61,911 nucleotides of DNA. Origin: Candidatus Iainarchaeum sp. (GTDB taxonomy: Archaea; Iainarchaeota; Iainarchaeia; Iainarchaeales; VGJJ01). Location: assembly GCA_016198125.1 (NCBI GenBank), contig JACQJG010000019.1, positions 1 through 61,911 on the forward strand. Reading direction: 5' to 3'. The translations under genes and the position numbers were made by a program. The notes under the pieces were generated by a model. That model saw only the letters and a list, made by a program, of their open reading frames with translations, was not told the origin of the DNA and did not search any database. Below are positions 1 through 61,911 of this stretch, piece after piece. How positions within the stretch are numbered: position 1 is the stretch's first letter; each line of letters begins with the position of its first letter.

Positions 1-1836
1 ACGCGTTCCTGTAAACGCGCCGGTACTTGGATTGTAAGGGTATTTTTCAATGATTGGACAGGCTTTCCAATTCGTGTTGGTACCCGGGTCATGCAAAAAA
101 TAATCCGTGCCCCCCTTCCAATCATTAATTTCAACCGTGGTAGCTAATCCCTGAGGATAACTTCCTGCATAGTCGTCCTCCGCTTCTTCCATAAACGCTT
201 CATCTGTGCTGTTCGGCTTTCCGCGTTCCAGCCTCCTATTGCTGCACGTGTAGTCCTTCGGTCCGTTGCCGGGGACCGCCCATTCGCCGAAGTTAGCGGG
301 CAACAATCCCATAGTCTTTGTGTGCGCGGCCACAGAAGCATCTTGAACAGCATCCCATTTTAGAGTGCTGGCCAGATACGCGGGGTATTGAAGGTTTGTT
401 TGATCCGCTGCATGCCCCAGGTTAAGCGCATGCCCAACCTCGTGGGCAAATACCACTTTCCCTTTTACGTAATTGAATTCCCATACCTGGCTTGGGTTAA
501 AGTTAATAAAGCTGGAATAATTTATCAACATCGTTCCAGCAGTACTGAGATAACCCCCTAAAATTTCGGGATCGCCTGGGGGGACTTTTATAGCATCAAC
601 CACGATAATGGGAATTTTTGTTGGATCTGCTTTTTTTACAGAGAGTTCTTTGAAATAAAATGTATATACAGCCGTGGCATCCGTGGTGTCCCACACAATG
701 ATTTTCTTGGAAACTACTTTATTGCCGCCCACCTGCATGGAAATGACCTCAAGTTTTAACCCCCATTCATCCATGTTGTTTTCATTTAGAAATTGGGCAT
801 AGGGGAGCGTTCCTACAATGTTAGGTGCACTGTAGGGGTGGTCTTTTCCAGCGTCTTTGAGTACGTCAACAGACTGTGCCACCATGGACTGTATGTTGGC
901 TTCTTTGCCTGTCTTGGTCCACACATCCCCGGGAATATTGGTTGTATCTGAGTCTGCGTTGAAAATGTACAAGGGGCTAAACATGCCAATGCTTGTACCT
1001 GCAAGTTGGGTTTCAATGAAACCAGTGTTGTTTGCACCGGCATATTTTTTTCCATATTCCTGTATGATTTCCTCAAAAGGCCTTGAGTCATCCGGAATAA
1101 TGTGGGCAAGGTTTCCGTATTCATCCGAATAGCCGATTACGCGAAAATGTTTTTTGTCTTCGATCAAGGAACTGGTTTCATTCAGCGGAATGTCAAGGTT
1201 TGTTGCACCTCCTTTGTATGCTTTTAGGCGAACAGGGTCTTCAAGTCCGTCGTACCGGTACAGGTACATGGTTGCGCCTTCCAGTTTGTGGCTGTCTGAA
1301 ATAGCGAGGATGTTGTCTGCAACTTCTGTTGAGGGCAAAACCGTGTCAATAGAGACTGTTGTTTTTGCTTCAAAAACGCGATTGACTGTGGCAACTCTAA
1401 AAAACAGGTCATGGTCTCCATCGCTTAACCACATGGATACTGGGGCTGGTTTGTTCCACAAGGCGATGCGGGAAAATTCTTGACCCTGAGTTACAACTTC
1501 ATAATCTACAGTATCTTCTTTTTTCCCATCCACATACATTTCAAGGGATTGGATTCCCTGATTTGTTGGGATAACAAGCGACATGATTCCATAGTTATGA
1601 TGATCTGCCCTGCCCACCAGGTTAACCTTGCCTTCCTCAAGCTCTTCAATGTCCAAACCTTCCACTTCAATGGAAGGTTGTGCAACGCTTTCTGTACCCC
1701 CTGGCTGGCGCCCGGGAACAAGTCCGGTTGAACCGGACGGAATTGGAATAAGCCCCACAAGCACTATTGCAATGCTCACCACTGCAAGGCCAAGCAAAAC
1801 GACCTGCAACCATAAATTGTTAGAATAAGTAGGCAC
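1..1836 (-). CDS. Secreted/membrane-anchored zinc metalloprotease (metzincin-like), runs off the left edge
   Basis: Not in the ORF track because there is no stop in the window. Manual reading from GTG at 1836 gives MPTYSNNLWLQVVLLGLAVVSIAIVLVGLIP (N-terminal TM), open to position 1, with in-frame HEVGHALNLGH at 444-412. Confidence 0.75.
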   Translation of the reverse strand, partial: MPTYSNNLWLQVVLLGLAVVSIAIVLVGLIPIPSGSTGLVPGRQPGGTESVAQPSIEVEGLDIEELEEGKVNLVGRADHHNYGIMSLVIPTNQGIQSLEMYVDGKKEDTVDYEVVTQGQEFSRIALWNKPAPVSMWLSDGDHDLFFRVATVNRVFEAKTTVSIDTVLPSTEVADNILAISDSHKLEGATMYLYRYDGLEDPVRLKAYKGGATNLDIPLNETSSLIEDKKHFRVIGYSDEYGNLAHIIPDDSRPFEEIIQEYGKKYAGANNTGFIETQLAGTSIGMFSPLYIFNADSDTTNIPGDVWTKTGKEANIQSMVAQSVDVLKDAGKDHPYSAPNIVGTLPYAQFLNENNMDEWGLKLEVISMQVGGNKVVSKKIIVWDTTDATAVYTFYFKELSVKKADPTKIPIIVVDAIKVPPGDPEILGGYLSTAGTMLINYSSFINFNPSQVWEFNYVKGKVVFAHEVGHALNLGHAADQTNLQYPAYLASTLKWDAVQDASVAAHTKTMGLLPANFGEWAVPGNGPKDYTCSNRRLERGKPNSTDEAFMEEAEDDYAGSYPQGLATTVEINDWKGGTDYFLHDPGTNTNWKACPIIEKYPYNPSTGAFTGTR

Positions 1837-1873
1837 GAAACGCTTATCCCCTTCAATTATAAAAATCAAATGG

Positions 1874-2191
1874 TTAAACGCCGCACTTCTGCAACTCTTC
1901 TTTTGAAAGCGTGCTAGCTTCAATGACTTGAACCAGGCAGTCCACTTGACCATCATAGTACTGGTTGGCCAGCTTGTAGTCCTGCAAGTCCTTTTCCAGG
2001 CGCGCTTTTTCAGGAAACAAAAAGGGCTCAGCAGCCTGGGCAAGCACAAGGCCCAGGATAAGGCCTAAAACGAACACCACAACAAAGCCAAGGTTTTGGC
2101 CTAAAAAGGCAATAAAACCTGTTGAATGCGCGCGCCCCTTGGACTTCCTGAATTTGGGGCCTGAAAGTTCCTCATCATCATAGTCTGCCAT
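1874..2191 (-). CDS. Small single-TM hypothetical protein with C-terminal coiled coil
   Basis: 105 aa ORF with hydrophobic stretch FVVVFVLGLILGLVLAQA and GGAG upstream. Confidence 0.7.
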   Translation of the reverse strand: MADYDDEELSGPKFRKSKGRAHSTGFIAFLGQNLGFVVVFVLGLILGLVLAQAAEPFLFPEKARLEKDLQDYKLANQYYDGQVDCLVQVIEASTLSKEELQKCGV

Positions 2192-2266
2192 TCTATCTCC
2201 TTATTGTGCATTAAACCGCATACGACTATTTTAAACCTTTTGGGCAACGGTTTCAAGGGATGGGCC

Positions 2267-3238
2267 ATGCAGGAAAACGCGCGTTCACAGGGCCGTGAAA
2301 GGGAAAAAGAGGTAAGCGTAGTCATTCCCTTGTACAATGAAGAAAGAAACGTGGAAGCCCTGCTCGCGGAATTGAATGAAGTGCTGCAAAAATCGTTCAA
2401 GGAATGGGAAGTGCTGGCAGTGGACGACGGCTCCCATGACACGTCTTTTGAATTGCTTGTGCACGCGCAAAAAAAATACCCGGAGCTGCGCATTGTAAAA
2501 TTCAAACGCAATTACGGCCAAACCGCGGCCATGAACGCGGGCTTTAAACTTTCCCGTGGAAAAGTAGTGGTGGCCATGGACGCAGACCTGCAAAATGATC
2601 CCGCGGACATTCCAAAACTTGTAAAAGAAATTGCACGCTTTGATGTGGTGAGCGGCTGGCGGTTCAACCGCAAGGACAGCGCTTTCAAGCGCTTGTGGTC
2701 GCGCATTTCCAATGGCCTGGCTGCACGCCTGACAGGAGTGGACATTCACGATTTTGGGTGCACGCTCAAAGCCTATAAGTTGGAAACTGTGAAAGACCTG
2801 CAGTTGTTTGGGCAAATGCACCGCTACCTTCCCGCCCTCCTGGCCGCGCAAGGGTATTCTGTTGGAGAAATGAAAGTGAATCACCGCGAGCGCGCGAATG
2901 GAATGTCAAAGTACAATTGGAAGCGTTTATTCAACGGAGTGCTGGATTTAGTGTTCATCAAGTTTTGGACGGATTATTCAAAAAGGCCCCTGCATTTTTT
3001 TGGAGGAATTGGAATTGCGTTTCTTCTTGCAAGCCTTTTGATTGCCGTGTACAAAGTAGTCATTCAATTAATGGTACGGCACATTCCATTGGAAGCCGGG
3101 CCCTTGCTTTTGCTGTCCATCATGCTGTTCATTACCGGCGTACTGCTCCTCATGTTCGGGTTTTTGAGCGAAATCCAGGTGCGCATGTACTATGCCTTAA
3201 AAAACAGGGAAAACTACGAAATTGAAAAAATATACTAG
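2267..3238 (+). CDS. GT2 glycosyltransferase (polyprenol-phosphate sugar synthase, DPM1/ArnC-like) with two C-terminal TMs
   Basis: VSVVIPLYNEE, VDDGSHD, RNYGQTAA, MDADLQNDP, DFGCTLKAY motifs; start taken at ATG 2267. Confidence 0.92.
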   Translation: MQENARSQGREREKEVSVVIPLYNEERNVEALLAELNEVLQKSFKEWEVLAVDDGSHDTSFELLVHAQKKYPELRIVKFKRNYGQTAAMNAGFKLSRGKVVVAMDADLQNDPADIPKLVKEIARFDVVSGWRFNRKDSAFKRLWSRISNGLAARLTGVDIHDFGCTLKAYKLETVKDLQLFGQMHRYLPALLAAQGYSVGEMKVNHRERANGMSKYNWKRLFNGVLDLVFIKFWTDYSKRPLHFFGGIGIAFLLASLLIAVYKVVIQLMVRHIPLEAGPLLLLSIMLFITGVLLLMFGFLSEIQVRMYYALKNRENYEIEKIY

Positions 3239-3256
3239 AAAAAGCGTTGTTTTTGC

Positions 3257-5113
3257 ATGTGCGGCATTGCAGGAGTCAGTGGAAATGAAAAAGGGCTTGT
3301 AATGAAGATGGCGCGCGCGCTTTCCCACCGCGGGCCTGACAACGAAGGATTTTACACGGATTCCTTTTTTTCCCTGGGACATCGAAGATTGAGCATCATC
3401 GACCTTTCTGAAAAAGGAAAACAGCCCATGCCAAACGAGGACCAAAGTATATGGGTTGATTTCAACGGCGAAATATACAATTTTTTGGAACTGCGCAAGG
3501 ACCTGGAGCAAAAAGGCCACTCGTTTTACTCGAATACCGATAGTGAAGTGCTGGTGCATGGCTATGAAGAGTATGGCCCAAAATTTGTGGAACAACTTGA
3601 AGGCATGTTCGCGTATGCCATTTACGATACGGCCAGGAAAAAAGTTTTTTTGTTCCGCGATCACACGGGAATCAAGCCCTTGTTTTATTACTGGGACCAA
3701 TCCCTTTTTGGGTTTGCATCCGAACTTGGAGCGTTAATGGAACTGCCTGTTCCGCGCACATTGAATCGCGCAAGTTTAAGCCATTACTGGGAGTTACGCT
3801 TTGTGCCCGGGCCGTTGACCTTGTTTGAAAACATGTTCAAGCTTCCCCCGGCACACTGGCTGGAGTTTGACGGTAAAAAGGTTTCATTGCACGCGTATTG
3901 GCAGGCCCCTTATGAACACGAAAAGCCGTTGAATGAATATGTGCATGCACTCCGCATGACTCTTGAAAGGTCTGTTTCGCACTCGCTCATCAGCGATGTT
4001 CCAATAGGAATTTTTCTTTCCGGAGGCCTGGATTCAAGCATTCTTGCAGGGCTCATGGCCCAACAGGGAGAGGTGCGCACGTTTTCAGTGGGATTTGAAG
4101 GCTCCAGCCATTCCGAAGCTGCCCATGCAGAGCACGTGGCCACGCACATTGGAAGCATTCACACTGAATTGAGCGTCTCGATGAACGCGCTGGACGCATT
4201 GCCGAAAATTGTGAAACATTTTGGAGAACCCCTTGCAGACCCAACAGCAATTCCCACCTATTTCATGGCCGAGCAGGCGCGCAAAAAGGTTAAAGTGGTA
4301 TTGACCGGGGAAGGCGCGGATGAATGGTTTGGGGGGTATGAACAGGTGCGCCTTGCACAGGCACTGGAAGGGTTTTCAAAAACGCCTTCCGCGGTCAGGA
4401 AAGGCCTGGTGCTTGGAGCCAAAAAAATGCCTGCCCCGGTAATGAAAGCCTTGTTTGAGTACGCGCCCTTGCTGGGCGAAGAAGGAATAAACCGCTTGGA
4501 CGACTTCCTGCACGCGCAATCCAATGTTGAAAAATACCTGGCGTTGGTGGGCATTTTTTCTGAACGCGAAAAACGCGAAGCGTTTGGAAACAGTCACGCA
4601 AACGCAAAAGAATTGTTCCAACCCTTCTTTGAAAAAAATAACTTGGTGCATGGAATTGTGGAGTGCGAAATTGCAGGGGCGTTGCCTGACAATTTGTCTG
4701 CAAAAGTGGACCGCATGACCATGGCCTTTGGACTGGAGGCGCGCGTGCCCTATTTGAATCCTTCCGTGATTAACCTGGCTGCCGCCATTCCATTGCAGTA
4801 CAAAGTACACAATGGAATTGAAAAGTTCATTTTGCGCAAAACGTTTTCAAACCTGCTTCCAAAAGCCATTGTTCAAAGGAAAAAGCACAGGTTTTTTGTT
4901 CCATTGCACGAATGGATGCAGGAAGCCTTGGGCGACCAGGCATGGAACGCGTGCAATGAGCTGGTGCGCGAGTGCGTCATGCAAAAAGATTTCGTGGAAA
5001 AAATGAAGCGCAATTATTCAAAGTCCCCCTTGTATTATGCCCGGCAATTGTGGTGCGTGCTCAACTTTGCAGAGTGGAAGGACTTGTTTGACGTGAATTG
5101 TGCTGTTAAGTAA
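3257..5113 (+). CDS. asnB: Asparagine synthase (glutamine-hydrolysing) family amidotransferase
   Basis: MCGIAG Ntn N-terminus, HRGPD, HRRLSIID, FNGEIYN, LSGGLDSS, TGEGADE, EARVPYL. Confidence 0.95.
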   Translation: MCGIAGVSGNEKGLVMKMARALSHRGPDNEGFYTDSFFSLGHRRLSIIDLSEKGKQPMPNEDQSIWVDFNGEIYNFLELRKDLEQKGHSFYSNTDSEVLVHGYEEYGPKFVEQLEGMFAYAIYDTARKKVFLFRDHTGIKPLFYYWDQSLFGFASELGALMELPVPRTLNRASLSHYWELRFVPGPLTLFENMFKLPPAHWLEFDGKKVSLHAYWQAPYEHEKPLNEYVHALRMTLERSVSHSLISDVPIGIFLSGGLDSSILAGLMAQQGEVRTFSVGFEGSSHSEAAHAEHVATHIGSIHTELSVSMNALDALPKIVKHFGEPLADPTAIPTYFMAEQARKKVKVVLTGEGADEWFGGYEQVRLAQALEGFSKTPSAVRKGLVLGAKKMPAPVMKALFEYAPLLGEEGINRLDDFLHAQSNVEKYLALVGIFSEREKREAFGNSHANAKELFQPFFEKNNLVHGIVECEIAGALPDNLSAKVDRMTMAFGLEARVPYLNPSVINLAAAIPLQYKVHNGIEKFILRKTFSNLLPKAIVQRKKHRFFVPLHEWMQEALGDQAWNACNELVRECVMQKDFVEKMKRNYSKSPLYYARQLWCVLNFAEWKDLFDVNCAVK

Positions 5114-6761
5114 ACCATGAAGGCTGTTTGTATGCAGTTAAATTGACTTGCGTCCAATCCACTTTGTACACGCGGATGAGCGCATTGTTTTCATACGCCA
5201 ATGCAAAGCCGGGAATGCCTTGCGCAGTGTTAAGGACATCGAACTGCGTACTCAACCGGTCTTTACGGTTTTCCTGCAGCACAAGGTAAGTGACATTGTA
5301 CTTGCGCATCAGGTAAATGGTTTCATCCAGCGGTGCATCGGGCGTTAAGACCGTTGAACGGTCTGCATGAAAGCCTGTGGCTGCGGTCGTGCGGCTCATC
5401 ATCACAGCCCCTTGGGGGGTGTTGGACTCAATCCATTCCATGGCTTCCACGTACTTTGCTTCAAATGCACGCCCATTGGAGTCAAATGTTTTTTGCATGG
5501 CCGAAGAAAAAGGCCCGGTTAAATAAAACCCTGCAAGGATAAGCACTACTGTTAAGAGCGCAATGCGGGGCCATTGAATGTTGAAACCCTGCCGCTCGCG
5601 GGTTTCAATTTTTTCCCAAAGGCGCGTGAGTGCAAGGCCTGCGAGCACGCACATGACAGGGTAAAACATGAGCATGTACCTGAACTCGTAATGCCCAAAC
5701 ACAATGAGCAATGCGCACGCGAGAATAAAATGCAGGGCGCCAAGTTTGTAGAGCAGGCGCTGCCTGCCTGGCAGAAGAAAAAAGGACAGGGCAGCCAGCA
5801 CAAACACTATGAATGGGCCGGAGTTGCCGCGCATGAAATCCAATGGAATTAAGAGTGCTTGTATAACTGTGCGTTGCACGCGCTCCATGAAAGAGGCTTT
5901 TTGGGCAATGGAATCCAAGTCATCAAAGTAAATGGCGTTGACCCCGGAGTTGGCGAATAAAACCAGCGTATTGGAATACTGCTGCGTGTTCACATACCCG
6001 TACGCGGAGTAGGAGGCAATCCACGGGGGCAGCACAAACAGGGCCACAATGAATGCAAAAATCCCAAGGTGGGCAAGCCCTTCTTTCAAATACGCTTTCC
6101 CGTTTTTTTTATTCCAAAAAAAGGCTGCAAGTAAAAAAACAAGGGCAAGGCTTGCTCCTGTAATGCGAATGCTTGAAGTTAATCCAACAAGCACGCCTGC
6201 AACCGCGTAATGCACAAAGGAATGCCTATCAGTGGAAAGCATCCAGTAAAAGTAGGCCAGTGTGGCAAGGTTGAACAATGCAAAGTTCACGTCTGCCATG
6301 GGAATAATGGACTGCGTGAAAACAAGGTAATTGATGCCAAGGAAAAAAATTGCAATCAATCCTGCGGTTTTGTTTTTTAGCGCACTTGCAAAGGCGTATA
6401 CTGACAGAAAGGCAAGTGCAAGGAAAAGCAGGTTTGGAATTTTTGTGGCATGCGCGCTCACGCCAAAGACAAGAAAAGAAGCTGCCAGGAAAAGAGGCTG
6501 AAGCGGAGGCCACGTGTCTTCTGTGTGGGACACGTTTTCATACGGGTAAAAATAATATCCAATGGTGTCCGTTGAAAAACCCAACCCGGTTGCCAGGGCA
6601 CGCGCGGTCACTGCATAACTTGCACTATCCGCTCCTCCAATGAACGGGTTTGAAAGTGCTGTAAATCCTGCAAAAACCAGGTATCCAACCACAAATACCA
6701 GCATGCCCAAGTCCTGCCATGCCAGGCTTTTGAAGGCGTCTGCCGGGTTTTTTGCGTGCAT
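5106..6761 (-). CDS. GT-C fold multi-TM glycosyltransferase (ArnT/PMT, GT39-like)
   Basis: Many TM segments, D..SY...AR and WPPLQP in first loop, RYMLMFYP, C-terminal soluble domain (WIESNTPQGAV). Confidence 0.8.
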   Translation of the reverse strand: MHAKNPADAFKSLAWQDLGMLVFVVGYLVFAGFTALSNPFIGGADSASYAVTARALATGLGFSTDTIGYYFYPYENVSHTEDTWPPLQPLFLAASFLVFGVSAHATKIPNLLFLALAFLSVYAFASALKNKTAGLIAIFFLGINYLVFTQSIIPMADVNFALFNLATLAYFYWMLSTDRHSFVHYAVAGVLVGLTSSIRITGASLALVFLLAAFFWNKKNGKAYLKEGLAHLGIFAFIVALFVLPPWIASYSAYGYVNTQQYSNTLVLFANSGVNAIYFDDLDSIAQKASFMERVQRTVIQALLIPLDFMRGNSGPFIVFVLAALSFFLLPGRQRLLYKLGALHFILACALLIVFGHYEFRYMLMFYPVMCVLAGLALTRLWEKIETRERQGFNIQWPRIALLTVVLILAGFYLTGPFSSAMQKTFDSNGRAFEAKYVEAMEWIESNTPQGAVMMSRTTAATGFHADRSTVLTPDAPLDETIYLMRKYNVTYLVLQENRKDRLSTQFDVLNTAQGIPGFALAYENNALIRVYKVDWTQVNLTAYKQPSWFT

Positions 6762-6814
6762 TTATTACGTTGTAGAATGAAGGCTTAAAAACAGTGAAGG
6801 AGGGCCATTGAGTT

Positions 6815-7189
6815 ATGCGCATACGCTGGTTTGCCCCACTGCTCGAAAAGCCGCTTGGAACCACGCAGTTTGTCAGGAAAATATTTCCAGACGCGCAGTT
6901 CAGGCTCGTGCACCAAACCATTCATCCAACAAAAATCGTGCGCACAATCCAATTTGAGTTGAACGGCCAGGTCATTGCACGCGGCAGATCAGAAGTGGAT
7001 GTCCTTCCTACTGCCCCCCAGGCATTGGGCGCGATAAGAACAGGAAAACTGCCCCTGGGCATTATCGCCCAACGCTTTAAAGTAAAGCGCTCGCGCATGC
7101 ACACCACCACAAGGACACGGTCATTCAAGATGACAGGAGACATTCACGCAAAAATATGGGAACGGTTCTACCTGGCGCGTGCGAAATGA
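6815..7189 (+). CDS. Chorismate-lyase/UTRA-fold-like small protein (DUF98-like)
   Basis: R..I......VIARGRSEV, LPLGII and terminal IWERF pattern resemble the UbiC/DUF98 fold; remote similarity only. Confidence 0.45.
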   Translation: MRIRWFAPLLEKPLGTTQFVRKIFPDAQFRLVHQTIHPTKIVRTIQFELNGQVIARGRSEVDVLPTAPQALGAIRTGKLPLGIIAQRFKVKRSRMHTTTRTRSFKMTGDIHAKIWERFYLARAK

Positions 7190-7231
7190 ACAACAAGGTA
7201 GATTAAAATACAAAAAAGCCCCAAGAGAAGC

Positions 7232-8119
7232 ATGCCAAAGCCGCATTCACGGAAACCGCGTAAAAGGTATTCCAGGCGAACGCTGAAATTATTTACCATT
7301 TCGAAAGGACTTGAAGACATAAGAATGAAGGGGATTAACAAGGATTATCTTGCAGAACTCGAACCCAAGCACGCGCGAAAAAAACCAAAACGGTTGGCGT
7401 GGAAACCGTTTTGGAAAACCTTCCGCGACATTCGCGAGCAACATTGGTGGGAGCAGGCTAACAGAACCAAACGGTCACTGCGCGAATACAAGCTTGAATT
7501 CTTTTTGCAACAGAAAAAAATTCCCTCTCCGTTGCTCAATAAAAATTTGATTGCCTGCGCAGCAAAACGGTACAGGCGCTTGCACAATGCAACACGCTCC
7601 AGGCCTCTTGAAACAAAAATGATTGGCGGGCCTGAGTTTATTCAAGACTGGGTAGTACCTCAACGGTATGATGTGGCTGCACATGTGTTGCAGTGGATTA
7701 AAGACGAACGTTTGTTGAATGAAAGAGAAGCAACTGTTGAGGAAAGCCAGCGGTTTCATGGAAGAGTAGTACGGCAACTTTATCCAGCCTTTTCCAGGAG
7801 CCCTCCAAAAGAAATGCTGCTCCACCAGATGGGCCGGGCTGAACAACATACCAATTGGGGGTATTACACGTACAACTGCCGCGTGCTTTTGGATCCTGCA
7901 TCGTTTGTAAACCGACAACAATTTAGCCACAAAAAGTGGGGGTACATTGAAGACGCAAAAGAAGGAACTGTGCTGGCCATTCAATTGTTTGACCCGAACC
8001 CCAAAGCACTGCTTGCGTTTACCAAAGCAATGGCCCACAAGCGACCGAATGACCCCATCCCCATCTTGGATATGTACGGAGACTTGTTTTACCCGCCACG
8101 GACAAAAGACCGGCGCTAG
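7232..8119 (+). CDS. Hypothetical basic protein
   Basis: 295 aa ORF filling the gap between genes, K/R-rich N-terminus, no recognised motif. Confidence 0.65.
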   Translation: MPKPHSRKPRKRYSRRTLKLFTISKGLEDIRMKGINKDYLAELEPKHARKKPKRLAWKPFWKTFRDIREQHWWEQANRTKRSLREYKLEFFLQQKKIPSPLLNKNLIACAAKRYRRLHNATRSRPLETKMIGGPEFIQDWVVPQRYDVAAHVLQWIKDERLLNEREATVEESQRFHGRVVRQLYPAFSRSPPKEMLLHQMGRAEQHTNWGYYTYNCRVLLDPASFVNRQQFSHKKWGYIEDAKEGTVLAIQLFDPNPKALLAFTKAMAHKRPNDPIPILDMYGDLFYPPRTKDRR

Positions 8120-8137
8120 CGTTTATTTGAAAGCAGG

Positions 8138-9247
8138 TTATTGCACAACCCCAAAGTCTTTTGCGCTTTCGGGCACGGGTTTTGTGGCTGTGGAATAATC
8201 CATGGCGTCCAAGTTGCCGGGCGGGTTTTCAACGTTCATGCGTTCAAAAAACTGTTCAAAGTCAATCCATGTTTTCTTGTTGTATTTTTTCTTGGCCAGC
8301 AGGATGACATCCGAGGGAACGTGCTCGGACACGAATTCGTATTCATCTTTCAAATGGTCCAGCACGCGCAGGCCGAATGCTTTTACGTATGCAAAATCAG
8401 GCATGGCTTCGCGTGAAAGGCGCTGCCTGCTCTCCCCCACGTGCATGTACCCTTTTACTTCTACAAAGTCAAAATCCCCTTTTTGGATGAGCGCGGCATA
8501 CTTTTCGGGTTCAACATCGTTAAGGCCTTTGACAAGGGTAAGGCGCGCGGTTTTACGGAATCTTTTTTTAGAGGCATTTTCAATGGACTGCATGTACCGT
8601 TCCCAGTAATCATTGAAAAGCGGCACGTCCACTTTTTTCAGCAATTCCTTGTTGGGCGCATCCAAACTCAGGTAAAGCTGGGTGACTGTGTGCAGGTTTT
8701 CAATGGCTTCCGGGTATTGGGCGTTTGTTACCAAAAAAGTTGAAATGCGTTTGGAATGAAATTTCTGGCACAATTCATTTATTTTGGGGTAGGCAATGGG
8801 CTCCCCTGTCAAGGACAAGGCCACGTGGCCCACGCGCTTGGATTGTTCGTACGCGGCTTTTGAAGTGTAGGGGTTGCCTCCAAATCCTTGAAGTAATTGG
8901 GCATGCATGCGAAGGCTTTCTTCGATGATGAAATCAGGTTCGTCCACTTCCCAATTCCATTCCCTTGAAACCGGGGCTTTGTAGCCCCGCCAGCAGAACG
9001 TGCAGCGATTCGCGCAACTCAAATTTACAGTCATTTGCATGCACTGGTGGGAGCGAATGCCGTAGAACTTGAACTTGTAACATCCCCCTTCCCCACGGAG
9101 CATGTTCTTGGTCCACCCGCACACCTTTACGGCAGAGTGATGGCCGATTATGCGATAATGCTGGTGTTCCAATTCTTCCTTGTATTTCAGAGGCACTTGA
9201 TCCCCCTGCGGGGTAGTGGAAGTTTGAGGTTTTTTTTGAACTTCCAT
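8138..9247 (-). CDS. taw1: 4-demethylwyosine synthase (radical SAM tRNA-Phe modification)
   Basis: HSAVKVCGWTK, GCYKFKFYGIRSHQC, CANRCTFCWR (CX3CX2C), ALSLTGEP, EVKGYMHVG; start uncertain (9247 or 9280). Confidence 0.95.
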   Translation of the reverse strand: MEVQKKPQTSTTPQGDQVPLKYKEELEHQHYRIIGHHSAVKVCGWTKNMLRGEGGCYKFKFYGIRSHQCMQMTVNLSCANRCTFCWRGYKAPVSREWNWEVDEPDFIIEESLRMHAQLLQGFGGNPYTSKAAYEQSKRVGHVALSLTGEPIAYPKINELCQKFHSKRISTFLVTNAQYPEAIENLHTVTQLYLSLDAPNKELLKKVDVPLFNDYWERYMQSIENASKKRFRKTARLTLVKGLNDVEPEKYAALIQKGDFDFVEVKGYMHVGESRQRLSREAMPDFAYVKAFGLRVLDHLKDEYEFVSEHVPSDVILLAKKKYNKKTWIDFEQFFERMNVENPPGNLDAMDYSTATKPVPESAKDFGVVQ

Positions 9248-9539
9248 TACTCCGTTGGGAGAAAGAATGGGAAAGGACATAAAGGTTCTTTTTGGGGAGA
9301 ACAAGTTAAAAAGAAGAAAGGGTTTTGTTGAGGAACAAGGAAAAGTCAAACCAACTACACATATATACATAATTGAAGGGAAGGGGTTTTAACCGTTTTT
9401 TAAGGCAACCAATGCCCCTAAATTATGTAGGGCAAAGCAGAACCTTTAAAAATAAGTTATACGTGTATAGTAGCGCTGTTCCTTGGCGTTTTGTTAAGGA
9501 CAGGGAGTTTTTGGATCATAGATGAAAGGGGTGTAACAA

Positions 9540-9815
9540 ATGTACAAATACACTATTGCACGACAACTGGCCACCAAAAAAGTCATCACCAACCGCGGCG
9601 ATGAAGTGGGCCGTCTTACGGATCTCATGGTGGATGAAGTCAAAGGCGACATTGAGGCGTTGCTGGTTGAAATCGACCGCGAGAGCAAGCTCATGCGCAA
9701 ACTCAGTTTCAAGGAACGCATGATCTCCATTCCATATTCTGCTGTCACCGCAGTTTCAGACGTGTTCATTGTGGATGAACGCGAGCTCACACAAGCCGTT
9801 GCCACTGAAGAATAA
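9540..9815 (+). CDS. PRC-barrel domain protein
   Basis: KKVITNRGDEVGRLTDLMVDEVKGDI...IPYSAVTAVSDVFIV is a typical archaeal PRC barrel. Confidence 0.85.
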   Translation: MYKYTIARQLATKKVITNRGDEVGRLTDLMVDEVKGDIEALLVEIDRESKLMRKLSFKERMISIPYSAVTAVSDVFIVDERELTQAVATEE

Positions 9816-9896
9816 AGCAAACAAAGAGCAAAAATTCCCAGTACTCCTTTCATGGTATGCTGTGAGGTTTCTCTCACTGAACAAGGATGCCCGTGC

Positions 9897-10793
9897 ATGA
9901 CTCCAGTGACTGTTAAAACATTTTTCATTGCACTTGTAAGTACGCTTTTTCTTACAGGGTGCGTACAGCAAACCCCTGTAACCCCGACTCCCACAGTACC
10001 ACTTGGCATTGCAGTTGAATTTACGAGCATTCCAAGCGAAGTTGATTTTGGCGAAAGCGCAAGCGTTTCATGGAAAGTGAGTGGTAACCCTGGGAGTATT
10101 AGCGAAACAAGAATTTTGTTTGACAAACAGCCCGGGCAGGCGGTTTTAACCGCGTATTCCACTACCACAAGTGCTCAAACAGGAACCATTCCGCAAACCT
10201 TTACCGCCAGCGTCCAGCCCACGGCAGTGGGTTTTGTGTTCATGCGCGCATACGCGAAAATTGATGGAAAAGACTATTTTTCCGGCGAAGAAAAAGTGGA
10301 AGTAGAGGCCTATGAAGAAGGCACAGAAGAACAGGAAGAAGAAGTGAAAACGTGTCCTGCATGCCTGGCCCCCTCAGATTGGAGTGCATGCGAAAATGGA
10401 ACGCAGGCAAGGGAAAATTTCAAGTGCTCGGCTGAAACGAATTTTTTATGCCAGCCCTTCCAGGAAACGCAGGCTTGCGAAGAGCCAGTGGAGCCTCAAC
10501 CCCCCATACCAGCGAACGTTGAATTCACAATTGAATTTGATGATGCCGGGTTTTACCCCAATGAAGTGCAGGCAAGTGAAGGGGACACCGTTAAAATTAC
10601 GTTCCAGCAACGCACCACCAACATTGGATTTGGCGGAGGCGATTTAATCAGCGAATTGTTCAACTCTGGAACCATTCCTCCTGGCGGGACATATGTGGCG
10701 CAATTTGCAATGCCTGGCACGGATGTGAAAGTGGACAACTGGTGGCCCAACAAAGCCGTGTACAAGGCGAGTTTCTTTGTACGCGTGAAGTGA
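9897..10793 (+). CDS. Lipoprotein with Ig-like, Cys-rich and C-terminal cupredoxin-like domains
   Basis: Lipobox LFLTGC; CPACLAPSDWSAC segment; FYPNEVQASEGDTVKITF cupredoxin-like start. Confidence 0.7.
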   Translation: MTPVTVKTFFIALVSTLFLTGCVQQTPVTPTPTVPLGIAVEFTSIPSEVDFGESASVSWKVSGNPGSISETRILFDKQPGQAVLTAYSTTTSAQTGTIPQTFTASVQPTAVGFVFMRAYAKIDGKDYFSGEEKVEVEAYEEGTEEQEEEVKTCPACLAPSDWSACENGTQARENFKCSAETNFLCQPFQETQACEEPVEPQPPIPANVEFTIEFDDAGFYPNEVQASEGDTVKITFQQRTTNIGFGGGDLISELFNSGTIPPGGTYVAQFAMPGTDVKVDNWWPNKAVYKASFFVRVK

Positions 10794-10800
10794 ATGAAGG

Positions 10801-11817
10801 TCAGGGCCTGCGGTGAAGTTTTTTTGCTGCGCGTTGGGCACGCACAACCAAATGTTCTTTTGTCCGAAAAAAACGGCTTTTTGAAAGCCTGAACCCTGCT
10901 TTTTTGAATGCGGCCTTGTGCATGCCTGTTGCCTCGCGGGGAATGCGTTCCATTTCTTCTTTTACCAGTAAGGCCACTTCCTTGTTTCTTTTTTCATACG
11001 CTGGGATTTCCTGCGCCGGGATTGCAATGCCAAACTGTGCTGTAAAATACCTATTTATAACATCTGCATCTCCAGGGTGACGTTCTATACGTTCTATAAA
11101 ATCTCTACTTATAAAATATCTAGCATCTATTTCTGATATTTTACCTGCTCCCACCATACTTAAAGCAACAGTGTACAGGTTTAAGGGTTTACGGTAATTA
11201 TGAAAACGCGGGTTGAGCACCACGCGCTGGGAAGGATTTTGGAATGCACGCGTAAAGCGGGACAGAAAATAGTCCAACGGGGAAGCCCCCATTCTTTCCC
11301 TGAAATCATCAATGGATTTTTTGTGGTGCCCTTGAAAGTTTCCAAGCACCACGCTCGGTTGTTTGTTTTTATTGAAATAAAAGTCGAAGTTAAACGATGC
11401 AAAGAACGCACCTCGTTTTGCGGATACTTCCTGAAGTTCCACCCCTGAAGAAAAAGGTGCATCGCCGCCTGTCGTGTAAACAAGCTGATAGCCTGCACGG
11501 GCCAGTAGGGGGTCTGAAAAGAGTGTTCTAAGCCTGGGAATAAACTGCCGCAGAAAGCTAAACAAGACATTCGATCGCCCCCCGAACCGTTTTTGCTGCC
11601 GCGCCAACTGGCGATAAGCCGAATAGGAATGCATTCGATCAATCAAATCGTAAAAAGACGCTCCTAGCAACGAATACCCTTTTCGGATTAATTCCATGTC
11701 GCTTTCCGAGAAACGATTCTTACTCCGTAGGATTATTCCAAGCGCTGTTGACCTTGGGGAGATGCCCATGGCCATGAGTTGATTTGCGGCTTGCCTTTGC
11801 GTGAATGTTTTTGGCAT
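10801..11817 (-). CDS. Hypothetical basic protein, weak VirK/YbjX (DUF535)-like segment
   Basis: 338 aa; SFNFDFY...SVVLGNFQG resembles the DUF535 IGxLQG motif (remote). Confidence 0.6.
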   Translation of the reverse strand: MPKTFTQRQAANQLMAMGISPRSTALGIILRSKNRFSESDMELIRKGYSLLGASFYDLIDRMHSYSAYRQLARQQKRFGGRSNVLFSFLRQFIPRLRTLFSDPLLARAGYQLVYTTGGDAPFSSGVELQEVSAKRGAFFASFNFDFYFNKNKQPSVVLGNFQGHHKKSIDDFRERMGASPLDYFLSRFTRAFQNPSQRVVLNPRFHNYRKPLNLYTVALSMVGAGKISEIDARYFISRDFIERIERHPGDADVINRYFTAQFGIAIPAQEIPAYEKRNKEVALLVKEEMERIPREATGMHKAAFKKAGFRLSKSRFFRTKEHLVVRAQRAAKKLHRRP

Positions 11818-11894
11818 GAGAAGAAGAGCCTGGAAGCCTATTTATAGGTAGCCTTCAATTTCAATCCGCTTGTAATTCAAGCGCCTTTTTTCGC

Positions 11895-12677
11895 TTATTT
11901 GTTTGCCTTGGTGCGCAGTCTTTTCATGATTTGGAGTTGCCTGAAAATCTCGCCAGAGTCTATTTTTTCGCGCACGTGTTTCAGTCCTGCTCTTGTAAAA
12001 CCGCTGTTCGGAAAAAGGTAGCCGCGTTGAACCATTTCTTTTTCCCATTCCCGCAAGGGTTTGATTAGCCGCCCATTTGGGTCAATGGGGGAATCTGCCC
12101 ACAGCAAAATAGCGCCGTCTTCGCCGTGCTTTTTGAAAATGGATTGGGTATGCCTTGCAATCCTGTACTCTGAAAAAAAGAACACGGTGAAAGGAAAGAA
12201 AAGCGCCAAGAGGAGTTTGTTGGGGGAAGCCTGCAATGCATTAAATGCCATTCCATGTGCGCCTTTTTTTGAAACCAATGGATTCGTGAGTTCTCTAAAC
12301 TTTCTATGCCGGCCCGCTCGTCGTAGGATTGGTGGAAACAAGGGGTACGCCTTGTAAAAGTCCTTTGTACCTGCCTTTGCATAGGCCATTCTAAAGTAGC
12401 GTATTAAGAGTTTTTGGCGTGGCGGACTTAAGAGGTTTTGGAGGGCATGGCGGTATTCGTGGGGTTTGAAAATAGGCTCTAACCACCCCACAAGCGGGTG
12501 AAAACGATAGGAATGTTCTGTGTTAGAGTATGCCGGGTTTACGTCTCCAAAGGATTTGTGCCTTATCTTTACTGGGTGCAATGCCTGCACGGGCACTCCG
12601 GTAATTTGAGACACGCGCTTGAATAGCTTTTTGTTGTCTATTCCGCTGTACTTCTTGCGGGAACGCTGGGGAGGCAT
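11895..12677 (-). CDS. Hypothetical basic protein with HEYRH motif
   Basis: 260 aa ORF; HEXXH-like PHEYRHALQ; one hydrophobic segment. Confidence 0.6.
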   Translation of the reverse strand: MPPQRSRKKYSGIDNKKLFKRVSQITGVPVQALHPVKIRHKSFGDVNPAYSNTEHSYRFHPLVGWLEPIFKPHEYRHALQNLLSPPRQKLLIRYFRMAYAKAGTKDFYKAYPLFPPILRRAGRHRKFRELTNPLVSKKGAHGMAFNALQASPNKLLLALFFPFTVFFFSEYRIARHTQSIFKKHGEDGAILLWADSPIDPNGRLIKPLREWEKEMVQRGYLFPNSGFTRAGLKHVREKIDSGEIFRQLQIMKRLRTKANK

Positions 12678-12682
12678 TCATA

Positions 12683-13816
12683 TCACTCGGTTTCTACCAC
12701 TATTTTCTTGTGCTTTAAATCCATGCTGTTTACAAATGGAAACTCTTTTTTCAGTGTTTCAAGGGCTTTTTTGTCCGGCATTTTTTGCGCGTGCAGGTCT
12801 TTGGTGCGTTCCATGGCCGCATGCAATTCCGCGAGATGGCTTTGAATATACTGGGCTTTTTCCTTGTTTTCTTTTTCAAGGGTTTCAAATTTTTTTAATG
12901 CCTCTTCTTGCTGAGCCATGCTTTTCTGCAAGGCCAAAACCTTTGCGTTTGGTTTTTCAATGGATTCTTTTGTCCCTGGCAGGGGTTGGGCGTTAAGGAG
13001 CGGCGTAAGGTGCAGGTCAAGCGCCTCGTTGAGCGTTGAAAAGTTTTTTTGCGAAAGAGTTGAACCCCTGTTCAAAGGAAAGGGAAGCAGTACTGTTTTG
13101 CCCCGGTCCTCTACAAGGGTTGCGTTCATGCGCGTTGGATTTGGAAGCGCATAATAGAATTGAATGCGCTCGTGCAATGCGCGAACGCTGGCGTCTGACA
13201 ACGCACCTGCAGGGCTGTTTTTTGGAAGATTGCAGTCCATGCATATTTGTTCGGCGACAAATGGAATGACATTCATGTCATGAATGAGGCTGTGCACTAA
13301 ATCGTTGGAAGTCGCGGAGAAAATGCTTTTCAACTGCATGAGTGTAACGTTAAAGGGATTGCACAACCCGGCTTTTGGAAACGCGTAGGGTTTGTTGCGC
13401 TCTATGATTCTGGAACCCCACTCCTGTCTTTCAAAGGGCTGGAGAATGTTCCACTTCTTATCGCATAAAATCATGTTGCCTTTGGAGAAAAGTTCTGCAA
13501 TTAAGTAGTACTCGTTGAATGCGAATACAACCACGCGTTCAGCTTCATGCTGGTGGAATGCATGGACGCGCTGGTTGAGCAGGCGTTTTTTCAGGAATTC
13601 AACAAAATTGGATGGTTTTTCAAGTGCTTGGATTTTGTACTGGGTGAAATAAATGGCTTCTTTGGTGATGAGCATGTCGTGTGCGCCCTGCTTGGAGTGG
13701 AGTTTGAGGCGTAATGCTTTGGGGCCCACCTGCTGGATTTTGTTTACAAAGGCGCCTTCGATAAAGGGTTGGAGGTACGCAACCTGGTAGGCAAGGGAAA
13801 GGTTGTTGAGGTCCAT
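12683..13816 (-). CDS. NFACT/RqcH (ribosome quality control) N-terminal portion
   Basis: IEGAFVNKIQQV, LIAELFSKGNMILCD, ILQPFERQEWGSRII...YAFP, FSTLNEALD, then coiled coil; start at MDLNNL; no NFACT-R domain. Confidence 0.85.
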   Translation of the reverse strand: MDLNNLSLAYQVAYLQPFIEGAFVNKIQQVGPKALRLKLHSKQGAHDMLITKEAIYFTQYKIQALEKPSNFVEFLKKRLLNQRVHAFHQHEAERVVVFAFNEYYLIAELFSKGNMILCDKKWNILQPFERQEWGSRIIERNKPYAFPKAGLCNPFNVTLMQLKSIFSATSNDLVHSLIHDMNVIPFVAEQICMDCNLPKNSPAGALSDASVRALHERIQFYYALPNPTRMNATLVEDRGKTVLLPFPLNRGSTLSQKNFSTLNEALDLHLTPLLNAQPLPGTKESIEKPNAKVLALQKSMAQQEEALKKFETLEKENKEKAQYIQSHLAELHAAMERTKDLHAQKMPDKKALETLKKEFPFVNSMDLKHKKIVVETE

Positions 13817-13873
13817 GAAAACATGTATGGGTAGAAAACGTATTTTAAGGCGCAGGCTGTTAGTGGGACCATC

Positions 13874-14578
13874 ATGAAAGGCGTTGGACGCAGTATTAAG
13901 CGTGCGTGGAAGCGCATTCCTTTGGCGCGCAGGAAAAGAATGCATGCACTGCGCGCGTACAAGGCGCTTACGGGGTATCGTTCCCCTGAAGAAGTGCGCA
14001 GGGCTTTTTTGCCTGAAATGGGGTTGCGGGCTCAAACGTATTACCGTGAAATGCTGCATGAAAACATTCCCCTTTTGAGAGGGCTTTTGCACGAACCGCG
14101 TTTAATGCCCCATCCGCGTTTAAGGGTGCTGGTTGAGGATGCCTTGAAAGTGGCGGATGGATTTCACCACCTTCACCGGGCGGATCCTTTGTATAACCTA
14201 ATCCTAGTGCAGTATCAGTACCGAATCATGGAATTGCATGACCGGTTGGGAAGCCTTGAACGGGCAAAAAAACTTCGGACGCCGGAACAGGCGCACGGCA
14301 TTGGAGAACTCAGGGTTGCCGTGGAACTGGCTTACCTGCAATTGGGGGTTAAAGAAAACGTTCAGTTGAAAGAAAAGCAGGAAGTTTTAAACATCCTTTT
14401 GACCACTCTTTCACATGTTCCTTGGAAAGAGGTTGGAAAAAAGTTGGATGTTTTTTTGAAGGGCCGGGCAAAGTCTTTTTTAAAATATTATTGGAAAAAT
14501 AATCAGGAACTCCAAAAACTGGACACGCACGTGTTTTATCTCCAGGATTTAAGGAAAAAATACCCCGGTGGCAATTGA
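13874..14578 (+). CDS. Hypothetical basic helical protein
   Basis: 234 aa ORF divergent from NFACT, R/K-rich N-terminus. Confidence 0.6.
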   Translation: MKGVGRSIKRAWKRIPLARRKRMHALRAYKALTGYRSPEEVRRAFLPEMGLRAQTYYREMLHENIPLLRGLLHEPRLMPHPRLRVLVEDALKVADGFHHLHRADPLYNLILVQYQYRIMELHDRLGSLERAKKLRTPEQAHGIGELRVAVELAYLQLGVKENVQLKEKQEVLNILLTTLSHVPWKEVGKKLDVFLKGRAKSFLKYYWKNNQELQKLDTHVFYLQDLRKKYPGGN

Positions 14579-14947
14579 TTAAAGGGGCATCGTGTTTTCG
14601 CCTTCAAAATGCGGGTCCCCGGTGACAACAGGGAGTTGGTGTTGCCGGCTGGCGGCAAGTATGATGGCGTCCACCAGCCCAAAATCTTTGTGCATAACGC
14701 GTTTTTTTACCTTCAAAATGCCTGCCAATTCCATTGTTTGAACATCGGCTTCCAGAACGGTTGAAAAGGCTTTAACGTACCCTAACAGTCTTTTTCGGTC
14801 AAGGCCTTCGCGTTCAATCCACTCGCTCAATTCGGCAAGAGAGATCACGCTTGTAAAACACGCATTTGCGCGCAATAACGCCGCTGCTTTTTGCCCTTTG
14901 GCCGTGTTTTTGAAGAATTCAACCCAGGCATACGTGTCAAACAGCAT
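14579..14947 (-). CDS. vapC: PIN-domain toxin (VapC)
   Basis: LFDTYAWVE, LAEL, GLVDAIILA, VTGDPHF. Confidence 0.92.
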   Translation of the reverse strand: MLFDTYAWVEFFKNTAKGQKAAALLRANACFTSVISLAELSEWIEREGLDRKRLLGYVKAFSTVLEADVQTMELAGILKVKKRVMHKDFGLVDAIILAASRQHQLPVVTGDPHFEGENTMPL

Positions 14948-15157
14948 TCAAATTACCCTGTCATGATGGTCCCGTACAAAGGGCCTTGCCCCTTTGGCTG
15001 CACCCAAAGCCTCGGCAATCGCTTTTAGGTTCTTCTTCAAAATGACCACGCGCACGGTCTCGTTCTTCTTCAATTTCTCTTCCAAAACAACGGTCTGCGG
15101 GATTAAAATGCCCAAAGACGAGCCAACTTGGCGGACTTTGCCTTCAAATGATTCCAT
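14948..15157 (-). CDS. vapB: AbrB/MazE-family antitoxin
   Basis: KVRQVGSSLGILIP swapped-hairpin motif; abuts the PIN gene. Confidence 0.88.
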   Translation of the reverse strand: MESFEGKVRQVGSSLGILIPQTVVLEEKLKKNETVRVVILKKNLKAIAEALGAAKGARPFVRDHHDRVI

Positions 15158-15168
15158 AAAATCACCGA

Positions 15169-15200
15169 TTATAATATGTTATAACTTTGTATAAAAGCTT
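15169..15200 (-). promoter_or_regulatory. Putative TATA box and operator of TA module 1
   Basis: TTATAA-N4-TTATAA (15169-15184) just upstream of the GGTGA RBS; minus-strand TTTTATA at about 15190-15196. Confidence 0.45.
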
Positions 15201-15223
15201 TTGCCTGCCTGGACGCCGGTGAA

Positions 15224-15868
15224 TCATTGCAAAAATTGCTCGTAGTTACTGCGGTTGAACTTGTACAGGAAGCGTTTGATTTTGTTTCCGTTAAATGAGT
15301 ATGCTTCCAGGACTTTTACTTTGTCGCCCAGGAATGCATTGAATGGATGGGTTTGACACGGGTCTAAAAGCAGGAATTCTTTTGTGAGTCCGTTTGAGAG
15401 TTCAGTCATTACAAAGGCGTGGGGGGTTAAATTGGAGAGCTCGGCTACCACCACATGGGAATTGGAGTCGCCAAGCGCGTGCATGATGGCGCAAAGGAAA
15501 ATGGCAAGGTCTTCGTCATCGGATACTTTGGATGAAAGAATTTCTTTGGGGGTCAGCCAGCAGTTGAGTTCTACTTCCAATGGAACGTAGCTGATTTCCT
15601 TGGAAAGGAATTCAAATGCAGTGGAAAGCGCCTGTGCATAATGGTCGGAAAACACGTAAGGAACTGGTTTGAACTCGGCCACAATGGATTGAATGGTGAG
15701 GTCGTCCGGGTTTACAAGGGCTTTGACTTCTCCAACGGTTTTGCGTTCAAAGCTGTTGATGAGGTCCGCATACTTGTACGCAAGGAGTTTGTAGAACAGG
15801 AGTTGTTTGTGTTCATCCGCGTGTTGGGTTGTGTTGGTTGACCCCATGGCCTTCACCCAAAAATCCAT
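15224..15868 (-). CDS. Transglutaminase-like fold protein, catalytic Cys apparently absent
   Basis: WLTPKEIL...SDDEDLAIFLCAIMHALG...HAFV...LLDP, where the family usually has GDCDD. Confidence 0.65.
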   Translation of the reverse strand: MDFWVKAMGSTNTTQHADEHKQLLFYKLLAYKYADLINSFERKTVGEVKALVNPDDLTIQSIVAEFKPVPYVFSDHYAQALSTAFEFLSKEISYVPLEVELNCWLTPKEILSSKVSDDEDLAIFLCAIMHALGDSNSHVVVAELSNLTPHAFVMTELSNGLTKEFLLLDPCQTHPFNAFLGDKVKVLEAYSFNGNKIKRFLYKFNRSNYEQFLQ

Positions 15869-15923
15869 TTTTATACATAACCTGTTGGGGGGTTAGGCTT
15901 TTAATGAACTCGTTTGGATTGTA

Positions 15924-17279
15924 ATGGAAATGACAAAAGTGCGGTTCTTGGGAGCATGCAGAGGCGTTGGTCGGAGTTCGTTCTGGTTTTTCCATGGAAA
16001 TTTGAATGTGCTGTTGGACGCGGGCATGGATGTGGGGGCTGAAGGGGAAAGCAGGTACCCCTTGTTGGACGACCAAGACATTCCGCGTTTGGATTTTTTA
16101 ATTGTAAGTCACGCCCACTTGGACCATTCCGGGTACATTCCGTATATGGTCAAACACGGGTTTAAGGGCATTATTTTATGCACGCGCGGAACAAGGGATG
16201 TAATGGAATTGCTGTGGTTGGATGCGGCGCGCATTGGAAAAGAAAACAAGGATGCCTTGTACGGGGAAAAGGACGTGACAAAGACGCTAAAACGCATTCG
16301 GGCAGTGGAGTATCATCAGCATGTGCGTTTGGGCAAAGGGGTTGGACTGGAATTCCTGAATGCAGGCCATATTTTGGGAAGCGCGTTGGTGGTATTGGAA
16401 TTTGACGGAAAAAAATTTGTGTACACCGGGGATTTTTCCGGAAAGGAAACGCATTTGTTTCACCGCTTTGAACGCCCGCCAAAAACGGATTTTCTCATGA
16501 TGGAGTGCACGTATGCAGGCACCGACCAGGTGCTTCCCTCTACTCCAAACGCAAGCCATGAGCTTGCAAAACAGGTAAAAAAGGCTTTGGAGCGCAAAGG
16601 GTCTGTGTTGATCCCAGTGTTTGCTGTTGGAAGAGGACAGGAAATCATGCTGGCATTGGCCCAGGCCATGGAATCAGGTTTTCTCCCGCGAGTGCCTATT
16701 TGGCTGGATGGGATGATCAACAAGGCCACGGATGCGCACGTGCGAAACGTGCTCCAATTAAGAGAAAGCATTGCCAAGCGCATTTTGCTTGCAAAATCCA
16801 ACCCGTTCAAGGCAAAATTCTTTCGCGTGCCCAGTTCCAAGGAAAAAAGGGAGGTATTCGCTCAGCAGGGAATCGTGCTCGCGACTTCAGGCATGCTTAC
16901 TGGGGGGCCTGCACGGTTGTACTTGGAGCGCTTTGCGCCGGATGCGCGCAACATGCTCATACTTGTTGGATACCAGGCCCATGGAAGTTTGGGCCGCACG
17001 CTTGCAGAGGGCGCGCGCATGGTTGAAATAAGGAAGCGCGTGGGGGTGAAGCGCGTACACGTGCGCATGGACGTGCAGAGCGTGCATTTTTCCGGGCATG
17101 CAGATTACCCGGGGTTGGTGAATTTCGTACGGGAAGCCCAGCCCAAAACCGTTTTCCTTGTTCATGGAGAGCATAAGAAAATGGAGGCATTCAAAGGAGT
17201 GGTGGAGAAAAAGTTTAAGGCCCGCGTGCTCATTCCTTATTTGGGGCAAACGGTTCCGTTGGAGGGAAAAGGGTTTTGA
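15924..17279 (+). CDS. MBL-fold beta-CASP ribonuclease (aCPSF-like, no KH domains)
   Basis: FLGACRGVGRS, SHAHLDHSG, AGHILGS, YTGDF, IPVFAVGRGQE, ATSGMLTGG, FSGHAD, LVHGE. Confidence 0.93.
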   Translation: MEMTKVRFLGACRGVGRSSFWFFHGNLNVLLDAGMDVGAEGESRYPLLDDQDIPRLDFLIVSHAHLDHSGYIPYMVKHGFKGIILCTRGTRDVMELLWLDAARIGKENKDALYGEKDVTKTLKRIRAVEYHQHVRLGKGVGLEFLNAGHILGSALVVLEFDGKKFVYTGDFSGKETHLFHRFERPPKTDFLMMECTYAGTDQVLPSTPNASHELAKQVKKALERKGSVLIPVFAVGRGQEIMLALAQAMESGFLPRVPIWLDGMINKATDAHVRNVLQLRESIAKRILLAKSNPFKAKFFRVPSSKEKREVFAQQGIVLATSGMLTGGPARLYLERFAPDARNMLILVGYQAHGSLGRTLAEGARMVEIRKRVGVKRVHVRMDVQSVHFSGHADYPGLVNFVREAQPKTVFLVHGEHKKMEAFKGVVEKKFKARVLIPYLGQTVPLEGKGF

Positions 17280-17680
17280 ATGCAAAAGGCCAAATTGGTT
17301 TTGAGTACCTGGTTTTGACCGGGTTTTTGCTGCTGATCATTGCATTGGTGTTTGCGTATTCATTTGTTTCGTATTCGCAGGCCATTCAAAGCCAGAAGGC
17401 AGAGGCTTCGTTAAATGCAATTGTGGGGGCAAGCGATTACGTGTATGGGCGCGGCAATGGAAACACGTTGCTCGTGGATATTGAAGTTCCGGAAGGCGTT
17501 TCATCGTTTCAGGTTCTGGACAACATTGTTTCCATGCGCGTGAGTGGCGCATTTGGTTCTTCGGATTATTTGAGAACCTCCAAAGCCGCTTTTGTGCCTG
17601 CTTCTTTGTCCACTTCCAGCGGGCCGCGCACCCTTAAAGTGGAAGCCGTGGATGCAAACGTGCGCGTGACCGGGGTGTAA
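17276..17680 (+). CDS. Class III signal peptide minor pilin
   Basis: KG/QIGFEYLVLTGFLLLII with E at +5; TTG start overlaps the RNase stop. Confidence 0.85.
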   Translation: MNAKGQIGFEYLVLTGFLLLIIALVFAYSFVSYSQAIQSQKAEASLNAIVGASDYVYGRGNGNTLLVDIEVPEGVSSFQVLDNIVSMRVSGAFGSSDYLRTSKAAFVPASLSTSSGPRTLKVEAVDANVRVTGV

Positions 17681-17684
17681 AGCC

Positions 17685-18041
17685 ATGCGTGCCCAACTCG
17701 TGCTTGAGATTGTGGTGGGGGTCGTAGTAATCCTGCTTGTTTTTGTGGGCGTGCTCCTGGTGGTAGGCCAACAGGGAGAAAGCTTGCGCCGCACGGAGAC
17801 AAGCACGCTTGAAAGTCAAACGTGCCGGGGACTTGCGCACGCCATTGAAAGCGTGTATGAAGGCGGGCCTACCAGCGAAGTGCGTGTACAACTTTCGTTG
17901 GATGCGAACATTCAGACTGGTTTTATTCTCGTAGGGGAAACGTTTTGCACGGCGCATGCCCAAGTAAGCAATGCCAGTCTTTCTGCCGGCCAGGTGCGCG
18001 TGCGCAATGCAAGCAGTGTTGTTGAGGTGTCCAACACGTGA
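17685..18041 (+). CDS. Class III signal peptide minor pilin
   Basis: RA/QLVLEIVVGVVVILLVF. Confidence 0.82.
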   Translation: MRAQLVLEIVVGVVVILLVFVGVLLVVGQQGESLRRTETSTLESQTCRGLAHAIESVYEGGPTSEVRVQLSLDANIQTGFILVGETFCTAHAQVSNASLSAGQVRVRNASSVVEVSNT

Positions 18042-18517
18042 AAGGCAGGGGGCAGGTCAGCCTGGTAGATGCATTGGCTGCGTTTTTTGTATTCCTTTTG
18101 GTGTTTGCAGGGTTAATGGGCATTACCGCCCAGTTAAACCATTCAAGGTATGCACAAAATGTTCAAGCCGACCTTGAGTTTTATGCCGTGCAGGGCCTTG
18201 CAAGGCTTACCCAAACACCGGGACTTCCATTAAGTTGGGACTCAAATACTATGACTGTTTCAACCCTTGGACTGGCGTTCAAGCCAGGGGTTTTAAGCAT
18301 GTCCAAAGTCAATGCGTTTGCGTCCATGGATTACAATACGGCGCGCACCGCTTTGGGAGTTAACGGGTATGATTTTTTCTTTTCCTTGGATGGCGTGCAG
18401 GATTATAATGTTGGACTGCCGTTGTATGCCACGGGCCAGCAGGCTTCGGCACAAACAAGTGTAAGCATGAATGGGGGAATCGGCATTGCACGGCTTTACG
18501 TGTACCAAGTCAAGTAG
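18038..18517 (+). CDS. Pilin-like protein (class III signal, D near +5/+6)
   Basis: RG/QVSLVDALAAFFVFLL; TPGLPLSW...LGLA motif. Confidence 0.82.
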   Translation: MKGRGQVSLVDALAAFFVFLLVFAGLMGITAQLNHSRYAQNVQADLEFYAVQGLARLTQTPGLPLSWDSNTMTVSTLGLAFKPGVLSMSKVNAFASMDYNTARTALGVNGYDFFFSLDGVQDYNVGLPLYATGQQASAQTSVSMNGGIGIARLYVYQVK

Positions 18518-21263
18518 GGGTTTGGCGTTCAGCGTGGATGTTCTCCTTGCCCTTGTTTTGGTGGTGAGCGTGCTTGTTTTTGTTTCAGCTCCCAAGCCAT
18601 TGGAATCAGCCTATCAAGGGAATCTTCAAACCGCGGGAGAGGTGGACAGCGTTTTTTCCACGCTGAATGCAGGCGGCTTGCTTGCATCCCAAGTGGATGC
18701 AAACGCTTTTACGCAGCTTGCATTGGACAACATTTACGCGCAGGCGCGTACGCTCATTCCAAGCGGATTGGACTTTAATTTAGGCATGCGTGAATACCTG
18801 TTGGACGTGAATGCGTGCAGGCAGTTTCAAACGTTTTCCGGGTGTTTTCCGGATGCCAACTCTTCCCTGTTAACCAAAACGGTTTCTCTGGCTTCTCCTG
18901 TAAAAGACTTGGTGCATGGAAAAAAGTTTTTCCTTGTACAAGAAGACCAGAGCGCGTGCACTTCCATTCCGCAGTTTAGGGGCGTGCTTCCAACGTGGTG
19001 GCATTCCGTATCTTACTACACGCCCGGCAAGGCCTTGCTGGCCAGCGACGTTAACATTACTTTTGACGTGAATGTGTCCCCTTCTCCTCCATTGGAGTGT
19101 GATCAAAATATTACAGTTACATTGTCTGTGGATGTCCCCCCGGGAAGCCGAAAACCAGTGGACATTGTAATGGTGCTGGACAGGAGCGGAAGCATGAGTT
19201 GGAATGGCCAACTGTCAACGACCAATGCACAAGGGGTTTTCGTTCAAGCCCCTTACACGTATCTTGCAGACGGTAGTGCAGGCCTGCGCATCATTGACAC
19301 GACTGCTCCTGAGCTTCCAAGCCTTTTATCAACGTTTAACACTCCTGGTTCTGCCACTGGAGTGTATGTGGACGGAAGCTATGCGTATGTTGCAGATTAT
19401 GACCAGGACCTGCGCATTGTGAATATTTCAAACAAATCCGCGCCCACTTCTACCGGGGCTTGGACTATTGGGGGCAGTGGGCGTGCGTATGATGTGTTTG
19501 TGCGAGGAAATTATGCGTACGTTGCCCATGGAACGGATGGATTGCGTGTCATCAACATCACCAATAAATCCAGCCCCACGCTTTCTGGCACGTATAACTC
19601 GCCCGGAACTGCGCGCGGGGTGTGGGTGGATGAAAACAGCACGTATGCGTATGTTGCAGACGGTGGAAGCGGCCTGCGCATGGTGAATATTTCAAACAAA
19701 TCCGCGCCCACAAGCGCAGGCGTGTGCTACAATTCCGGGGGATGCAATATCAGTGCGGGAACGGATTACAAGGTCACCGTGCAGGGAAACTATGCCTTTA
19801 TGGCAGACGGCACCAGCGGACTGCGCATCATTGACGTGTCCAACGTTGCCAGTCCAGCCCTTACAGCCACTTACAATACGCCTGGCGAAGCATTTGATGT
19901 GAACATTGTGGGAAACACCGTGTATGTAGCCGATGACACGTCCCTGCAGGCCATTAACGTGGCCAACAAAGCCAGCCCGGCGCTTACAAAGTCTTATCCC
20001 AATCCGTATGCGTATTTTGGCGTGTCCATTGCGGGAAGTTATGCGCACATTGCAGGCGATTCCATTGGAGGCATTCCCGGGCTTTTTACCGTTGACCTGG
20101 TAAACGGCCAGAAACTGGCCCAGGCCAAGAATGCAGCGGTTACATTTGTGGATTTCAATGGCTGGAATCCAATCCAAGACCAAATGGGGTTGGTGTCTTA
20201 TTCAAGTTCGGCCACTTTAGACCACCCACTGGATAATGATTTCAACGGCGTAAAAGCGGATATCAACGCGCTGGTAAGCAGTGGGGGAACTGCCACTGGA
20301 ACTGCCATCAACACTGCTACTACAGAGTTGAATGGCCCCAACCATAATCTAAATTCGCTTAAGTTTCAAGTGCTTTTGTCGGATGGTCAAACCAACACCG
20401 GGGCATCCTCTTCCGCGGCAGCCACCACGGCGGCAAACAGCGGGATTGTGATTTACACGATTGGGTTTGGAGCGGATGCAGATGAAGATGAATTGCAGAC
20501 CATTGCAACCCTTACGGGGGGAAAATACTATTCGGCAACGGATGCAAATGTTTTGGAAGAAGTGTATGCCCTTATCGCACAAGAAATACAGGTCATTGCC
20601 AATGACGCCAACATCCTAACGCCCATACCCAGTGGAACCGTGGTAGTGGATATTAATGGCGGAACGCTTGTAGACGGGCAAATCATATTCGATGTTAATA
20701 ACCTGGCTAATTTGGATCCGTGGATTGTAAATTACACGTTCAACATTCCCTGCAGTTCCCCTTTGGCATGCCAATCAAGTGTCATTTCGGTGCCTGGGAG
20801 TGGGACGACTTTTACTTACATAGATGGGAATGGAGTAACCCAAGTCGTGGACTGGAATGTGTTTGAGGTTGGAACATTCAAGTACAGGGACTTGAATGTG
20901 GACGTTTACTCTGGAACCATTCTTTCGCAGGACAGTGTGATATTGGATGTAAACGTGTCCAACATTGGTTCGCTTGACTCCAATTCCACCACCGTAAATT
21001 TTTACTTGAACGACCCGGACGCAAACGGAACGCTTCTCGCCAGTGCAAGCGTTCCTGCCTTGTGCGCGGGATTGGACGCGAATTGCCTGGACTCAACGCA
21101 CAAGTTTTCCCAGAGTCTTTCCACGCAGGGAACGTTGTGGGCCAAGGTAAACCCCAATGCAGCGATCAACGAGTGCCCGTCCAACAACAAGGACTTCATT
21201 TACTGCTATGACACGCCCAGAACAAAGTATTACATACTGGAATACTGGGCATGGAAAAGGTGA
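18471..21263 (+). CDS. Pilin-like adhesin: class III-like N-terminus, vWA domain with inserted LVIVD repeats, C-terminal CARDB-like domain
   Basis: RG/LAFSVDVLLAL; DIVMVLDRSGSM MIDAS; YAYVAD...GLRIxxIS repeats; GGTATGTAI, LLSDG, IYTIGFG; VNP...INE...NN. Confidence 0.85.
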   Translation: MGESALHGFTCTKSSRGLAFSVDVLLALVLVVSVLVFVSAPKPLESAYQGNLQTAGEVDSVFSTLNAGGLLASQVDANAFTQLALDNIYAQARTLIPSGLDFNLGMREYLLDVNACRQFQTFSGCFPDANSSLLTKTVSLASPVKDLVHGKKFFLVQEDQSACTSIPQFRGVLPTWWHSVSYYTPGKALLASDVNITFDVNVSPSPPLECDQNITVTLSVDVPPGSRKPVDIVMVLDRSGSMSWNGQLSTTNAQGVFVQAPYTYLADGSAGLRIIDTTAPELPSLLSTFNTPGSATGVYVDGSYAYVADYDQDLRIVNISNKSAPTSTGAWTIGGSGRAYDVFVRGNYAYVAHGTDGLRVINITNKSSPTLSGTYNSPGTARGVWVDENSTYAYVADGGSGLRMVNISNKSAPTSAGVCYNSGGCNISAGTDYKVTVQGNYAFMADGTSGLRIIDVSNVASPALTATYNTPGEAFDVNIVGNTVYVADDTSLQAINVANKASPALTKSYPNPYAYFGVSIAGSYAHIAGDSIGGIPGLFTVDLVNGQKLAQAKNAAVTFVDFNGWNPIQDQMGLVSYSSSATLDHPLDNDFNGVKADINALVSSGGTATGTAINTATTELNGPNHNLNSLKFQVLLSDGQTNTGASSSAAATTAANSGIVIYTIGFGADADEDELQTIATLTGGKYYSATDANVLEEVYALIAQEIQVIANDANILTPIPSGTVVVDINGGTLVDGQIIFDVNNLANLDPWIVNYTFNIPCSSPLACQSSVISVPGSGTTFTYIDGNGVTQVVDWNVFEVGTFKYRDLNVDVYSGTILSQDSVILDVNVSNIGSLDSNSTTVNFYLNDPDANGTLLASASVPALCAGLDANCLDSTHKFSQSLSTQGTLWAKVNPNAAINECPSNNKDFIYCYDTPRTKYYILEYWAWKR
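19230..20100 (+). repeat. About seven LVIVD-type repeats; two share a 29-bp identical DNA segment (19419-19447 and 19683-19711)
   Basis: gtgaatatttcaaacaaatccgcgcccac occurs twice. Confidence 0.8.
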
Positions 21264-21270
21264 AGAACAT

Positions 21271-22275
21271 ATGGACAGGGGCATTCAAAGGTTAAACCAG
21301 CGCGGATTGTTTTTCACGCTCATGGCATTCCTGCTGATTGGAATTATACTGGCATACACTGCGTTAAATACACAGTCAGGATTTCAATCCAGTCAAAACA
21401 TTGCAGGAATTTCCGGTTTGGAAGGAGTAAAAGACTTGTTTGAAAACATTAAAAATACGGGTCTTGCCTTTGACACCAATGGAAGCCCTGACCTTGTAAG
21501 ACAGCGCGTGCTGCCGTTCAACTATTATTTCAGGGAAAACAGGGTGGGCCTGCAGCAAACCCTGCCCATTCCAAATGGGAAAATGGAATTGTATGTGGAT
21601 GTATTAAACGCATTGCGCGTACTGGCAGAGGACACTAATACTCTTCATGCATTCGATGGAAGCATCACCGATGTAAACGTTCCGGCCAACGCGCTTTGGG
21701 GTGGAAGCGCGAATCAACTTGTTTTTGATGTACTGCCCCAGTGCCTGCAGTATTTTGTACTGGACTCCAATGCCGCAGGGTTTTCGTTTTTATCCGCAAA
21801 ACACTGCACAGCAGATTACAACACAGTGTCATTAAAACGCGTGGACATCAATGTAAGCGTGTCAAATCCCGCAGGTGACTTCAATGCCATTGCATGTTCT
21901 ATGGATGGAAATTCTACGTGCCCTAAAAATGATTTCAATGCGCTCAACACATTGCCTTACTTTGATGCGAACATGGTTTTGGACGCGTGCCAAAAATGCG
22001 CGTTGGACCAAAGCATGCGCACTGTAAAAGGGCACTTTGACCCCGCAAAGACCAACACCATTACTCTTTCCTGTGCAGGAGCTTCTTGTGTAAGCCTCCC
22101 CTTGACCATCTCCCTGGCAAGCGGTCCCGGGTTCACGCACAACGGGGTTCCAGTAGACCTGTCGTTTAACCTTGTGTTTGACCAACAAGTGAACGGCTTT
22201 TATTTTCATGATGCAAATGTTTTGGTGAAAAAACCCGGGCTTGGAGTTTTAAAAGCCACGCAGGGGGACGCGTAA
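21271..22275 (+). CDS. Pilin-like exported protein, Cys-containing
   Basis: QRG/LFFTLMAFLLIGIILA class III-like N-terminus; start at ATG 21271 after GGTGA. Confidence 0.75.
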   Translation: MDRGIQRLNQRGLFFTLMAFLLIGIILAYTALNTQSGFQSSQNIAGISGLEGVKDLFENIKNTGLAFDTNGSPDLVRQRVLPFNYYFRENRVGLQQTLPIPNGKMELYVDVLNALRVLAEDTNTLHAFDGSITDVNVPANALWGGSANQLVFDVLPQCLQYFVLDSNAAGFSFLSAKHCTADYNTVSLKRVDINVSVSNPAGDFNAIACSMDGNSTCPKNDFNALNTLPYFDANMVLDACQKCALDQSMRTVKGHFDPAKTNTITLSCAGASCVSLPLTISLASGPGFTHNGVPVDLSFNLVFDQQVNGFYFHDANVLVKKPGLGVLKATQGDA

Positions 22276-23432
22276 TGGAAGGAAAGGAAACCTGGGTGGC
22301 AGTAGCAGGAATCCTTCTTGCGGTTGGAATAGCATGGGCGGCGTTTCAATGGTACAATCCATTAAATGCCCAACCTTCACTGGAGAGTGGAAGCGTTGAA
22401 CTCCAAATCCCAGCGCACGCGTTTGTTGGAAGCCCTGTTCAGGCCCGCATGACTGCTTCCGGTGAGCGTGTAATGGGAATGGAACTTTCAACCAAGGGCT
22501 TTACACAGGGAATTGAGTGCAAGAACATGACAACATGCACGCACACGTTTGAATGGGCGTTCAGCGCGCCCGGAGTGTATGAAGTGATTGCACGAGGCGT
22601 TTTCTTAAACGATTCAAAGACTGCCACGCAGACCATTGTGGTGGAAGACACCACTCAACGGTGTGCAGACCAAACGGTGTACGCTTTTTGCTCCCAAAAA
22701 AAGCCTTTGTACTGCGATGAAGGCGCGCTGGTTGAATCCTGTGAAAAATGCGGGTGCCCCGCTGGGTTTGAATGCAGTGCAAGCGGGGCATGCAACCCCC
22801 AACCTTTTGCATTGGAAATATCAACGTTGGATGCTCCTGTTCAAGTAAAAACCGACGAACCTTTTGTCATTTCATTTATGCTTGTTCCCGCACGCGCTAT
22901 TGAACCCGGGACCACTTTTTTTTGGCGCACGCGAATAAATGGCGCCGCCCTGGAAAAAGAGGGCTCACTGGAGTGGAGTCAAGCATTCAATTCAACTGGT
23001 TTCGCTCAAAAAGTGGAATTCAATGGCATTGGAAAGGAAGGAGCGTATGACCTTACCGTGCAAGTATTTTATGCAGCTCCTTCTGAAGCCCAGGGCCTTC
23101 CTTTTGCGGAAAAAACCGCTCAAGGACCGCTCACCGTGGTGGCTGACCACACGCCGCCTGGGCCTCTTTCCAACGTGCACGCCGTCTTTCAGAATGGCAC
23201 CATTCTGGTGTCCTGGGCTCCAAGTTTGGAAGCGGATGTTAAACAGTACAAGGTGTATGAGAGCACGGCAGATGAGCCTGGGTTTACTTTGTACGGGTTC
23301 AAAGTATCTGTAAATGCGCCTTCAACCTCAATTGAACTTCCAAGCAGTCTTGGAGGGGGAGTGTTTGTTGTTTCTGCCGTGGACTGGTCTGGAAACGAGT
23401 CTGCATACTCAGCGCCTGCAAAAGCCCAGTAA
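22275..23432 (+). CDS. Membrane-anchored protein with PKD-like, Cys-rich and fibronectin type III domains
   Basis: N-terminal TM; CSQKKPLYC...CEKCGCP; DHTPPG...VSW...YKVY...VSAVDWSGNES. Confidence 0.8.
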   Translation: MEGKETWVAVAGILLAVGIAWAAFQWYNPLNAQPSLESGSVELQIPAHAFVGSPVQARMTASGERVMGMELSTKGFTQGIECKNMTTCTHTFEWAFSAPGVYEVIARGVFLNDSKTATQTIVVEDTTQRCADQTVYAFCSQKKPLYCDEGALVESCEKCGCPAGFECSASGACNPQPFALEISTLDAPVQVKTDEPFVISFMLVPARAIEPGTTFFWRTRINGAALEKEGSLEWSQAFNSTGFAQKVEFNGIGKEGAYDLTVQVFYAAPSEAQGLPFAEKTAQGPLTVVADHTPPGPLSNVHAVFQNGTILVSWAPSLEADVKQYKVYESTADEPGFTLYGFKVSVNAPSTSIELPSSLGGGVFVVSAVDWSGNESAYSAPAKAQ

Positions 23433-23483
23433 AAACCATTTATTAGGAAAAGGAATTAAAAGCATAGAAGTGCTAGTGTTGGC

Positions 23484-24113
23484 ATGAAAAAGCACAAAAA
23501 GGCACGCGCACGTTCTGCCCATAAACGGCCGCATGCAACAAAAGGTTCTTCCATGAACGCGCACAGGCGTGCCAAAGTCAAACCATCAAAGCCCCTCCCC
23601 CCGCCAAAACTTTCCGTTAAAAAAAAGCATGGGAAATCGTTTTTATCTGCACTCCTGCCTAAACCGCGCGCTTCGCGCGGCCTTGAGCACGCGCCCATTA
23701 AAAAAAAGCCCTTGCGTTTGCACTTTCCCTCTTTTTTGCTCCACCCCAAAAAAACGCATGGGCATGGAAAAGCACTCCAACCTCCTGCCGTTCCTTTGAG
23801 GAATTTTCCTTCCGCTCCAAAAAGGGAAGGACCTTCCGGCAAAACAGTTAAAACAGGCCCGGCAGTATGGCATGAACAAAACGTTTCAAAGAGTTCCGGG
23901 GCTGGAGCCATTGTAACGGTGTATGACAACGTTCTTGACCTGGTGCGCCAAAAAAACGGCATTGCATTGAACGAACTCGCAAAACGAGTAAAACTCAAAG
24001 AAGACAAGCTCGTAGAAGAACTTCAAACCCTGGAAGACAATGGGCTTTTGGAAGTGCGCTATCCCCCGCTGGGCGAACCCAGGGTGTACGTGAAGGAAAA
24101 AAGTGAAGCGTGA
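23484..24113 (+). CDS. Protein with basic disordered N-terminus and C-terminal winged-helix-like domain
   Basis: TVYDNVLDLVRQKNGIALNELAKRV...LEDNGLLEVRYP; stop overlaps the ATPase start region. Confidence 0.65.
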   Translation: MKKHKKARARSAHKRPHATKGSSMNAHRRAKVKPSKPLPPPKLSVKKKHGKSFLSALLPKPRASRGLEHAPIKKKPLRLHFPSFLLHPKKTHGHGKALQPPAVPLRNFPSAPKREGPSGKTVKTGPAVWHEQNVSKSSGAGAIVTVYDNVLDLVRQKNGIALNELAKRVKLKEDKLVEELQTLEDNGLLEVRYPPLGEPRVYVKEKSEA

Positions 24114-27100
24114 AACCATGGCAGGCGAAAAAGGAAAAGTCATTGAAAAATACACCGTGCAGGCAGAAATTCCCCTGGAAGTGGAAATTCATGAGTCGGG
24201 GGAAGAATTCGTGCGCGTGTACGCATTAAAGTATCCTTCTTTTGGCCCTGGAACCAGGGCTCTATTGAATGAACTGCGCACCAAAATCATAACTGATACT
24301 TCCATCAGCGCGGAAAAAATGCTTGACTTGAAGTTTGTTGAAACCCTGAAAGCCCAGTTCATGGAAAAAGCAAATGCCTTGCTTAAAAAAGAATTGCCGG
24401 AGGCAAGTGAAGATGTACGAAACAAGATTCGCGTCATTCTCATTCATGACATGCTGGGCCTGGGGCACATTGAATTCTTATTGAATGACGGGAACCTGGA
24501 AGAAATTGTGGTGAACACTGCAAGCGAACCCGTGTGGGTGTACCATAAAAAGCATGGCTGGCTGAAAACCAACGTGTTCATTGGAAACGAAGCAGAAACT
24601 GTAAATTATTCAAGCATTATTGCGCGCAGGGTGGGAAAGCAGATCACCATTTTAACCCCTTTGCTGGACGCGCACCTGGTCACAGGCGACCGCGCCAATG
24701 CAACGCTGTTTCCCATTTCAAGCAAGGGCAACACCATTACCATTCGCCGTTTCAGGAGAGACCCTTGGACGGTTACTGATTTCATCAAGGCCAGCACGGC
24801 TTCCGTGGATGTCATGGCCCTTGTATGGCTGGCCATGCAGTATGAAAGCAACATCATTGTGTCTGGAGGCACTGGAAGCGGCAAAACGTCTTTGTTGAAC
24901 GTGCTCATGCCGTTCATTCCACCCAATCACCGCATTGTAACTATCGAGGACAGCGTTTCAGGGGAAGCAGAAATACTGTACGAATACCGTGGAAAAGTCT
25001 TCAAGTCCACCGTTGGAGAACTTGTTGATGGCCTCGCGGAAGACGATTCAATTGAGGACTGCATGCTGGAAAATGAGAATGACATCCGCATTCCAAGCAT
25101 GAACCCCCAGGGCCGCATTGAATGGAGTAAGCCAAGCCATTTCATCCGCCATCGGGTAAAAAAAGACCTGTTAAAGATTACCCTCAAAAGCGGTAAAACC
25201 ATTGAAGTCACCCCCGACCATTCTCTTTTTACTTTGAATACAGAAGGGCACATTTCGAGTGTGAGTGGGTTGGAGGTAAAAGAAGGCACGTGGCTGGCCA
25301 CTCCTAGAAAAGTGGAATGGAAGGGAACCAACGTGGCCTTCGACTTGCGCCCTCACCTCAACGACCTTGAAACATTCAAAGGGTGTTTTGTTAAAAGCCT
25401 TGAAATCAGGCCCATTTTGCAGGCATGCAAGGCCCCGCTTCTAAGGAGATTTCCAAAAGCCACGCTTAATAATGCTATTAGGAAAAATTTGGCTTCCGTT
25501 GAAATGCTCCAATTAGCCGATTATACGCCTCAAAGCGGGTGGATTTGTTCGCGGTTGGGCACGAAAATTCCATTGGATATTGAAGTGGATGAAGACCTTG
25601 CCACATTTGCAGGGCTTTGGCTTGCAGACGGATGTTATGACAAGAACAGCACCCTCGTTTCCATCGTCGAACCGGAAGCAAGAGTATTTGTTGAGCGGGT
25701 CGCCGAACGTTTTGGGGTAAGAACAAAAATGCATTCTGACGGCATCACATTAATGATAAATTCCAAGCCATTGAAACAGTTTTTCCAAGGCGTTATGGGC
25801 TTGGATGGAAACGCGTACACGAAGAAAATGCCTTCGTGGGTTTTCAGGCTTGAAAAACCCCTTATTGCAGCGGTCTTGTGTGGGTACTTTTCAGGAGACG
25901 GGTGGGTAAGAAAAAATGACATTGCCATCCGTTCGAGTTCAAAGCAATTGCTCAAAGACGTTCAAACCCTGTTGCTTCCGTTTGGAATTCCCTTGCGCGT
26001 AAAATGGAAATTATTGAAAGACAGAACATTTGAAGCGCACATTTCCACGGCCAAGTTTTTGCGCGAGTTTGCGAATCAAGTCGGGTTTGTCATAAACAAA
26101 AAGACGCTTGCATGCGCCAAGTGGGAGAATGCGCAAAGCCATGATGTATCTGATGTAATTCCATTGCCGAAAAAACTGTATGTGCCGTTGAAGAAAGTGA
26201 TAAAGAACGAAATTGGCAGAACAAGGTCCTACTACTCATGGAAATCCTATTTGGGGACGTACTCCTTGAGCAACATCGGCCGAAAAACCCTTCAAAATCT
26301 TGCAGTCAGGTACGTAAACGAGTTGCCGCCGATCTATGGCGAATTGGCTTTCAACGACCTTTTATGGGACTCCGTTGTTTCTGTTGAACGAGTGCCCTTC
26401 CACGGCTTTGTATATGATTTTAGCGTACCCGGAAACGAGAGCTTTGTATGCGATAACGTGGTGTGTCATAATACGAGGGAAATCCAAATTCCGGAGTTCC
26501 TGCACTGGGTTCCATTAACAACACGCGAACCCAACGCGGAAGGGAAGGGGGGGGTAAACATGCTCGATTTATTGGTGAACAGTTTGCGCATGCGTCCTGA
26601 CAGGATTGTGGTGGGGGAAATCAGAAGGCAGCGCGAGGCAGAAGTCATGTTTGAGGCCATGCACACCGGGCATTCAACGTATACTACGGTGCACGCGAAT
26701 ACCGCAGAGGAAACCATTCGCCGTTTGATTAGCCCGCCCATTGAAGTGCCCGTGAGCATGCTGGAAGCCGTGCACTTGAATGTGGTCATGTACAGAAACA
26801 GGCGCATGGGCATGCGGCGCATCCTTCAAGTGGCTGAATTCATTCCTGAAAAAAGCGGAAGCGAATCCAATTACCAGCTTAAACCCAACATTTTGTACAG
26901 GTGGAAAGCCAATGGAGACCGCATTGAAAAATATTCTGAAAGCATCCGGTTGAATGATGAACTGAACCTGCATACGGGGTTGAATGCTTCTGAAATCGCT
27001 GAAGACCTTGCGGACAGGCGCCGCGTACTGGAGTGGATGGTGAAGAATGACATTCGCAGCATTGGCGATGTAGGCCGTGTCATGGCCCAATACTACCATG

Positions 27101-27153
27101 CCCCGGATGAAGTCATAAAAATGGCGCGAAGCAATGCAAAGCTGCCCAGGTGA
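24103..27153 (+). CDS. Type IV pilus/type II secretion ATPase (VirB11/CpaF/FlaI family) with intein
   Basis: SGGTGSGKT Walker A, TIED..TRE Asp box, LRMRPDRIVVGEIR Walker B, TGH...TVHA His box. Confidence 0.93.
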   Translation: MKRETMAGEKGKVIEKYTVQAEIPLEVEIHESGEEFVRVYALKYPSFGPGTRALLNELRTKIITDTSISAEKMLDLKFVETLKAQFMEKANALLKKELPEASEDVRNKIRVILIHDMLGLGHIEFLLNDGNLEEIVVNTASEPVWVYHKKHGWLKTNVFIGNEAETVNYSSIIARRVGKQITILTPLLDAHLVTGDRANATLFPISSKGNTITIRRFRRDPWTVTDFIKASTASVDVMALVWLAMQYESNIIVSGGTGSGKTSLLNVLMPFIPPNHRIVTIEDSVSGEAEILYEYRGKVFKSTVGELVDGLAEDDSIEDCMLENENDIRIPSMNPQGRIEWSKPSHFIRHRVKKDLLKITLKSGKTIEVTPDHSLFTLNTEGHISSVSGLEVKEGTWLATPRKVEWKGTNVAFDLRPHLNDLETFKGCFVKSLEIRPILQACKAPLLRRFPKATLNNAIRKNLASVEMLQLADYTPQSGWICSRLGTKIPLDIEVDEDLATFAGLWLADGCYDKNSTLVSIVEPEARVFVERVAERFGVRTKMHSDGITLMINSKPLKQFFQGVMGLDGNAYTKKMPSWVFRLEKPLIAAVLCGYFSGDGWVRKNDIAIRSSSKQLLKDVQTLLLPFGIPLRVKWKLLKDRTFEAHISTAKFLREFANQVGFVINKKTLACAKWENAQSHDVSDVIPLPKKLYVPLKKVIKNEIGRTRSYYSWKSYLGTYSLSNIGRKTLQNLAVRYVNELPPIYGELAFNDLLWDSVVSVERVPFHGFVYDFSVPGNESFVCDNVVCHNTREIQIPEFLHWVPLTTREPNAEGKGGVNMLDLLVNSLRMRPDRIVVGEIRRQREAEVMFEAMHTGHSTYTTVHANTAEETIRRLISPPIEVPVSMLEAVHLNVVMYRNRRMGMRRILQVAEFIPEKSGSESNYQLKPNILYRWKANGDRIEKYSESIRLNDELNLHTGLNASEIAEDLADRRRVLEWMVKNDIRSIGDVGRVMAQYYHAPDEVIKMARSNAKLPR
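24952..26472 (+). mobile_element. Intein with LAGLIDADG homing endonuclease (507 aa)
   Basis: Starts SVSGEAEI after TIED; VTPDHSLF block B; GLWLADG and GYFSGDG; ends VYDFSVPGNESFVCDNVVCHN/T. Confidence 0.92.
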
Positions 27154-27157
27154 GTTC

Positions 27158-28096
27158 ATGCCATTCCCCCAGCCCAAAAACATTGAACCAAGGCCCCGTG
27201 CAAGGCATGCGAGGGAAATGCCGTTCAGCTTTATTCCAACGCCTTTGCTTTTTGCAATGGCCAAACCCCTTCGGGGAGTGGGGGGGGCATTAAGTCATGC
27301 CGTGGGGTTGACGCCTGCAGAGTTCCGTCAAGCGGGATTGGAGTGGACGCCGGAAGAATATGGAAGCGCAACTGCAATCCTGGTCGCATTATATTTTGTT
27401 TTTGGAGCAACCCTTTTCTTCGTTGTTTCTTTGCGCGCATTTTCAAATCCAAACTTCCTGCTTTCCATGGCCCTGGGGCTCATAGGAGGGCTACTTGTGT
27501 TTGCCCAACTGGCGGTGTACCCGCGCATTTTAATCAAGAAAAGAGTGCGTGAACTTGACAGGAACCTTGTTTTCGCGCTGCGCACCATTCTTGTGCAACT
27601 GCGTTCCGGGGTAAGCCTGTTTGACTCGCTTAAAGTGGTCGCGGATGGAAACTTTGGACTGTTAAGCAGGCAGTTCAAGCGTGCAGTAGATGAAATTGGA
27701 ACCGGAGTCATTGAACAGCATGCACTGGAAAAGCTGGCAGAGAACAATCCCAGCCTGTTCTTTCGGCGCACCATTTGGCAAATCGTGAATGGAATGCGTG
27801 CAGGCGCTGATGTGAGCGTTGTGTTAAGCGAATCCGTGGATGCGCTTACACGAGAACAAGGCATTCAAATTCGAAAGTATGAAAGCGACATGCGATTGCT
27901 TTCCTTGGTGTACATGATGCTGGGAGTCATTATTCCAGCACTTGGAATTACGTTCCTCATTGTTTTGTCCTCATTCCCGCAAATACAAATCACAGAATTC
28001 TTTTTCTGGTCCCTGCTGGGGTTTGTGGGGGTCATGCAATTCATGTACTTGGGGATCGTTAAATCCAAGCGCCCGCAGCTTTTGGGGGATTCTTAA
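27158..28096 (+). CDS. Type II secretion system F / TadB-like platform protein
   Basis: LVFALRTILVQLRSGVSLFDSL...FGLLSRQF; TM segments; follows the ATPase. Confidence 0.9.
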   Translation: MPFPQPKNIEPRPRARHAREMPFSFIPTPLLFAMAKPLRGVGGALSHAVGLTPAEFRQAGLEWTPEEYGSATAILVALYFVFGATLFFVVSLRAFSNPNFLLSMALGLIGGLLVFAQLAVYPRILIKKRVRELDRNLVFALRTILVQLRSGVSLFDSLKVVADGNFGLLSRQFKRAVDEIGTGVIEQHALEKLAENNPSLFFRRTIWQIVNGMRAGADVSVVLSESVDALTREQGIQIRKYESDMRLLSLVYMMLGVIIPALGITFLIVLSSFPQIQITEFFFWSLLGFVGVMQFMYLGIVKSKRPQLLGDS

Positions 28097-29103
28097 TGGA
28101 CGTGCACACGGCATTGATTCCAAAAACGGTTTCACGTGCCTTTGAGGACCGTTTAAGGTACTTGGACATGAAAGGCAATCCCCATCGTTTTGTGCGCATG
28201 ACTTTTTTGAAGGCTTTGATTGTAGGAATGGCACTTGGGGCCCTGTCATTTGTTTACTTTGATTTCAGTTCCTTGCACGGCGTGGCTGGCCTGGTAGTGG
28301 GATTTATTGGAATGCTCGGATTGACTTTTCTTCAACTGGACTTGGCTGCGGATTCCAAAGGCAAGTGGGTGGAGAGCGTGCTGCCGGATGCTTTGCAGCT
28401 CATTTCTTCCAACATCCGTTCAGGCCTCACTACAGAACGCGCCTTGCTTGTGAGTGCGCGTCCGGAGTTCGGACCGTTGGAAAAAGAATTAAAACGTGCA
28501 AGCACCAGGGTGTTGTCCGGTTCAACGGTTGAAGAGGCTTTGCTGGACATTCCAAAACGCATAAAATCCAGCGTAGTGGAGCGCACGGTCTGGCTGATCT
28601 CCAAGGGCGTGCGTGCTGGCGGGGAAATGGCGGATTTGCTTGCACAGCTTTCCAATAATTTGCGTGAACAGTTAACTCTCCAGGCAGAGGCGCGCGCAAG
28701 CGTAAGCATTTACGTCATGCTCATCTTTTTTTCCGCGGCCATTGGAGGCCCTGCGTTGTACGCGGTAAGCAGTTTCATTGTGGAGGTCATGGCCGCGCAA
28801 AGTTCCACGGCTCCTGCAGTGGACCCTTCCCAACTGGCTGCTGCCGGGTCGCGCGCACAGGGATTAAGCGGTTTTTTGGGCGGGAAAACAAACATCATCG
28901 ACCCGGACTTTGTGGTATTCTTTACCATGGTCATGCTCCTGGTAGGGGGTTTCTTTGCCTCGCTTATTTTAGGCGCGATTGCAACCGGGAAAGAAAAAAA
29001 TGGATTCAAATACCTGCCTTTTGTGCTGGGCCTGTCATTCCTTGTGTTCTTTGCCATTCGATATGTACTGGTAGGCGCGTTTGGAAGTTTGTTGTTAAGA
29101 TAA
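28096..29103 (+). CDS. Type II secretion system F / TadC-like platform protein
   Basis: LPDALQLISSNIRSGLTTERAL...PEFGPL; TM segments. Confidence 0.9.
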   Translation: MDVHTALIPKTVSRAFEDRLRYLDMKGNPHRFVRMTFLKALIVGMALGALSFVYFDFSSLHGVAGLVVGFIGMLGLTFLQLDLAADSKGKWVESVLPDALQLISSNIRSGLTTERALLVSARPEFGPLEKELKRASTRVLSGSTVEEALLDIPKRIKSSVVERTVWLISKGVRAGGEMADLLAQLSNNLREQLTLQAEARASVSIYVMLIFFSAAIGGPALYAVSSFIVEVMAAQSSTAPAVDPSQLAAAGSRAQGLSGFLGGKTNIIDPDFVVFFTMVMLLVGGFFASLILGAIATGKEKNGFKYLPFVLGLSFLVFFAIRYVLVGAFGSLLLR

Positions 29104-29105
29104 TT

Positions 29106-29142
29106 AAAAAAAAATAAAAAAGAGGAAAGGCACGTACCTTTC
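29106..29142 (-). terminator. Putative terminator of the major pilin gene
   Basis: GAAAGG-N6-CCTTTC hairpin followed on the minus strand by a long T tract, between convergent genes. Confidence 0.5.
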
Positions 29143-29170
29143 TTGTATTTTAAAAAAATTATTAAATGAC

Positions 29171-29626
29171 TTAGATTGTTCCCCTGCAAGACCCAGTTGC
29201 AGTGAGGTTTGTTAACGACCCTGCATCGTAGGTGAGCGTGTACGTAAGCGAATACGCCCCTGAACTCAGGTCATTGGCTGGGTTTACAACCAAAGTTCCT
29301 GTTTGATTGGGCGAATAATTTTGGTCTCCGCCGAACGCAATTGCCCCCGAAGTATAGGTCGTACTGCCACCATGGGTTCCAGTCACTGTGGCAGCTGTGA
29401 AGTTAACGGCTTGACCTGTTTGGTTGACCAATACAAGTTCCGCTTGTCCAGCCACTACATTGCTTTGCGTCACCGTGAACTGGCCAAACTTAGCATCACA
29501 CTGATCGCCTTGAATGGTGCTCGGGTTAATGAGAATCACCAACGCGGCAACTGCAATGACAATGACTACCAGCGCCCACCCATAAGTCATGAGGTATTCC
29601 AGCGCGGATTGTCCTTTTCGATTCAT
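29171..29626 (-). CDS. Probable major type IV pilin (class III signal peptide)
   Basis: MNRKG/QSALEYLMTYGWALVVIVIAVAAL; strong AGGAGG RBS; separate transcription unit. Confidence 0.9.
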   Translation of the reverse strand: MNRKGQSALEYLMTYGWALVVIVIAVAALVILINPSTIQGDQCDAKFGQFTVTQSNVVAGQAELVLVNQTGQAVNFTAATVTGTHGGSTTYTSGAIAFGGDQNYSPNQTGTLVVNPANDLSSGAYSLTYTLTYDAGSLTNLTATGSCRGTI

Positions 29627-29862
29627 GTATTCCCTCCTTTTATCCAAAACTTTTCATTTTTGCTTAAAACATTAAACGCGCATTGTATTGGGAGTCTAAT
29701 GTTTTTCGTCTTGAAACAGGAAAGCGCTTGTTTTATTTAAACCTTTGCGGGTTAAAACCCGAATGGCCTTTTAAAGAACGCCTGAATGGAGGGCAGGAAG
29801 GTTCAATGCGGAATGGTTTATTTAAAGGGGTTGGACCTTTTCATAAAACGGGTTTGAAGGCC

Positions 29863-30555
29863 ATGCAAGTGGAGCGCATTAAAACAGGCATTCCCGGGTT
29901 GGATGAACTCCTGGATGGAGGCATTCCCAAGGGAAGCCTGGTGGTGTTGTCAGGAGACCCTGGAAGCGGTAAAACCATTTTTTCCCTTCAATTCCTTTAC
30001 ACGGGGGCCATGCAGCACGATGAAAAGGGCGTGCTCATTTCCTTGGAGGAAAAACCCGACCAGCTCATTGAAACTGCAAGCGTTTTCGGCTGGGACTTCA
30101 AAAAACTCGTGCAGGAAAAAAAAATCATCATTCAATCGTTTGAATTGTATGACTTTGACAAGTTGCGGGACAGCATTGAAGACCTTGTAACAAAAGCCAA
30201 GGCCAAGCGCCTGGTCATTGACCCCGGGGTTATTTTCAGGTTATACTTTGAACGCGAATTGGACGCGCGCAAGCGCATTGTAGTACTGGGAAAAATGCTC
30301 AAGCAGTTGGGGGTTACAACCCTTGTAACCAATGAAGCAACGCACGGGCAAACCGATGGATTGTTTGGATTGGAAGAATATGTTGCAGACGGCGTCATTT
30401 TGTTGTACCACAAAAAACTGAAGAATGAGTTCATTCGAAGCGTTGGCGTGCTTAAAATGCGCAACACGAAAATAGCTGAAAAACTCAGGCCGGTGCGCAT
30501 TGACTCCAAGGGAATTGAAGTGCTTGCACGCACGGAATTGTTCCACGAAATTTGA
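29863..30555 (+). CDS. KaiC/RAD55-like RecA-superfamily ATPase
   Basis: RIKTGIPGLDELLDGGIP, GDPGSGKT, EEYVADGVILL, VLKMR. Confidence 0.92.
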   Translation: MQVERIKTGIPGLDELLDGGIPKGSLVVLSGDPGSGKTIFSLQFLYTGAMQHDEKGVLISLEEKPDQLIETASVFGWDFKKLVQEKKIIIQSFELYDFDKLRDSIEDLVTKAKAKRLVIDPGVIFRLYFERELDARKRIVVLGKMLKQLGVTTLVTNEATHGQTDGLFGLEEYVADGVILLYHKKLKNEFIRSVGVLKMRNTKIAEKLRPVRIDSKGIEVLARTELFHEI

Positions 30556-30568
30556 CCAGGGGATTTGA

Positions 30569-31315
30569 TTGGGCAAGAAGAAGGCAGGAGAAAAAAAGCA
30601 AAAGGTTTCTAAGGCACACGTTAAAGCCTTGAAAAAAGTTAAACCCTTCAAACCGCGTTCAGCGCGCAAAACAATGGTTGTTCAACGTCCAGCCAAAAAA
30701 GATTCAAAGGTGGGTTCAAAAGTGCTTTCAACGGAGGAGCTCATTGCGCTTTTAAAACCCGGGCGTGAACTTGAAGCCAAGGCCGAGGCCTGGTTAAAGG
30801 ACTTGAAGGGCGGGATGGTCACTTTGTGGGTGGCGGATTTAAAGAATTACGCGGACTTGAACAGGTTTCTCATCCAGTATTTTTTGAAAAAGGAAATGCA
30901 AGGCGTTTACGTTACTATTAACCGGCCGTTTGAGGACCTCGTAAAAGGAGTTCAACTCCAGGGCGCGAAAGGCATTCAATTCGTGGACATGATTACCTTG
31001 TCCAGTGGGGGGCAGGCCGTGAAAGCGGATAATTGCATGTACTTGGAGTCTCCTGTGAACTTGTTTGAATTAAACGAGGCTGTTGAAAAAGGCCTTGCAC
31101 GCGTGCAGGGCGAGCACAGGTTTTTGGTGGTGGATGCTGTTTCAACCCTGCTCATTTACAATAAGCCGGATGAAGTGGAAAAACTGGTGCACACGCTTGC
31201 AAGCAAGGCCCGAAGCATGAACGCGTTCACCGCCCTTTTAATGGTGGAAAACCAGGAAAACAAGGGCGTGCTTGAAACCCTGAGCCAGTTCGTGGACAAA
31301 GTGGCATGGTTTTGA
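30569..31315 (+). CDS. Degenerate KaiC/RecA-like domain protein lacking Walker A
   Basis: GVYVTINRP, IQFVD, FLVVDAVSTLLIYN, LSQFVDKV. Confidence 0.75.
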   Translation: MGKKKAGEKKQKVSKAHVKALKKVKPFKPRSARKTMVVQRPAKKDSKVGSKVLSTEELIALLKPGRELEAKAEAWLKDLKGGMVTLWVADLKNYADLNRFLIQYFLKKEMQGVYVTINRPFEDLVKGVQLQGAKGIQFVDMITLSSGGQAVKADNCMYLESPVNLFELNEAVEKGLARVQGEHRFLVVDAVSTLLIYNKPDEVEKLVHTLASKARSMNAFTALLMVENQENKGVLETLSQFVDKVAWF

Positions 31316-31361
31316 CTTTGGTTTGCCAAAAGGCGAAAACTTATAATATCCGGCATGCATA

Positions 31362-31715
31362 ATGAATGGTTTTATGCGTGCACGCGGAAAACCAGGGAAA
31401 CTGCCGGGAACCCAAAAAAAGGCCGGAAGGCCCCGGTTGTTAGCGAAAAGGAATGCGAACATGCGTGAGCGCGCTGCACGCGCTGTACGGAAAATACTTG
31501 TCTCACGTGCGCGCACCGTTCAACCCAAGCCGTCTGAGCGTCCAAAACCCTTGCAGGCTCCTTCCTTGCGTTCGCGCGTGCGCCTGCTGAGAACCACGGA
31601 TATCCCGCCTGGAGTGACTTCTTTCATGGACCGCATGTTTCAGAACGCTTCAAACCCGCCCACGACCAACCCCGAAAAACAAAGTAAAAGAAAATCTCTT
31701 GTCAAGGAGAGATGA
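31362..31715 (+). CDS. Hypothetical highly basic protein
   Basis: 117 aa ORF preceded by TTATAA; R/K/P-rich. Confidence 0.45.
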   Translation: MNGFMRARGKPGKLPGTQKKAGRPRLLAKRNANMRERAARAVRKILVSRARTVQPKPSERPKPLQAPSLRSRVRLLRTTDIPPGVTSFMDRMFQNASNPPTTNPEKQSKRKSLVKER

Positions 31716-33003
31716 CCACTTCTCTTCCCAACAACTCAGATGCCTGGGATTGAAGGGATTGCAGGGTTTCCTGGTATTCCATTGAAAGCTGGGCGTGCTG
31801 GGTTTTCACGCTTGCACGTTCGTGTTCGCGTTCTTTTAACTGGCGTTCAACCGATGCAAGCCTGGATTGGACTTCCTCCACTCTGCGCGAAACCTGGAGT
31901 TCTTCCAGGCGTTTTGCTATTTCCATGGCTTGGGCCTGCAGTTCGTTGGACTTCCAAAAAACCTCATCAAAAAAGTTGAATGCCAGAATGGCATTTAATG
32001 CCTTAACCCGCTTGTTTTTTTCCTTTTCCTTTAATGCAATGATTCCATTTTCCACGCATTGAATGCATTTGCCTGCGAGTTCTTTTAACGCGCTTGCCTT
32101 CAGGTCGCGCTTGCTTGCCTCCAAGGGATCCGACAAGTATAATGCCAGGAGGCTTTTTTCTTCTTCATTCAATGGAAATTTGGAATTTTTCAAAAACTTT
32201 TTAAGAGGCTTTTCCGCGCCTGCAAGCAATTGAAGGGTGCGTGCGCGCAGGCTTTCACGCGCGTCCTCTGTTTTTTTGAGTTCGGCCTGCAACAGCGAAA
32301 ATTCCTGGTAGGCTGTCCCCTTTTGAATGAATTCAAATTCTTTTTCCCCTGCAGCCTTGGCCTTGGATAATTCATATACGCGGTCTTCAGCAAAACGCGC
32401 ATGATTCTCTATTTCCGTGCACCGCGCTTTAAGTTGAACCGCCTTTTCGTACAAGGGGGCCAGGCGTGCCTGTGCAGGGGCGCTGGCCGCGTTTGATGCA
32501 AAATCTTTTAACTCTCCCAGCACGCGGTCCAATTCCTGTACGTGCGCTCCAACGGATTTGACCTCGGATTTCATGATGATTCCCGTGTAGGCAATGTTTT
32601 TGCGCAGGGACTCAATTTCACGGCGCAAAACGGGCTGGGCGTTCAAACAGTATTCCTGCAGTGCCCCAAAGGTTGCCTGAGTGGGGGGAGTGAGTTTTTC
32701 AACCAGAACTTGCATACGCTGGACCAGCGCGTTTTTGGATGTTGAAACAATGCGCCGCAGGCGCTTGTGGCCTTCCTCTGCATTCAAATCCCTTTCATTG
32801 AATTCAGACACGCTTACGTACAATTCTTTCAACAGGTATTTTACTTCCGCGAACCGCACGCGGGCATTTTCTTCGAATTCTTGCGCAGAGGGCCTAAAAT
32901 ACGTTTCCAATTGCACGCCCAATTCGCCGAGCGGAATGTTTATGCGTGGAAGGGTCGTGCGTTCCTGTGGGGGTTTTCCAAAAAGCGTGTCCAGCCAGCC
33001 CAT
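31702..33003 (-). CDS. Long coiled-coil hypothetical protein
   Basis: 433 aa, heptad-rich, MGWLDTLFGK N-terminus. Confidence 0.75.
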   Translation of the reverse strand: MGWLDTLFGKPPQERTTLPRINIPLGELGVQLETYFRPSAQEFEENARVRFAEVKYLLKELYVSVSEFNERDLNAEEGHKRLRRIVSTSKNALVQRMQVLVEKLTPPTQATFGALQEYCLNAQPVLRREIESLRKNIAYTGIIMKSEVKSVGAHVQELDRVLGELKDFASNAASAPAQARLAPLYEKAVQLKARCTEIENHARFAEDRVYELSKAKAAGEKEFEFIQKGTAYQEFSLLQAELKKTEDARESLRARTLQLLAGAEKPLKKFLKNSKFPLNEEEKSLLALYLSDPLEASKRDLKASALKELAGKCIQCVENGIIALKEKEKNKRVKALNAILAFNFFDEVFWKSNELQAQAMEIAKRLEELQVSRRVEEVQSRLASVERQLKEREHERASVKTQHAQLSMEYQETLQSLQSQASELLGREVVISP

Positions 33004-33111
33004 TCAAAAAAACCTGCATTGTATTAGGGAAAAAGCGTTTTAAAAACCCGTGTTACGCATGCAAAAAAACCGCCACGTATTTAAGGATTCCATGCGTTTA
33101 AAAAGCCGTTT

Positions 33112-36100
33112 ATGGCACATAACCTTGTTTTCTGGCGGGCAGTTTTGAGCGTATTCCTTCTCGTGTTTTTTTTAAACCCCCACGCATACGACTTGCACGC
33201 CCCGCTTTCCTGGGAAAATCAAAAAAGCAGGGAAGGCATTCCGCTCAAAATTTTATTTCAGGAAAGCCTTGACCGTTCTCCTGAGGAACGTTCTTCTGAA
33301 ACCGCCCTGGACCGGCCAGATGTTCTTCCGCCTCCCTCCAGACCTGCTGAAACCAGACCGCAAAAGGCTCTTGTGCTTGGGTCGAACGCGTTTCATTTCA
33401 TGGGCATTCGCACGCAGGAAGGTTCTGTTATTGCCAGCGGAAGCAGGCCCTTGCAGGTCGTGCCTGGATTTTATGATATAGACGTTGTCTTAATGGAGGC
33501 ATGGGTTAAAAGTGCGCGTGGAAAAAACGTGTTGTTGAACAAGGATGCAATGGTGTTAGAATACCATGAAGACCCCGAATGGATTCCTACCTACCCTGAA
33601 GGGGATTCCAATTTCAACACGGAATGGGTGAAAACAGTTGGGTTAAACCTCGCCGGGGAAGCTGGGGAATGGGCCTTTGAATGGGCGCCTGTGCCGGGAG
33701 CCAATGAGGCATGGGCGTGCACTGCCTGGTCTTCCACTGAGCGCACGTGCAGGGAATGGAAGCAAGTCGCGCGCATAACCATTGACGTTATGGACACCAA
33801 CACGTTTGCGTTTACCACGCGTGAAAGGAAAGTGTTTGTTGGTTTTTTGCACCGCAGGCCATTGGAAGAACTTCCACTCTCACGAGATTCCAAGGAAAGC
33901 GTGCTAAGCATGGAATTAAATCCAGTGGAACCCGTGGATGTAAATCAGTCCTTCAGGGTGAATGCCTTGATTGGATGCGCGGAAGCAGACTGCAATTACG
34001 TGTATGCAGAAGCACAGTACTGTTCTCAAACGCGACGAGAGTACTGCCGGCCGTTTGAATGGAAGCCCTTGGAAAGCGAAGGGTTGTTCCAGTCTTTGAC
34101 TGAAAATCCTGTAGAGTTAACCCTTGAAAAAGGCCAGTCGCGCACGGTTTCATGGAATGCCAAAATCCTGCAAAGTGGAGTGTACTGGGCGCGTGTGAAC
34201 GCGCGCGCGCCCAACGCTGAACGCATTGAATCCGAATGGCAGCGCATAGAAGTCAAGCCAAAAATACCGGGTGCAAACACCTTGGGGATTGGGGAAGAAG
34301 TAGCGCTTGCCTTGCACCGGGACAAGGACGTTTTTACGGTTGGAGAAAACCCTTCGTTTACCTTGCGCATTTTGTCCAGGCAGGAAGGCCGGTTATTGGA
34401 AGCGCGCAGGAAAGCAGGGTTGGAAAATGCAGCGTACTTTCAGGGCCTGCCGTTTCAATGGCCAGCGTTTCCAAATCCTTTTGAAAGGGCGGAAGACCGC
34501 ATATACAGGGAAATTGTTGAACGCAAGGAATTGGCTTTGGACATTGAATTAGTCGATGCTTCCGGTACAAAGACGCAGTTAATGCCTGCAGATTATAACA
34601 TACAAGACTTAAACGCGCGCATGATTAAGCTGAGTTTGAATGCGTTGCGCAGCCTGCGGGGGGGCGCGTACACGTTAAACGTCAGTCTTCCTTCAGGCCC
34701 CCTTGGCCAGCGTGCAACCACTGCCAGCGAAAACTTTGCATGGGGCGTTGTGGCAGTAAACACCAACAAGCCCACCTATCACCCGGGAGAACGTGCGGAA
34801 TTCACTATTGTAGTATTGGATTATGGCAGTTTTGGCGTGAAAGGCGCAGCCGTTGAAATGACGCTTGAAACTCCAAACGGAAAAAAAGAAATGTTTTCAA
34901 CCCAAGACCGCACCATTCTTGAAACCACTACCCCTGGAATTTACATGGCATATTATTCTCCGCGCGTGGAAGGAACTTTTCATGTGAGCGTGCATGCAGC
35001 TGGAACGAATGTGAATGCAGGCATTACAACGACCTTTGATGTTCGTTCAAGGTACGCGTTTGACATTGAGCGTTTTACTCCGACCATGATTAATCCTGAA
35101 GTGCAGCCCATTCAAATGGACATTAAAATTACTCCGCTCATGCGCGGGTTTGACGGGCTTACCGTGAAAGAATTTCTGCCCGCGGACCTGAATGTGGTTG
35201 AAGCCAGTGAAGCCGCTCAGGTAGAGGACCGCAATGGGGTCAAGGTAATCACATGGAACTTTCACAACCGGAATGTGTTGGACCCTGTGCGCATTCACTA
35301 CCAGTACACGGTTCCAAAGGACAAAAAGCCCTGGCTGTATTACCTGGGGCCGTTGCTTATTGAATGGGATCGAAACAAGGCATTTGAGGAGGCGCGCACA
35401 TGGATGATTGCCATTGACGCCAATGCCCTGGCCATTAGATTTTTTTACCGAAAGCCCACTTCGCCTGACTTTGCGGACTACAATTTTTACTTCAACGAAC
35501 CCAAACCCAACGATGCCAATGCGGCTACAAGCGATACAAATGGCGACCCCCTGCCCTTCATCGACGCCAATGTAAACGACATTAACGTGGCTCACTCCCA
35601 AAGCGGAAATAACACCCTTGCACGTACTTACCTGCTGGGAGCGAGCCCGATTGGAATGTACAAAGGCATTTCGTTCGTGTCCCCTCCTTTGGTGGCGCAA
35701 ACCGTGGCCAGTGGGACGTGGGAATTGGCCATCAACTGCCTGGTAAACACAAACCGCGCGCGCCCCAAGCTTGCAGCATATGGATGGAAGACCACGGATA
35801 CAAACAGCACGCGCATTGTTACCCCTCTTTCTCCTACAGTCGCGTGCCCCACCACCATTGGAGGGGGGCGGTCCATTACCAGCACGGGGAATGCAATTAC
35901 ATTTAGCCGGGGAGACAAAATAGTCTTCGAAGCCGACCTCAATAAAACAGCAGCAGCCGCGGTGGATATTACACTCAACTACAATGCCCTTGACACGAAT
36001 TCCGGGGCGAGAGCAGACTCCAATTCCCTTGCGCCCGCGCACATCCGCATTGCAGGTGATTTAAATGGAACGATTTCCAACCCCGCAAGCGATGCAAACA

Positions 36101-37890
36101 CGTACACGCGGGGCGTTGCGTTCATCGTGGATGGAAACACGGAATGCAGGAACTTCAACTGTGATTCCGTGGACACAAACCTGCAATGGTGCACTGGAGC
36201 GGCGTGCACCGGATTTGCGGACATTAACACGAGCACGAGCGCGCCCTTGTACATTACTGCTGGCACCATTCCTGACACCAACGTGAACGTGACCGATGGA
36301 AACAAGGACATTGTGACCTGGACGGTGGTGGCTAGCCAAAGTGGCACCTATGAATTGCGTTTGCGCATGGACGCCAATGCCTCCGGGGACTTTAACACCA
36401 CTTTGGGAACTGACCGCACAATTACTGTAAACGCGGGAAACCTGGACATTAATGTCACGTATTGCCAGGGGTCTCCTGCCCCCAGTTCAACGTGTTCCAG
36501 TGCAGACAATTATGATGTCAACCATCAAATGGACTTCAATGTGAATGCGCGCATCCATTGCCGGGACACGAGTTCTACAAACTGTGGAAGCGTAGATGCA
36601 AACATTCAATGGTGTTCAAGCATTGGGTGTTCAGGTTTTGCGGACATGAATGCGGGTTCTGGCGCATTGAGAATCGTAACAGGGTCTAATCCGGACCAAA
36701 ATTCTTCTTTGAATATCGGCCAAGGGTACGATGCCAATTGGGTAATACGCGCGTACACGGATGGAAACTATGAACTGAGAGTGCGCGTGACAGGAACCAC
36801 TTCGGATACCAACACCACAAACGGAACAGGCAACACCATCAATGCAAAAACAGCCGCTGTTCCGGCCATTGCAAAGCTTCGCGTTTTCCAGGGCGGGAGC
36901 CTGGATTTGAACACTGGAATCATTGTGTGTGATATGACTGAAAGCGCGTTCGGCGAACAGCCCCCTGGGAAAACCTGTGATTACAATATTGTAAAGGACG
37001 CGCGTCCTTACCGAATAGAAATGCGCGTGTGCAACGATGTTTCAACCGTTGGAAGCTGGACGGAAATCAAAGATGTAAATCAGGCTCAAACCTCCACCTT
37101 TATCAAGCCCGCGAATCTCACCCAGTGCGCCCATGGGGACAGTGGAACGCTGACAGCCATTGGCTCGTGCTCGGCCACCACCAGCCCGTCCAAAGTAATC
37201 ATTGACGGAAATGGAGTCATGCTGGGCCCACCAGTGGTGGCAGGCACGCGGGACAATGGAAGCTGTGAATGGTTTGCGTATACTTTCAATGCGGATGGGG
37301 CCATTGCAGGGGCAAATGCCAATACTACTGTGCGCACAACCACTGACACGAATGTCGCGGTAAGCGGAACCATAAACATTAACAGTCAAGGAAGCGCGGA
37401 TACCACGTTTGTTTTAACCCTGCCCAATGCGTGCTCGGAAGGAAAAGGATGCACTACCGGGGGTTGCACGCAGTGTACACGGTGCTACTTTGACTTGAAT
37501 GCAAATACTGGCACAAAAATAAGCTGTGAAGGCCAAACGTCCTTAACTCCATTCTTCCAGTTTGACAATCAGAGCAACGCCAATGTGGATTTGAATTGGC
37601 TGGCGGACGTGAATGGAACCATTAATTCTTCCATTTCAAAGTTCAGGTTGAAGGCCAGCCAGAAAGACACAGGGTATGAAAGCACGTGCACAGACACGCA
37701 ACCCCCTACTACCACGTGCGTGTATGTTGAAAGCCCCACCGATGTAAATATTGCGGTAAACATCCGTAACTTGAGTCCGACTTCAACGCCTTCCACGGTG
37801 GACGCAAATGCATGGTTTTGGACGGATGCAACAAACTTTTACAATGCGGACAACAATTCATTGGACATAAACAGTTATGCCACGGGATGA
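33112..37890 (+). CDS. Giant exported multidomain protein (MG2-like domain, Cys-containing Ig-like repeats, DxN-rich C-terminal half)
   Basis: Signal peptide; TNKPTYHPGE MG2-like start; three related C...QYC/QWC...W......G.Y..R repeats; no C-terminal TM. Confidence 0.85.
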   Translation: MAHNLVFWRAVLSVFLLVFFLNPHAYDLHAPLSWENQKSREGIPLKILFQESLDRSPEERSSETALDRPDVLPPPSRPAETRPQKALVLGSNAFHFMGIRTQEGSVIASGSRPLQVVPGFYDIDVVLMEAWVKSARGKNVLLNKDAMVLEYHEDPEWIPTYPEGDSNFNTEWVKTVGLNLAGEAGEWAFEWAPVPGANEAWACTAWSSTERTCREWKQVARITIDVMDTNTFAFTTRERKVFVGFLHRRPLEELPLSRDSKESVLSMELNPVEPVDVNQSFRVNALIGCAEADCNYVYAEAQYCSQTRREYCRPFEWKPLESEGLFQSLTENPVELTLEKGQSRTVSWNAKILQSGVYWARVNARAPNAERIESEWQRIEVKPKIPGANTLGIGEEVALALHRDKDVFTVGENPSFTLRILSRQEGRLLEARRKAGLENAAYFQGLPFQWPAFPNPFERAEDRIYREIVERKELALDIELVDASGTKTQLMPADYNIQDLNARMIKLSLNALRSLRGGAYTLNVSLPSGPLGQRATTASENFAWGVVAVNTNKPTYHPGERAEFTIVVLDYGSFGVKGAAVEMTLETPNGKKEMFSTQDRTILETTTPGIYMAYYSPRVEGTFHVSVHAAGTNVNAGITTTFDVRSRYAFDIERFTPTMINPEVQPIQMDIKITPLMRGFDGLTVKEFLPADLNVVEASEAAQVEDRNGVKVITWNFHNRNVLDPVRIHYQYTVPKDKKPWLYYLGPLLIEWDRNKAFEEARTWMIAIDANALAIRFFYRKPTSPDFADYNFYFNEPKPNDANAATSDTNGDPLPFIDANVNDINVAHSQSGNNTLARTYLLGASPIGMYKGISFVSPPLVAQTVASGTWELAINCLVNTNRARPKLAAYGWKTTDTNSTRIVTPLSPTVACPTTIGGGRSITSTGNAITFSRGDKIVFEADLNKTAAAAVDITLNYNALDTNSGARADSNSLAPAHIRIAGDLNGTISNPASDANTYTRGVAFIVDGNTECRNFNCDSVDTNLQWCTGAACTGFADINTSTSAPLYITAGTIPDTNVNVTDGNKDIVTWTVVASQSGTYELRLRMDANASGDFNTTLGTDRTITVNAGNLDINVTYCQGSPAPSSTCSSADNYDVNHQMDFNVNARIHCRDTSSTNCGSVDANIQWCSSIGCSGFADMNAGSGALRIVTGSNPDQNSSLNIGQGYDANWVIRAYTDGNYELRVRVTGTTSDTNTTNGTGNTINAKTAAVPAIAKLRVFQGGSLDLNTGIIVCDMTESAFGEQPPGKTCDYNIVKDARPYRIEMRVCNDVSTVGSWTEIKDVNQAQTSTFIKPANLTQCAHGDSGTLTAIGSCSATTSPSKVIIDGNGVMLGPPVVAGTRDNGSCEWFAYTFNADGAIAGANANTTVRTTTDTNVAVSGTININSQGSADTTFVLTLPNACSEGKGCTTGGCTQCTRCYFDLNANTGTKISCEGQTSLTPFFQFDNQSNANVDLNWLADVNGTINSSISKFRLKASQKDTGYESTCTDTQPPTTTCVYVESPTDVNIAVNIRNLSPTSTPSTVDANAWFWTDATNFYNADNNSLDINSYATG

Positions 37891-38773
37891 TGGAATGAAG
37901 CAACTCTCTGCACTTCATTTCCCCCATGGTCCGCGCGCTATTTTCATTATTTTAATTTTAATTGCTGTTTTTTTCATAATCGTACTGGCAGGCCTTGTAT
38001 TTTTTTTTGATTTTGACACGCCTTCAAAAAATGAAGGCATTCCGGCCCCTGCATTGAATGAAGAACCCCCCCAATCCTTGTTGCCTGCATCGTGGCCCAA
38101 GGAATTGGAAGAGCAATGGCGTCCAGACCGTTCATCCTATGGAGTGCCCCTGCAAACATTTGCAATGCTTTCGCCTTTGCCGGAAGACTTTGGAATTGCA
38201 TTGTACCTTGTTGCAAGTGGAAAAATTGAGGACTTGGACGTGTTCACGGAAGCATATTACACGCAGCCCGAGTTCTATCCTTCGTTTGTGTCCAATGGAA
38301 TGGTGTATTATTCCAATCATCCTCCTGACAGGTATGGCGCGCTGGGGTTTGGGTTTTACCCTTCGCCCACGTTTGCACGCGCAGAGCCCGGAGGCACTGG
38401 AATTGCAACGGTTTTCTTGCACAGCGGTTTTGGGGTTGAAACCTGGCAGGGATTACACGTGCAAGTGGAGGTAAGCGATGAACTCAAACCCTTTTTTTCA
38501 TTCAAATCCGAACAGGATGCATATTTGGTGTGCCCTTCGTATCCTTTATTTGAACCCTGTTGGGCGCAAAAAGTGCGCATTCCATTTAGTGTAAACCCAC
38601 AAACGCCTTCAGGGACTTACACGTTTTCCATTAAAACGCGCCAGCCCCCCCAAGCAATGCAAGAAGAATGGGAAAAAGAATTTGGAGAACGGTATGCGCA
38701 AAATGCATTCAAAGTGACGAATGACGGGGTATTGGTGGTAAATGTTTACTCTACCCCCAAAGCGCACGTTTAA
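37877..38773 (+). CDS. Membrane-anchored 'QPEFYP' family protein, paralogue 1
   Basis: N-terminal TM; LPEDFG, YYTQPEFYPSF, HSGFGVETWQG, WAQKV; start may be 37895. Confidence 0.8.
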   Translation: MPRDDGMKQLSALHFPHGPRAIFIILILIAVFFIIVLAGLVFFFDFDTPSKNEGIPAPALNEEPPQSLLPASWPKELEEQWRPDRSSYGVPLQTFAMLSPLPEDFGIALYLVASGKIEDLDVFTEAYYTQPEFYPSFVSNGMVYYSNHPPDRYGALGFGFYPSPTFARAEPGGTGIATVFLHSGFGVETWQGLHVQVEVSDELKPFFSFKSEQDAYLVCPSYPLFEPCWAQKVRIPFSVNPQTPSGTYTFSIKTRQPPQAMQEEWEKEFGERYAQNAFKVTNDGVLVVNVYSTPKAHV

Positions 38774-38798
38774 AAAGGTTGAAGGCGTATCTTAGGGC

Positions 38799-39497
38799 AT
38801 GGTTCTCCGGGCGGTTCAGCACCAACGCATTGCAGGCATTGGAGTGCTTTTACTGTTGGCCTTGCTGCCTTTGGCAAGCGCAACGCTTTCAACCACCACC
38901 ATGACCTGGGTGGCTGGAACCAACAAAAGTTTTACTACTACCTATGGAGCGGCGTGCTCGGGTACAAGCTTTTTTTTCGTGGAAACCGATGCCAACGTGA
39001 ACTTTGGAGACGCGGACTCGGATGGAAACTGGGCCATGGTGCGCCCTAATTCAAGTTCTGGAGGTGGCACGACCACTTTTTGCCAAAGCACGGCGCTCAG
39101 GCCCATCGTGCTCACCAACAACGGGAATTCCACTTTGAACATTGATGGAAACTTTTTAGTGGACTTGAATAGCACAGACGTAAACATTCAATTAAAAGTG
39201 TGGATGGCCACTGCAACCGGGTGCGGAGTAGGACCCGATGGAAACGGCTTTGGAGGATGGGAAAAACCCTGCAGCGTGGTTTCAACGACGGGCGCGGTCA
39301 CCATTTCAACGTGCAAGGATTTTAACTCGTCTGTGGACACGGTTGCAAGCAGGCTCATCAGTTCACTTCCAATCGGGGACAGCAATGGATTGTGTTTTAG
39401 CGGGGAAACCCTCCAAGGCCCCCAAACACCTGGAGGAGCTGGCGGAAACATTAGCTCTGGAAACCATCCCCTGCAATTCCAGATTGGAAACAGTTAA
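38799..39497 (+). CDS. Exported Cys/Thr-rich protein, candidate fibre subunit
   Basis: Sec signal ending ASA; mature N-terminus TLSTTTMTW; PIVLTNNGNSTLNI. Confidence 0.8.
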   Translation: MVLRAVQHQRIAGIGVLLLLALLPLASATLSTTTMTWVAGTNKSFTTTYGAACSGTSFFFVETDANVNFGDADSDGNWAMVRPNSSSGGGTTTFCQSTALRPIVLTNNGNSTLNIDGNFLVDLNSTDVNIQLKVWMATATGCGVGPDGNGFGGWEKPCSVVSTTGAVTISTCKDFNSSVDTVASRLISSLPIGDSNGLCFSGETLQGPQTPGGAGGNISSGNHPLQFQIGNS

Positions 39498-40505
39498 ATG
39501 CACGTGCAGTGTAATAGTCGCATGCAAGCGCAAGTCGAACCTGGAACTCCAATCCAAGCGCCAATCTCTAAAGCCCCGATCAACCTCAAACGCCTGAGCG
39601 TGTTTGCGGGCATAATTGTAGTGTTGGGAGCGCTGATCATTCTATTTGCGCAACAACAAGGAAATCCCATTGGATACGCGACGCTGACTGAAACCCCGGA
39701 CAATGAACCAGCAGCCTCTGACACGCAAGACGGCACTGCAAGCCTGGGGTCTCCGCTGAGGAAAACGTATTTTAAAGAAGCATTTCAACCCAAGCGCGAC
39801 CAGTATAACTTACTTGAAACTGCAGCCAAAAACAAAGGCGTTGCAGTAGCAGACATTGAACGCGTGCTTGAGTTAAAGAACGAAGAAGACATTTACTCAG
39901 ACCTGCCTTCCTTGCCAGGAGACTTTGGAGAAGTTGCGTACGGCATTTTTAACGGCCAATACCTTTCCATTGGATTGCTGGGTGCCGAATACTACAAGCA
40001 ACCGGAATTCTATCCAGGTTTCAAGGACAATGGTTTCAAAGCGTGGACGGACTTTGACCCCCAGTATTGGACTCCACAGGGATATGGAAGTTACCCGGCT
40101 CTTCAGGAAGATGTTTTGGTATTGGGAAAACGTGAAACCGCTACCGGAATTGTATTCGTGCACACGGATTGGGGCGTGCAGGCCTGGCAGGGCGCGCGCA
40201 TTACAAGCACAGCAAAAACAAGAGAATGCTTTGATGTTACGATTACGCCGGACGCGTTTTTGCTTGACCCGTCCTGGCCCAGGTTTGGAAGCAATTGGGG
40301 GCAACGTATAGAAGTGATTGCCCAACTCAAACCTGCATGCAGAAAACAAGGAACGTATCAGGTTGAATTGGAAATGGTGCACCCTCCAAAAGACCTGGCC
40401 GCGCAATGGGCCTTGGAGCACAAGAACTTGTACTTTAGCGCGGCCGGCATGTTTTCAGCAGGAAGCCTGCTGGAAGTCAACGTAAAAGTAGAAGAACCCA
40501 ACTAG
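39498..40505 (+). CDS. Membrane-anchored 'QPEFYP' family protein, paralogue 2
   Basis: TM; LPGDFG, YYKQPEFYPGF, HTDWGVQAWQG, WGQRI. Confidence 0.8.
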   Translation: MHVQCNSRMQAQVEPGTPIQAPISKAPINLKRLSVFAGIIVVLGALIILFAQQQGNPIGYATLTETPDNEPAASDTQDGTASLGSPLRKTYFKEAFQPKRDQYNLLETAAKNKGVAVADIERVLELKNEEDIYSDLPSLPGDFGEVAYGIFNGQYLSIGLLGAEYYKQPEFYPGFKDNGFKAWTDFDPQYWTPQGYGSYPALQEDVLVLGKRETATGIVFVHTDWGVQAWQGARITSTAKTRECFDVTITPDAFLLDPSWPRFGSNWGQRIEVIAQLKPACRKQGTYQVELEMVHPPKDLAAQWALEHKNLYFSAAGMFSAGSLLEVNVKVEEPN

Positions 40506-40533
40506 AAAACTGCGCTTTCTTTAATAACCCCTT

Positions 40534-41532
40534 ATGCATTATTTGGGGTCAACGCAAATGGTGACAGCGTGGAGTTCAGGCGTTAAACTGGGAATTTTTG
40601 CGCTTGCACTTGGACTGCTGGTGGTAGCCATTAAAGTCCAGCAGTTGAATGCAGGGGAATCCAGCCCTTCTATGCACTGGCAACAAGGCATTCTTGCGCA
40701 AAACCCCGCAGTTTCACTTAAAGTCAATGAGGGGGCAAGCCAAGACTTTCCAAGCCACGTGCTCAGAAAGTATTATTTCAAAGAAGTACTCCAGCCCAAA
40801 AGAAACGAATACCAGTTGCTTGAACGCGCAAGCGAGTTTCTCAAAGTCCCCATTTCAACGCTTAAAAAAGAGTGGGGCATTGAAAGCGAGGAAGGCCTTT
40901 TTTCACGCTTGCCCGGGATTCCTATTGATTTCAGCGAGACCGTGTACGCGCTGCGCAGTACAGCCACGTATGCAAGCATTTCAGAAAGTTATTACGAGCA
41001 ACCCGAATTTTATCCTTCTTTTTTACTGGAAGGCATTCTGCGCTGGGCGTATCCAAGCCCTTCAGAAAACCCTCTAAATGGGTATGAAGGATATGCCATT
41101 GAAGAAGAAATTCCGCTTGAAGTGAACGCAGGGAAATCTTTTTCTGTGGACACGTACTGGCATGCCGCGTATGGCGTGAAAGCATACCAAGGATTTTCCC
41201 TTGTACGGGCTCCGAATGCGCCGTCTGAGATAAAAGTTCAATTTGAGTCTTCTGCCACGTTGCTGGCCCCGGCGTGGCCTGTATTTGAAAAAGGCTGGGC
41301 GCAAAAAGTGCGCGTAAAAGGCAGTATTCATCCGTCTGCTTTGCCAGGGCTTTACACCCTTGAACTGCAAGCCGTAAAACCTGCCGAACAAGAAATTAAA
41401 AACTGGAAAATACTTTACGGGATTGGATTGCCTGGAAAACAGTACACGGATGCAGCAACCCAGATTCCGCCTGCGCAGAACAGTTTAAAGGTGCTAGTAC
41501 GCGTACGTAACAAAGAAGGCGGTTCTTCATGA
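40534..41532 (+). CDS. Membrane-anchored 'QPEFYP' family protein, paralogue 3
   Basis: TM; IPIDFS, YYEQPEFYPSF, HAAYGVKAYQG, WAQKV. Confidence 0.8.
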   Translation: MHYLGSTQMVTAWSSGVKLGIFALALGLLVVAIKVQQLNAGESSPSMHWQQGILAQNPAVSLKVNEGASQDFPSHVLRKYYFKEVLQPKRNEYQLLERASEFLKVPISTLKKEWGIESEEGLFSRLPGIPIDFSETVYALRSTATYASISESYYEQPEFYPSFLLEGILRWAYPSPSENPLNGYEGYAIEEEIPLEVNAGKSFSVDTYWHAAYGVKAYQGFSLVRAPNAPSEIKVQFESSATLLAPAWPVFEKGWAQKVRVKGSIHPSALPGLYTLELQAVKPAEQEIKNWKILYGIGLPGKQYTDAATQIPPAQNSLKVLVRVRNKEGGSS

Positions 41533-43562
41533 AACGCAGGGCTTTCACGAATAAAAATTTGTTATTCACCTCCTTTCTCTATTTCACGGCCTTTTTTTGG
41601 CTGAGTGGAACTGCATATGCCACACTTGCCACTACCACAACCACGTTTGCCACCGGGCCGTTTACTTCCCTTTCCCTTGTATTGGACGCCAATCAAACAT
41701 GCTATAACACGCCCAATTTCACGACCACGCTCACAGTTACAGTAAAAAAACAGCCCAGCAACCTGCTTGAAGAAGATGCCAATGTCACTGCCACTGTGAC
41801 TGTTCCAAGTGCAAGCAGTGCGAGTACAAGCATTTCGTTCACAGACCAAAACAATGGAACCTATACCAAGTCCTATCTCTTTGACGTGAATGGAACGTAC
41901 AAGTTCAACGTGCATGCAGTCCAGGATGCAAATTCAAGTGTTACTGGAGACGTGAATGCGTACATTTACGTGGGAGACTTTAACATGGACATCAATTTCA
42001 CGAACAACAATGTTTCCTATACTGCTGGAGACAGTGGGTCTATTCAAAACCATGTAAACAATTCGGATGGAAATCATTTCGCGGGATTGACTGCCACCAC
42101 CACCCTTTACTATCCGGGCGGAAGCACGTTTGTAAGCGGGCAGTCCATGACCGATCAGACAAATGGAGACTATGTGTACGCGTTCACAGTTCCAAGCACG
42201 ACTGGCACGTATGCGGCTACTTCCACGTTTACCTGCGGGTCCAATACAGATTCCAATTCCGGTGGAGCATTTACTGTAAGCGCTTCCTCCAGCGGCAGTA
42301 CTGGAAGCACGGGCGGTGGAGCCGGGGGCGGTGGGGGGGGTGGAGGCGGCGGAGGGGGCGCAGGACTCAACGTAGATGTGAATGATATTATGGTGAGCCC
42401 CCTGGAAGTTGGAGTGCCTGCCACCATTCAAGTGGTTTTGTACAACAAGGGATTCTTTGACCATGACGTGTGGCTGGTTACCAGCATCCAACAAGAAGGA
42501 AAAGAAGTATTCAACTCCGAAGACCGCGTGTACAACCTTCCCCTGGCAAAAAAAACCACGTTCACTGTACCCAAAACATGGATTCCTGAAACCGCAGGGC
42601 CCTTTCTTGTATCTGTAGAGGCCTTAAGCCCTTCCAAACAATCCACGCTGGACAATTTGGTTGAAACCCTTGACATTACAGGGGTTTACAATTACACGCT
42701 CAATGTAGAATGCGCAACCCCCACGGTTGCCCAAGGAAGCCTGGGAACATTCCATGTCACGGTAACCAACACTGGAACCTATGGAAGCGCGCTCAACCTT
42801 GAATACTCCATTCTTGGAAGCACTGGAAACACCATTAAACTTGGAACTGTCCCAGTACAGGTTTTGCCCAGCCAGCAAACGCTGCTTACATTTGATGAAA
42901 TCATTCCTGAAGGCGAACCCCCTGGACTGCACACGTTCAAGGCAACGCTTAAATTCAATGGAACCTCCAACGAAGGCCAGTGCACGTTCACTGTAAAAGA
43001 ACCGTTTGACTATTACTCCGAATTAGTGGAAAACCTGCAAGAGCAATTGGATGAGTTAAAAGAAGAAACAATGGAAAAAGGAGAGCAGGGGTATGTTACT
43101 ACCTTCATTGAGCAACAGCTTGAAGAATTGAATGAAAAATTGGCTGATGCAAGGAAGCGCGTGCAATCCCAAAAATTTGAAGGACTGCAAAAAGACTTGT
43201 CTGAAATTCAAAAGGATTCAAGCGCACTCAAAGCATTATTGGCAGGGGTTACTGAACGCGCATTTTTAAGAACCCAAACCCTTGCAAATATTTTACTGGC
43301 ATTGTTGCTCCTCTTACTGTTGTTGTCTGTTTATTATGGTGCAAGCAGACCTGAACGCGAAAGCCATGCCGAGGGCGTGCGCACGCATATAGATGCATTC
43401 CTGGGCCTGCGACCCCCTTTAACAGGAACTGAATTGGATTTGGAGAAGAAAAAAGAAAGGAAGCATGCCGAAAAAAATAAAAAGAAGGTCCGTGAAAGTC
43501 TATTGAACTTCTTGGGAATCAAAAACGGGAACGGGTTTAAAGAAAAAGGAAAAGGGGCATGA
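41529..43562 (+). CDS. Exported protein: Ig-like domains, poly-Gly linker, CARDB-like domains, coiled coil, C-terminal TM and basic tail
   Basis: Signal ending AYA; mature N-terminus TLATTTTTF; GGGAGGGGGGGGGGGGAG; ILLALLLLLLLLSVYY. Confidence 0.82.
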   Translation: MKRRAFTNKNLLFTSFLYFTAFFWLSGTAYATLATTTTTFATGPFTSLSLVLDANQTCYNTPNFTTTLTVTVKKQPSNLLEEDANVTATVTVPSASSASTSISFTDQNNGTYTKSYLFDVNGTYKFNVHAVQDANSSVTGDVNAYIYVGDFNMDINFTNNNVSYTAGDSGSIQNHVNNSDGNHFAGLTATTTLYYPGGSTFVSGQSMTDQTNGDYVYAFTVPSTTGTYAATSTFTCGSNTDSNSGGAFTVSASSSGSTGSTGGGAGGGGGGGGGGGGAGLNVDVNDIMVSPLEVGVPATIQVVLYNKGFFDHDVWLVTSIQQEGKEVFNSEDRVYNLPLAKKTTFTVPKTWIPETAGPFLVSVEALSPSKQSTLDNLVETLDITGVYNYTLNVECATPTVAQGSLGTFHVTVTNTGTYGSALNLEYSILGSTGNTIKLGTVPVQVLPSQQTLLTFDEIIPEGEPPGLHTFKATLKFNGTSNEGQCTFTVKEPFDYYSELVENLQEQLDELKEETMEKGEQGYVTTFIEQQLEELNEKLADARKRVQSQKFEGLQKDLSEIQKDSSALKALLAGVTERAFLRTQTLANILLALLLLLLLLSVYYGASRPERESHAEGVRTHIDAFLGLRPPLTGTELDLEKKKERKHAEKNKKKVRESLLNFLGIKNGNGFKEKGKGA

Positions 43563-43882
43563 TCATGGCAGGAATTGAATTGGTGTACTTTGTTGGACTG
43601 GTCATACTTTCAACCCTTGTGTTTGTGTGGTTGTTGCGGCACTCCAATCAAACCCTCCTGCGGCGCATGCGGGAATTGGAGCACAAGGTGCGGGCATTGG
43701 AAGGGGAACTTGGACGCTTAAATGCCAAAGGTGCGGCCAAGGCCGGAAAGGAATTGCAAAAGACTGAACGCAAGCTTGAACACAAGCTTTCAGAATTGGA
43801 TGCAGAAAAAGAAAAACTCGAGCTCGCGGAAAAAGAGTTGCTTGCAGAAATTAGAAGCCAGAAACAAAAGCACGTCAAATGA
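43559..43882 (+). CDS. Small TM plus coiled-coil protein
   Basis: ATGA overlap with the preceding gene; N-terminal TM, heptads. Confidence 0.75.
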   Translation: MIMAGIELVYFVGLVILSTLVFVWLLRHSNQTLLRRMRELEHKVRALEGELGRLNAKGAAKAGKELQKTERKLEHKLSELDAEKEKLELAEKELLAEIRSQKQKHVK

Positions 43883-43895
43883 GGCGTGCAAGGAC

Positions 43896-44210
43896 TCACT
43901 TACCGGTCTTGTACACGGGCACCTCGTACAAGCACACTTTTAGGTTCAACAAAATCCACACAAGCATGGCCAGTACTTGAACGAAGACAGCAACACTTTC
44001 ATACACTTCTTCTCCTTGTTGAAAACAGCACACGCTCAACAGCTCACTTGGGTTGGACAAGTTAATGGTCAACTGGGCCGTGTACGGGATAAATATAAGG
44101 TGAATAAGTTCATGCGCCAAACCCCCCAAGACAATGGATGCGAGAAAAACGTTCAAGAAAACAGTCCAGCGGAAGCGTAGCTGGGTTTTTGCAGGTTCAT
44201 TGCTTGCCAT
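43896..44210 (-). CDS. Small membrane protein with HEXXH motif (metalloprotease-like)
   Basis: LAHELIHL in a hydrophobic context; two TM segments. Confidence 0.55.
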   Translation of the reverse strand: MASNEPAKTQLRFRWTVFLNVFLASIVLGGLAHELIHLIFIPYTAQLTINLSNPSELLSVCCFQQGEEVYESVAVFVQVLAMLVWILLNLKVCLYEVPVYKTGK

Positions 44211-44314
44211 GGCCTGTACAAGCAGTTTACAGTTTTAAAGGATTTGGCTTTACTCCACGTGTTCACTGGAACCCCCCCTTCAAATGGGTTTTTAACGGGT
44301 TTTAACCCGCTAGT

Positions 44315-47275
44315 ATGCGCATGCATGCTGAATTTTTGGCCAAAGTACGCGATACCGCGTCTTACTTGAAAGAACACAGTGATTGGGTAGTGTGCCATCA
44401 TTATGACTGCGACGGCATTACCTCTGGAAGCATTATTACGCAAGCGTTGCGCAGGAATGGCGCGCAGGTAAAGCCTTTTGCCATCAAACAATTGTATTCA
44501 GACACCATTCAGCAAATCAGGCAGGCAGGAAGCCATTTGATTTTCACGGATTTTGGAAGCAGTTTCATTCCTGAATTGCGCGAAGCATTTGGAAGCGATT
44601 TTGTAGTGATTGACCACCACCAGCATGGAACTGGAAAACACGAATGGCACGTGAACCCCATGGAATATGGATTGGAGGGCAGTAGGGAAATTAGCGCCGC
44701 GGGCATTTCTTATCTGGTGGCACAGGAAATGAACGCAAAGAACAGGGACTTTGCAGGGCTTGCAGTGGTGGGGGCCGTGGGAGACATGCAGGACTATGAA
44801 ACGCCTGAAGGAAAGCTGATGGGATTGAATGAAAAGATTATTGAAGATGGAATGGAAGAAGGAGTGCTGGAAAAGAAAGTGGACCTGCGGTTGTATGGAC
44901 GCATTTCAAGGCCTTTAACCCAATTTTTAATGTATTCAACGTCTCCCATTCTGCCCTTTTTGACTGCGCAAAAGGAAAACTGCACGGCATTCTTGGAACG
45001 CAACGGCATTCCCTTGCAAGAGAATGGACGCTGGCTGGCTTATGAGGATTTAAATGCAGAGAAAAAAAAGGCGCTGAGCACCGCGATTATCCTGCACTTG
45101 AACGAAAACAATGTCCCTGAATGGAAGGTTCGCGAGCTGATTGGCGAAGTGTATACATTGAAACGCGAAGACCCGCATTCTGCGCTGAGGGATGCAAAGG
45201 AATTTTCAACCGTATTAAATGCATGCATGACCCCCGGTACAGAGGTATATTTGAATGGAAAGCCAACTCCTATTGAAGAGGTAGTAGACCAAACAGCTAT
45301 TTTCTCAGTTAAAAATGGTCAGATTGTACGGGACTCAATGATGCAATTACACCAAATTCCATTACCAGAAGGCATTCCAGTTCTCGAAATAACGACAAAG
45401 ACGGGCCGAAGAGTTTCTTTGACCGCTAACCATGAACTGATGACGCTTAAAGATGGGGAAGTAAGCTGGGCCCCTGCCGAGTCGCTTTCTATTGGAAACT
45501 ATATTGCCATTTCAAAATTGATACCCGAGGTTGGAAAACCAATTGATTTTTGGGATTTTTTTTCGATGGGCGATTTCGAACATAAAAACGAGCATGTTCG
45601 CGGCCCACTTTCAATAAAATACGTAAAAATCCCTCTTTTTGATAAAGACCTGGGATTCCTGTTAGGGTACATTGCAGGAGATGGCCATGTTAAAAAAACT
45701 GGTTCAGGGATTGATATCGCATTTTCAAAAAAACCGCGGGACAAGTATTCTTTCGAAAAAATAAGGGAAATAATGAAGTATAAATTTGGAATTGGCAGTT
45801 GTTACATCTCAGAAAAACCAACTTATTTCAATGCCATATGGCACAGCACCACTCTTTCAAAAATAATTCAAGGATTTGGAATCCCAATAGGAAAAAAAGG
45901 GAATATTGTAAGCTTCAACAAACGGTTTTTGGAGGCTGAAAAGCCAGTTATCTCCGGTATTCTGAGCGGGTTGTTCTCAAGTGATGGCAACATTTACAAA
46001 GGAGGAGTTGAGTTCTCAAGCCATTCAAAAAGTCTCGTAAATCAAATGAGTTACCTTCTACAGCGGTTTGGAATAACCCCCCATATTACACATAGAAAAT
46101 GCCCTGATTGCCCAGGAGAAAAATATCGTTTGCTCGTGTGCGGAAGGACAAATATTCAGAAGTTTGTCCAAGATATTGGGTTTCCCTACCAAGAGACAAA
46201 TTCAAAACTTATTGAAACAACAAGACAAATGAGCACAGTTAATTCGCGAGAGCTTTACCTCCCTGTTAGAGAAAAGCTTTTACGGCTGTTTGAACTATTC
46301 GGCGCCCCGAAAAACTGGTCAGCCCACTTCACGTATTATGGCAAAGGCAAACAGCCCAGCATAGAAAATGTAAGAAAGTACCTTGATTATTTCAGTCGGT
46401 GCATAGAGAAATGTGAAAAGAGCTTAAAAGAGAGAGATTTCAGTCAAATGCCAAAAAACATTCGATTCAGTCAAACCAAAATAGCGAAAGCATGTGGAAT
46501 TTCATCCGCTTGGCTTATGAAAATTCGACGAGGAAAGGCCCCGGGGAAAAATGCAAATAAAAAACTCGAAAATGGATTTAATTTCTATGCTGAAAAAATG
46601 CAAGTGGCTAAAAAAATTATTCTGGAAATCCAGCAATTTGTAGACTCTGATATTTATTGGGATAAAATAGAAATGATTAATGAGTGCAAAGATAGGCCCG
46701 CCTTCGTCTATGACTTAACGATTGAAAAAAACCACAATTATTTAGCAAATGGCATAGTAGTACACAACTGTGGACGCCACGGGCTTGCAACTGTGGGCTT
46801 GCACGTGTGCCTGGGCGACCGCAATGAATACTATCAGCGCGCCCTTGCATTGCTGGCAGAGCACCGAAAACAATTGGCAGAAGGAATCAATTTAATGCTC
46901 ACTCAGGGCTTGCAGGAATTTGAAACATTTTACTTTTTTGATGCACGCGAAAAAATAAAGGAAAGCATTGTGGGAATCGTGGCAGGAATGTTATATGGTT
47001 CTGGTGCCGTGGCAGGAAACAAGCCCATTATTGCATTTGCACACAGCGAAGACGGAAACATTAAGGTAAGCGGTCGGGGGAATTCTGAACTGGTGCGCAG
47101 GGGATTGAACCTGGGAAAGGCATTGAAGGAAACGTGCAACGAGCTAAGCACGTATGCAGAAGGCGGTGGCCACAAACCAGCTGCTGGGTGCAGGATTCTT
47201 GCAGGCGAAAAAGATGATTTTTTGCGCGTGTTGAACGAGAAAATAAGGCAGGGGTATGCGCGCGTACAGGCTTAA
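44315..47275 (+). CDS. recJ: Archaeal RecJ/DHH-family nuclease with intein
   Basis: HHYDCDG, FTDFG, IDHH, VGAVGDMQ, LNA/CGR, KVSGR, EGGGH DHHA1 motif. Confidence 0.9.
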   Translation: MRMHAEFLAKVRDTASYLKEHSDWVVCHHYDCDGITSGSIITQALRRNGAQVKPFAIKQLYSDTIQQIRQAGSHLIFTDFGSSFIPELREAFGSDFVVIDHHQHGTGKHEWHVNPMEYGLEGSREISAAGISYLVAQEMNAKNRDFAGLAVVGAVGDMQDYETPEGKLMGLNEKIIEDGMEEGVLEKKVDLRLYGRISRPLTQFLMYSTSPILPFLTAQKENCTAFLERNGIPLQENGRWLAYEDLNAEKKKALSTAIILHLNENNVPEWKVRELIGEVYTLKREDPHSALRDAKEFSTVLNACMTPGTEVYLNGKPTPIEEVVDQTAIFSVKNGQIVRDSMMQLHQIPLPEGIPVLEITTKTGRRVSLTANHELMTLKDGEVSWAPAESLSIGNYIAISKLIPEVGKPIDFWDFFSMGDFEHKNEHVRGPLSIKYVKIPLFDKDLGFLLGYIAGDGHVKKTGSGIDIAFSKKPRDKYSFEKIREIMKYKFGIGSCYISEKPTYFNAIWHSTTLSKIIQGFGIPIGKKGNIVSFNKRFLEAEKPVISGILSGLFSSDGNIYKGGVEFSSHSKSLVNQMSYLLQRFGITPHITHRKCPDCPGEKYRLLVCGRTNIQKFVQDIGFPYQETNSKLIETTRQMSTVNSRELYLPVREKLLRLFELFGAPKNWSAHFTYYGKGKQPSIENVRKYLDYFSRCIEKCEKSLKERDFSQMPKNIRFSQTKIAKACGISSAWLMKIRRGKAPGKNANKKLENGFNFYAEKMQVAKKIILEIQQFVDSDIYWDKIEMINECKDRPAFVYDLTIEKNHNYLANGIVVHNCGRHGLATVGLHVCLGDRNEYYQRALALLAEHRKQLAEGINLMLTQGLQEFETFYFFDAREKIKESIVGIVAGMLYGSGAVAGNKPIIAFAHSEDGNIKVSGRGNSELVRRGLNLGKALKETCNELSTYAEGGGHKPAAGCRILAGEKDDFLRVLNEKIRQGYARVQA
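45224..46768 (+). mobile_element. Intein with LAGLIDADG endonuclease and XRE-like HTH (515 aa)
   Basis: Starts CMTPGTEV; LTANHELM; GYIAGDG and GLFSSDG; FSQTKIAKACGISSAWL; ends VYDLTIEKNHNYLANGIVVHN/C; visibly more AT-rich than the exteins. Confidence 0.93.
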
Positions 47276-47456
47276 CACCTAATTAAATACTCTGCAAGCT
47301 TTTGAAATGGCATGGGGAAAGTCAAAGACTTTTTTCGCCGAACGATCGGGCGCTGGGCCCAGATAAAGGGAACAACACGCGGTCCAGCCAAGACAACCCC
47401 CTGCAACGTCTCAAAACCGGCCTCCAAAGGAAAAGAATGTTTCCATTGTCAAACTC

Positions 47457-48080
47457 GTGTCATTCTGGCGGGACTATGACAAGGGCTTGCGCAGAAGCAA
47501 AAATCGAAAGCCCGGAAATGCACCAGGAAAACAACCTTGGTTTGACCAGTTGGGAGTAAAGAAAACCGCGCAGCCTGTGGCCGTAACAAGGACCCTTATT
47601 GGAAACGTTCGAACGTTTAAGCAAAAACGGGATTTAATAGCCCACCTTGTCCTTGTAAGGCGAATAAATGACATTGGAAGGAACGCCCATTTTAGGTATT
47701 TTGAATTCCAGCCCGCGCGCATTCTTTCCATCGACGTTCCAAGGCATCGAATCCTTGAAAGAGCGTACCGCGCGCCAAGCCTTTATGATATCACTAAAAG
47801 TGCAGAACGTGACGAGCCATTGCAACAATACTCGCTGTATGGAGATTATTTCCTTCAACGGATGAAGAGGAGGGGAATTCCAATGCCAGCAGTGGTGCGC
47901 GCCCTGTATGACATGGAAGGAGAGGTTGAACAATGGTTTAGGGACATCCCAAGATTTGACTGGCATACCTCAAACGTCCTTGTACTGGACGTTGATCCAA
48001 TAACCAAAAAACCGTTGGTTGCGTTTGTGGATCACGGCCCCCGGCCAAAAAAGTCACTAAAACAAGTGTTCGGCACTTGA
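47457..48080 (+). CDS. Basic protein with protein-kinase-like catalytic motifs
   Basis: ILERAY (hinge-like), FDWHTSNVLV (DxHxxN loop), VAFVDH (IDFG-like); start uncertain. Confidence 0.55.
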   Translation: MSFWRDYDKGLRRSKNRKPGNAPGKQPWFDQLGVKKTAQPVAVTRTLIGNVRTFKQKRDLIAHLVLVRRINDIGRNAHFRYFEFQPARILSIDVPRHRILERAYRAPSLYDITKSAERDEPLQQYSLYGDYFLQRMKRRGIPMPAVVRALYDMEGEVEQWFRDIPRFDWHTSNVLVLDVDPITKKPLVAFVDHGPRPKKSLKQVFGT

Positions 48081-48101
48081 AACTCAAACAAGCCCCTAGT
48101 C

Positions 48102-48989
48102 TCATGCGGTTCTAGTAGCAAACGCCTTCCAGCTTTTTTCCGTGTAGGAATGAACAAGTTTTTGCGCTATGATTTGGCTTTCGCATACCGCGCAAATGGT
48201 GGGCCCTGCGCCCGCAAGAATGGCATTCAAAACGCCTGGAACGCGTTTTATTTTTTCAATTTCCTGGAAAACGGGAAGGTATTCGGGTAATTTCAAGAAC
48301 TCGAATGCGTTGCCCATTTCACGCGCAACGGATTCCATGGAATGGGAATGAATGGCCGCACGCATGCGCTCCACTGAAGGATGCATGGAAACGTTTTCAA
48401 CGCGGAAGTGGGAGTAAATCCACTTGGTTTTGTCCGCAGGCACGTGAATGGGCGGCACTACAAACGCCAAAAACAAAGCCGGGCACGGTTCAATGGGGGT
48501 TATTTTTTCGCCTCTTCCCTGCGCCCTGCACGTGCCCCCATAAATGAAGAATGGAGCATCGCTGCCCAATACTGCGGCTTTTTCCGCCAATGCCTGTTTT
48601 GAAAGGTTCAACGCCCATGCCGCATTCAAAGCCTTTAAAACAGTGCCTGCATTGGAACTGCCTCCTCCAAGTCCTCCTGCGCTTGGAATTTTCTTGTCCA
48701 AAACGATTTCAATGCCCGGGGCTTTTTTTCCAGGGTTTTTTTGCACAAAGACTTCTTGCATTACTTGAACGGCCTTGAAGGCAAGGTTTTTTTCATCCGT
48801 TGGAATACTTGAGTCACTGCATTGAATGCGAATGGAAGCGGGCTCTCCACGTGGGTGAATGATAATGGTGTCATGCAATTCCAGTTCTTGCATGACAAAG
48901 TCCACTTCGTGAAAGCCATCTGAACGTTTGAATAAAATGTCGAGGATTAAATTGACTTTGGCTGGAGAGTTTAAAAGTTGCATGGGCAT
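48102..48989 (-). CDS. ispE: 4-diphosphocytidyl-2-C-methyl-D-erythritol kinase
   Basis: PAKVNLILDIL...DGFHE, KIPSAGGLGGGSSNA, LGSDAPFF, GRGEKI. Confidence 0.93.
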   Translation of the reverse strand: MPMQLLNSPAKVNLILDILFKRSDGFHEVDFVMQELELHDTIIIHPRGEPASIRIQCSDSSIPTDEKNLAFKAVQVMQEVFVQKNPGKKAPGIEIVLDKKIPSAGGLGGGSSNAGTVLKALNAAWALNLSKQALAEKAAVLGSDAPFFIYGGTCRAQGRGEKITPIEPCPALFLAFVVPPIHVPADKTKWIYSHFRVENVSMHPSVERMRAAIHSHSMESVAREMGNAFEFLKLPEYLPVFQEIEKIKRVPGVLNAILAGAGPTICAVCESQIIAQKLVHSYTEKSWKAFATRTA

Positions 48990-49381
48990 CAGGCAGTTGT
49001 TTTTGTTCTCCAATACTCATTCAAATAGGAAATTTTATTTCCTTTCATTTTTAGTATCATAATCCCAGCCATGCGGCCTTTTCTCCATTTTTGGTCGTGC
49101 GCCCATTTATGGGTGCTTTTGCATTCCCACTCTGCAAAACCCGTTTTACCGTCCAAAGAAATGTATGCTTTTTTCAGGCGAAATTGAATGCTCTTTGTAT
49201 TTTTTGCAACTACGCGTTCCCAAAAAGCCTTTATTTTTTTATGGCCCTGTAAGGGCGCGGCTAATGGACTTTCCTGATACACTGCATTTTTTATAAAACA
49301 GTCCAAAATCAGCTTTGAATCCCTTTGTTCCCAGGCTTTGCCATATAGTTCCATGACTTGTTTTACTTGGCGTGCATTCAT
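48989..49381 (-). CDS. SnoaL/NTF2-like protein
   Basis: YGKAWEQRD....CF..NAVY......GHKKI..FW; GNKISYLNEYW. Confidence 0.85.
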   Translation of the reverse strand: MNARQVKQVMELYGKAWEQRDSKLILDCFIKNAVYQESPLAAPLQGHKKIKAFWERVVAKNTKSIQFRLKKAYISLDGKTGFAEWECKSTHKWAHDQKWRKGRMAGIMILKMKGNKISYLNEYWRTKTTA

Positions 49382-49401
49382 GTACAGTACCTTTTTCTGT
49401 T

Positions 49402-50415
49402 TCAGTGCACGACATACGCAGGCCTGATAATTTCAGGCGTTGCATGATTTGCGCGGTGGTCGTATTCAATCAGCCAGTTCACCACGTCTTCAATGTCTTC
49501 GTCTGGAGTGGAAGCGCCGGCACCGATTCCAACGTGCTTTTTTCCTTTAAACCAGTCGTCTTTCAGTTCTTCCCTGCTTTCCACCCACTTCGTGTCAGTA
49601 ATTTTTGAGCATAATTCGTATTGGCGTTTGGTGTTCCCTGAATTCTTCCCCCCAATGATGATCATGCAGTCTGCTTTGTGCGCCAATTCTACTGCGCCGG
49701 GTTGCATTTCGTGCATGGCATTGCAAATCGTGTTGTACACGCGCACTTCCCGCGCCTTGTTTTGCAAAACCGAAACAATGGCTTCCACGTTGTCATTGGA
49801 TTGCGTGGTTTGGCTTACAATTCCAAGCTTTGGAATGGTGGGGTAATACAATTTCTCAACGATTTGGCCTGACTCGGTTTCGCGCATGATTTCATCCGTT
49901 GTAAAGTACTGTTTTTTGTCCAAAAAAAGTTTTTTGGCCTCTTCCGGGGTTTCAACGACAAGGGCGTTGGGCGCATAAGACTTAATGCCTTCCACTTCCG
50001 GGTGGCCGTGTTCTCCGATGACAATGACCTGGTACTTTGCATCGTACAATTCTTTTGCGGTTTTGTGCACCATGGTTACAAAAGGGCACGTGGTGTCAAC
50101 TACATTGAATCCTTTTTCCCTGGCTTTTTCCAATGCCTGGACTGGGACTCCGTGGGCGCGCATGAGCACAGTAGAACCGGAAGGAACTTCATCCATGGAC
50201 GTTAAGTGGGGCAATTTGGAGATCTTGCTTGCAGCATAGGGATTGTCTTCCACCAGTTTTCCACCCCTATTCACAATGTCTTGTACAACCCGTTGATTGT
50301 GCACGGGCATGCCATACAAGTACGCAGAACCTTTGGCAAGGGTTTCTTTGGACAGTTTAACGGAACGCTTAACGCCAAAACAGAAGCCTGCGGCTTTGGC
50401 CAGTTCAATCTTCAT
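49402..50415 (-). CDS. ispH: 4-hydroxy-3-methylbut-2-enyl diphosphate reductase
   Basis: GFCFGV, VHN, RAHGV, DTTCPFV, HPEVEG, SQTT, NTICNA, GAGASTP. Confidence 0.96.
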   Translation of the reverse strand: MKIELAKAAGFCFGVKRSVKLSKETLAKGSAYLYGMPVHNQRVVQDIVNRGGKLVEDNPYAASKISKLPHLTSMDEVPSGSTVLMRAHGVPVQALEKAREKGFNVVDTTCPFVTMVHKTAKELYDAKYQVIVIGEHGHPEVEGIKSYAPNALVVETPEEAKKLFLDKKQYFTTDEIMRETESGQIVEKLYYPTIPKLGIVSQTTQSNDNVEAIVSVLQNKAREVRVYNTICNAMHEMQPGAVELAHKADCMIIIGGKNSGNTKRQYELCSKITDTKWVESREELKDDWFKGKKHVGIGAGASTPDEDIEDVVNWLIEYDHRANHATPEIIRPAYVVH

Positions 50416-50549
50416 ATACTAAACCCCCACCCACGTGGTCTTAAACATTGGCCAAAAAGCATTTAAACCCTTCACGGTGATTGTCTAAGTGGGGTTCGAC
50501 CACTTACATTTAATGCCAGGTAAACCCCTGCCTTTGAAGGAAATTGCCC

Positions 50550-51740
50550 ATGTCAGTCCAAAAACAATATCCAAAATGCCTGGCCTTGCTGGGCAGCACG
50601 GGAAGCGTTGGAACGCAAACCCTTGACTGCGTGCGCATGCACCCAAACGAATTCAAAGTTTTGGCATTAACGGCGCAAAACAACATTGACTTATTGGAAA
50701 AGCAGGCACGCGAGTTCAGCGTGGAAACTGTGGGTATTGCCAACCTGGAAAAAGCAGAAGAGTTTAGGCGGCGCGTGAAAGGAAAAATTCACGTGGAAGA
50801 AGGATTGGAAGGCATTTTGAAAATTTGTGCATATGAGGAAGCAGACACCGTGTTAAATGCCCTGGTGGGAAACATTGGGCTGCGCCCTACGCTCCATGCC
50901 ATGAAGCATAAAAAAAACGTGGCGTTGGCCAACAAGGAAACCATGGTAAGCGGCGGAGAACTTGTCATGGAAGCCGCGCGCAGGAACAAGGTCCATTTGG
51001 TCCCCATTGACTCCGAGCACTCGGCGATCTTTCAATGTTTAAATGGGGAAAACAAGGGTGAAATAAGCAAAATCATTCTCACGTGCTCGGGCGGGCCTTT
51101 TCGCGGAAAAAAGTTAAATGAATTGAAAGGGGTAACAAAAGAGCAGGCGTTAAACCATCCCACGTGGAAAATGGGGGGCAAAATAACAATTGACTCTGCG
51201 ACCCTCATGAACAAGGGTTTTGAAGTCGTGGAAGCCATGTGGTTGTATGGGGTGGAGCCTGAACGCATTGAAGTAGTCGTTCACCCGCAAAGCCTCATTC
51301 ATTCCATGGTGGAATTCGTGGATGCAAGCATTATTGCACAACTTGGCACGCACGACATGAGAACGCCCATTCAATATGCGCTCACGTATCCAAGGCGCAT
51401 GAAATGCCCTGCGACGCGCCTCAATTTGTTGGAAGCAAAACAGTTTACGTTTGAAAAACCAGACATGGAAACCTTTCAGTGCCTTGCACGTGGCTATGAA
51501 GCGGCACGCAGGAAGGGAACGACTGCCACGGCCATCAATGCAGTTAACGATGAATGCGTGGGCGCATTCCTTGATGGAAAAATAGAGTTTTTGGACATTC
51601 AGCGCACCATTCAAAAAGTGGCTGAAAAAAACAGGCATGTAACCCACCCCGTATTGGAAGACATTTTGAACGCAGATGAGTGGGCGCGCAGGGAAACAAG
51701 AAAAGAGCTTGGAATAGAACTTTCCATTCCTGTCAGGTAA
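50550..51740 (+). CDS. dxr: 1-deoxy-D-xylulose-5-phosphate reductoisomerase
   Basis: LGSTGSVG, ALANKE, PIDSEHSAIFQ, HPTWKMGGKITIDSATLMNKG. Confidence 0.97.
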   Translation: MSVQKQYPKCLALLGSTGSVGTQTLDCVRMHPNEFKVLALTAQNNIDLLEKQAREFSVETVGIANLEKAEEFRRRVKGKIHVEEGLEGILKICAYEEADTVLNALVGNIGLRPTLHAMKHKKNVALANKETMVSGGELVMEAARRNKVHLVPIDSEHSAIFQCLNGENKGEISKIILTCSGGPFRGKKLNELKGVTKEQALNHPTWKMGGKITIDSATLMNKGFEVVEAMWLYGVEPERIEVVVHPQSLIHSMVEFVDASIIAQLGTHDMRTPIQYALTYPRRMKCPATRLNLLEAKQFTFEKPDMETFQCLARGYEAARRKGTTATAINAVNDECVGAFLDGKIEFLDIQRTIQKVAEKNRHVTHPVLEDILNADEWARRETRKELGIELSIPVR

Positions 51741-51750
51741 GGCCTGCAAC

Positions 51751-53325
51751 TCATTTTAACACGATTTCATAGGGTTGCGTGGCTTCTAATTTTGAACCGC
51801 TTCCAAGAAAAGCCTGCACATACAAGGGCACAGAGGAAACTAGACTTGGAATGGAAACTGGAATCCAGGTGTTGGTGGGCAGGGAAATAACGGTAAGGGG
51901 GGTTCCAACGAAATTCGTGCACGTGTTTCCACTGGGTTGCCCTGCCTGGCTTGTTCCAATCAACAGCGTAGATGACGCGTAATTGGCCGACGTTATTTGA
52001 ACGTTAACAGTTTCTCCCGGTGAAGGAATGCCTTGAATGTGCAATGCAGGCGTATCATTGACCCCGCAGGCAAGACCATACGGTTTTAGGGTTCCATTGA
52101 AAAAAGTCCATGCCTGCAGGAGGCCGTTTTTATTTGCGGTTGCAATAAAAAAGTCATCGACTCCATTTCCCTCCACGTCTATATTTCCACTCACGGCTTC
52201 TCCAAACTCTGAATTGGATTGCGGGCCCTCAAGGCTTGCTAAAACAGCCCCATTCTTTCCGGATAACACGCGTGCCATGCCCTTAAATTGATTGGCCAGG
52301 GGCGCGCCTGCAAGGACATCCGAGAAACCATCGTTGTCTGCATCCCCTGCATCTGCAACTGCCTTGCCAAACCAGGAAGCAAAAGGCCCATCGGCTTTCC
52401 AAACAAGGGTTTTTGAAACGCCATCATACACGTATACGCGGCCGTTGTTGGAACTGTTAAAAAAAGGGGCTCCAACCACCAAATCTTCCACGTGGTCTCC
52501 GGTGGCATCTTCAATTTGCGCAATTGCCCACCCAAACCAGTCTTGTGCGGCCTCGCCATAAAAAGTGTGCAGGGGCAGAAACGTTTTCCCGGAAAAAACA
52601 AGGACCTTGCCTTCCGGGTTTTGATTGTATAACCCATACGGGGCTCCTGCTGCAAAGTCAGGAACGGCATCGCCATCAAAGTCTGAGAATGCCGTGAGCG
52701 AATACCCTAATTGGCTGGGAGTCAGCCCATTTATTTTTTTCACCAATGCATTTGTTTTTGGGGAAAAAATGTGCACGCTTCCTTCGTTAAAGGCAAGTAC
52801 ATCATGATAGGGGCTGCCAACCAGTATTTCTGGAAAACCGTCTCCTGTTAAATCGCCCATTCCTGCAACACTCCACCCAAAAATGTCTCCTGAATTTTCT
52901 CCGGAAGCGGAGAAAAGAACGCTTCCATTGGCCCCGGACAAAACGCGAACATACCCGGGACCGCTGGGCAGTCCGTCATTCCATTGGGGGGCTCCTACAA
53001 TGAGTTCAGGAACACTGTCCCCGCTGATGTCGGGTATTTTTCCCAATGCGTGCCCAAACCAGTCTCCATTGTTTTGGCCAAACCTTTCCCAAATGACTTG
53101 GCCGTTTTTTCCGGAAAAAAGAACGACTTTATTGGACGCAATGGACCCGGATGCAAGGTCAACAAACCCGTCAAGGTCAACGTCTGCCAAGGGCATCACA
53201 GAACGGCCAATGAATTCTCCGGGGGTTCCATTAACTTCCAGCAACATGCTGGGGGCTGGAAGCGACCACGCAGAAGAGAGTAAGAACAAAAACCCTGCCA
53301 TGCCAAGAAAATGCGCGAATTTCAT
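51751..53325 (-). CDS. Secreted FG-GAP (integrin-alpha-like) beta-propeller protein
   Basis: Signal peptide; about seven FG....DxxGDGxxDxxVGAP...G.V...SG repeats. Confidence 0.9.
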   Translation of the reverse strand: MKFAHFLGMAGFLFLLSSAWSLPAPSMLLEVNGTPGEFIGRSVMPLADVDLDGFVDLASGSIASNKVVLFSGKNGQVIWERFGQNNGDWFGHALGKIPDISGDSVPELIVGAPQWNDGLPSGPGYVRVLSGANGSVLFSASGENSGDIFGWSVAGMGDLTGDGFPEILVGSPYHDVLAFNEGSVHIFSPKTNALVKKINGLTPSQLGYSLTAFSDFDGDAVPDFAAGAPYGLYNQNPEGKVLVFSGKTFLPLHTFYGEAAQDWFGWAIAQIEDATGDHVEDLVVGAPFFNSSNNGRVYVYDGVSKTLVWKADGPFASWFGKAVADAGDADNDGFSDVLAGAPLANQFKGMARVLSGKNGAVLASLEGPQSNSEFGEAVSGNIDVEGNGVDDFFIATANKNGLLQAWTFFNGTLKPYGLACGVNDTPALHIQGIPSPGETVNVQITSANYASSTLLIGTSQAGQPSGNTCTNFVGTPLTVISLPTNTWIPVSIPSLVSSVPLYVQAFLGSGSKLEATQPYEIVLK

Positions 53326-53431
53326 GAAAAGCTTGCCTTTCCAAAATAATAAAAGGTTTTACCCAAATGGGCTTCCTTTCCTCACAGCGCTTTTAAAGAC
53401 CTCGCAGAGAGTACAATAACCGGGGAAGCAT

Positions 53432-54136
53432 ATGACGGTGTGGGCCATTGTGGGAGCAGGAGGCATTGGAAAGCGCATGGGCGCTGGCAAGAACAAAGTG
53501 CTTTTGAAAGTGGCGGGAAAAGAAGTGCTTGCGCATACGTTACAGGTGTTCGAAGGCACGCGGGTAGTAGACAAAGTCCTTTTAGTCATTCACCCGGACA
53601 ATGCAATGGAAGCCCAAAAACTTGTGAAAAAGTACGCGTTCAAAAAAGTGCACGCCATTGTGCAAGGAGGAAGGGAAAGACAGGATTCTGTGTGGAACGG
53701 CCTTCAAAAGGCCAGGGAATTGGGCGCAGAAAAAGGAGACTTTCTTTGCATTCATAACGGGGCCAATCCGCTGGTTCAACCTGCAGAAATTAAAGCGTGT
53801 TTGGATGCTGCACGCGAAACCAAGGCGGCGGTGCTGGGTTTTAAGGTCAAAGACACTCTTCGAAGGGTAAGTGAAAACCTTGTGAGCCTTGGCACGGTGG
53901 ACCGCAAAGGATTGTGGGCCATGCAAACCCCGCAGTGCATTGAATTTTCTCTTGCATGGAACGCGTTTGAAAACGCAATGAAAGAAGGGTTTTATGGCAC
54001 GGATGATGTCCAACTGGTTGAACGAATGGGGCACCCCGTACGGGTGGTGGAATGCGGGTATGAAAACATAAAACTCACAACGCCGGAAGATTTGCGCATC
54101 GCGGAAGGCATTTTTAAACAACGCGCTAAAAAATAA
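53432..54136 (+). CDS. ispD: 2-C-methyl-D-erythritol 4-phosphate cytidylyltransferase
   Basis: GAGGIGKRM..NK, GGRERQDSV, IHNGANP, QTPQ, TDD, NIKLTTPED. Confidence 0.95.
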   Translation: MTVWAIVGAGGIGKRMGAGKNKVLLKVAGKEVLAHTLQVFEGTRVVDKVLLVIHPDNAMEAQKLVKKYAFKKVHAIVQGGRERQDSVWNGLQKARELGAEKGDFLCIHNGANPLVQPAEIKACLDAARETKAAVLGFKVKDTLRRVSENLVSLGTVDRKGLWAMQTPQCIEFSLAWNAFENAMKEGFYGTDDVQLVERMGHPVRVVECGYENIKLTTPEDLRIAEGIFKQRAKK

Positions 54137-54573
54137 TGGAGGGCTTTATGAAAAATGTTGTTTCATTCATTGAAATGCAAACCCGACAGGTAATGGAATT
54201 TCATGACATTACAGAAAAGGTCAGAGAAGCCGTAAAGAAAAGCAATGTAAAAGAGGGCCTTGTCAACGTGTTCACGCAGCACACCACGTGCTGTGTTAAA
54301 ATTAATGAATTTGAAGAAAAGTTAATGCAGGATTTTTACCAGTTTCTTGAAAAGCGCGTTCCCCAGTTTGAAAAATACGGCCACGACATTAACCCTGTTG
54401 ACGGAAGAAAGAATGCGCACTCGCACTTGAAATCCCTTATTTTGAACACGTCTGAATGCATTCCCCTGCAAAAAGGAGAATTGCTGTTAGGCACATGGCA
54501 ACGCGTTTTCTTTGTGGAATTGGACGGGCCAAGAGAAAAAAGAAAAGTCATTGTGCAAGTGCTTGGCGAATAG
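54136..54573 (+). CDS. yjbQ: YjbQ/UPF0047 family protein
   Basis: DITEKV, HTT...INE, NAHSHLKS, LGTWQRVFFVELDGPR. Confidence 0.93.
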   Translation: MEGFMKNVVSFIEMQTRQVMEFHDITEKVREAVKKSNVKEGLVNVFTQHTTCCVKINEFEEKLMQDFYQFLEKRVPQFEKYGHDINPVDGRKNAHSHLKSLILNTSECIPLQKGELLLGTWQRVFFVELDGPREKRKVIVQVLGE

Positions 54574-54594
54574 GTTTTAAGGAAGTGAACGTGC

Positions 54595-55893
54595 ATGAAC
54601 AAAGAGGATATGAATGGCTTTCTTGCACTGGGAAAAGACCTGGGGCAGGAGTATGCCTTGTTTACTTATCTCATTGAAACCCCTATTGACCCTGTGACTG
54701 CAGGCGCGCATTTGTGCCAGGAGCAGAGCACGGCCCAATGGCACCGCGTGGGAGTGGAAGAGGATTTCCGGGAAAAATACGGCGCAAAAGTAGTGTCATG
54801 CAAAACACTGGAAGTGAATTCAAAGCCCAAGATTCAGGCATTTGTAGAAGGGGAAAAATACACGATTGCAGAAATAAAAATCGCGCACCCTACCATTAAT
54901 TTTGGCCCAAAAATCCCGAATCTTATCACGGCGGCTGCTGGGGAAGGGGCGTTTCACTGCCCGGCAGTGAACACCATCAAACTGGTCAACGTTGAATTGC
55001 CTGAAAAATACCTGCGCGCTTTTGAAGGCCCCAAATTTGGACTGAAAGGGCTGCGCCGGGTAATGAAAGTAAAAGACCGGCCTTTTTTCTTTGGGGTGGT
55101 AAAACCCAACATTGGATTGCCTCCAAAACCGTTTGCAGAACTTGCATACCAGGCATGGAAAGGCGGCTTGGACGCGTGCAAGGACGATGAACTGCTTTCC
55201 GATGTGGAATACTCGCCGCTCAAAAAAAGACTTGAACTGGTTTTGGAAAAAATGTTCAAGGCAGAACAGGAAACGGGCGAAAAGAAAATGTTTGTTGCCA
55301 ATATCACAGACGAAGTGGACCGCGTCCTGGAACTGCATGACTTGGTTGCAGGAATGGGGGGAAATGCAGTCATGGTTAATGCATTTCCTGTGGGGTTGAG
55401 CGGGGTGCGCATGCTGGCAAAAAAAACAAAAATACCCGTTGTGGCGCACTTTGATTTTATTGCGCCTTTCACGCGAATGCCATACTTTGGAGTTAAATCT
55501 GAACTTATCACACGACTGCAACGCCTGGCTGGATGCGATGCCATTATCATGCCCGGACTGGGAAAACGCATGCTGGTGGCAGAAGAAGAAGTCAAGGAAA
55601 ACGTGAAGGCGTGCTTGTATGACATGAAGAACATTCAGCCCTGCCTTCCAGTTCCCGGCGGCAGTGATTGGGCAGGGTCCCTGCCAAAAATGCATGAGGC
55701 TTTTCAAACGGTTGACTTTGGAATGGTGCCTGGAAGAGGCGTGTTTGGCCATCCTTTGGGGCCAGAAGGCGGGGCACGGAGTTTGCGCGAGGCGTGGGAA
55801 GCCCTGGAAAAAGGGGTTTCGCTGGAAAAGCATGCGGAAACGCATGAGGCTTTGCGCACGGCCATTGAGTGCTTTGGAAAAAAGAAGGAGTGA
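54595..55893 (+). CDS. rlp: RuBisCO-like protein (form IV), IV-Photo/Chlorobium type
   Basis: EQSTAQW.RVGV.EDFR, NFGPKIPNL, FFGVVKPNIGL, GGLD..KDDE, ANITDEVD, IMPG.G.RM, PCLPVPGGSD, VPGRGVFGHP. Confidence 0.92.
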   Translation: MNKEDMNGFLALGKDLGQEYALFTYLIETPIDPVTAGAHLCQEQSTAQWHRVGVEEDFREKYGAKVVSCKTLEVNSKPKIQAFVEGEKYTIAEIKIAHPTINFGPKIPNLITAAAGEGAFHCPAVNTIKLVNVELPEKYLRAFEGPKFGLKGLRRVMKVKDRPFFFGVVKPNIGLPPKPFAELAYQAWKGGLDACKDDELLSDVEYSPLKKRLELVLEKMFKAEQETGEKKMFVANITDEVDRVLELHDLVAGMGGNAVMVNAFPVGLSGVRMLAKKTKIPVVAHFDFIAPFTRMPYFGVKSELITRLQRLAGCDAIIMPGLGKRMLVAEEEVKENVKACLYDMKNIQPCLPVPGGSDWAGSLPKMHEAFQTVDFGMVPGRGVFGHPLGPEGGARSLREAWEALEKGVSLEKHAETHEALRTAIECFGKKKE

Positions 55894-56393
55894 AAAGAGT
55901 GTACCGTATTGGGTTTGGAGTGGATTCTCACCGGTTTGAAGCTGTTTCAACGGGCAAAAAACTCATGCTGGGGGGCATTGAAATCCCCCATCCTGTTGGA
56001 ATGGAGTCGCATTCAGATGGCGATGTGATTTTACATGCCTTGTACAATGCGCTGGCCAGTGCCTTGGGAGAAGGAAGCATTGGCACGGCGTTTCCAGATT
56101 CGAAAGAAGAAAACCAGGGACGCGATTCCAAAGAATTCGTTGCACACATTCTACAAAAAACAAGACAAGAAGGCTACATAATTCAGAATGTGGGGGTTAG
56201 CTTGGAGTGCAAAACCCCGAAAATCAACCCGCATGAAAAGGCCTTCAAGGAGTCCATTGCACAGTTGCTGGGCATTAAAGTCGAACAGGTAGCCGTGCAC
56301 GCTACCACGGGAGAAAGCCTTACGGCTGTTGGAAAAGGAAAAGGCATTTACACCCAAGTCATTGTACTCTTGGAAAAACACCAAAAACGTTGA
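55890..56393 (+). CDS. ispF: 2-C-methyl-D-erythritol 2,4-cyclodiphosphate synthase
   Basis: RIGFGVDSHRF, LGGIEIP, HSDGDVILHA, IGTAFPDS, ATTGE; GTG start overlapping the RLP stop (or GTG at 55899). Confidence 0.94.
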   Translation: MKRVYRIGFGVDSHRFEAVSTGKKLMLGGIEIPHPVGMESHSDGDVILHALYNALASALGEGSIGTAFPDSKEENQGRDSKEFVAHILQKTRQEGYIIQNVGVSLECKTPKINPHEKAFKESIAQLLGIKVEQVAVHATTGESLTAVGKGKGIYTQVIVLLEKHQKR

Positions 56394-56485
56394 ATGACGT
56401 AAAATGATTTGGGGATTAACGTAAGGCTTTTAAATGGGGTCCGGTTGGAATATTTTATACTGTTTATTGGGGGTGGGGCCCTTCC

Positions 56486-58285
56486 ATGTATGAAACCAAA
56501 ATCACCACTAAACTATTGAGTAAAGTGAACAGCCCGCAGGACATCAAGCATTTTTCTTTCCCGAAACTCAATGAGCTTGCAGAGGAAGTGCGGGAAACGC
56601 TTATCTGCGTGTGCGCAAAAAATGGAGGGCACATTGGCACGAACCTGGGGGTCGTGGAGTTAACGATTGCACTGCATTACGCGTTTGATTCTCCAAAAGA
56701 CAAACTGGTGTTTGACACCACCCATCAAACGTACACGCACAAACTGCTCACTGGAAAACGGGAAAAGTTTGACACGATTTGCACGCCAAAAGGCATTCCG
56801 CGTTTTTCCGTGCGCTCAGACAATGTGCATGACTGCTGGGGCGCTGGACACGCGTCCACTGGTTTGAGTGCGGCCATGGGCATGGCCGAGGCAAGAAAGC
56901 GCAACAAAAAACAATACGAAGTAGTGGCCATCGTTGGAGACGGGGCCATGACAGGCGGCATGTGCTTTGAGGCTATGAACAACATTGGGTACAATCAAAC
57001 GGATTTACTCATTGTATTGAATGACAATAAAATGAGCATTTCTCCCAACGTGGGCGCTTTGTATGAGTACATGAAGCGCCTGTCCATGACCAGTGCCTCA
57101 GACAAGCCGCGCAGGGAAATTGGAACCATTTTTGAAAAACTGGGCATCAGGTATTATGGCCCGGTAGACGGACACGACATTGAAGGATTGGTGCAGGCGT
57201 TCAACGAATTAAAGCACATTCGCGGCCCCAAACTGTTGCATGTTCTAACAGAAAAAGGAAAGGGCATGCAGTACATGGAAAAAGACAAGGCCCGGTGGCA
57301 TGAACATGCAGCGTTTGACATTGAAACAGGGGATCCTGTAAAACCCAAAAGCCCTACCCTGGAAGGAGTGGCCGTGCAGGCGCTCATAGAACTTGCGGAA
57401 AAAGACGATTCCATTATTGGCATTACTGCGGCCATGCCGTCTGGAACTGCAATGGCCAAGTTTGGAGAAAAGTTTCCTGACCGGTTTTATGATGTGGGAA
57501 TCGCGGAAGAACATGCGACTACTTTTGCTGCCGGGCTTGCGTGCGAAGGCGTGAAACCATTTGTGTGCATTTACTCTCCTTTTTTACAGCGCGCATTTGA
57601 CCAAATCATGCATGATGTTTCATTGCAGGATTTGCCGGTGCGGTTCATGGTGCCCAAAGCCGCGATTACAGGCGATGGCCCCACCCAAGGAGGCATTTTG
57701 GATTTGAGTTATTTGCGCGTCATTCCTAACACCGTAGTGATGGCGCCAAAAGATGAGAATGAGTTGCGGCACATGATTAAAACCATGCAACTCTATGAAA
57801 AAGGGCCCATCAGCGTGCGCTACCCCAAAGGAAACATAAACTCAATTCCTGCTGAACCCTTAAAGGAAATTCCCATTGGCCAGGCAGAGGTTTTACGCGA
57901 AGGAAAAGACGTGGCGCTGATTGCCATTGGAAGCATGGTGGGGGACGCGTTAAAGGCTTCGGATCAATTAAAAGGAATGGGCATTGAGGCTGCTGTGGTA
58001 AACGCGCGCTTTGCCAAGCCCTTGGACGAAAAAACCATTATTCATGCGCTAAAAACGTGCGGTAAAGGCATTACCTTGGAAGAAAACACCCTTGTGGGCG
58101 GGTTTGGAAGCGCGGTGCTTGAACTCCTAGAAAGCAGGGGCTTGCAAGACATTCACGTGACGCGCATTGGCGCACCGGATGAGTACATTGGGTATGATGA
58201 TCCTAAGAACATTAAAGCCGGGTATGGAATGAATGTGGAAAGCATTGTGGCGCGCGCAAAGGAATGGGTTGCACGAACCAAGTAA
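56486..58285 (+). CDS. dxs: 1-deoxy-D-xylulose-5-phosphate synthase
   Basis: GGH...LGVVELTIALH, HQ.Y.HK.LTG, GHAST, GDGAMTGG..FEAMN, NDN.MSI, YYGPVDGHD, ITAAMPSGT, DVGIAEEHA. Confidence 0.94.
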   Translation: MYETKITTKLLSKVNSPQDIKHFSFPKLNELAEEVRETLICVCAKNGGHIGTNLGVVELTIALHYAFDSPKDKLVFDTTHQTYTHKLLTGKREKFDTICTPKGIPRFSVRSDNVHDCWGAGHASTGLSAAMGMAEARKRNKKQYEVVAIVGDGAMTGGMCFEAMNNIGYNQTDLLIVLNDNKMSISPNVGALYEYMKRLSMTSASDKPRREIGTIFEKLGIRYYGPVDGHDIEGLVQAFNELKHIRGPKLLHVLTEKGKGMQYMEKDKARWHEHAAFDIETGDPVKPKSPTLEGVAVQALIELAEKDDSIIGITAAMPSGTAMAKFGEKFPDRFYDVGIAEEHATTFAAGLACEGVKPFVCIYSPFLQRAFDQIMHDVSLQDLPVRFMVPKAAITGDGPTQGGILDLSYLRVIPNTVVMAPKDENELRHMIKTMQLYEKGPISVRYPKGNINSIPAEPLKEIPIGQAEVLREGKDVALIAIGSMVGDALKASDQLKGMGIEAAVVNARFAKPLDEKTIIHALKTCGKGITLEENTLVGGFGSAVLELLESRGLQDIHVTRIGAPDEYIGYDDPKNIKAGYGMNVESIVARAKEWVARTK

Positions 58286-58323
58286 ACGTAATTTTATACA
58301 TAACCTGTTTTTGGAGAAGCCTC

Positions 58324-59013
58324 ATGACTCACGAACGTTTTTTGTTTGTAAATTTTAAAGCCTATTTGGAAGCTTCTCACACCCGCGCCTTGGATTTGGT
58401 CAAAGCCATGGAAGACGTGCAGGAAACGCATGAAAAAATTACTTTGATTCCAGTAGTGCAAGCGTTAGACCTTGCCTGGTTGCAGGATAAAACATCCTTG
58501 CCCTTGTGGGGCCAGCACGCGGACTCCATTCAACCAGGAGCATTCACCGGGCACGTGCTGCCCGAGGCCCTGAAAATAGCGGGGGCAACAGGAACGTTGG
58601 TGAATCATGCAGAGCGCAAAGTCGATAATGCGGTGCTTGAAAGGACAATGGCCCGGTGCAGGGAAGCAACCCTTTTGATTCAGGCTTGCGCAGAAACTGT
58701 GGAACGCGCCATTCAAATCGCTTCCATGCCCGTTCAACCGAACTTCATTGCATTCGAGCCCCCGGAATTGATTGGAGGTACTGTCTCAGTGTCCAGTGCA
58801 CAACCGGAAATCGTGCAACGCTTCGTGGAAAAAGTAAGAGAACGCTCTCCAAATACCATTCCCATTTGCGGGGCCGGAGTTAAGAACGCCCAAGACGTGG
58901 CCAAGGCATTGGAATTGGGCACGCAAGGAATTTTAGTGGCCAGCGGCGTTGTGAAAGCACCCAATCAAAAAGAAGCATTGGAAGAATTGTGCAAGGGGTT
59001 CGGTCAACGTTAA
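58324..59013 (+). CDS. tpiA: Triosephosphate isomerase, archaeal type
   Basis: VNFKAY, QHAD, GAFTG, NHAER, EPPELIG, CGAGV, LVASGVVKA. Confidence 0.95.
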   Translation: MTHERFLFVNFKAYLEASHTRALDLVKAMEDVQETHEKITLIPVVQALDLAWLQDKTSLPLWGQHADSIQPGAFTGHVLPEALKIAGATGTLVNHAERKVDNAVLERTMARCREATLLIQACAETVERAIQIASMPVQPNFIAFEPPELIGGTVSVSSAQPEIVQRFVEKVRERSPNTIPICGAGVKNAQDVAKALELGTQGILVASGVVKAPNQKEALEELCKGFGQR

Positions 59014-59040
59014 GTGCAATTATATTTGTGGTGCCGGCAG

Positions 59041-59424
59041 TCACGCTTTTCGCTTGACCCATTCCACGTTTTTCATTTCGGCGAAGGCCTTATCCCCTGT
59101 AAGAAATTTTATTTTTTGCTTCAAGGAAATGGAATACCCAATGCAGTCCACGTATGAAAGATTCAGTTTAGGATTTTGCGCGCGCATTCTTGCCGCATTT
59201 TTGAATGCATTGTCGTCCATGTCAATTGTTTGGGGCAAAAAAGCGGCATAATACTTTTCGGCCAGGGCTTCATCAGCCTCCCTGAGGGTTGAATAATACA
59301 ATTCCATTAGATTGAGTTTTGTTGTGATAATCGTGTGCCGTTCAAAGTAGGAAAGGTAATCGGGATTGTCCTTGAGGTACTCTATAAGAGCAAATGTGTC
59401 GGCAAAATACTGCACTATCCCCAC
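59041..59424 (-). CDS. vapC: PIN-domain toxin (VapC)
   Basis: FADTFALIE, NLMELYY, LSYVDCIGY, FLTGDKAF. Confidence 0.9.
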   Translation of the reverse strand: MGIVQYFADTFALIEYLKDNPDYLSYFERHTIITTKLNLMELYYSTLREADEALAEKYYAAFLPQTIDMDDNAFKNAARMRAQNPKLNLSYVDCIGYSISLKQKIKFLTGDKAFAEMKNVEWVKRKA

Positions 59425-59630
59425 CCTTTCCGGATTTCATCCATGAGTTCCTGGGTGGGCTTTTTGCGCGGAAAGGTTCCGCGAAGGGTTTTAAGGGCGT
59501 CTATTTTTTGCACGGTGACAAGCAGTTTATCCAGGGGGTGAATTTTCTGCCGTTTTACGACCTCGTTATCAACAATTAAACTAATGGAATTGCCCCATTT
59601 CTTTGCTTCCACGGTTATTGTGTCACTCAT
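59415..59630 (-). CDS. vapB: AbrB/MazE-family antitoxin
   Basis: KKWGNSISLIV; overlaps the PIN gene. Confidence 0.88.
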   Translation of the reverse strand: MSDTITVEAKKWGNSISLIVDNEVVKRQKIHPLDKLLVTVQKIDALKTLRGTFPRKKPTQELMDEIRKGWG

Positions 59631-59634
59631 AAAA

Positions 59635-59650
59635 TATCATCTAAATGATA
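59635..59650. promoter_or_regulatory. Putative antitoxin operator palindrome
   Basis: TATCAT-ctaa-ATGATA directly upstream of the antitoxin start. Confidence 0.5.
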
Positions 59651-59796
59651 CAATAAGTATAACTCGTATTTAAGTTTATGTGGGCATAAGCGCCGGTGAA
59701 TAAGCCAATCTCTTTTAACCCTCCACCCTGCGACCAAAAAGAAAACTCCTTTTCTGGCCCCCTCATAGAGGCAAGGATTTGAAGGGGGGTTTTAAT

Positions 59797-60024
59797 TTGG
59801 CGGATTCGGGTGAAAGCAACAAACGCTTATTTGAATTACTGGCACTCGCCATTGTAGGCGTGGCCATCATAGGAATCGCATTCGTGATAACAGGCAATCA
59901 AAGCCAGCAAAACAACAGTGCAGGGCAGGCCTTGGCCGGTGCCGTTGGTGGAACCAGCACAGCCCCCCACGAGAAGGCTTATAAGGGCACTGAACCCTGG
60001 AATCCAGCCGGAACACCGAAGTAA
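59797..60024 (+). CDS. Small single-TM protein
   Basis: TM LLALAIVGVAIIGIAFVITG; T-rich tract downstream; TTG start uncertain. Confidence 0.6.
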   Translation: MADSGESNKRLFELLALAIVGVAIIGIAFVITGNQSQQNNSAGQALAGAVGGTSTAPHEKAYKGTEPWNPAGTPK

Positions 60025-60108
60025 AAACCTTGCGTGCCTCCTTTTTTTCTTTTTTGAGGCCATGCGCCTTAACAACGTTTTTTAACCTGGCCCTCTTTAA
60101 TTTAATGC

Positions 60109-61170
60109 ATGCCCGGCGAAAAAACCGAACAACGCAAAGCAGAGCATTTGAAGATTTGCGCGAAAGGGGATTTGGGCAAGATTACGTTTACAAACAAGAC
60201 AACAGGTTTTGAAGAAATTGATTTAATTCCAAGCGCGTTGCCTGAGATAAGCAAAGACGAAGTGGAATTGGAAACAGAATTCTTGGGCAAGCCCTTGGCA
60301 TTCCCGTTAATTGTAAGCAGCATGACTGGCGGTTGCAAGGAAGCGGGGGAAGTGAACAACGATATTGCGTCTGCGTGTGAAGAACTTGGAATTGGCATGG
60401 GCGTTGGAAGCATGCGCGCCATGATTGAAAACCCTGCACTGGCATACACCTACAAAGTGCGCGACGTGGCGCCAAACATTTTCCTGAATGGAAACATTGG
60501 GGTTTCACAGCTCAAAGGAATGGATTTGGAAAAACTCGCAGGGGCATTAAACGAAGTGGATGCAGACGCGCTGGCCATTCACCTGAACCCCGCCCAGGAA
60601 GCCGTGCAAAAAGAAGGCACTACAGACTTCAAAGGACTGGCAAAAGAAATTGAACGGACAGTGAAAAAACTGTCTGCCCCTGTTTTTGTAAAAGAAGTTG
60701 GAAATGGCATTTCACGTGAAACTGCACGGCTCCTTGTACAAACAGGAATTCAAGCCATTGACGTTTCCGGGGCAGGTGGAACGAACTGGGTGAAAATTGA
60801 TGCCATGCGCGGAAAAAATACAAATGCCGAATACTTGTATGAGTGGGGCGTGCCCACGGCGCTTGCGATCGTGGAAGCGCGTTCTGTATACAACCAAACC
60901 ATTCTTGCGTCCGGGGGGATTAGAAACGGCTTGGACATTGCCAAAGCCTTGATTTTGGGCGCGGATTTGTGCAGCATTGCACTCCCTGTGCTGCGTGCGC
61001 AAGCGGACGGAGGCAAGGAAGGCGTTGTAGAGTACCTGACCCGCATCCAAGGGGAACTGCGCACGGTCATGTTCCTTGTAGGGGCAAAGAACTTGAACGA
61101 GTTGAAAGACAAAAAAATCGTGGTGCACGGGAAAATGCGGGAATGGTTGAAGCAACGCGGAAAGGGTTGA
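60109..61170 (+). CDS. fni: Type 2 isopentenyl-diphosphate delta-isomerase (FMN-dependent)
   Basis: RKAEHL, SMTGG, GVGSMR, IHLNPAQEAVQ.EG, VKEVGNG, DVSGAGGTNW, ASGGIRNGLD. Confidence 0.96.
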   Translation: MPGEKTEQRKAEHLKICAKGDLGKITFTNKTTGFEEIDLIPSALPEISKDEVELETEFLGKPLAFPLIVSSMTGGCKEAGEVNNDIASACEELGIGMGVGSMRAMIENPALAYTYKVRDVAPNIFLNGNIGVSQLKGMDLEKLAGALNEVDADALAIHLNPAQEAVQKEGTTDFKGLAKEIERTVKKLSAPVFVKEVGNGISRETARLLVQTGIQAIDVSGAGGTNWVKIDAMRGKNTNAEYLYEWGVPTALAIVEARSVYNQTILASGGIRNGLDIAKALILGADLCSIALPVLRAQADGGKEGVVEYLTRIQGELRTVMFLVGAKNLNELKDKKIVVHGKMREWLKQRGKG

Positions 61171-61181
61171 AAGAAAAAATG

Positions 61182-61652
61182 TCAGCCCGTATAACTTTCC
61201 TTCAAATGCCCCAGCACTTCTTCAATGCGCGTGCAATTCTGTTGAGCGGCTGCAGTAATGTAATGGCTGAACGCGGCTTGGATGTCGTCTTTTTCGTGCA
61301 CGGGAGAATGGTTGAAGTGGTAGCGTTGCTTGGTGCGTTTCAAGAAGTGCACGTCTATTAAGCGTTTCAAATGGTAGCGTAAAAGCTTGTCCGAGACTTT
61401 TTCCTGGGATTTTTCCAAAATGTAGGCTTGCAGGTCAATGGTAGAGGGGTTCATTTTCTTTGTAAATTGATAGTAAAACAATGCGTCTAAAACGTCCAAC
61501 ATGGTGGTGCGCGATTCTTTCTCAGAGATGAGGCCAAAACTTAACGCAAACCAGCGCAGCAGGGAACGCTTGGTCAACCGCACATTGGGAGGCAAGTCCA
61601 TTTCCTTGAAGGTAAACGTTCTGCGCACCAGCGCGCTTTCCGGAAAAGCCAT
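61182..61652 (-). CDS. Winged-helix (ArsR-like) protein
   Basis: LLRWFALSFGLIS..ESR, LLRYHLKRLID.....R; start uncertain. Confidence 0.7.
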   Translation of the reverse strand: MAFPESALVRRTFTFKEMDLPPNVRLTKRSLLRWFALSFGLISEKESRTTMLDVLDALFYYQFTKKMNPSTIDLQAYILEKSQEKVSDKLLRYHLKRLIDVHFLKRTKQRYHFNHSPVHEKDDIQAAFSHYITAAAQQNCTRIEEVLGHLKESYTG

Positions 61653-61811
61653 TTTGAACACCAACAAAGTTTTAGTTTTTCTCATAGAGTATTCTGAACC
61701 CTTATTTAAAGGTTTTGACCTGCATTCAAAAACTAGGTTTTTAAACACGGAACACATAGTATTAGCAATGCGTTAAACGCGTTTTTTCGCAGAGTGTCGG
61801 GGTGAATAACA

Positions 61812-61911
61812 ATGGTTTACGTGAAGACAAACTTGTTTCCTTATCGCATGAGCTTGAAAAAACGCGAGCCCGTGCAATTGGCGGTTGAAATCCGCAACGA
61901 CGCCCAAGAAG
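61812..61911 (+). CDS. Partial CDS running off the right edge
   Basis: GGTGA RBS then ATG: MVYVKTNLFPYRMSLKKREPVQLAVEIRNDAQE. Confidence 0.6.
   Translation, partial: MVYVKTNLFPYRMSLKKREPVQLAVEIRNDAQE

Follow-up and report, generated by a model that had tools for sequence, protein, structure and literature searches.

The extended sequon of Campylobacter PglB, D/E-X1-N-X2-S/T, accepts either Asp or Glu at position -2 of the Asn, and Campylobacter glycoproteins carry sites at a density much lower than about 1 per 20 to 30 residues. In the oligosaccharyltransferases that are known or solved, the WWD motif binds the hydroxyl of the residue at +2. According to the older literature, Asn-2 of the Halobacterium salinarum S-layer glycoprotein is reportedly glycosylated independently of a hydroxyl at +2; we know of no Asp rule at -2 and no proteome-wide motif for this site. 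The canonical archaeal route is N-glycosylation of N-X-S/T by AglB, as presented in PMC12153357 and PMC9715654. Asp/Asn-rich motifs of another kind form the Ca2+-binding loops of RTX BIg domains and archaeal cannulae, which are three-dimensional clusters conserved within a fold. With these systems we compared a window of 61,911 nucleotides (the whole stretch of DNA analysed, contig JACQJG010000019.1 of Candidatus Iainarchaeum sp.), in which a first-pass annotation had noted a strong enrichment of D-x-N (DxN) restricted to exported proteins and had proposed that this lineage may modify such sites without needing the +2 hydroxyl.

Results

The proteins and the pilus locus concerned are as follows:

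17276..17680 (+): small pilin-like protein, 134 aa, N-terminal hydrophobic segment; one DxN (DANV); no significant family in a Pfam search
17685..18041 (+): small pilin-like protein, 118 aa; its sole Asp lies within DANI
18038..18517 (+): small pilin-like protein, 159 aa; three DxN (DSNT, DYNT, DYNV)
18471..21263 (+): adhesin, 930 aa; LVIVD beta-propeller repeats, vWA and CARDB domains (Pfam); 23 DxN vs 4.7 expected
21271..22275 (+): pilin-like protein, 334 aa; long N-terminal helix and beta-rich domain; 11 DxN among 23 Asp
24103..27153 (+): T2SSE-type pilus assembly ATPase, intein-interrupted (Pfam T2SSE, Intein_splicing, LAGLIDADG_3); locus context, not DxN-rich
27134-28096 and 28096-29103 (+): two T2SSF-type platform membrane proteins (Pfam T2SSF in both); locus context
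29171..29647 (-): pilin-like protein, 158 aa; five NxS/T (NQT, NFT, NYS, NQT, NLT) and one DxN (DQNYS)
33112..37890 (+): exported giant, 1592 aa; 49 DxN vs 7.2 expected
38799..39497 (+): exported protein, 232 aa; 8 DxN with 11 Asp; no Pfam family
41529..43562 (+): 677-aa protein with N-terminal Ig-like domains, Gly-rich linker, coiled coil and C-terminal membrane anchor; 11 DxN, all within the first 300 residues

The annotated counts (49, 23, 11, 8 and 11 in the giant, the adhesin and the 334-, 232- and 677-aa proteins) were all reproduced; about a quarter of the giant's sites indeed have S/T at +2 (11/49), and the small pilins do carry the motif (DANV, DANI, DSNT, DYNT, DYNV and DQNY). Asp and Asn composition as sole cause was excluded, none of 5000 composition-preserving shuffles matching the observed count in any of the five proteins (maxima 17, 12, 7, 5 and 7, in the same order). 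The C-terminal half of the giant (residues 791-1592) holds 38 of its 49 DxN, so that 38 of the 57 Asp there sit in the motif, and in relatives 9 fragments contain 200 DxN vs 41.7 expected. Over the window, the exported class totalled 86 DxN vs 15.7 expected (16 ORFs) and the cytoplasmic class 22 vs 18.7 (40 ORFs).

The enrichment was also real genome-wide. In this genome (G000), a greedy longest-ORF rule yielded 914 ORFs, which were classified by a Kyte-Doolittle N-terminal hydrophobic segment, with no trained signal-peptide predictor, and the expected DxN was calculated protein by protein from the Asp and Asn composition. On this basis, the observed/expected ratio was 2.01 in exported ORFs (243 sites, 163 ORFs), 1.36 in multi-pass membrane ORFs and 0.95 in cytoplasmic ORFs (226 sites, 617 ORFs). 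All controls in the exported class stayed below 1 (NxD 0.80, ExN 0.84, DN 0.91, ND 0.81, DxxN 0.94, DxD 0.95, NxN 0.84). The signal is directional (N-to-C) and Asp-specific, and Glu at -2 of Asn was not enriched in exported ORFs (0.84 to 0.89). Codon use at DxN sites matched the remaining Asp and Asn residues of these proteins, and the signal therefore acts at the protein level.

The claimed restriction to exported proteins stood when these were set against the cytoplasmic class (2.01 vs 0.95), but did not extend to the whole exported class. Ten of the 914 ORFs (8 exported, 1 membrane, 1 other and 0 cytoplasmic) hold 176 DxN vs 35.3 expected, while the remaining 155 exported ORFs reach 108 vs 94.2 (1.15). 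Only some of the exported proteins are enriched, which we count against an acceptor-motif reading. This subset includes pilus adhesins, an S-layer-like protein and giant surface proteins, one member carries MopE-type metal-binding repeats, Lys makes up 2.1 to 3.8% of the DxN-rich proteins, and sites in the rich regions reach about 1 per 20 to 30 residues.

Flanking residues showed further regularities. Pro was avoided at -1 and +1 of the Asn, with 1 and 3 of 176 sites in the ten rich G000 proteins (8.6 expected each) and 4 and 1 of 300 sites in the relative G001 (11.6 expected each); the pooled ratios were 0.2 and 0.2 (476 sites). Flanking positions were near 1.0 (Pro at -3 and +3 in G001: 11 and 14 of 300 sites), and the control pairs gave 1.3/1.7 (NxD), 1.6/1.2 (SxN) and 0.5/0.4 (TxT). 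Ser or Thr at +2 was coupled to Asp at -2 in exported ORFs of G000 (odds ratio 2.07, p 7e-6), in its membrane ORFs (3.0) and at five Iain-like loci (2.35, p 4e-4), with 0.92 in cytoplasmic ORFs of G000. This coupling was weak in G001 (1.25, p 0.12, not significant) and in G163 (1.23). Asn lacking Asp at -2 had S/T at +2 at background level in G000 (18% vs 17%). As Val, Phe and Tyr were also raised at +2 in G001, the coupling could partly reflect an exposed beta-strand context. S/T at +2 is enriched and far from obligatory, two thirds or more of the sites being without it (57/176 with S/T in the ten richest G000 proteins, 69/300 in G001). Plain NxS/T is not over-represented on exported proteins: NxT gave 1.08, 1.23 and 1.16, and NxS 1.09, 1.18 and 1.02, in G000, G001 and G033, respectively, with 0.94 to 1.15 for both in cytoplasmic proteins. 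Hydrophobic residues at -3, -1 and +1 alternate with D, N and the +2 residue, and Gly occurs at +1 at 1.5 to 1.6 times its background frequency, the common D-x-N-G hairpin making up part of the signal.

Beyond G000, exported and cytoplasmic ratios were 3.10 and 0.91 in G001 and 2.61 and 0.75 in G163, and cytoplasmic values ranged from 0.75 to 1.10 across the genomes tested. A general enrichment was absent from the genome samples of G033 (first 400 kb, 1.13), G187 (0.79) and G028 (0.45). Orthologues of the adhesin were enriched in 30/30 fragments (2.1 to 9.3), and those of the 334-aa protein are DxN-rich and adjoin the adhesin gene in 11 other genomes. Exported ORFs at loci with a vWA gene gave 4.44 in Iain-like genomes (23 ORFs), vs no enrichment in other archaea (1.07, 37 ORFs) or bacteria (1.23, 112 ORFs); in three bacterial vWA proteins DxN is raised, which traces to a repeated Cys-rich motif that includes D-D-G-N. 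Outside this lineage, the homologous CARDB and vWA positions do not carry DxN. InhA-like giants, an exported protease-like family, are depleted (26 DxN vs 46.9 expected, 6 genomes). The several-fold excess above chance on exported proteins of this phylum is confirmed, and the sequences compared indicate that it is lineage-specific.

An alignment of 12 family-level adhesin orthologues contained 91 DxN positions, 63 of which occur in at most two families and four in at least seven. Together the 12 proteins carry 205 DxN vs 57.7 expected, and the private sites alone (80) exceed this expectation for all sites. Individual sites turn over, then, and the density is maintained. In orthologue comparisons, several DxN sites are shared by 10 to 12 of 12 sequences, which is more than is usual for glycosites. 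For the 334-aa protein, an AlphaFold2 model puts the 11 sites in the middle or at the start of strands, in a hairpin turn and in loops, and predicts no single structural context.

Among candidate enzymes, G000 encodes a single canonical AglB (contig C2, 27739-29853), matching PF02516 (STT3 family; 76.3 and 76.7 bits vs a cut-off of 24.5) and, at 27.1 bits, an AglB_core-like model. A Glycos_transf_4 gene (GlcNAc-1-P-transferase family) starts about 400 bases downstream. The best solved relative of this AglB is human STT3A (1.8e-18), and PglB was not among the hits of sequence or profile searches with AglB. Inspection of the +2 pocket, in which the annotation had suggested looking for an alteration, revealed an intact WWD triad (WWDEG); sites that lack S/T would therefore have to gain their binding energy elsewhere. 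A candidate for the DK motif (DxxK) of this pocket, judged by eye against the yeast pattern, is a D-x-x-x-K sequence (D574, K578) that is nearly invariant in relatives, with Arg at 578 in G000 itself. In external loop 5, Lys381 follows the loop-5 Glu by 11 residues; all 23 aligned AglB have this Lys, as do two further class members (G208 and G214), and the three outgroup AglB examined (Bathyarchaeia, Woesearchaeota and Micrarchaeota) have no Lys or Arg at this offset. By its offset Lys381 would lie near the place of Arg331 of C. lari PglB, which stands 12 residues after Glu319 and contacts the acidic side chain at -2, and it may be the equivalent residue. A second, short AglB paralogue of 484 aa (C4:50338-51789; hhalign probability 98.65%, E 4.8e-16 against the AglB profile) reads SAWDRGH where AglB reads WWDEGH, and has thus lost the first Trp of the +2 pocket. 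No full-length match to it (E below 1e-50) was found in G033 (99% complete), G040 (95%), G131, G132 or G163.

Discussion

The pattern described here looks like an unusual sugar-attachment signal. It shares with the PglB sequon an acidic residue at -2 (here 2.0 to 3.1-fold and Asp only), the avoidance of Pro at both X positions, the over-representation of S/T at +2 together with Asp, and, in the transferase, a basic residue that closely follows the catalytic Glu in external loop 5. It differs in the absence of Glu enrichment at -2, in a +2 S/T that is not obligatory, and in an enzyme that would be an archaeal, STT3A-like AglB. From the canonical archaeal system it departs in that the enriched signal lies N-terminal to the Asn and NxS/T is not enriched; it resembles that system in having a single AglB with WWDxG beside a glycan-initiation gene, in that the DxN-bearing proteins (pilins, adhesins and an S-layer-like protein) are of the kinds usually glycosylated in archaea, and in the pilin-like protein with five NxS/T in 158 residues. 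Asn-2 of H. salinarum likewise represents archaeal N-glycosylation that tolerates the loss of S/T at +2, although it is a single site at a protein N-terminus.

Could the motif work without any enzyme? An Asp/Asn pair on exposed faces might coordinate Ca2+ or Mg2+, hold ordered water or engage a ligand on the host surface, be selected by habitat or lifestyle, and undergo no covalent modification. The alternation with hydrophobic residues, which would put D, N and the +2 residue on one exposed strand face, is consistent with this, as are the sites conserved in 10 to 12 orthologues and the MopE-type repeats. PMC12518558 moreover describes Ca2+ as promoting, outside the cell, both the folding and the assembly of archaeal cannulae and RTX adhesins, whose Asp/Asn-rich motifs also occur in extracellular proteins only. 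However, a side-chain pair should work either way round, whereas NxD stands at 0.80 vs 2.0 to 3.1 for DxN, with DxD and NxN below 1. DxN also consists of single triplets with a strict direction and a high turnover (63/91 positions private to two families or fewer), and positions +2 to +5 relative to the Asn show no excess of Asp (ratios 0.8 to 1.4), where Ca2+ loops would bring accompanying acidic residues. Nor are there further ligands at fixed spacing, as in EF-hand or DxDxDG-like motifs (DxD 0.95), or conserved positions. The sites lie in strands, turns and loops alike, and the exported proteins encoded around vWA genes in other archaea and in bacteria show no enrichment. The Ca2+ alternative raised by the annotation is weakened by these results, and we consider a non-enzymatic surface motif unlikely. 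Even less probable, in our view, is that beta-rich domains favour DxN for local structural reasons (an Asx-type turn or strand cap), the triplet being inherited with them and having no separate function. The D-x-N-G hairpin is indeed part of the signal, the D-D-G-N repeats account for the raised DxN of the three bacterial vWA proteins, and four adhesin positions are kept in at least seven of 12 families. Such a preference should nevertheless show everywhere, and neither cytoplasmic proteins (0.75 to 1.10) nor the exported proteins of other phyla (1.07 to 1.23) display it; the same CARDB and vWA positions elsewhere are not DxN, private sites are in excess (80 vs 57.7), and contexts are mixed in the 334-aa model. 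In addition, DxN-rich proteins share no detectable homology (BLASTP linked only 2 pairs among 14).

A different reader or modification deserves separate mention, since sequon-like statistics fit any reader of unfolded exported chains: the short STT3-like paralogue, another extracytoplasmic enzyme or an Asn-based cross-link. G000 does have the paralogue with its SAWDRGH motif, but no full-length copy was found in the five genomes cited above, whose adhesins are DxN-rich, and G163 among them keeps a genome-wide exported enrichment of 2.61. No further candidate enzyme emerged. Cross-linking, the other alternative raised by the annotation, is weakened in its Lys-Asn form, isopeptide domains pairing each Asn with a Lys and residues 791-1592 of the giant having 19 Lys for 38 DxN. 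We regard this family of explanations as rather improbable. It is hardly credible that composition, or crude gene calling and classification, produced the signal as an artefact: the greedy calling and hydropathy-only classes invite the suspicion, and an overlap rule at first dropped the 334-aa gene, yet the shuffles never reached the counts, expectations came from each protein's own Asp and Asn, and independently fetched relatives reproduced the result.

We therefore favour, tentatively and with a probability of roughly 0.45, the reading of DxN as a lineage-specific N-glycosylation acceptor motif recognised by the single canonical AglB. It builds on the motif statistics, the taxonomic range, the turnover and the presence of glycosylation genes, which were observed directly. 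Each property expected at the sequence level from an enzyme-read motif on unfolded exported chains was found: occurrence on exported proteins only, direction, exclusion of Pro, coupling to S/T at +2, one lineage, turnover with density kept and one depleted exported family. Overall, these results partly support the annotated proposal of modification without a +2 hydroxyl; the intact WWD and the flat Glu at -2 speak against it, as do the weak +2 coupling in G001 and G163, the sites kept by 10 or more of 12 orthologues, the use of NxT by the pilin-like protein at 29171-29647, and the flat samples of G033, G187 and G028.

From a mechanistic point of view, the enzyme would read linear D-x-N on unfolded chains outside the cytoplasm, and AglB, the most likely candidate, would N-glycosylate the Asn. 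Asp at -2 would be the main determinant, possibly contacted by the invariant Lys of external loop 5, with S/T at +2 helping and not being required. Selection may then hold a high density of sites on the pilus adhesins, the S-layer-like protein and the giant surface proteins of these archaea, and keep sites off some of their secreted enzymes.

Gene content of the contig

The source genome (846 kb in 20 contigs, estimated to be 71% complete) contains the window as its contig C12, in which 17.2 to 31 kb are occupied by an archaeal type IV pilus-like locus with the following parts:

three small pilin-like genes
18471-21263, 930-aa adhesin with LVIVD propeller repeats, vWA and CARDB
21271-22275, 334-aa pilin-like gene
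24103-27153, T2SSE ATPase gene, split by an intein
two T2SSF platform genes
one more pilin-like gene, on the minus strand
KaiC-like ATPase gene

On the 3' side of this locus lie a 1592-aa exported giant (33112-37890) and then several smaller exported proteins. The metal-site motif of the adhesin's vWA domain, D-x-S-G-S (D237 and S241 invariant), is located near residue 240 but Pfam places vWA at residues 544-699, so that the LVIVD beta-propeller appears, from the sequence, to be inserted within the vWA domain. This combination of vWA and propeller at a pilus locus is reminiscent of bacterial PilY1. The giant ends in ~170 residues (37330-37890, residues about 1410-1590) that match the C-termini of many other giant ORFs, about 600 to 2700 aa long, from 15 or more related genomes, which suggests a shared C-terminal module, possibly with a role in anchoring or sorting.

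Between genes rich in the Asp-x-Asn triplet (DxN) are found three exported proteins, each of some 300 to 335 aa (37877-38773, 39498-40505 and 40534-41532). They have in common, by eye, the stretch Y-Y-x-Q-P-E-F-Y-P-[SG]-F and may be paralogues; no Pfam family was recovered for the two that were searched, and all three are absent from the list of DxN-rich ORFs. According to Pfam, the intein of the pilus ATPase bears a LAGLIDADG domain, and a 986-aa ORF at 44315-47275 seems, by eye from its translation, to be interrupted by an intein as well.

Enrichment of DxN in exported proteins

The first-pass annotation had proposed that DxN, abundant in exported proteins, may be a glycosylation sequon with no need for a hydroxyl residue at +2 (positions counted from Asn). 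Its manual counts were confirmed, with 49, 23, 11, 8 and 11 DxN in the giant, the adhesin, the 334-aa protein and the proteins of 232 aa (38799-39497) and 677 aa (41529-43562), respectively. Composition does not explain these numbers, as none of 5000 shuffles of each of the five proteins attained the observed count. Among the 914 ORFs called in the genome, and with classes assigned by hydropathy, a crude method, the ratio of observed DxN to that expected from each protein's Asp and Asn content (o/e) was 2.01 in the exported class (163 ORFs), 1.36 in the membrane class (97 ORFs) and 0.95 in the cytoplasmic class (617 ORFs). The signal is specific for residue, spacing and direction, the control motifs giving, in the exported class, 0.80 for NxD, 0.84 for ExN, 0.91 for DN, 0.94 for DxxN, 0.95 for DxD and 0.84 for NxN. 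Plain NxT and NxS were not enriched in exported ORFs (1.08 to 1.23).

The attribution of DxN to exported proteins stood in so far as the exported class is enriched and the cytoplasmic class is not, but it does not extend to exported proteins at large: ten ORFs hold 176 DxN versus 35.3 expected, whereas the remaining 155 exported-class ORFs hold 108 versus 94.2, a bimodal distribution. The DxN-rich set also takes in an S8 subtilase with CARDB domains, an S-layer-like protein and a MopE-type repeat protein. A common domain was rejected as the source of the enrichment, since 14 DxN-rich proteins gave only two weak BLASTP pairs. The use of GAC/GAT and AAC/AAT codons at DxN is that of the other Asp and Asn residues of the same proteins; selection is thus at the protein level, and a DNA-level motif was rejected.

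Depletion was observed in one family of exported proteins, the InhA-like giants, with 26 DxN versus 46.9 expected over six members that are related and not independent. The member in the source genome (contig C13, 3222-8957), a 1911-aa protein with InhA-like MAM, CarboxypepD_reg and Big_1 matches, has 2 DxN versus 8.2 expected, and its five relatives (L294-L298) are likewise depleted. Members were recovered from 7 of the 18 f1 genomes and from no genome of the 23 other families sampled, a restricted range that may reflect later acquisition.

Distribution within and beyond the phylum

The search set comprised 215 genomes of the phylum, nearly all within one order. In a relative from the same family (G001, 400 kb sampled), the DxN o/e was 3.10 in exported versus 0.91 in cytoplasmic ORFs, with 13 proteins at p < 1e-3; the corresponding values were 2.61 and 0.75 in G163, from a different family. 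Other samples were low (G033, 1.13; G187, 0.79; G028, 0.45), and random samples were set aside as a measure of enrichment because those of 100 kb proved noisy (G007, 1.39; G032, 1.20; G019, 1.22; G027, 1.57; G021, 1.33; G028, 0.45; G025, 2.42; G037, 2.02). Because DxN-rich proteins are small in number and occur in clusters, such samples mislead, and orthologous families were relied on instead. All 30 adhesin fragments, from 30 genomes, were enriched (o/e 2.1 to 9.3; p < 0.01 in 29), the gene of about 320 aa beside the adhesin was DxN-rich at all the pilus loci examined, and nine fragments of the giant's relatives held 200 DxN versus 41.7 expected.

Beyond the phylum, 75 vWA proteins contained 209 DxN versus 178.4 expected. 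When all the exported-class ORFs at vWA loci were considered, the o/e was 1.07 in other archaea, 1.23 in bacteria and 4.44 at Iainarchaeota-like loci. Three bacterial vWA proteins (L221, L212 and L216, gammaproteobacterial and Kuenenbacteria ones among them) were outliers, with DxN raised 2.0 to 3.2 times; their excess is due to a repeated Cys-rich unit with C-D-D-G-N and is of plain repeat origin. The enrichment in DxN is genuine and strong, extends beyond what the first-pass annotation had seen, and constitutes a phylum-level trait.

Near the pilus locus of the 1.24-Mb genome G033 (contig C1, about 871.9-888.3 kb), a single exported ORF of 5471 aa was also observed, with 73 DxN versus 32.9 expected and 103 NxS/T.

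Sequence context of the sites

At -3, -1 and +1, hydrophobic residues are preferred in both the source genome and G001, so that D, N and the +2 residue point to the same side of an extended chain. Pro occurs at -1 and +1 in only 1 and 3 of 176 sites of the source genome and in 4 and 1 of 300 sites of G001, and is at background level at -3 and +3; this double exclusion is missing from control pairs within the same proteins. In the ten richest proteins, S/T follows at +2 in 32% of the Asn with Asp at -2 versus 18% of the other Asn, for a background of 17%. Over the exported ORFs of the source genome, the odds ratio of this coupling was 2.07 (p 7e-6), versus 0.92 in cytoplasmic ORFs. It was 2.35 (p 4e-4) at five Iainarchaeota-like loci, which are not independent since they hold orthologues of the same proteins, and it was weak in G001 (1.25, p 0.12) and G163 (1.23).

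Candidate reader and alternative explanations

Judged from these patterns, DxN behaves like a unidirectional signal that is read on exported chains while they are unfolded. The best-supported mechanism is that AglB N-glycosylates the Asn, guided mainly by the Asp at -2; we give this somewhat less than an even chance, each step from motif to modification being one that we infer. The genome encodes one canonical AglB (705 aa; contig C2, 27739-29853), with a Glycos_transf_4 gene directly 3' of it, and its closest solved relative is human STT3A (1.8e-18). Its external loop 5 carries the pattern [ST][VI]GEE...K, with a Lys (Lys381) 11 residues past the Glu that does not vary among the 23 aligned relatives and also occurs in two further orders of the class; no Lys or Arg occupies this offset in three outgroup AglB, from Bathyarchaeia, Woesearchaeota and Micrarchaeota. 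In Campylobacter lari PglB, a possible counterpart is Arg331, the residue that contacts the -2 Asp, 12 residues past the loop-5 Glu. PglB was absent among the 13 single-sequence and 18 profile hits of AglB (E up to 1 and 10, respectively). The more specific proposal, that D-x-N is the main N-glycosylation signal of Iainarchaeota and that the STT3-like AglB would read the -2 Asp through this phylum-invariant Lys, the +2 hydroxyl being dispensable, remains tentative, with a probability of about 0.35. The WWD triad is intact (WWDEG), and this intact pocket counts against a reading by AglB, as do the lack of Glu at -2, the limitation of the enrichment to a subset of exported proteins and the high conservation of some sites. 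In the D-x-x-x-K pattern that follows WWDEG, Arg replaces the Lys in the source genome. The fourth residue of WWDxG was rejected as a determinant, since it varies (E/Y/V/N/Q) while the phylum is DxN-rich throughout.

That the triplet acts by itself at the cell surface, without an enzyme, for instance in Ca2+ binding, appears unlikely, if still worth serious consideration. Several sites of the 334-aa family are conserved in 10 to 12 of 12 orthologues, which indicates that some positions are constrained. In the adhesin, positions shift while density is maintained: 12 family-level orthologues display 91 distinct DxN positions, 63 of them in at most two sequences and 4 in at least seven, and the private sites alone number 80, above the 57.7 expected for all sites, a behavior seen in no control pair. 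A mere structural preference is quite improbable. In the AlphaFold2 model of the 334-aa protein (mean pLDDT 70.9, above 80 for most of residues 150-300), the 11 sites lie in strand middles, strand starts, one hairpin turn and loops; a Foldseek search of this model found nothing in the PDB at E ≤ 0.001 (best E 0.067, TM 0.12). An artefact may practically be dismissed, given the shuffles. Reading by another enzyme, or another modification such as an Asn-based cross-link, is improbable. For a second STT3-like paralogue of 484 aa (contig C4, 50338-51789, minus strand), hhalign gave a probability of 98.65% against the AglB profile; this protein has SAWDRGH in place of WWDEGH, is devoid of the C-terminal domain, has only weak PMT_2 and Dpy19 matches in Pfam and gave no sequence match to solved structures. 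Full-length relatives were found in 17 of 17 genomes of family f1 and 9 of 9 of family f2, and not in families f3, f17, f24 and f11 of the order. Its role as DxN reader is unsupported, as it was not found in G033, G040, G131, G132 and G163 despite their DxN-rich adhesins or exported proteomes; its distribution does not track DxN richness, in a genome-wide comparison of few genomes.

Significance

Among the available portions of the literature on archaeal and DPANN N-glycosylation, sequons and Iainarchaeota surface proteins, no description of a D-x-N motif was found. Even without a glycan, a directional tripeptide that reaches about five times its expected frequency in the richest surface proteins, is depleted in at least one secreted-enzyme family and is confined to one phylum needs explanation, and offers a simple sequence marker for these surface proteins. 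Should AglB indeed read DxN in the way proposed, a -2 determinant of the bacterial style would be known for the first time in an archaeal oligosaccharyltransferase, and for the first time in an oligosaccharyltransferase of any domain the main sequon would lie entirely N-terminal of Asn. Were D-x-N a glycosylation signal, sequon rules would be evolvable inside the STT3 family, prediction based on N-X-S/T would miss most glycosites of a whole archaeal phylum, and a natural enzyme with a short, +2-independent sequon would become available to glyco-engineering. It would further point to a dense glycan coat on the pilus adhesins and giant surface proteins of these ultra-small archaea, which bears on their attachment to other cells.

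Follow-up and report, generated by a model that had tools for sequence, protein, structure and literature searches.

The MEP route to isoprenoids in DPANN archaea is already published. Castelle et al. 2021 described it in a clade of 52 Woesearchaeota genomes, citing Castelle & Banfield 2018 for DPANN MEP clusters; Diapherotrites and RuBisCO-like proteins (RLPs) are not discussed in the part of their main text available to us, and the supplementary tables give a 12% occurrence of the IspH family among 25 Diapherotrites genomes (Table S3) and list one Diapherotrites MEP neighbourhood with adjoining UPF0047 and RuBisCO_large ORFs (Table S4) (PMC8204110). DPANN MEP genes were also covered by Hoshino & Gaucher 2018 (PMC6107057) and found in Micrarchaeota orders (PMC12892359), and mevalonate (MVA) genes turned up in the Iainarchaeota MAGs of another survey (PMC10936187). 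An earlier note on this DNA had limited the route to a few DPANN lineages such as some Woesearchaeota. The route is better documented than the note had assumed, these sources also recording it in Diapherotrites (PMC8204110 tables) and Micrarchaeota orders (PMC12892359).

An RLP encoded within the cluster described here calls for a second comparison. The RLP route that leads toward isoprenoids is the MTA-isoprenoid shunt, reportedly described originally by Erb et al. in 2012. In Rhodospirillum rubrum and Rhodopseudomonas palustris, a DeepYkr RLP turns 5-methylthioribulose-1-P into 1-methylthioxylulose-5-P, and a cupin then frees DXP (PMC5893883, PMC4958253). In the available text of PMC5893883, the Photo class of RLPs has no assigned reaction, and the isomerisation just described has been seen in vitro, at trace level, with R. 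palustris RLP2. As far as the accessible text of Jaffe et al. 2018 goes, the sole DPANN RLP they found was in one Micrarchaeota genome (PMC6389311).

The window analysed here (the whole stretch of 61,911 nucleotides) belongs to a small groundwater DPANN archaeon. Profile searches confirmed a MEP cluster at 48102-61170 in this archaeal chromosome, with eight named genes that each exceed the curated NCBIfam cut-off and have concordant Pfam matches. Six of the seven MEP enzymes (Dxs, Dxr, IspD, IspE, IspF and IspH) are full length, above equivalog cut-offs and carry their Pfam domains, and their genes span 10.2 kb, in agreement with the ~10 kb given by the earlier note. They are ispE, for CDP-ME kinase (48102-49013, minus strand; TIGR00154, 220.1 bits against a cut-off of 138.7), ispH (LytB), for HMBPP reductase (49402-50415, minus; TIGR00216, 249.7 against 187.85), dxr, for DXP reductoisomerase (50544-51740, plus; NF009114, 503.1 against 461, and TIGR00243, 462.9), ispD, for MEP cytidylyltransferase (53432-54136, plus; TIGR00453, 210.1 against 181.3), ispF, for MEcPP synthase (55869-56393, plus; TIGR00151, 172.2 against 116.45), and dxs, for DXP synthase (56486-58285, plus; TIGR00204, 691.3 against 465.95), the translation of which contains a GDG...NDN stretch that we take to be the ThDP-binding signature. 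As the same note had reported, they are followed by tpiA, for an archaeal-type triose-phosphate isomerase (TIM; 58264-59013, plus; NF003302, 224.9 against 132), whose start codon is uncertain because the family match starts at residue 25, and by fni, for the type 2 IPP isomerase IDI-2 (60109-61170, plus; TIGR02151, 389.7 against 281.3). The genes from ispD to tpiA, including a YjbQ-RLP pair, all run in one direction in a tight string (53432-59013), neighbours overlapping or being separated by less than 100 nt. The order RecJ-ispE-ispH-dxr-ispD-ispF-dxs recurs in the relatives G001, G007, G002 and G010, and the presence of six of the seven pathway enzymes within 10.2 kb, in an order kept in relatives, excludes a chance pattern.

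The enzymes resemble those of E. coli, Bacillus and Clostridia in passing equivalog models built for the bacterial enzyme. The MEP genes of E. coli are scattered. Unlike in the bacterial systems, the genes here lie together in one cluster, in company with IDI-2 and an archaeal TIM, and their products would go to enzymes of sn-glycerol-1-phosphate ether-lipid synthesis such as GGGPS. Co-located bacterial-type MEP genes, small genomes and a patchy spread ascribed to horizontal transfer are shared with the DPANN MEP clusters, from which this one differs in lacking ispG and in having the archaeal-type TIM. Lipid genes also occur near MEP genes elsewhere, namely UbiA in the clusters seen in the available part of PMC8204110 and a geranylgeranyl reductase in the relative G001.

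Wedged between ispD and ispF are genes for a YjbQ/UPF0047 protein (54136-54573, plus; TIGR00149, 133.6 bits against 67.75) and an RLP (54595-55893, plus), the 3' end of which is overlapped by 25 nt by the ispF ORF as listed. Scores to solved RLPs suggest that the latter is a form IV, Photo-like protein, because it matches the Chlorobium tepidum RLP (1TEL/1YKW) with 499.6 bits and R. palustris RLP2 (2QYG) with 476.3 bits, both over the full length, compared with 198 bits for 3NWR and 153 bits for 2OEK (YkrW/MtnW enolase). In an alignment, KPN, KDDE and H-F-x-F-I are common to this RLP and that of C. tepidum; unlike the Photo RLPs of C. tepidum and R. palustris, it is encoded in an archaeon, in a MEP operon, behind YjbQ. 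We rejected the possibility that it is a carboxylase, a bona fide RuBisCO (form III, AMP pathway): its motifs are KPN, KDDE, HFDFI, PGGS and GRGVFGH, whereas five form III-like homologues from the archaeon's own taxonomic order have KPK, KDDE, HRAxH, SGG(L)H and GGGxHGH, presumably the RuBisCO catalytic residues, so that only KDDE is kept. The MTA-isoprenoid shunt, in which an RLP is likewise linked to DXP, the MEP entry compound, was also rejected for this RLP, which is Photo-like rather than DeepYkr and has YjbQ as its partner; an MtnA-type isomerase (IF-2B, PF01008) was found in none of the 18 family genomes, and Pfam searches found no cupin domain among the proteins of the cluster.

We lean towards regarding the YjbQ-RLP pair as a passenger that came to its position by accident and has no link to isoprenoids, with, for example, a stress or sulfur role such as that reported for the Chlorobium Photo RLP. 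Only four of the 17 family relatives carry the pair, and the absence of the IF-2B/MtnA family from the 18 genomes points the same way. In 29 of 80 metagenome RLP loci, the neighbours of the RLP are of a sugar-phosphate type (UPF0261, class II aldolase, RpiB, MBL fold and Zn-ADH) and neither YjbQ nor isoprenoid genes are found, and R. palustris Photo RLP2 takes no part in the MTA-isoprenoid shunt according to the available text of PMC5893883. However, the pair sits in the MEP clusters of two families in two arrangements, ispD-(NUDIX)-YjbQ-RLP-ispF-dxs in family f1 and dxs-YjbQ-RLP-ispG in G029 of family f13. YjbQ lies directly 5' of the RLP in G010, G014, G005 and G029 and precedes it in 24 of the 60 metagenome RLP loci whose upstream DNA is long enough to judge; seven of these 24, all bacterial-looking, stand behind a bacterial FPP synthase, which also argues against an accidental position. 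The pair is a fresher point than the MEP pathway and offers a lead on what this RLP class does.

As for the MEP genes themselves, they very probably form a genuine, chromosomally fixed cluster in which bacterial-type enzymes replace the mevalonate route and are joined with archaeal genes. A search for HMG-CoA reductase (HMGR, PF00368) drew a blank in all 18 family genomes, the one-contig G001 among them, and mevalonate kinase (TIGR00549) had no match in the archaeon's own genome; for these two enzymes, this covers the check for mevalonate genes that the earlier note had proposed. Dxr is present in all 17 same-family genomes, above the cut-off in 16 and as a contig-end fragment in G017. Of the order's 196 genomes, 32 have Dxr, 128 have HMGR and 37 have neither, and 31 of the 32 Dxr-positive genomes are without HMGR; the single genome with both, G191, carries Dxr as a 193-aa fragment and is 5% contaminated. 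The whole family is thus MEP-only, whereas most of its order retains HMGR.

The ancestry of the enzymes fits the suggestion that the MEP genes were acquired horizontally, the nearest named Dxr outside DPANN being clostridial (54-55% identical), in contrast to the archaeal fni and TIM. In a tree, the Dxr encoded here branches off first within the Dxr clade of the family. Among the top 120 homologues of fni, every one of the 15 named proteins comes from a DPANN archaeon, which points to an archaeal (DPANN) ancestry for this gene. No close homologue of tpiA was found in the 17 family genomes; G010 carries a bacterial-type TIM in place of the archaeal-type one, and the bacterial type was not found in the archaeon's own assembly, which is 71% complete. 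Variation between strains amounts to 17 synonymous and four non-synonymous changes over ispE, ispH, dxr, dxs and fni, a ratio consistent with purifying selection on the MEP genes and fni.

The assembly also contains candidate users of the products. GGGPS (273.6 bits against a cut-off of 247) and the cis-prenyltransferase UPPS (201.9 against 109.55) exceed their cut-offs, while a UbiA protein has DGGGPS as its best match at 207.9 bits, below the cut-off of 296, and a geranylgeranyl reductase homologue is encoded on C2. These genes, taken with the missing HMGR and mevalonate kinase, support the proposal that the pathway supplies lipids or polyprenol glycan carriers. Judging from gene content, Dxs, Dxr, IspD, IspE, IspF and IspH, with IspG also present in relatives, would have taken over the supply of IPP and DMAPP from the mevalonate pathway, and the cluster would have merged with the native archaeal genes for type 2 IPP isomerase and archaeal-type TIM, the latter of which could balance DHAP and GAP for Dxs. 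IPP and DMAPP may then be passed to the archaeal ether-lipid enzymes (GGGPS, the DGGGPS-like UbiA and geranylgeranyl reductase) and, through the cis-prenyltransferase, into polyprenol carriers.

The seventh MEP gene, ispG, had no match to TIGR00612 in a profile search of the whole 71%-complete assembly (a metagenome bin of ~0.85 Mb in 20 contigs), nor did tblastn with the G001 and G010 IspG proteins find it there (best E 0.58), although 16 of the 17 same-family relatives have it. To our knowledge, ispG is indispensable for the MEP pathway and has no substitute. Its usual site after dxs holds tpiA and a putative VapBC-like toxin-antitoxin pair, namely a PIN toxin (59041-59424, minus; PF01850, 39 bits) and an overlapping, upstream 71-aa ORF (59415-59630, minus) without a Pfam match, whose antitoxin role is suggested by position alone. 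The pathway could be broken, a rearrangement between dxs and fni having removed ispG, the remaining genes being relics or making only DXP- or MEP-derived compounds, and the lipids or isoprenoids coming from a host cell. DXP is also a precursor of thiamine and pyridoxal, and the NCBIfam name of YjbQ is 'secondary thiamine-phosphate synthase enzyme'. Contigs from X2, X3 and X4 bear out the rearranged dxs-tpiA-PIN junction, a trans-prenyl diphosphate synthase (PF00348), present in 16 of 17 relatives, is likewise not matched in the 71%-complete assembly, and the 37 genomes of the order with neither Dxr nor HMGR make lipid scavenging plausible in the group. Nevertheless, we consider such a loss unlikely, because the other six genes are full length and above equivalog cut-offs, the variants are mostly synonymous, and IspH, which would be without a substrate in the absence of IspG, is the best conserved (74% identical to that of relatives, compared with 50-56% for IspE). 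The assembly is also incomplete, at ~0.85 Mb where relatives have 0.8-1.3 Mb, and G049, with ispG and dxr on separate contigs, provides a precedent in the order for ispG outside the cluster. We therefore favor an intact pathway and assume that ispG and the trans-prenyl synthase sit in genome sequence that was not assembled.

The integrity of the contig and the identity of the host, both raised as checks, were supported by several observations, and the contig is not chimeric. Its 10-kb pieces correlate with the genome mean in tetranucleotide composition at 0.960-0.978 (all genome pieces: mean 0.964, SD 0.017). Contigs of run X2 match 46103-50362 (RecJ to ispH) and 57596-59523 (dxs through tpiA to PIN) letter for letter across the junctions, with an even depth of ~20x in X1 and ~15x in X2, all four runs being from one study and X1 possibly the source sample. 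The cluster is contiguous, as had been noted, with an archaeal RecJ/GAN-family nuclease directly upstream (44315-47275, plus; NF053576 RecJ_archaeal, 481.6 bits against 360), inside which an intein was matched (Intein_splicing and LAGLIDADG_3 domains), and with pilus genes at ~24-31 kb (a FlaI/VirB11-type ATPase, two T2SSF genes and KaiC/FlaH-like genes). RecJ is a conserved left neighbour, adjoining ispE in G001, G007, G002 and G010. TYW1, an archaeal RqcH (RqcH_arch) and the intein-bearing FlaI-type ATPase on the contig, together with an archaeal 16S rRNA (1392 bits) and GGGPS adjoining replication factor A (RPA) in the genome, identify the host as archaeal. A false join of bacterial DNA and an archaeal contig, or a non-archaeal host, would agree with the bacterial-type MEP genes, the clostridial affinity of Dxr and the 20-contig metagenome bin, but is extremely improbable given the archaeal flank and MEP order in four relatives (one of them, G001, a single-contig genome of 1,048,949 bp), Dxr throughout the family, the genome-like composition, the junction-spanning contigs from separate samples with even depth, the archaeal tpiA and fni within the cluster, and the archaeal 16S and GGGPS.

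Several further genes lie in or beside the cluster. The earlier reading had left the SnoaL-like, FG-GAP, YjbQ, RLP and PIN genes and the 71-aa ORF unlisted, and had not claimed ispG. A small SnoaL-like protein is encoded between ispE and ispH (48989-49381, minus; PF12680, 37.4 bits); its gene occupies the same site in G001 and G010 (53-54% identity) and was not found in G007 or G002 by synteny comparison. The FG-GAP repeat protein (51751-53325, minus; PF01839, 110.5 bits, five repeats) is probably a passenger, as a SET-domain gene occupies its site in G010. A conserved 191-aa protein without a Pfam or NCBIfam match (61182-61757, minus) is a recurrent neighbour of the cluster: its homologue adjoins dxs in G049 (58% identity), and L051 and L052 have others close to fni or ispG.

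The cluster at 48102-61170 comprises ispE(-), a SnoaL-like gene(-), ispH(-), dxr(+), an FG-GAP gene(-), ispD(+), yjbQ(+, family UPF0047), a RuBisCO-like gene(+), ispF(+), dxs(+), tpiA(+), a PIN toxin gene(-) with a small upstream ORF(-), and fni(+), and the genes from ispD to tpiA (53432-59013) form a tight co-directional string. All MEP enzymes present, as well as TIM and the type 2 IPP isomerase (IDI-2, the fni product), exceeded the curated NCBIfam cut-offs, and the Pfam matches were concordant. The window is the complete contig C12 of a genome of 845,833 bp in 20 contigs (71% complete, 0.66% contaminated). Elsewhere it carries the archaeal genes for TYW1, archaeal RqcH, an aCPSF1-like nuclease and an intein-bearing RecJ, together with an intein-bearing FlaI-type ATPase, two T2SSF and KaiC/FlaH-like genes; ARAGORN and Rfam searches found no tRNA or Rfam family in it.

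The earlier note had read the cluster as a bacterial pathway in an archaeal chromosome, and its location on a genuine archaeal contig was borne out by several lines of evidence. The genome contains an archaeal 16S gene (1392 bits) and a GGGPS above cut-off that adjoins replication factor A. Six 10-kb pieces of the window correlate with the mean tetranucleotide profile of the genome at 0.960-0.978, compared with 0.964 (SD 0.017) for all pieces. Dxr was found in all 17 other genomes of the family (16 over cut-off, one contig-end fragment), and the order RecJ-ispE-(SnoaL)-ispH-dxr-ispD-ispF-dxs is kept in the four family genomes compared, one of which is a single contig of 1,048,949 bp. Four groundwater-metagenome runs of one study (X1-X4) contain the window stretch, and X1 may be the source sample; none of the runs listed as containing it is an RNA run. 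Contigs from X2 span 46103-50362 (RecJ to ispH), 50333-54848, 54963-56735 and 57596-59523 (dxs through tpiA to PIN) with zero differing letters, and the read depth is even (~20x in X1, ~15x in X2). Together, the bridging contigs, the depth, the synteny and the composition exclude a chimera for practical purposes. Separately, one X1 contig and one X4 contig join 46668 to 60468, with a shorter side of 21 letters and 151 foreign letters in between, which we took as an assembly-graph artefact.

Of the mevalonate genes, which the earlier note had pointed to as a check, two were absent: HMG-CoA reductase (HMGR) was found in none of the 18 family genomes, our own included, and mevalonate kinase was not found in our genome. 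Across the order of 196 genomes, Dxr is present in 32 (30 over cut-off) and HMGR in 128. The single genome with both, G191, is 5% contaminated and its Dxr is a 193-aa fragment. With no other overlap among the 196, the two genes all but exclude each other across the order; kin are not independent in these counts, and per genus Dxr is found in 10 of 73. Switches between Dxr and HMGR occur between genera within three families (f2, f25, f11). Neither gene was found in 37 of the 196 genomes, mainly in families f3 (0/22) and f31 (0/7), and these lineages may have no isoprenoid precursor synthesis at all. The f3 and f31 genomes without either gene measure 0.5-1.1 Mb.

The MEP products presumably feed GGGPS, UbiA-family enzymes, a cis-prenyltransferase and a geranylgeranyl reductase. 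Of the downstream genes the earlier note had named to be checked for elsewhere, GGGPS and cis-prenyltransferase (201.9 vs a cut-off of 109.55) were both found over cut-off. For DGGGPS the outcome was divided: one of two UbiA-family genes has DGGGPS as its best match, but at 207.9 bits it stays below the cut-off of 296. A geranylgeranyl reductase homologue is also present, and its counterpart in the relative G001 lies within the MEP cluster. In our genome this homologue (66% identity to that of G001) lies ~5 kb from the cis-prenyltransferase gene on contig C2 (100235-106792), so that the isoprenoid gene grouping there differs from that of the sister genus.

The one MEP gene missing from our assembly is ispG, which was found neither with TIGR00612 nor by tblastn with the IspG of relatives (best E 0.58). 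It is present in 16 of 17 relatives, directly after dxs wherever this place is visible. In our genome the place after dxs is taken by a tpiA of archaeal type and a VapBC-like pair, and the junction is present in contigs of X2, X3 and X4. True loss of ispG would match this occupied place; an assembly gap is nevertheless the more likely explanation, given the 71% completeness, the intact and highly conserved ispH, and the variation among strains in the MEP genes plus fni (17 synonymous vs 4 non-synonymous variants). In another genome of the order (G049), ispG and dxr are on separate contigs. A trans-prenyl synthase, present in 16 of 17 relatives, was likewise not found in our assembly. A TIM gene of bacterial type lies near fni in two relatives (G010 and G005) and our genome has only the archaeal type, so the TIM gene has been retained near the cluster with its type exchanged. 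The VapBC-like pair (a PIN toxin gene and an overlapping 71-aa ORF, 59041-59630) lies in the rearranged dxs-fni interval, and the corresponding interval of G010 contains a MazF/PemK toxin gene; genes of toxin-antitoxin type seem to be a hallmark of this variable place.

The nearest named Dxr proteins are from DPANN archaea (56-63% identity to entries labelled Diapherotrites, Iainarchaeum or 'archaeon', 50-55% to Woesearchaeota), followed by those of Clostridia (Peptostreptococcaceae, Epulopiscium; 54-55%). The Dxr trees were built with FastTree only, on the top 120 database hits, to which one tree adds 12 relatives; most rows are unnamed. In the tree of the 120 best hits, one branch with support 99 splits the named DPANN from the named Firmicutes. 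The window Dxr is the earliest branch, and a long one (0.44), of its own family's 27-row clade; the Dxr of families f2, f13 and f18 fall in another clade. As support is lacking at the deep nodes (69), the window branch is long and named rows are few, the trees would fit one Dxr acquisition as well as several, and they name no donor. By contrast with the bacterial affinity of Dxr, all 15 named proteins among the best 120 fni hits are from DPANN archaea and the TIM is of archaeal type. Judged from these affinities, the cluster reads as a mosaic, part imported and part native, in agreement with the earlier note, which had described bacterial MEP genes mixed with archaeal TIM and IDI-2. The fni product (60109-61170) has 52-59% identity to many IDI-2 proteins labelled Diapherotrites, but 45-47% to those of genus g2 of its own family, and fni may be of different lineages in the two genera.

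MEP genes in DPANN archaea have been reported before: in Hoshino & Gaucher 2018 (PMC6107057), in a 52-genome Woesearchaeota clade with co-located MEP genes in Castelle et al. 2021 (PMC8204110), and in Micrarchaeota orders in PMC12892359. In the supplement of Castelle et al. 2021 (PMC8204110), entries of Table S3 credit 12% of the 25 Diapherotrites genomes with the IspH family, and entries of Table S4 hold a Diapherotrites neighbourhood with UPF0047 and RuBisCO_large. DPANN archaea have been described as using one pathway or the other, not both (Ludington et al. 2017). One survey (PMC10936187) assigned the mevalonate pathway to Iainarchaeota MAGs, which fits the HMGR majority across the order. 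No main-text report of the pathway in Diapherotrites or Iainarchaeota was found in a search that covered few subscription journals. Given the DPANN reports, the occurrence of the MEP pathway in such archaea is already known; our additions are counts that put figures on the exclusivity with HMGR, the absence of ispG from the assembly beside an exchanged TIM, and the YjbQ-RuBisCO-like context as a lead. The 'lipid divide' is touched here, in that archaeal-type isoprenoid ether lipids would be made from precursors of a bacterial pathway; as this point is already in print, the locus is mainly a clean, well-supported example. A whole MEP-only family in an order that switches between Dxr and HMGR offers a natural system for studying the replacement of an essential pathway.

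The pair of yjbQ and the RuBisCO-like protein (RLP) gene is the less anticipated outcome of the analysis. The RLP gene at 54595-55893 is predicted to encode a 432-aa form IV, Photo-like RLP, not a carboxylase. It aligns end to end with the RLP of Chlorobium tepidum (499.6 bits) and RLP2 of R. palustris (476.3 bits), and it has the motifs KPN, HFDFI, PGGS and GRGVFGH vs KPK, HRAxH, SGG(L)H and GGGxHGH in five form III-like homologues of the order. The motif differences and the best alignment to Photo RLPs rule out a form III RuBisCO. Some RuBisCO homologue occurs in 118 of the 196 genomes, and a protein with at least 50% identity to the RLP in six of the 195 others, four within the family (G014, G005, G010, G013) and two outside (G029, G069). 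Three of the family genomes (G010, G014, G005) have ispD-(NUDIX)-YjbQ-RLP-ispF-dxs, and the contig of G013 starts inside the RLP gene and continues with ispF and dxs. G029 has dxs-YjbQ-RLP-ispG, and in G069 genes for fumarase, malic enzyme and an IF-2B-family isomerase are found near the RLP gene. A single-RLP search of genome contigs gave four loci, all DPANN, and Jaffe et al. 2018 (PMC6389311) described one RLP in DPANN.

A profile search of metagenome contigs gave 80 RLP loci with 49-71% identity. Of these, 60 have 450 nt or more upstream of the RLP; YjbQ directly precedes the RLP in 24 of the 60, with a partial YjbQ in three more. MEP genes flank the RLP in only two of the 80 loci (L051, L052), of which L052 has an RLP sequence identical to that of G029 and L051 is probably the record of G013. 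Seven loci have xseA-(small ORF)-FPP synthase-YjbQ-RLP (FPP synthase NF045485, 383 bits vs 275); six of these belong to the 18 YjbQ loci that extend another 1 kb upstream, and the seventh is a cut locus. When the RLP tree (FastTree) was rooted on form III, the RLPs embedded in archaeal MEP clusters grouped as a single clade (support 97), those linked to YjbQ were basal and paraphyletic, and no YjbQ-linked member fell in a 44-row clade that takes in most loci of sugar-phosphate or other context. In 29 of the 80 loci, YjbQ is missing and the RLP stands among UPF0261, class II aldolase, RpiB, MBL-fold, Zn-ADH, DHDPS-family and DUF1667 genes. A conserved bacterial operon of this kind, UPF0261-(RidA)-glyoxalase-class II aldolase-UPF0261-RLP and then, on the other strand, RpiB-MBL fold-Zn-ADH-DHDPS family-DUF1667, recurs in L079, L088, L092, L101, L104, L105, L108, L118 and others; it looks like an uncharacterised catabolic route for sugar or sugar-acid phosphates around a Photo-like RLP.

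A tentative and rather doubtful reading is that YjbQ and the Photo-like RLP form a two-gene module that acts where the MEP pathway begins, on C5 ketose phosphates. It is suggested by a gene context seen three times independently: in the MEP operon of the family, in the dxs/ispG interval of G029 (family f13), and behind FPP synthase in the seven bacterial-looking xseA-ispA loci. Many bacteria have dxs directly behind ispA in such loci. One possibility would be an isomerase route that starts from side products of SAM chemistry, the 5-deoxy- or 5-methylthio-pentulose phosphates, and makes or repairs DXP. The canonical MTA-isoprenoid shunt was marked down as a role for the RLP, as the IF-2B/MtnA family is absent in 18/18 family genomes, which weakens any shunt-like role, and the RLP is not of the DeepYkr type. 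According to Miller et al. 2018 (PMC5893883), R. palustris RLP2 has no part in this shunt and shows a trace of the same isomerisation in vitro. Complex prediction for RLP and YjbQ (alignments A1 and A2) gave no answer (score 0.00, controls not run) and counts neither for nor against the module, and no link of YjbQ/UPF0047 to RLP or RuBisCO was found in the literature, most subscription journals being outside the search. The recurrence of the RLP next to dxs, ispF, ispG or ispA makes the module reading a concrete, testable substrate hypothesis. If true, Photo-like RLPs and the YjbQ family, a long-standing orphan, would gain a physiological role for the first time; to our knowledge, Photo-type RLPs have had no assigned function since their discovery.

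Several neighbouring genes were also noted. Large inteins with LAGLIDADG-type endonuclease domains interrupt RecJ (44315-47275) and the FlaI/VirB11-type ATPase (24103-27153). In G010, 749 residues of RecJ align, so an intein is probably present there too; in G001, G007 and G002, two short pieces align. A SnoaL-like 130-aa protein is encoded between ispE and ispH (48989-49381; in relatives, L020:5482-5871 and L023:15199-15609). It is kept in our genome, G001 and G010 (53-54% identity) and not in G007 or G002, and we know of no role for it in the MEP pathway. In relatives, a NUDIX-domain gene overlaps the end of ispD (L020:11700-12338, L021:11694-12398, L023:10949-11611), and tblastn found no homologue in our genome. 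Type 1 IPP isomerases are Nudix proteins, and the relatives' gene could encode another isomerase or a phosphatase acting on IPP/DMAPP. Finally, a 191-aa protein without a family match (61182-61757) has counterparts at L024:15512-15961, L051:8204-8638 and L052:5340-5804; it repeatedly adjoins dxs, fni or ispG in three families, with 44-58% identity, and may be a regulator of the MEP cluster.

What the first reader, a model, noticed from the sequence alone, without database searches (positions are those of the whole stretch)
53432..56393. IV-Photo-type RuBisCO-like protein embedded in an MEP operon (ispD-yjbQ-rlp-ispF)
Seen: the RLP lies 21 bp after yjbQ and its stop overlaps or abuts the ispF start, splitting the normally adjacent ispD-ispF pair. 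Its motifs (EQSTAQW.RVGV.EDFR, NFGPKIPNL, GVVKPNIGL, IMPG.G.RM, PVPGGSD, VPGRGVFGHP) match, from memory, the Chlorobaculum tepidum RLP. Known: that protein's reaction is unresolved and its mutant has reduced photopigment, while a different RLP clade in Rhodospirillum rubrum feeds DXP via the MTA-isoprenoid shunt. Inference: in a non-phototrophic archaeon this context points to an isoprenoid-precursor role for IV-Photo RLPs, for example isomerising a (deoxy/methylthio)ribulose phosphate to DXP or repairing an MEP side product.
Basis: partly seen in the sequence, partly recalled or inferred. Interest (0 to 1): 0.88.

Follow-up and report, generated by a model that had tools for sequence, protein, structure and literature searches.

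The report
RuBisCO-like/YjbQ pair in isoprenoid operon
A non-carboxylating RuBisCO relative and a small partner gene of unknown function sit inside an archaeon's isoprenoid-precursor operon, and the same pair lies next to other isoprenoid genes in distant microbes, which gives a testable lead to an enzyme whose job has long been unknown.

Summary
The window (archaeal, DPANN-like, 846 kb assembly) holds ispD-yjbQ-RLP-ispF-dxs as one tight co-directional block inside a larger MEP cluster. The RLP is closest to the Chlorobium tepidum RLP and R. palustris RLP2 (IV-Photo), keeps the enolisation residues and lacks the carboxylase ones.

The linkage is not unique to this genome. All 5 RLP-bearing relatives keep yjbQ-RLP beside MEP genes. 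Across 80 genome loci, yjbQ sits directly upstream of the RLP in 49 of 52 loci outside one yjbQ-less clade. The pair lies beside a different isoprenoid gene in each of five lineages: ispD/ispF/dxs, dxs, FPP synthase, idi, and a UbiA-type prenyltransferase. In Micrarchaeota it lies beside MtnP and MtnA equivalogs.

Best reading (about 0.4): a YjbQ-dependent variant of the RLP "MTA/5'-deoxyadenosine to DXP" shunt.

Against this reading:
- R. palustris RLP2 is inactive on MTRu-1-P.
- The window's own lineage lacks MtnA.
- In one bacterial class, Dxs loss shows no association with the RLP, and Dxr+/Dxs-/RLP- genomes exist.

The chemistry is unproven. I found no printed report of the YjbQ partnership or of the cross-lineage synteny.

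The parts
48102..49013 (-). ispE (CDP-ME kinase)
   Evidence: TIGR00154, 220.1 bits against a cut-off of 138.7.
48989..49381 (-). SnoaL-like small protein between ispE and ispH
   Evidence: PF12680, 37.4 bits. A homologue holds the same position in relative L011.
49402..50415 (-). ispH
   Evidence: TIGR00216, 249.7 bits against 187.85; PF02401.
50544..51740 (+). dxr
   Evidence: NF009114, 503.1 bits against 461.
53432..54136 (+). ispD
   Evidence: TIGR00453, 210.1 bits against 181.3.
54136..54573 (+). yjbQ / UPF0047, the conserved upstream partner of the RLP
   Evidence: TIGR00149, 133.6 bits against 67.75. Its start overlaps the ispD stop by 1 nt. A homologue lies directly upstream of the RLP in 49 of 52 loci outside the yjbQ-less clade.
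54595..55893 (+). RuBisCO-like protein, IV-Photo type, 432 aa
   Evidence: PF00016. Best PDB hits are 1TEL/1YKW and 2QYG. No NCBIfam equivalog reaches its cut-off. Active-site comparison.
55869..56393 (+). ispF (alternative in-frame GTG start at 55890)
   Evidence: TIGR00151, 172.2 bits against 116.45. Junction read.
56486..58285 (+). dxs
   Evidence: TIGR00204, 691.3 bits against 465.95.
58264..59013 (+). archaeal-type triose-phosphate isomerase, overlapping the dxs end
   Evidence: NF003302, 224.9 bits against 132.
60109..61170 (+). type-2 IPP isomerase
   Evidence: TIGR02151, 389.7 bits against 281.3.

Best explanation
yjbQ and the IV-Photo RLP form one two-gene module, and the module works in isoprenoid-precursor supply.

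The most likely mechanism is a YjbQ-dependent variant of the RLP shunt known from Rhodospirillum rubrum:
1. A 5-substituted ribulose-1-phosphate is made by MtnP and MtnA. It would be 5-deoxyribulose-1-P from 5'-deoxyadenosine, or 5-methylthioribulose-1-P from MTA.
2. The RLP enolises it on its carbamylated-Lys/Mg site and isomerises it 1,3 to a 1-substituted xylulose-5-phosphate.
3. The product is DXP itself, or becomes DXP through YjbQ. YjbQ looks like a metal- and phosphate-binding protein.
4. DXP enters Dxr-IspD-IspE-IspF.

In the window's archaeon, which has Dxs, the module would be an accessory salvage input to the MEP operon.

Shown here: the gene pair, its synteny and the active-site pattern. 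Inferred: the substrate, the product and the role of YjbQ.
For: 1. Tight operon. There is a 1-nt overlap, a 21-nt gap and an overlapping stop/start across ispD-yjbQ-RLP-ispF.

2. Relatives. The RLP is in 4 of 17 genomes of the sister genus plus 1 genome of another family. In all 5 the RLP with yjbQ lies among MEP genes: ispD-Nudix-yjbQ-RLP-ispF-dxs, or dxs-yjbQ-RLP. A metagenome contig shows dxs-yjbQ-RLP-ispG (L138). The 13 RLP-less genomes of that genus have ispD-Nudix-ispF with no yjbQ hit, so the pair moves as a cassette.

3. Partnership. Among 80 genome-contig loci, yjbQ is directly upstream on the same strand in 49 of 52 loci outside one clade. Two of the three misses have under 200 bases upstream. 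Inside that clade the count is 0 of 28.

4. Isoprenoid neighbours. 36 of the 52 yjbQ-linked loci have an isoprenoid gene close by, in five different arrangements:
- MEP operon: 4 archaeal loci.
- xseB-dxs-(SOUL)-yjbQ-RLP: 9 alphaproteobacterial loci.
- xseA-FPP synthase-yjbQ-RLP: 13 loci (NF045485, 377.6 bits against 275).
- yjbQ-RLP with IDI-1 within about 1.2 kb: 8 Chromatiaceae loci (TIGR02150 and NF002995 above their cut-offs).
- UbiA-family prenyltransferase-yjbQ-RLP: 2 Micrarchaeota loci.
The yjbQ-less clade has 0 of 28.

5. Upstream enzymes. In Micrarchaeota and Aenigmatarchaeota loci the pair lies beside MtnA (TIGR00512, 413.9 against 279; 6 loci) and MTAP (TIGR01694, 293.2 against 274.85; 5 loci). 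These are the first two enzymes of the R. rubrum shunt.

6. Active site, aligned against form III RuBisCOs of same-order genomes (residue numbers are recalled):
- Kept: E60, W66, K175, K201, D203, E204, H294.
- Changed: N123 to E, K177 to N, R295 to F, H298 to I, H327 to M, S379 to G.
The enolisation machinery is therefore kept, and the site that binds the distal phosphate in RuBisCO is hydrophobic.

7. Published activity. PMC5893883 cites earlier work in which RLP2 slowly converted a small part of MTRu-1-P to 1-methylthioxylulose-5-P.

8. MEP without Dxs among carriers. 11 of 13 FPP-synthase-group genomes and 5 of 5 Micrarchaeota carry Dxr and IspH genes in most cases but no Dxs above cut-off. 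The next field shows why this is weak evidence.
Against: 1. In vitro and in vivo data. R. palustris RLP2 showed no detectable MTRu-1-P isomerase activity, and its deletion left MTA metabolism unchanged (PMC5893883). That assay was done without YjbQ, and 5-deoxyribulose-1-P was not reported.

2. No upstream enzymes in the window's lineage. An IF-2B/MtnA gene was not found in G000 (tblastn). It was also not found in 4 of 4 RLP-bearing genomes of the sister genus, which are 85-95% complete. MTAP was not found in G000 either.

3. No phyletic complementarity with Dxs. In the class of G064 (93 genomes):
- The RLP is present in 44 of 76 genomes without Dxs.
- The RLP is present in 10 of 17 genomes with Dxs.
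That is 58% against 59%.

4. Dxs-less MEP without any RLP. All 5 sampled genomes that lack both Dxs and the RLP still have Dxr and have no RuBisCO-family gene at all. Another route to DXP must exist there.

5. The module is dispensable. Only 5 of 18 genomes of the window's family carry it, and Dxs is present beside it.

6. Flux. One SAM per C5 unit would be a costly sole source for archaeal lipids. This point is inference.
Confidence: 0.42

Rival explanations
1. The pair is tied to isoprenoid-precursor metabolism but does not make DXP from a salvage substrate. It would act on DXP itself or a look-alike ketose phosphate, as epimerisation or repair of a Dxs or Dxr side product, or as removal of an inhibitor.
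For: The pair lies directly beside dxs in two lineages and between ispD and ispF here. The window's lineage has Dxs but no MtnA. The RLP keeps only the enolisation residues, which suits epimerase or isomerase chemistry on a 2-ketose phosphate such as DXP.
Against: It does not explain the MtnA and MTAP adjacency in Micrarchaeota. It does not explain why the pair is kept in 22 of 22 genomes of an order where 17 of 22 lack Dxs. No such damage product is known to me.
Confidence: 0.2
2. The pair belongs to nucleoside, pentose or sugar-acid catabolism. Examples are ribulose-1-P to xylulose-5-P, or a 3-oxo-acid phosphate decarboxylase like the apiose-pathway RLPs. On this reading the isoprenoid neighbours are incidental.
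For: Micrarchaeota loci add a ribokinase-like PfkB gene to MTAP and MtnA. Chromatiaceae loci continue into gnd, zwf and pgl. The best NCBIfam model for the RLP is OiaX, at 244 bits against a cut-off of 700. A sister clade 53-56% identical to the window's RLP sits with MBL-fold lactonase-like, class II aldolase, FGGY kinase and MFS genes and extra RLP paralogues.
Against: Five different isoprenoid genes recur next to the yjbQ-linked form (36 of 52 loci), and none recurs next to the catabolic-looking clade (0 of 28). The pocket that binds the distal phosphate in RuBisCO is hydrophobic (F, I, M), which argues against a hydroxylated or phosphorylated C5.
Confidence: 0.15
3. The classical reading: the IV-Photo RLP serves sulfur oxidation or the oxidative-stress response, and its place in MEP operons comes from co-transfer of neighbouring DNA.
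For: PMC5893883 and PMC6389311 (passages read) summarise the C. tepidum RLP as involved in stress response and sulfur oxidation. The DPANN RLPs form one clade (17 rows, SH-aLRT 97), consistent with a single transfer into these archaea.
Against: The isoprenoid neighbour differs between lineages (dxs, ispA-type synthase, idi, ispD/ispF, prenyltransferase), so one hitch-hiking event cannot explain it. The R. palustris rlp2 mutant shows no sulfur phenotype. The carriers include non-phototrophs and tiny DPANN genomes.
Confidence: 0.13
4. Thiamine-related role. YjbQ would act as a thiamine-phosphate synthase-like enzyme and the pair would supply or repair the ThDP cofactor of Dxs, or a DXP-derived thiazole precursor.
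For: NCBIfam names TIGR00149 a 'secondary thiamine-phosphate synthase enzyme YjbQ'. PMC3010111 cites the weak ThiE-like activity. Dxs needs ThDP (established knowledge).
Against: PMC3010111 states that this activity is not believed to be the physiological one. The pair persists in genomes without Dxs. FPP synthase, idi and prenyltransferase neighbours have no thiamine link.
Confidence: 0.05

Closest known systems
IV-Photo RuBisCO-like proteins (Chlorobium/Chlorobaculum tepidum RLP, PDB 1TEL/1YKW; Rhodopseudomonas palustris RLP2, PDB 2QYG)
   Same: By far the closest solved relatives, full-length matches at E 5.7e-149 and 6.9e-142. The motifs match. In my tree the protein groups with sequences from Chromatiaceae, Chloroherpetonaceae and phototrophic Alphaproteobacteria. 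The function of this clade is still open in what I read (PMC5893883).
   Different: The host is a small-genome DPANN-like archaeon. The gene lies inside a MEP operon. Here it is read together with an upstream YjbQ gene, which the literature I could search does not link to RLPs.
MTA-isoprenoid shunt of Rhodospirillum rubrum and R. palustris (MtnP, MtnA, DeepYkr RLP as MTRu-1-P 1,3-isomerase, cupin MTXu-5-P methylsulfurylase, giving DXP)
   Same: An RLP linked to isoprenoid precursors. MtnP and MtnA equivalogs lie next to the pair in Micrarchaeota. The end point would be the Dxr substrate.
   Different: The RLP belongs to another clade: the R. rubrum-type chain 3QFW matches only at E 2.5e-24. 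YjbQ stands where the cupin would be; cupin presence was not tested. RLP2 is inactive on MTRu-1-P. The window's genome shows no MtnA or MtnP.
Bacterial-type MEP gene clusters in DPANN archaea (Woesearchaeota; Castelle and Banfield 2018; PMC8204110; PMC8421398)
   Same: Co-located MEP genes in a DPANN genome, of bacterial type (passages read).
   Different: The main texts do not mention an RLP or UPF0047 among the neighbours. The named relatives here carry 'Iainarchaeum', 'archaeon' and Micrarchaeota titles. Supplementary Table 4 of PMC8204110 lists the neighbours of MEP genes, but I could not open it.
IV-Photo RLPs already reported in CPR Parcubacteria and one Micrarchaeota genome (Jaffe et al., PMC6389311)
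   Same: Same clade, in small-genome lineages, explained by lateral transfer.
   Different: That paper proposes an oxidative-stress role and does not contain the word 'isoprenoid' (0 occurrences).
RLPs of D-apiose catabolism (OiaX and relatives)
   Same: OiaX is the best-scoring NCBIfam model. The yjbQ-less sister clade has a sugar-acid catabolic neighbourhood.
   Different: The score is 244 bits against a cut-off of 700. The window's gene has no kinase, lactonase or aldolase neighbours.

Membership tests
RuBisCO large-subunit superfamily | Match to the catalytic-domain and N-terminal-domain profiles | tested here: met
   PF00016, 180.2 bits against 30.1; PF02788, 24.0 against 20.7.
Bona fide RuBisCO (forms I-III, carboxylase) | Full set of catalytic and RuBP-binding residues (N123, K175, K177, K201, D203, E204, H294, R295, H298, H327, K334, S379; numbering recalled) | tested here: not met
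   Alignment with three form III RuBisCOs from same-order genomes. K175, K201, D203, E204 and H294 are kept. N123 is E, K177 is N, R295 is F, H298 is I, H327 is M and S379 is G. TIGR03326 scores 233.7 against a cut-off of 497.45.
IV-Photo RLP clade | Closest relationship to the C. tepidum RLP and R. palustris RLP2 rather than to other RLP clades | tested here: met
   1TEL/1YKW at E 5.7e-149 and 2QYG at 6.9e-142. The next hits are 3NWR at 2e-57, MtnW-type 2OEK at 8e-44 and 3QFW at 2.5e-24.
IV-Photo RLP clade | Placement in a tree that holds reference sequences of all six named RLP clades | tested here: inconclusive
   The tree held only IV-Photo-like sequences plus paralogous RLPs from the same loci as outgroup. 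No named references of the other clades were available to me as sequences.
MtnW/YkrW DK-MTP-1-P enolase | Equivalog model score | tested here: not met
   TIGR03332, 154.8 against 513.6; NF007095, 194.3 against 409.
OiaX 3-oxo-isoapionate-4-phosphate decarboxylase | Equivalog model score | tested here: not met
   NF042437, 244 against 700.
MTA-isoprenoid shunt (R. rubrum type) | MtnP and MtnA present to make MTRu-1-P | tested here: not met
   Not found in G000 (tblastn; assembly 71% complete). MtnA was not found in 4 of 4 RLP-bearing sister-genus genomes. Both are present and adjacent to the pair in Micrarchaeota loci and in G029.
MTA-isoprenoid shunt (R. rubrum type) | DeepYkr-type RLP with MTRu-1-P 1,3-isomerase activity | tested here: not met
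   Sequence similarity to 3QFW is only E 2.5e-24. The IV-Photo protein RLP2 had no detectable activity (PMC5893883). The activity of this particular protein cannot be tested with these tools.
MTA-isoprenoid shunt (R. rubrum type) | Cupin MTXu-5-P methylsulfurylase | not tested
   No search was made for it. YjbQ occupies the partner position.
YjbQ / UPF0047 | Family profile score | tested here: met
   TIGR00149, 133.6 against 67.75; PF01894, 139.7 against 27. Nine PDB relatives are all named hypothetical or uncharacterised.
MEP pathway (complete set) | dxs, dxr, ispD, ispE, ispF, ispG, ispH all present | tested here: inconclusive
   Six of the seven are in the window. IspG was not found in G000 (assembly 71% complete). 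Among 12 sister-genus genomes, 11 have ispG, and where both were located it lies just downstream of dxs.

The most novel reading that the evidence does not exclude
YjbQ (UPF0047) plus the IV-Photo RLP is a two-enzyme, Dxs-independent route to DXP. It would start from the MtnP/MtnA products of 5'-deoxyadenosine or MTA and is spread by lateral transfer among phototrophs, a Bdellovibrio-like order and DPANN archaea. If true, it assigns a function to the orphan IV-Photo RLP and to the UPF0047 family at once. It would also explain part of the 'MEP pathway without Dxs' genomes.
Probability: 0.3. Interest if true: 0.85.

Novelty: new variant of a known kind. Interest (0 to 1): 0.72.

Why it matters
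The IV-Photo RLP had no assigned reaction in anything I could read; a 2018 paper still calls for experiments to find the function of RLP2. UPF0047/YjbQ is a widespread family with nine solved structures and no known role.

This locus and its relatives turn both questions into one concrete experiment: test the two proteins together on MtnA-type products and read out DXP.

If the pair makes DXP, three things follow:
- It is a second natural RLP route into the MEP pathway.
- It is a candidate for part of the unexplained Dxs-less MEP genomes (172 bacterial species in PMC10663253).
- It is a possible Dxs bypass for terpenoid engineering.

It would also say something about how DPANN archaea with bacterial MEP genes feed lipid synthesis from scavenged nucleosides.

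Tried and rejected
1. Phyletic complementarity with Dxs.
- First result: 11 of 13 FPP-synthase-group genomes lack Dxs but have Dxr (13 of 13) and IspH (12 of 13).
- In the order of G064, the RLP is in 22 of 22, Dxs in 5 of 22 and Dxr in 21 of 22 genomes.
- I took this as strong support until the class-level table showed no association: the RLP is in 44 of 76 Dxs-less genomes and in 10 of 17 Dxs-bearing genomes.
- Five of 5 sampled Dxs-less, RLP-less genomes had Dxr and no RuBisCO-family gene.
- I therefore dropped complementarity as a main argument. Completeness of these genomes is not given by the tool.

2. Complex prediction of RLP (alignment A1) with YjbQ (alignment A2): no verdict, score 0.00 against a mark of 0.32. 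It is not used for or against binding.

3. A bona fide form III RuBisCO in the RLP-bearing sister-genus genomes: none found. TIGR03326 hit only the RLPs, 0 of 5 above cut-off. Form III sequences for the residue comparison came from five other same-order genomes.

4. Rfam scan of the window: 0 matches.

5. Promoter and terminator scan of 53200-59200: not above shuffles (6 found against 4.3 +/- 2.1; 9 found against 9.3 +/- 3.7). The model is bacterial and of little use for an archaeon.

6. The conserved gene downstream of the RLP in the FPP-synthase group (11 loci) has no Pfam or NCBIfam match and a signal-peptide-like N-terminus. I set it aside as probably unrelated.

7. Literature. No paper in the library holds both 'UPF0047' and 'RuBisCO-like'. 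The only paper with both 'YjbQ' and 'RuBisCO' is an unrelated review. Searches for 'RuBisCO-like protein' with IV-Photo, with isoprenoid plus C. tepidum, with DXP (from 2018), and with 5-deoxyribulose found no assignment for IV-Photo RLPs. Subscription journals are mostly not in the library. Tabita et al. 2007 (PMC2168653) is not held.

8. Supplements are closed. Supplementary Table 4 of PMC8204110 (neighbours of MEP genes in DPANN) and the species lists of PMC10663253 may bear on novelty and on the Dxs-less groups. I did not see them.

Full report
WHAT IS THERE

The window is contig C12 of an 846-kb, 20-contig assembly rated 71% complete. Between 48.1 and 61.2 kb it holds a MEP-pathway cluster:
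- ispE, a SnoaL-like gene and ispH on the minus strand;
- dxr on the plus strand;
- an FG-GAP repeat gene on the minus strand;
- ispD, yjbQ, RLP, ispF, dxs and an archaeal-type TIM on the plus strand;
- a PIN-domain gene;
- a type-2 IPP isomerase.

The block from ispD to TIM is packed tightly. The ispD stop and the yjbQ start share one base. Then 21 nt precede the RLP ATG. The RLP stop lies within the ispF frame, and dxs and TIM overlap.

The window is archaeal. It has archaeal RecJ above its cut-off, archaeal-type TIM and a FlaI-like ATPase. The closest RLP-bearing records in the named collection carry titles such as 'Candidatus Iainarchaeum archaeon', 'uncultured archaeon' and 'Candidatus Micrarchaeota archaeon'.

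WHAT THE RLP IS

It is a RuBisCO-superfamily protein (PF00016) that reaches no NCBIfam equivalog cut-off. OiaX scores 244 against 700, form III 233.7 against 497, and MtnW 154.8 against 513.6.

Its closest solved relatives are the C. tepidum RLP (E 5.7e-149) and R. palustris RLP2 (E 6.9e-142). Everything else is at 2e-57 or worse. That is the IV-Photo pair of reference proteins.

I aligned it with three form III RuBisCOs from genomes of the same order. Residue numbers below are recalled.
- Kept: the carbamylation and metal triad (K201, D203, E204), K175, H294, E60 and W66.
- Replaced: N123 by E, K177 by N, R295 by F, H298 by I, H327 by M and S379 by G.

So it can enolise a bound ketose phosphate but is not a carboxylase. 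The pocket that holds the distal phosphate of RuBP is hydrophobic.

IS THE LINKAGE REAL OR A ONE-OFF?

Among 60 related genomes, ispF is found in 17 of 17 genomes of the sister genus. The RLP is found in only 4 of those 17, plus 1 genome of another family.
- In all five, yjbQ-RLP lies among MEP genes. Four show ispD-Nudix-yjbQ-RLP-ispF-dxs, complete or cut by contig ends. One shows dxs-yjbQ-RLP.
- A metagenome contig shows dxs-yjbQ-RLP-ispG (L138).
- The 13 RLP-less genomes of the sister genus have ispD-Nudix-ispF-dxs and no yjbQ hit in that interval.

The two genes therefore come and go together as a cassette inside the operon.

THE WIDER PICTURE

I fetched the 80 best of 472 relatives in one-genome-per-species contigs and built a tree.
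- One clade of 28 loci (SH-aLRT 98; Desulfobacterales, Chloroflexota, Spirochaetota and others) never has yjbQ (0 of 28).
- That clade sits instead with an MBL-fold lactonase-like gene, a class II aldolase-family gene, an FGGY kinase, an MFS transporter and extra RLP paralogues.
- Outside that clade, yjbQ lies directly upstream on the same strand in 49 of 52 loci. Two of the three misses have fewer than 200 bases upstream.
- The DPANN sequences, including the window's, form one clade (17 rows, support 97). It lies within a 30-row clade (support 99) that also holds bacteria of the 'FPP-synthase group'.

What lies next to the yjbQ-RLP pair differs by lineage but keeps pointing the same way:
- MEP-operon genes in 4 archaeal loci.
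- xseB-dxs, then a SOUL-family gene on the other strand, then yjbQ-RLP in 9 alphaproteobacterial loci.
- xseA-FPP synthase-yjbQ-RLP in 13 loci.
- Type-1 IPP isomerase within about 1.2 kb in 8 Chromatiaceae loci.
- A UbiA-family prenyltransferase directly upstream in 2 Micrarchaeota loci.

That is 36 of 52 loci in five different arrangements. The loci within one lineage are kin and are not independent; the arrangements are the independent units.

In Micrarchaeota and Aenigmatarchaeota loci the pair also lies beside genes that pass the curated cut-offs for MtnA (6 loci) and MTAP (5 loci), plus a ribokinase-like gene.

A second, independent collection (80 metagenome loci) repeats both patterns. 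yjbQ-linked loci carry FPP synthase (6 loci) or dxs/ispG. yjbQ-less loci carry the MBL and aldolase genes.

HOW IT MOST LIKELY WORKS

MtnP and MtnA make 5-methylthio- or 5-deoxy-ribulose-1-phosphate. In R. rubrum and R. palustris, a different RLP clade isomerises the former to 1-methylthioxylulose-5-P, and a cupin then releases DXP (PMC5893883; PMC10663253).

Three observations fit a variant of that shunt in which YjbQ takes the partner role:
- upstream enzymes of that shunt on one side of the pair;
- MEP and prenyl genes on the other side;
- an enolising active site with a hydrophobic distal pocket.

With the 5-deoxy substrate the same 1,3-isomerisation would give DXP directly. This is a point of chemistry, inferred and not tested.

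The RLP-linked YjbQ proteins share invariant His, Asp/Glu and Arg positions and no invariant Cys. This suits a metal- and phosphate-binding enzyme, but again it is inference. Its solved relatives are all unnamed. For E. coli YjbQ, PMC3010111 (passages read) reports only two things: a weak ThiE-like activity, which it cites, and multicopy rescue of a pdxB mutant.

WHAT SPEAKS AGAINST IT

- R. palustris RLP2 had no detectable activity on MTRu-1-P, and its deletion left MTA metabolism unchanged. That was without YjbQ, and the 5-deoxy substrate was not reported.
- The window's own lineage lacks the upstream enzymes. No IF-2B/MtnA was found in G000 or in 4 of 4 RLP-bearing sister-genus genomes. The more distant G029 has MtnA with MTAP beside it.
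- The pair is accessory here (5 of 18 genomes in the family) and sits next to a normal dxs.
- The apparent link with loss of Dxs did not survive a wider control, as follows.

The first counts on Dxs loss looked striking:
- Dxs was missing in 11 of 13 FPP-synthase-group genomes.
- It was missing in 17 of 22 genomes of an order in which the RLP is universal.
- It was above cut-off in 0 of 5 Micrarchaeota.
- Dxr and IspH were nearly always present.

The wider control, over the whole class (93 genomes), removed the signal:
- The RLP is in 44 of 76 Dxs-less genomes.
- The RLP is in 10 of 17 Dxs-bearing genomes.
- Five of 5 sampled genomes with neither gene still have Dxr and have no RuBisCO-family gene at all.

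Something else must make DXP in those genomes. The Dxs-less pattern is therefore at most weak support.

COMPARISON WITH WHAT IS KNOWN

- MEP clusters in DPANN are known for Woesearchaeota.
- IV-Photo RLPs in Parcubacteria and one Micrarchaeota genome are known and were read as stress-related. The word 'isoprenoid' does not occur in that paper.
- I found no paper that connects YjbQ/UPF0047 with RLPs, or IV-Photo RLPs with MEP, idi or ispA neighbourhoods. The library lacks most subscription journals.
- Supplements were closed. This includes the table of MEP-gene neighbours in PMC8204110.

VERDICT

The specific reaction is unproven and there is real counter-evidence. I put about 0.65 on some functional tie to isoprenoid-precursor metabolism, about 0.4 on DXP formation by the pair, and less on any single substrate.

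I file it as a new variant of a known kind, an RLP shunt into the MEP pathway. It is of high interest because it makes two long-standing orphan functions testable in one assay.

Noticed in passing
window 24103-27153 (+) and 44315-47275 (+): Both long ORFs carry intein signatures. One is a FlaI/VirB11-like secretion ATPase with intein N-terminal matches. The other is an archaeal RecJ (NF053576, 481.6 bits) with an intein C-terminal match.
   Followed up: no
window 58264-59013; G000 as a whole: IspG was not found in G000 (PF04551; tblastn). Eleven of 12 sister-genus genomes have it, and where both genes were located it lies directly after dxs. In the window, TIM follows dxs instead. The assembly is only 71% complete, so absence is not shown. 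The same tblastn also found no polyprenyl synthase or UbiA homologue.
   Followed up: partly
L016:924-1505, L009:8755-9450, L024:367-1005 (relatives): A Nudix gene resembling type-1 IPP isomerase (below the NCBIfam cut-offs) sits between ispD and ispF (or yjbQ) in the sister genus. It is missing from the window, where ispD abuts yjbQ. The window has a type-2 IDI at 60109-61170.
   Followed up: partly
L053, L057, L063-L066, L083, L087, L089, L096, L101 and many of L144-L213: A yjbQ-less sister clade of RLPs is 53-56% identical to the window's. It sits with an MBL-fold lactonase-like gene, a class II aldolase-family gene, an FGGY kinase, an MFS transporter and one or two further RLP paralogues. 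This looks like an uncharacterised sugar-acid catabolic cluster.
   Followed up: partly
class of G064 (G061-G158): Dxs above cut-off is present in only 17 of 93 genomes of this bacterial class. Five of 5 sampled genomes lacking Dxs and any RuBisCO-family gene still have Dxr. This is a class-wide MEP pathway without a recognisable Dxs. Completeness of these genomes is not given.
   Followed up: partly
G086-G090 (genomes of L042, L043, L045, L046, L049): Genomes titled Micrarchaeota (0.6-0.9 Mb) carry Dxr (4 of 5) and IspH (4 of 5), but none has Dxs above cut-off (0 of 5). They have only split transketolase-like matches.
   Followed up: partly
window 48989-49381 (-) and 51751-53325 (-): A SnoaL-like gene overlaps the ispE start and is conserved at the same place in a relative (L011). 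A 524-aa FG-GAP repeat protein with a signal-like N-terminus is inserted on the opposite strand between dxr and ispD.
   Followed up: no
G029:C12:10468-11763 and G140:C1:216190-217449: The RLP matches in these two genomes contain in-frame TGA codons: 1 in G029 and 3 in G140. They could be sequencing errors, pseudogenes or recoding. I did not examine them.
   Followed up: no
L099, L111, L112 (Chromatiaceae) and L090, L114 (Alphaproteobacteria): The yjbQ-RLP pair lies within a few kb of photosynthetic reaction-centre genes (Photo_RC, CytoC_RC, PRC-barrel). In Chromatiaceae it lies just upstream of gnd, zwf and pgl.
   Followed up: no
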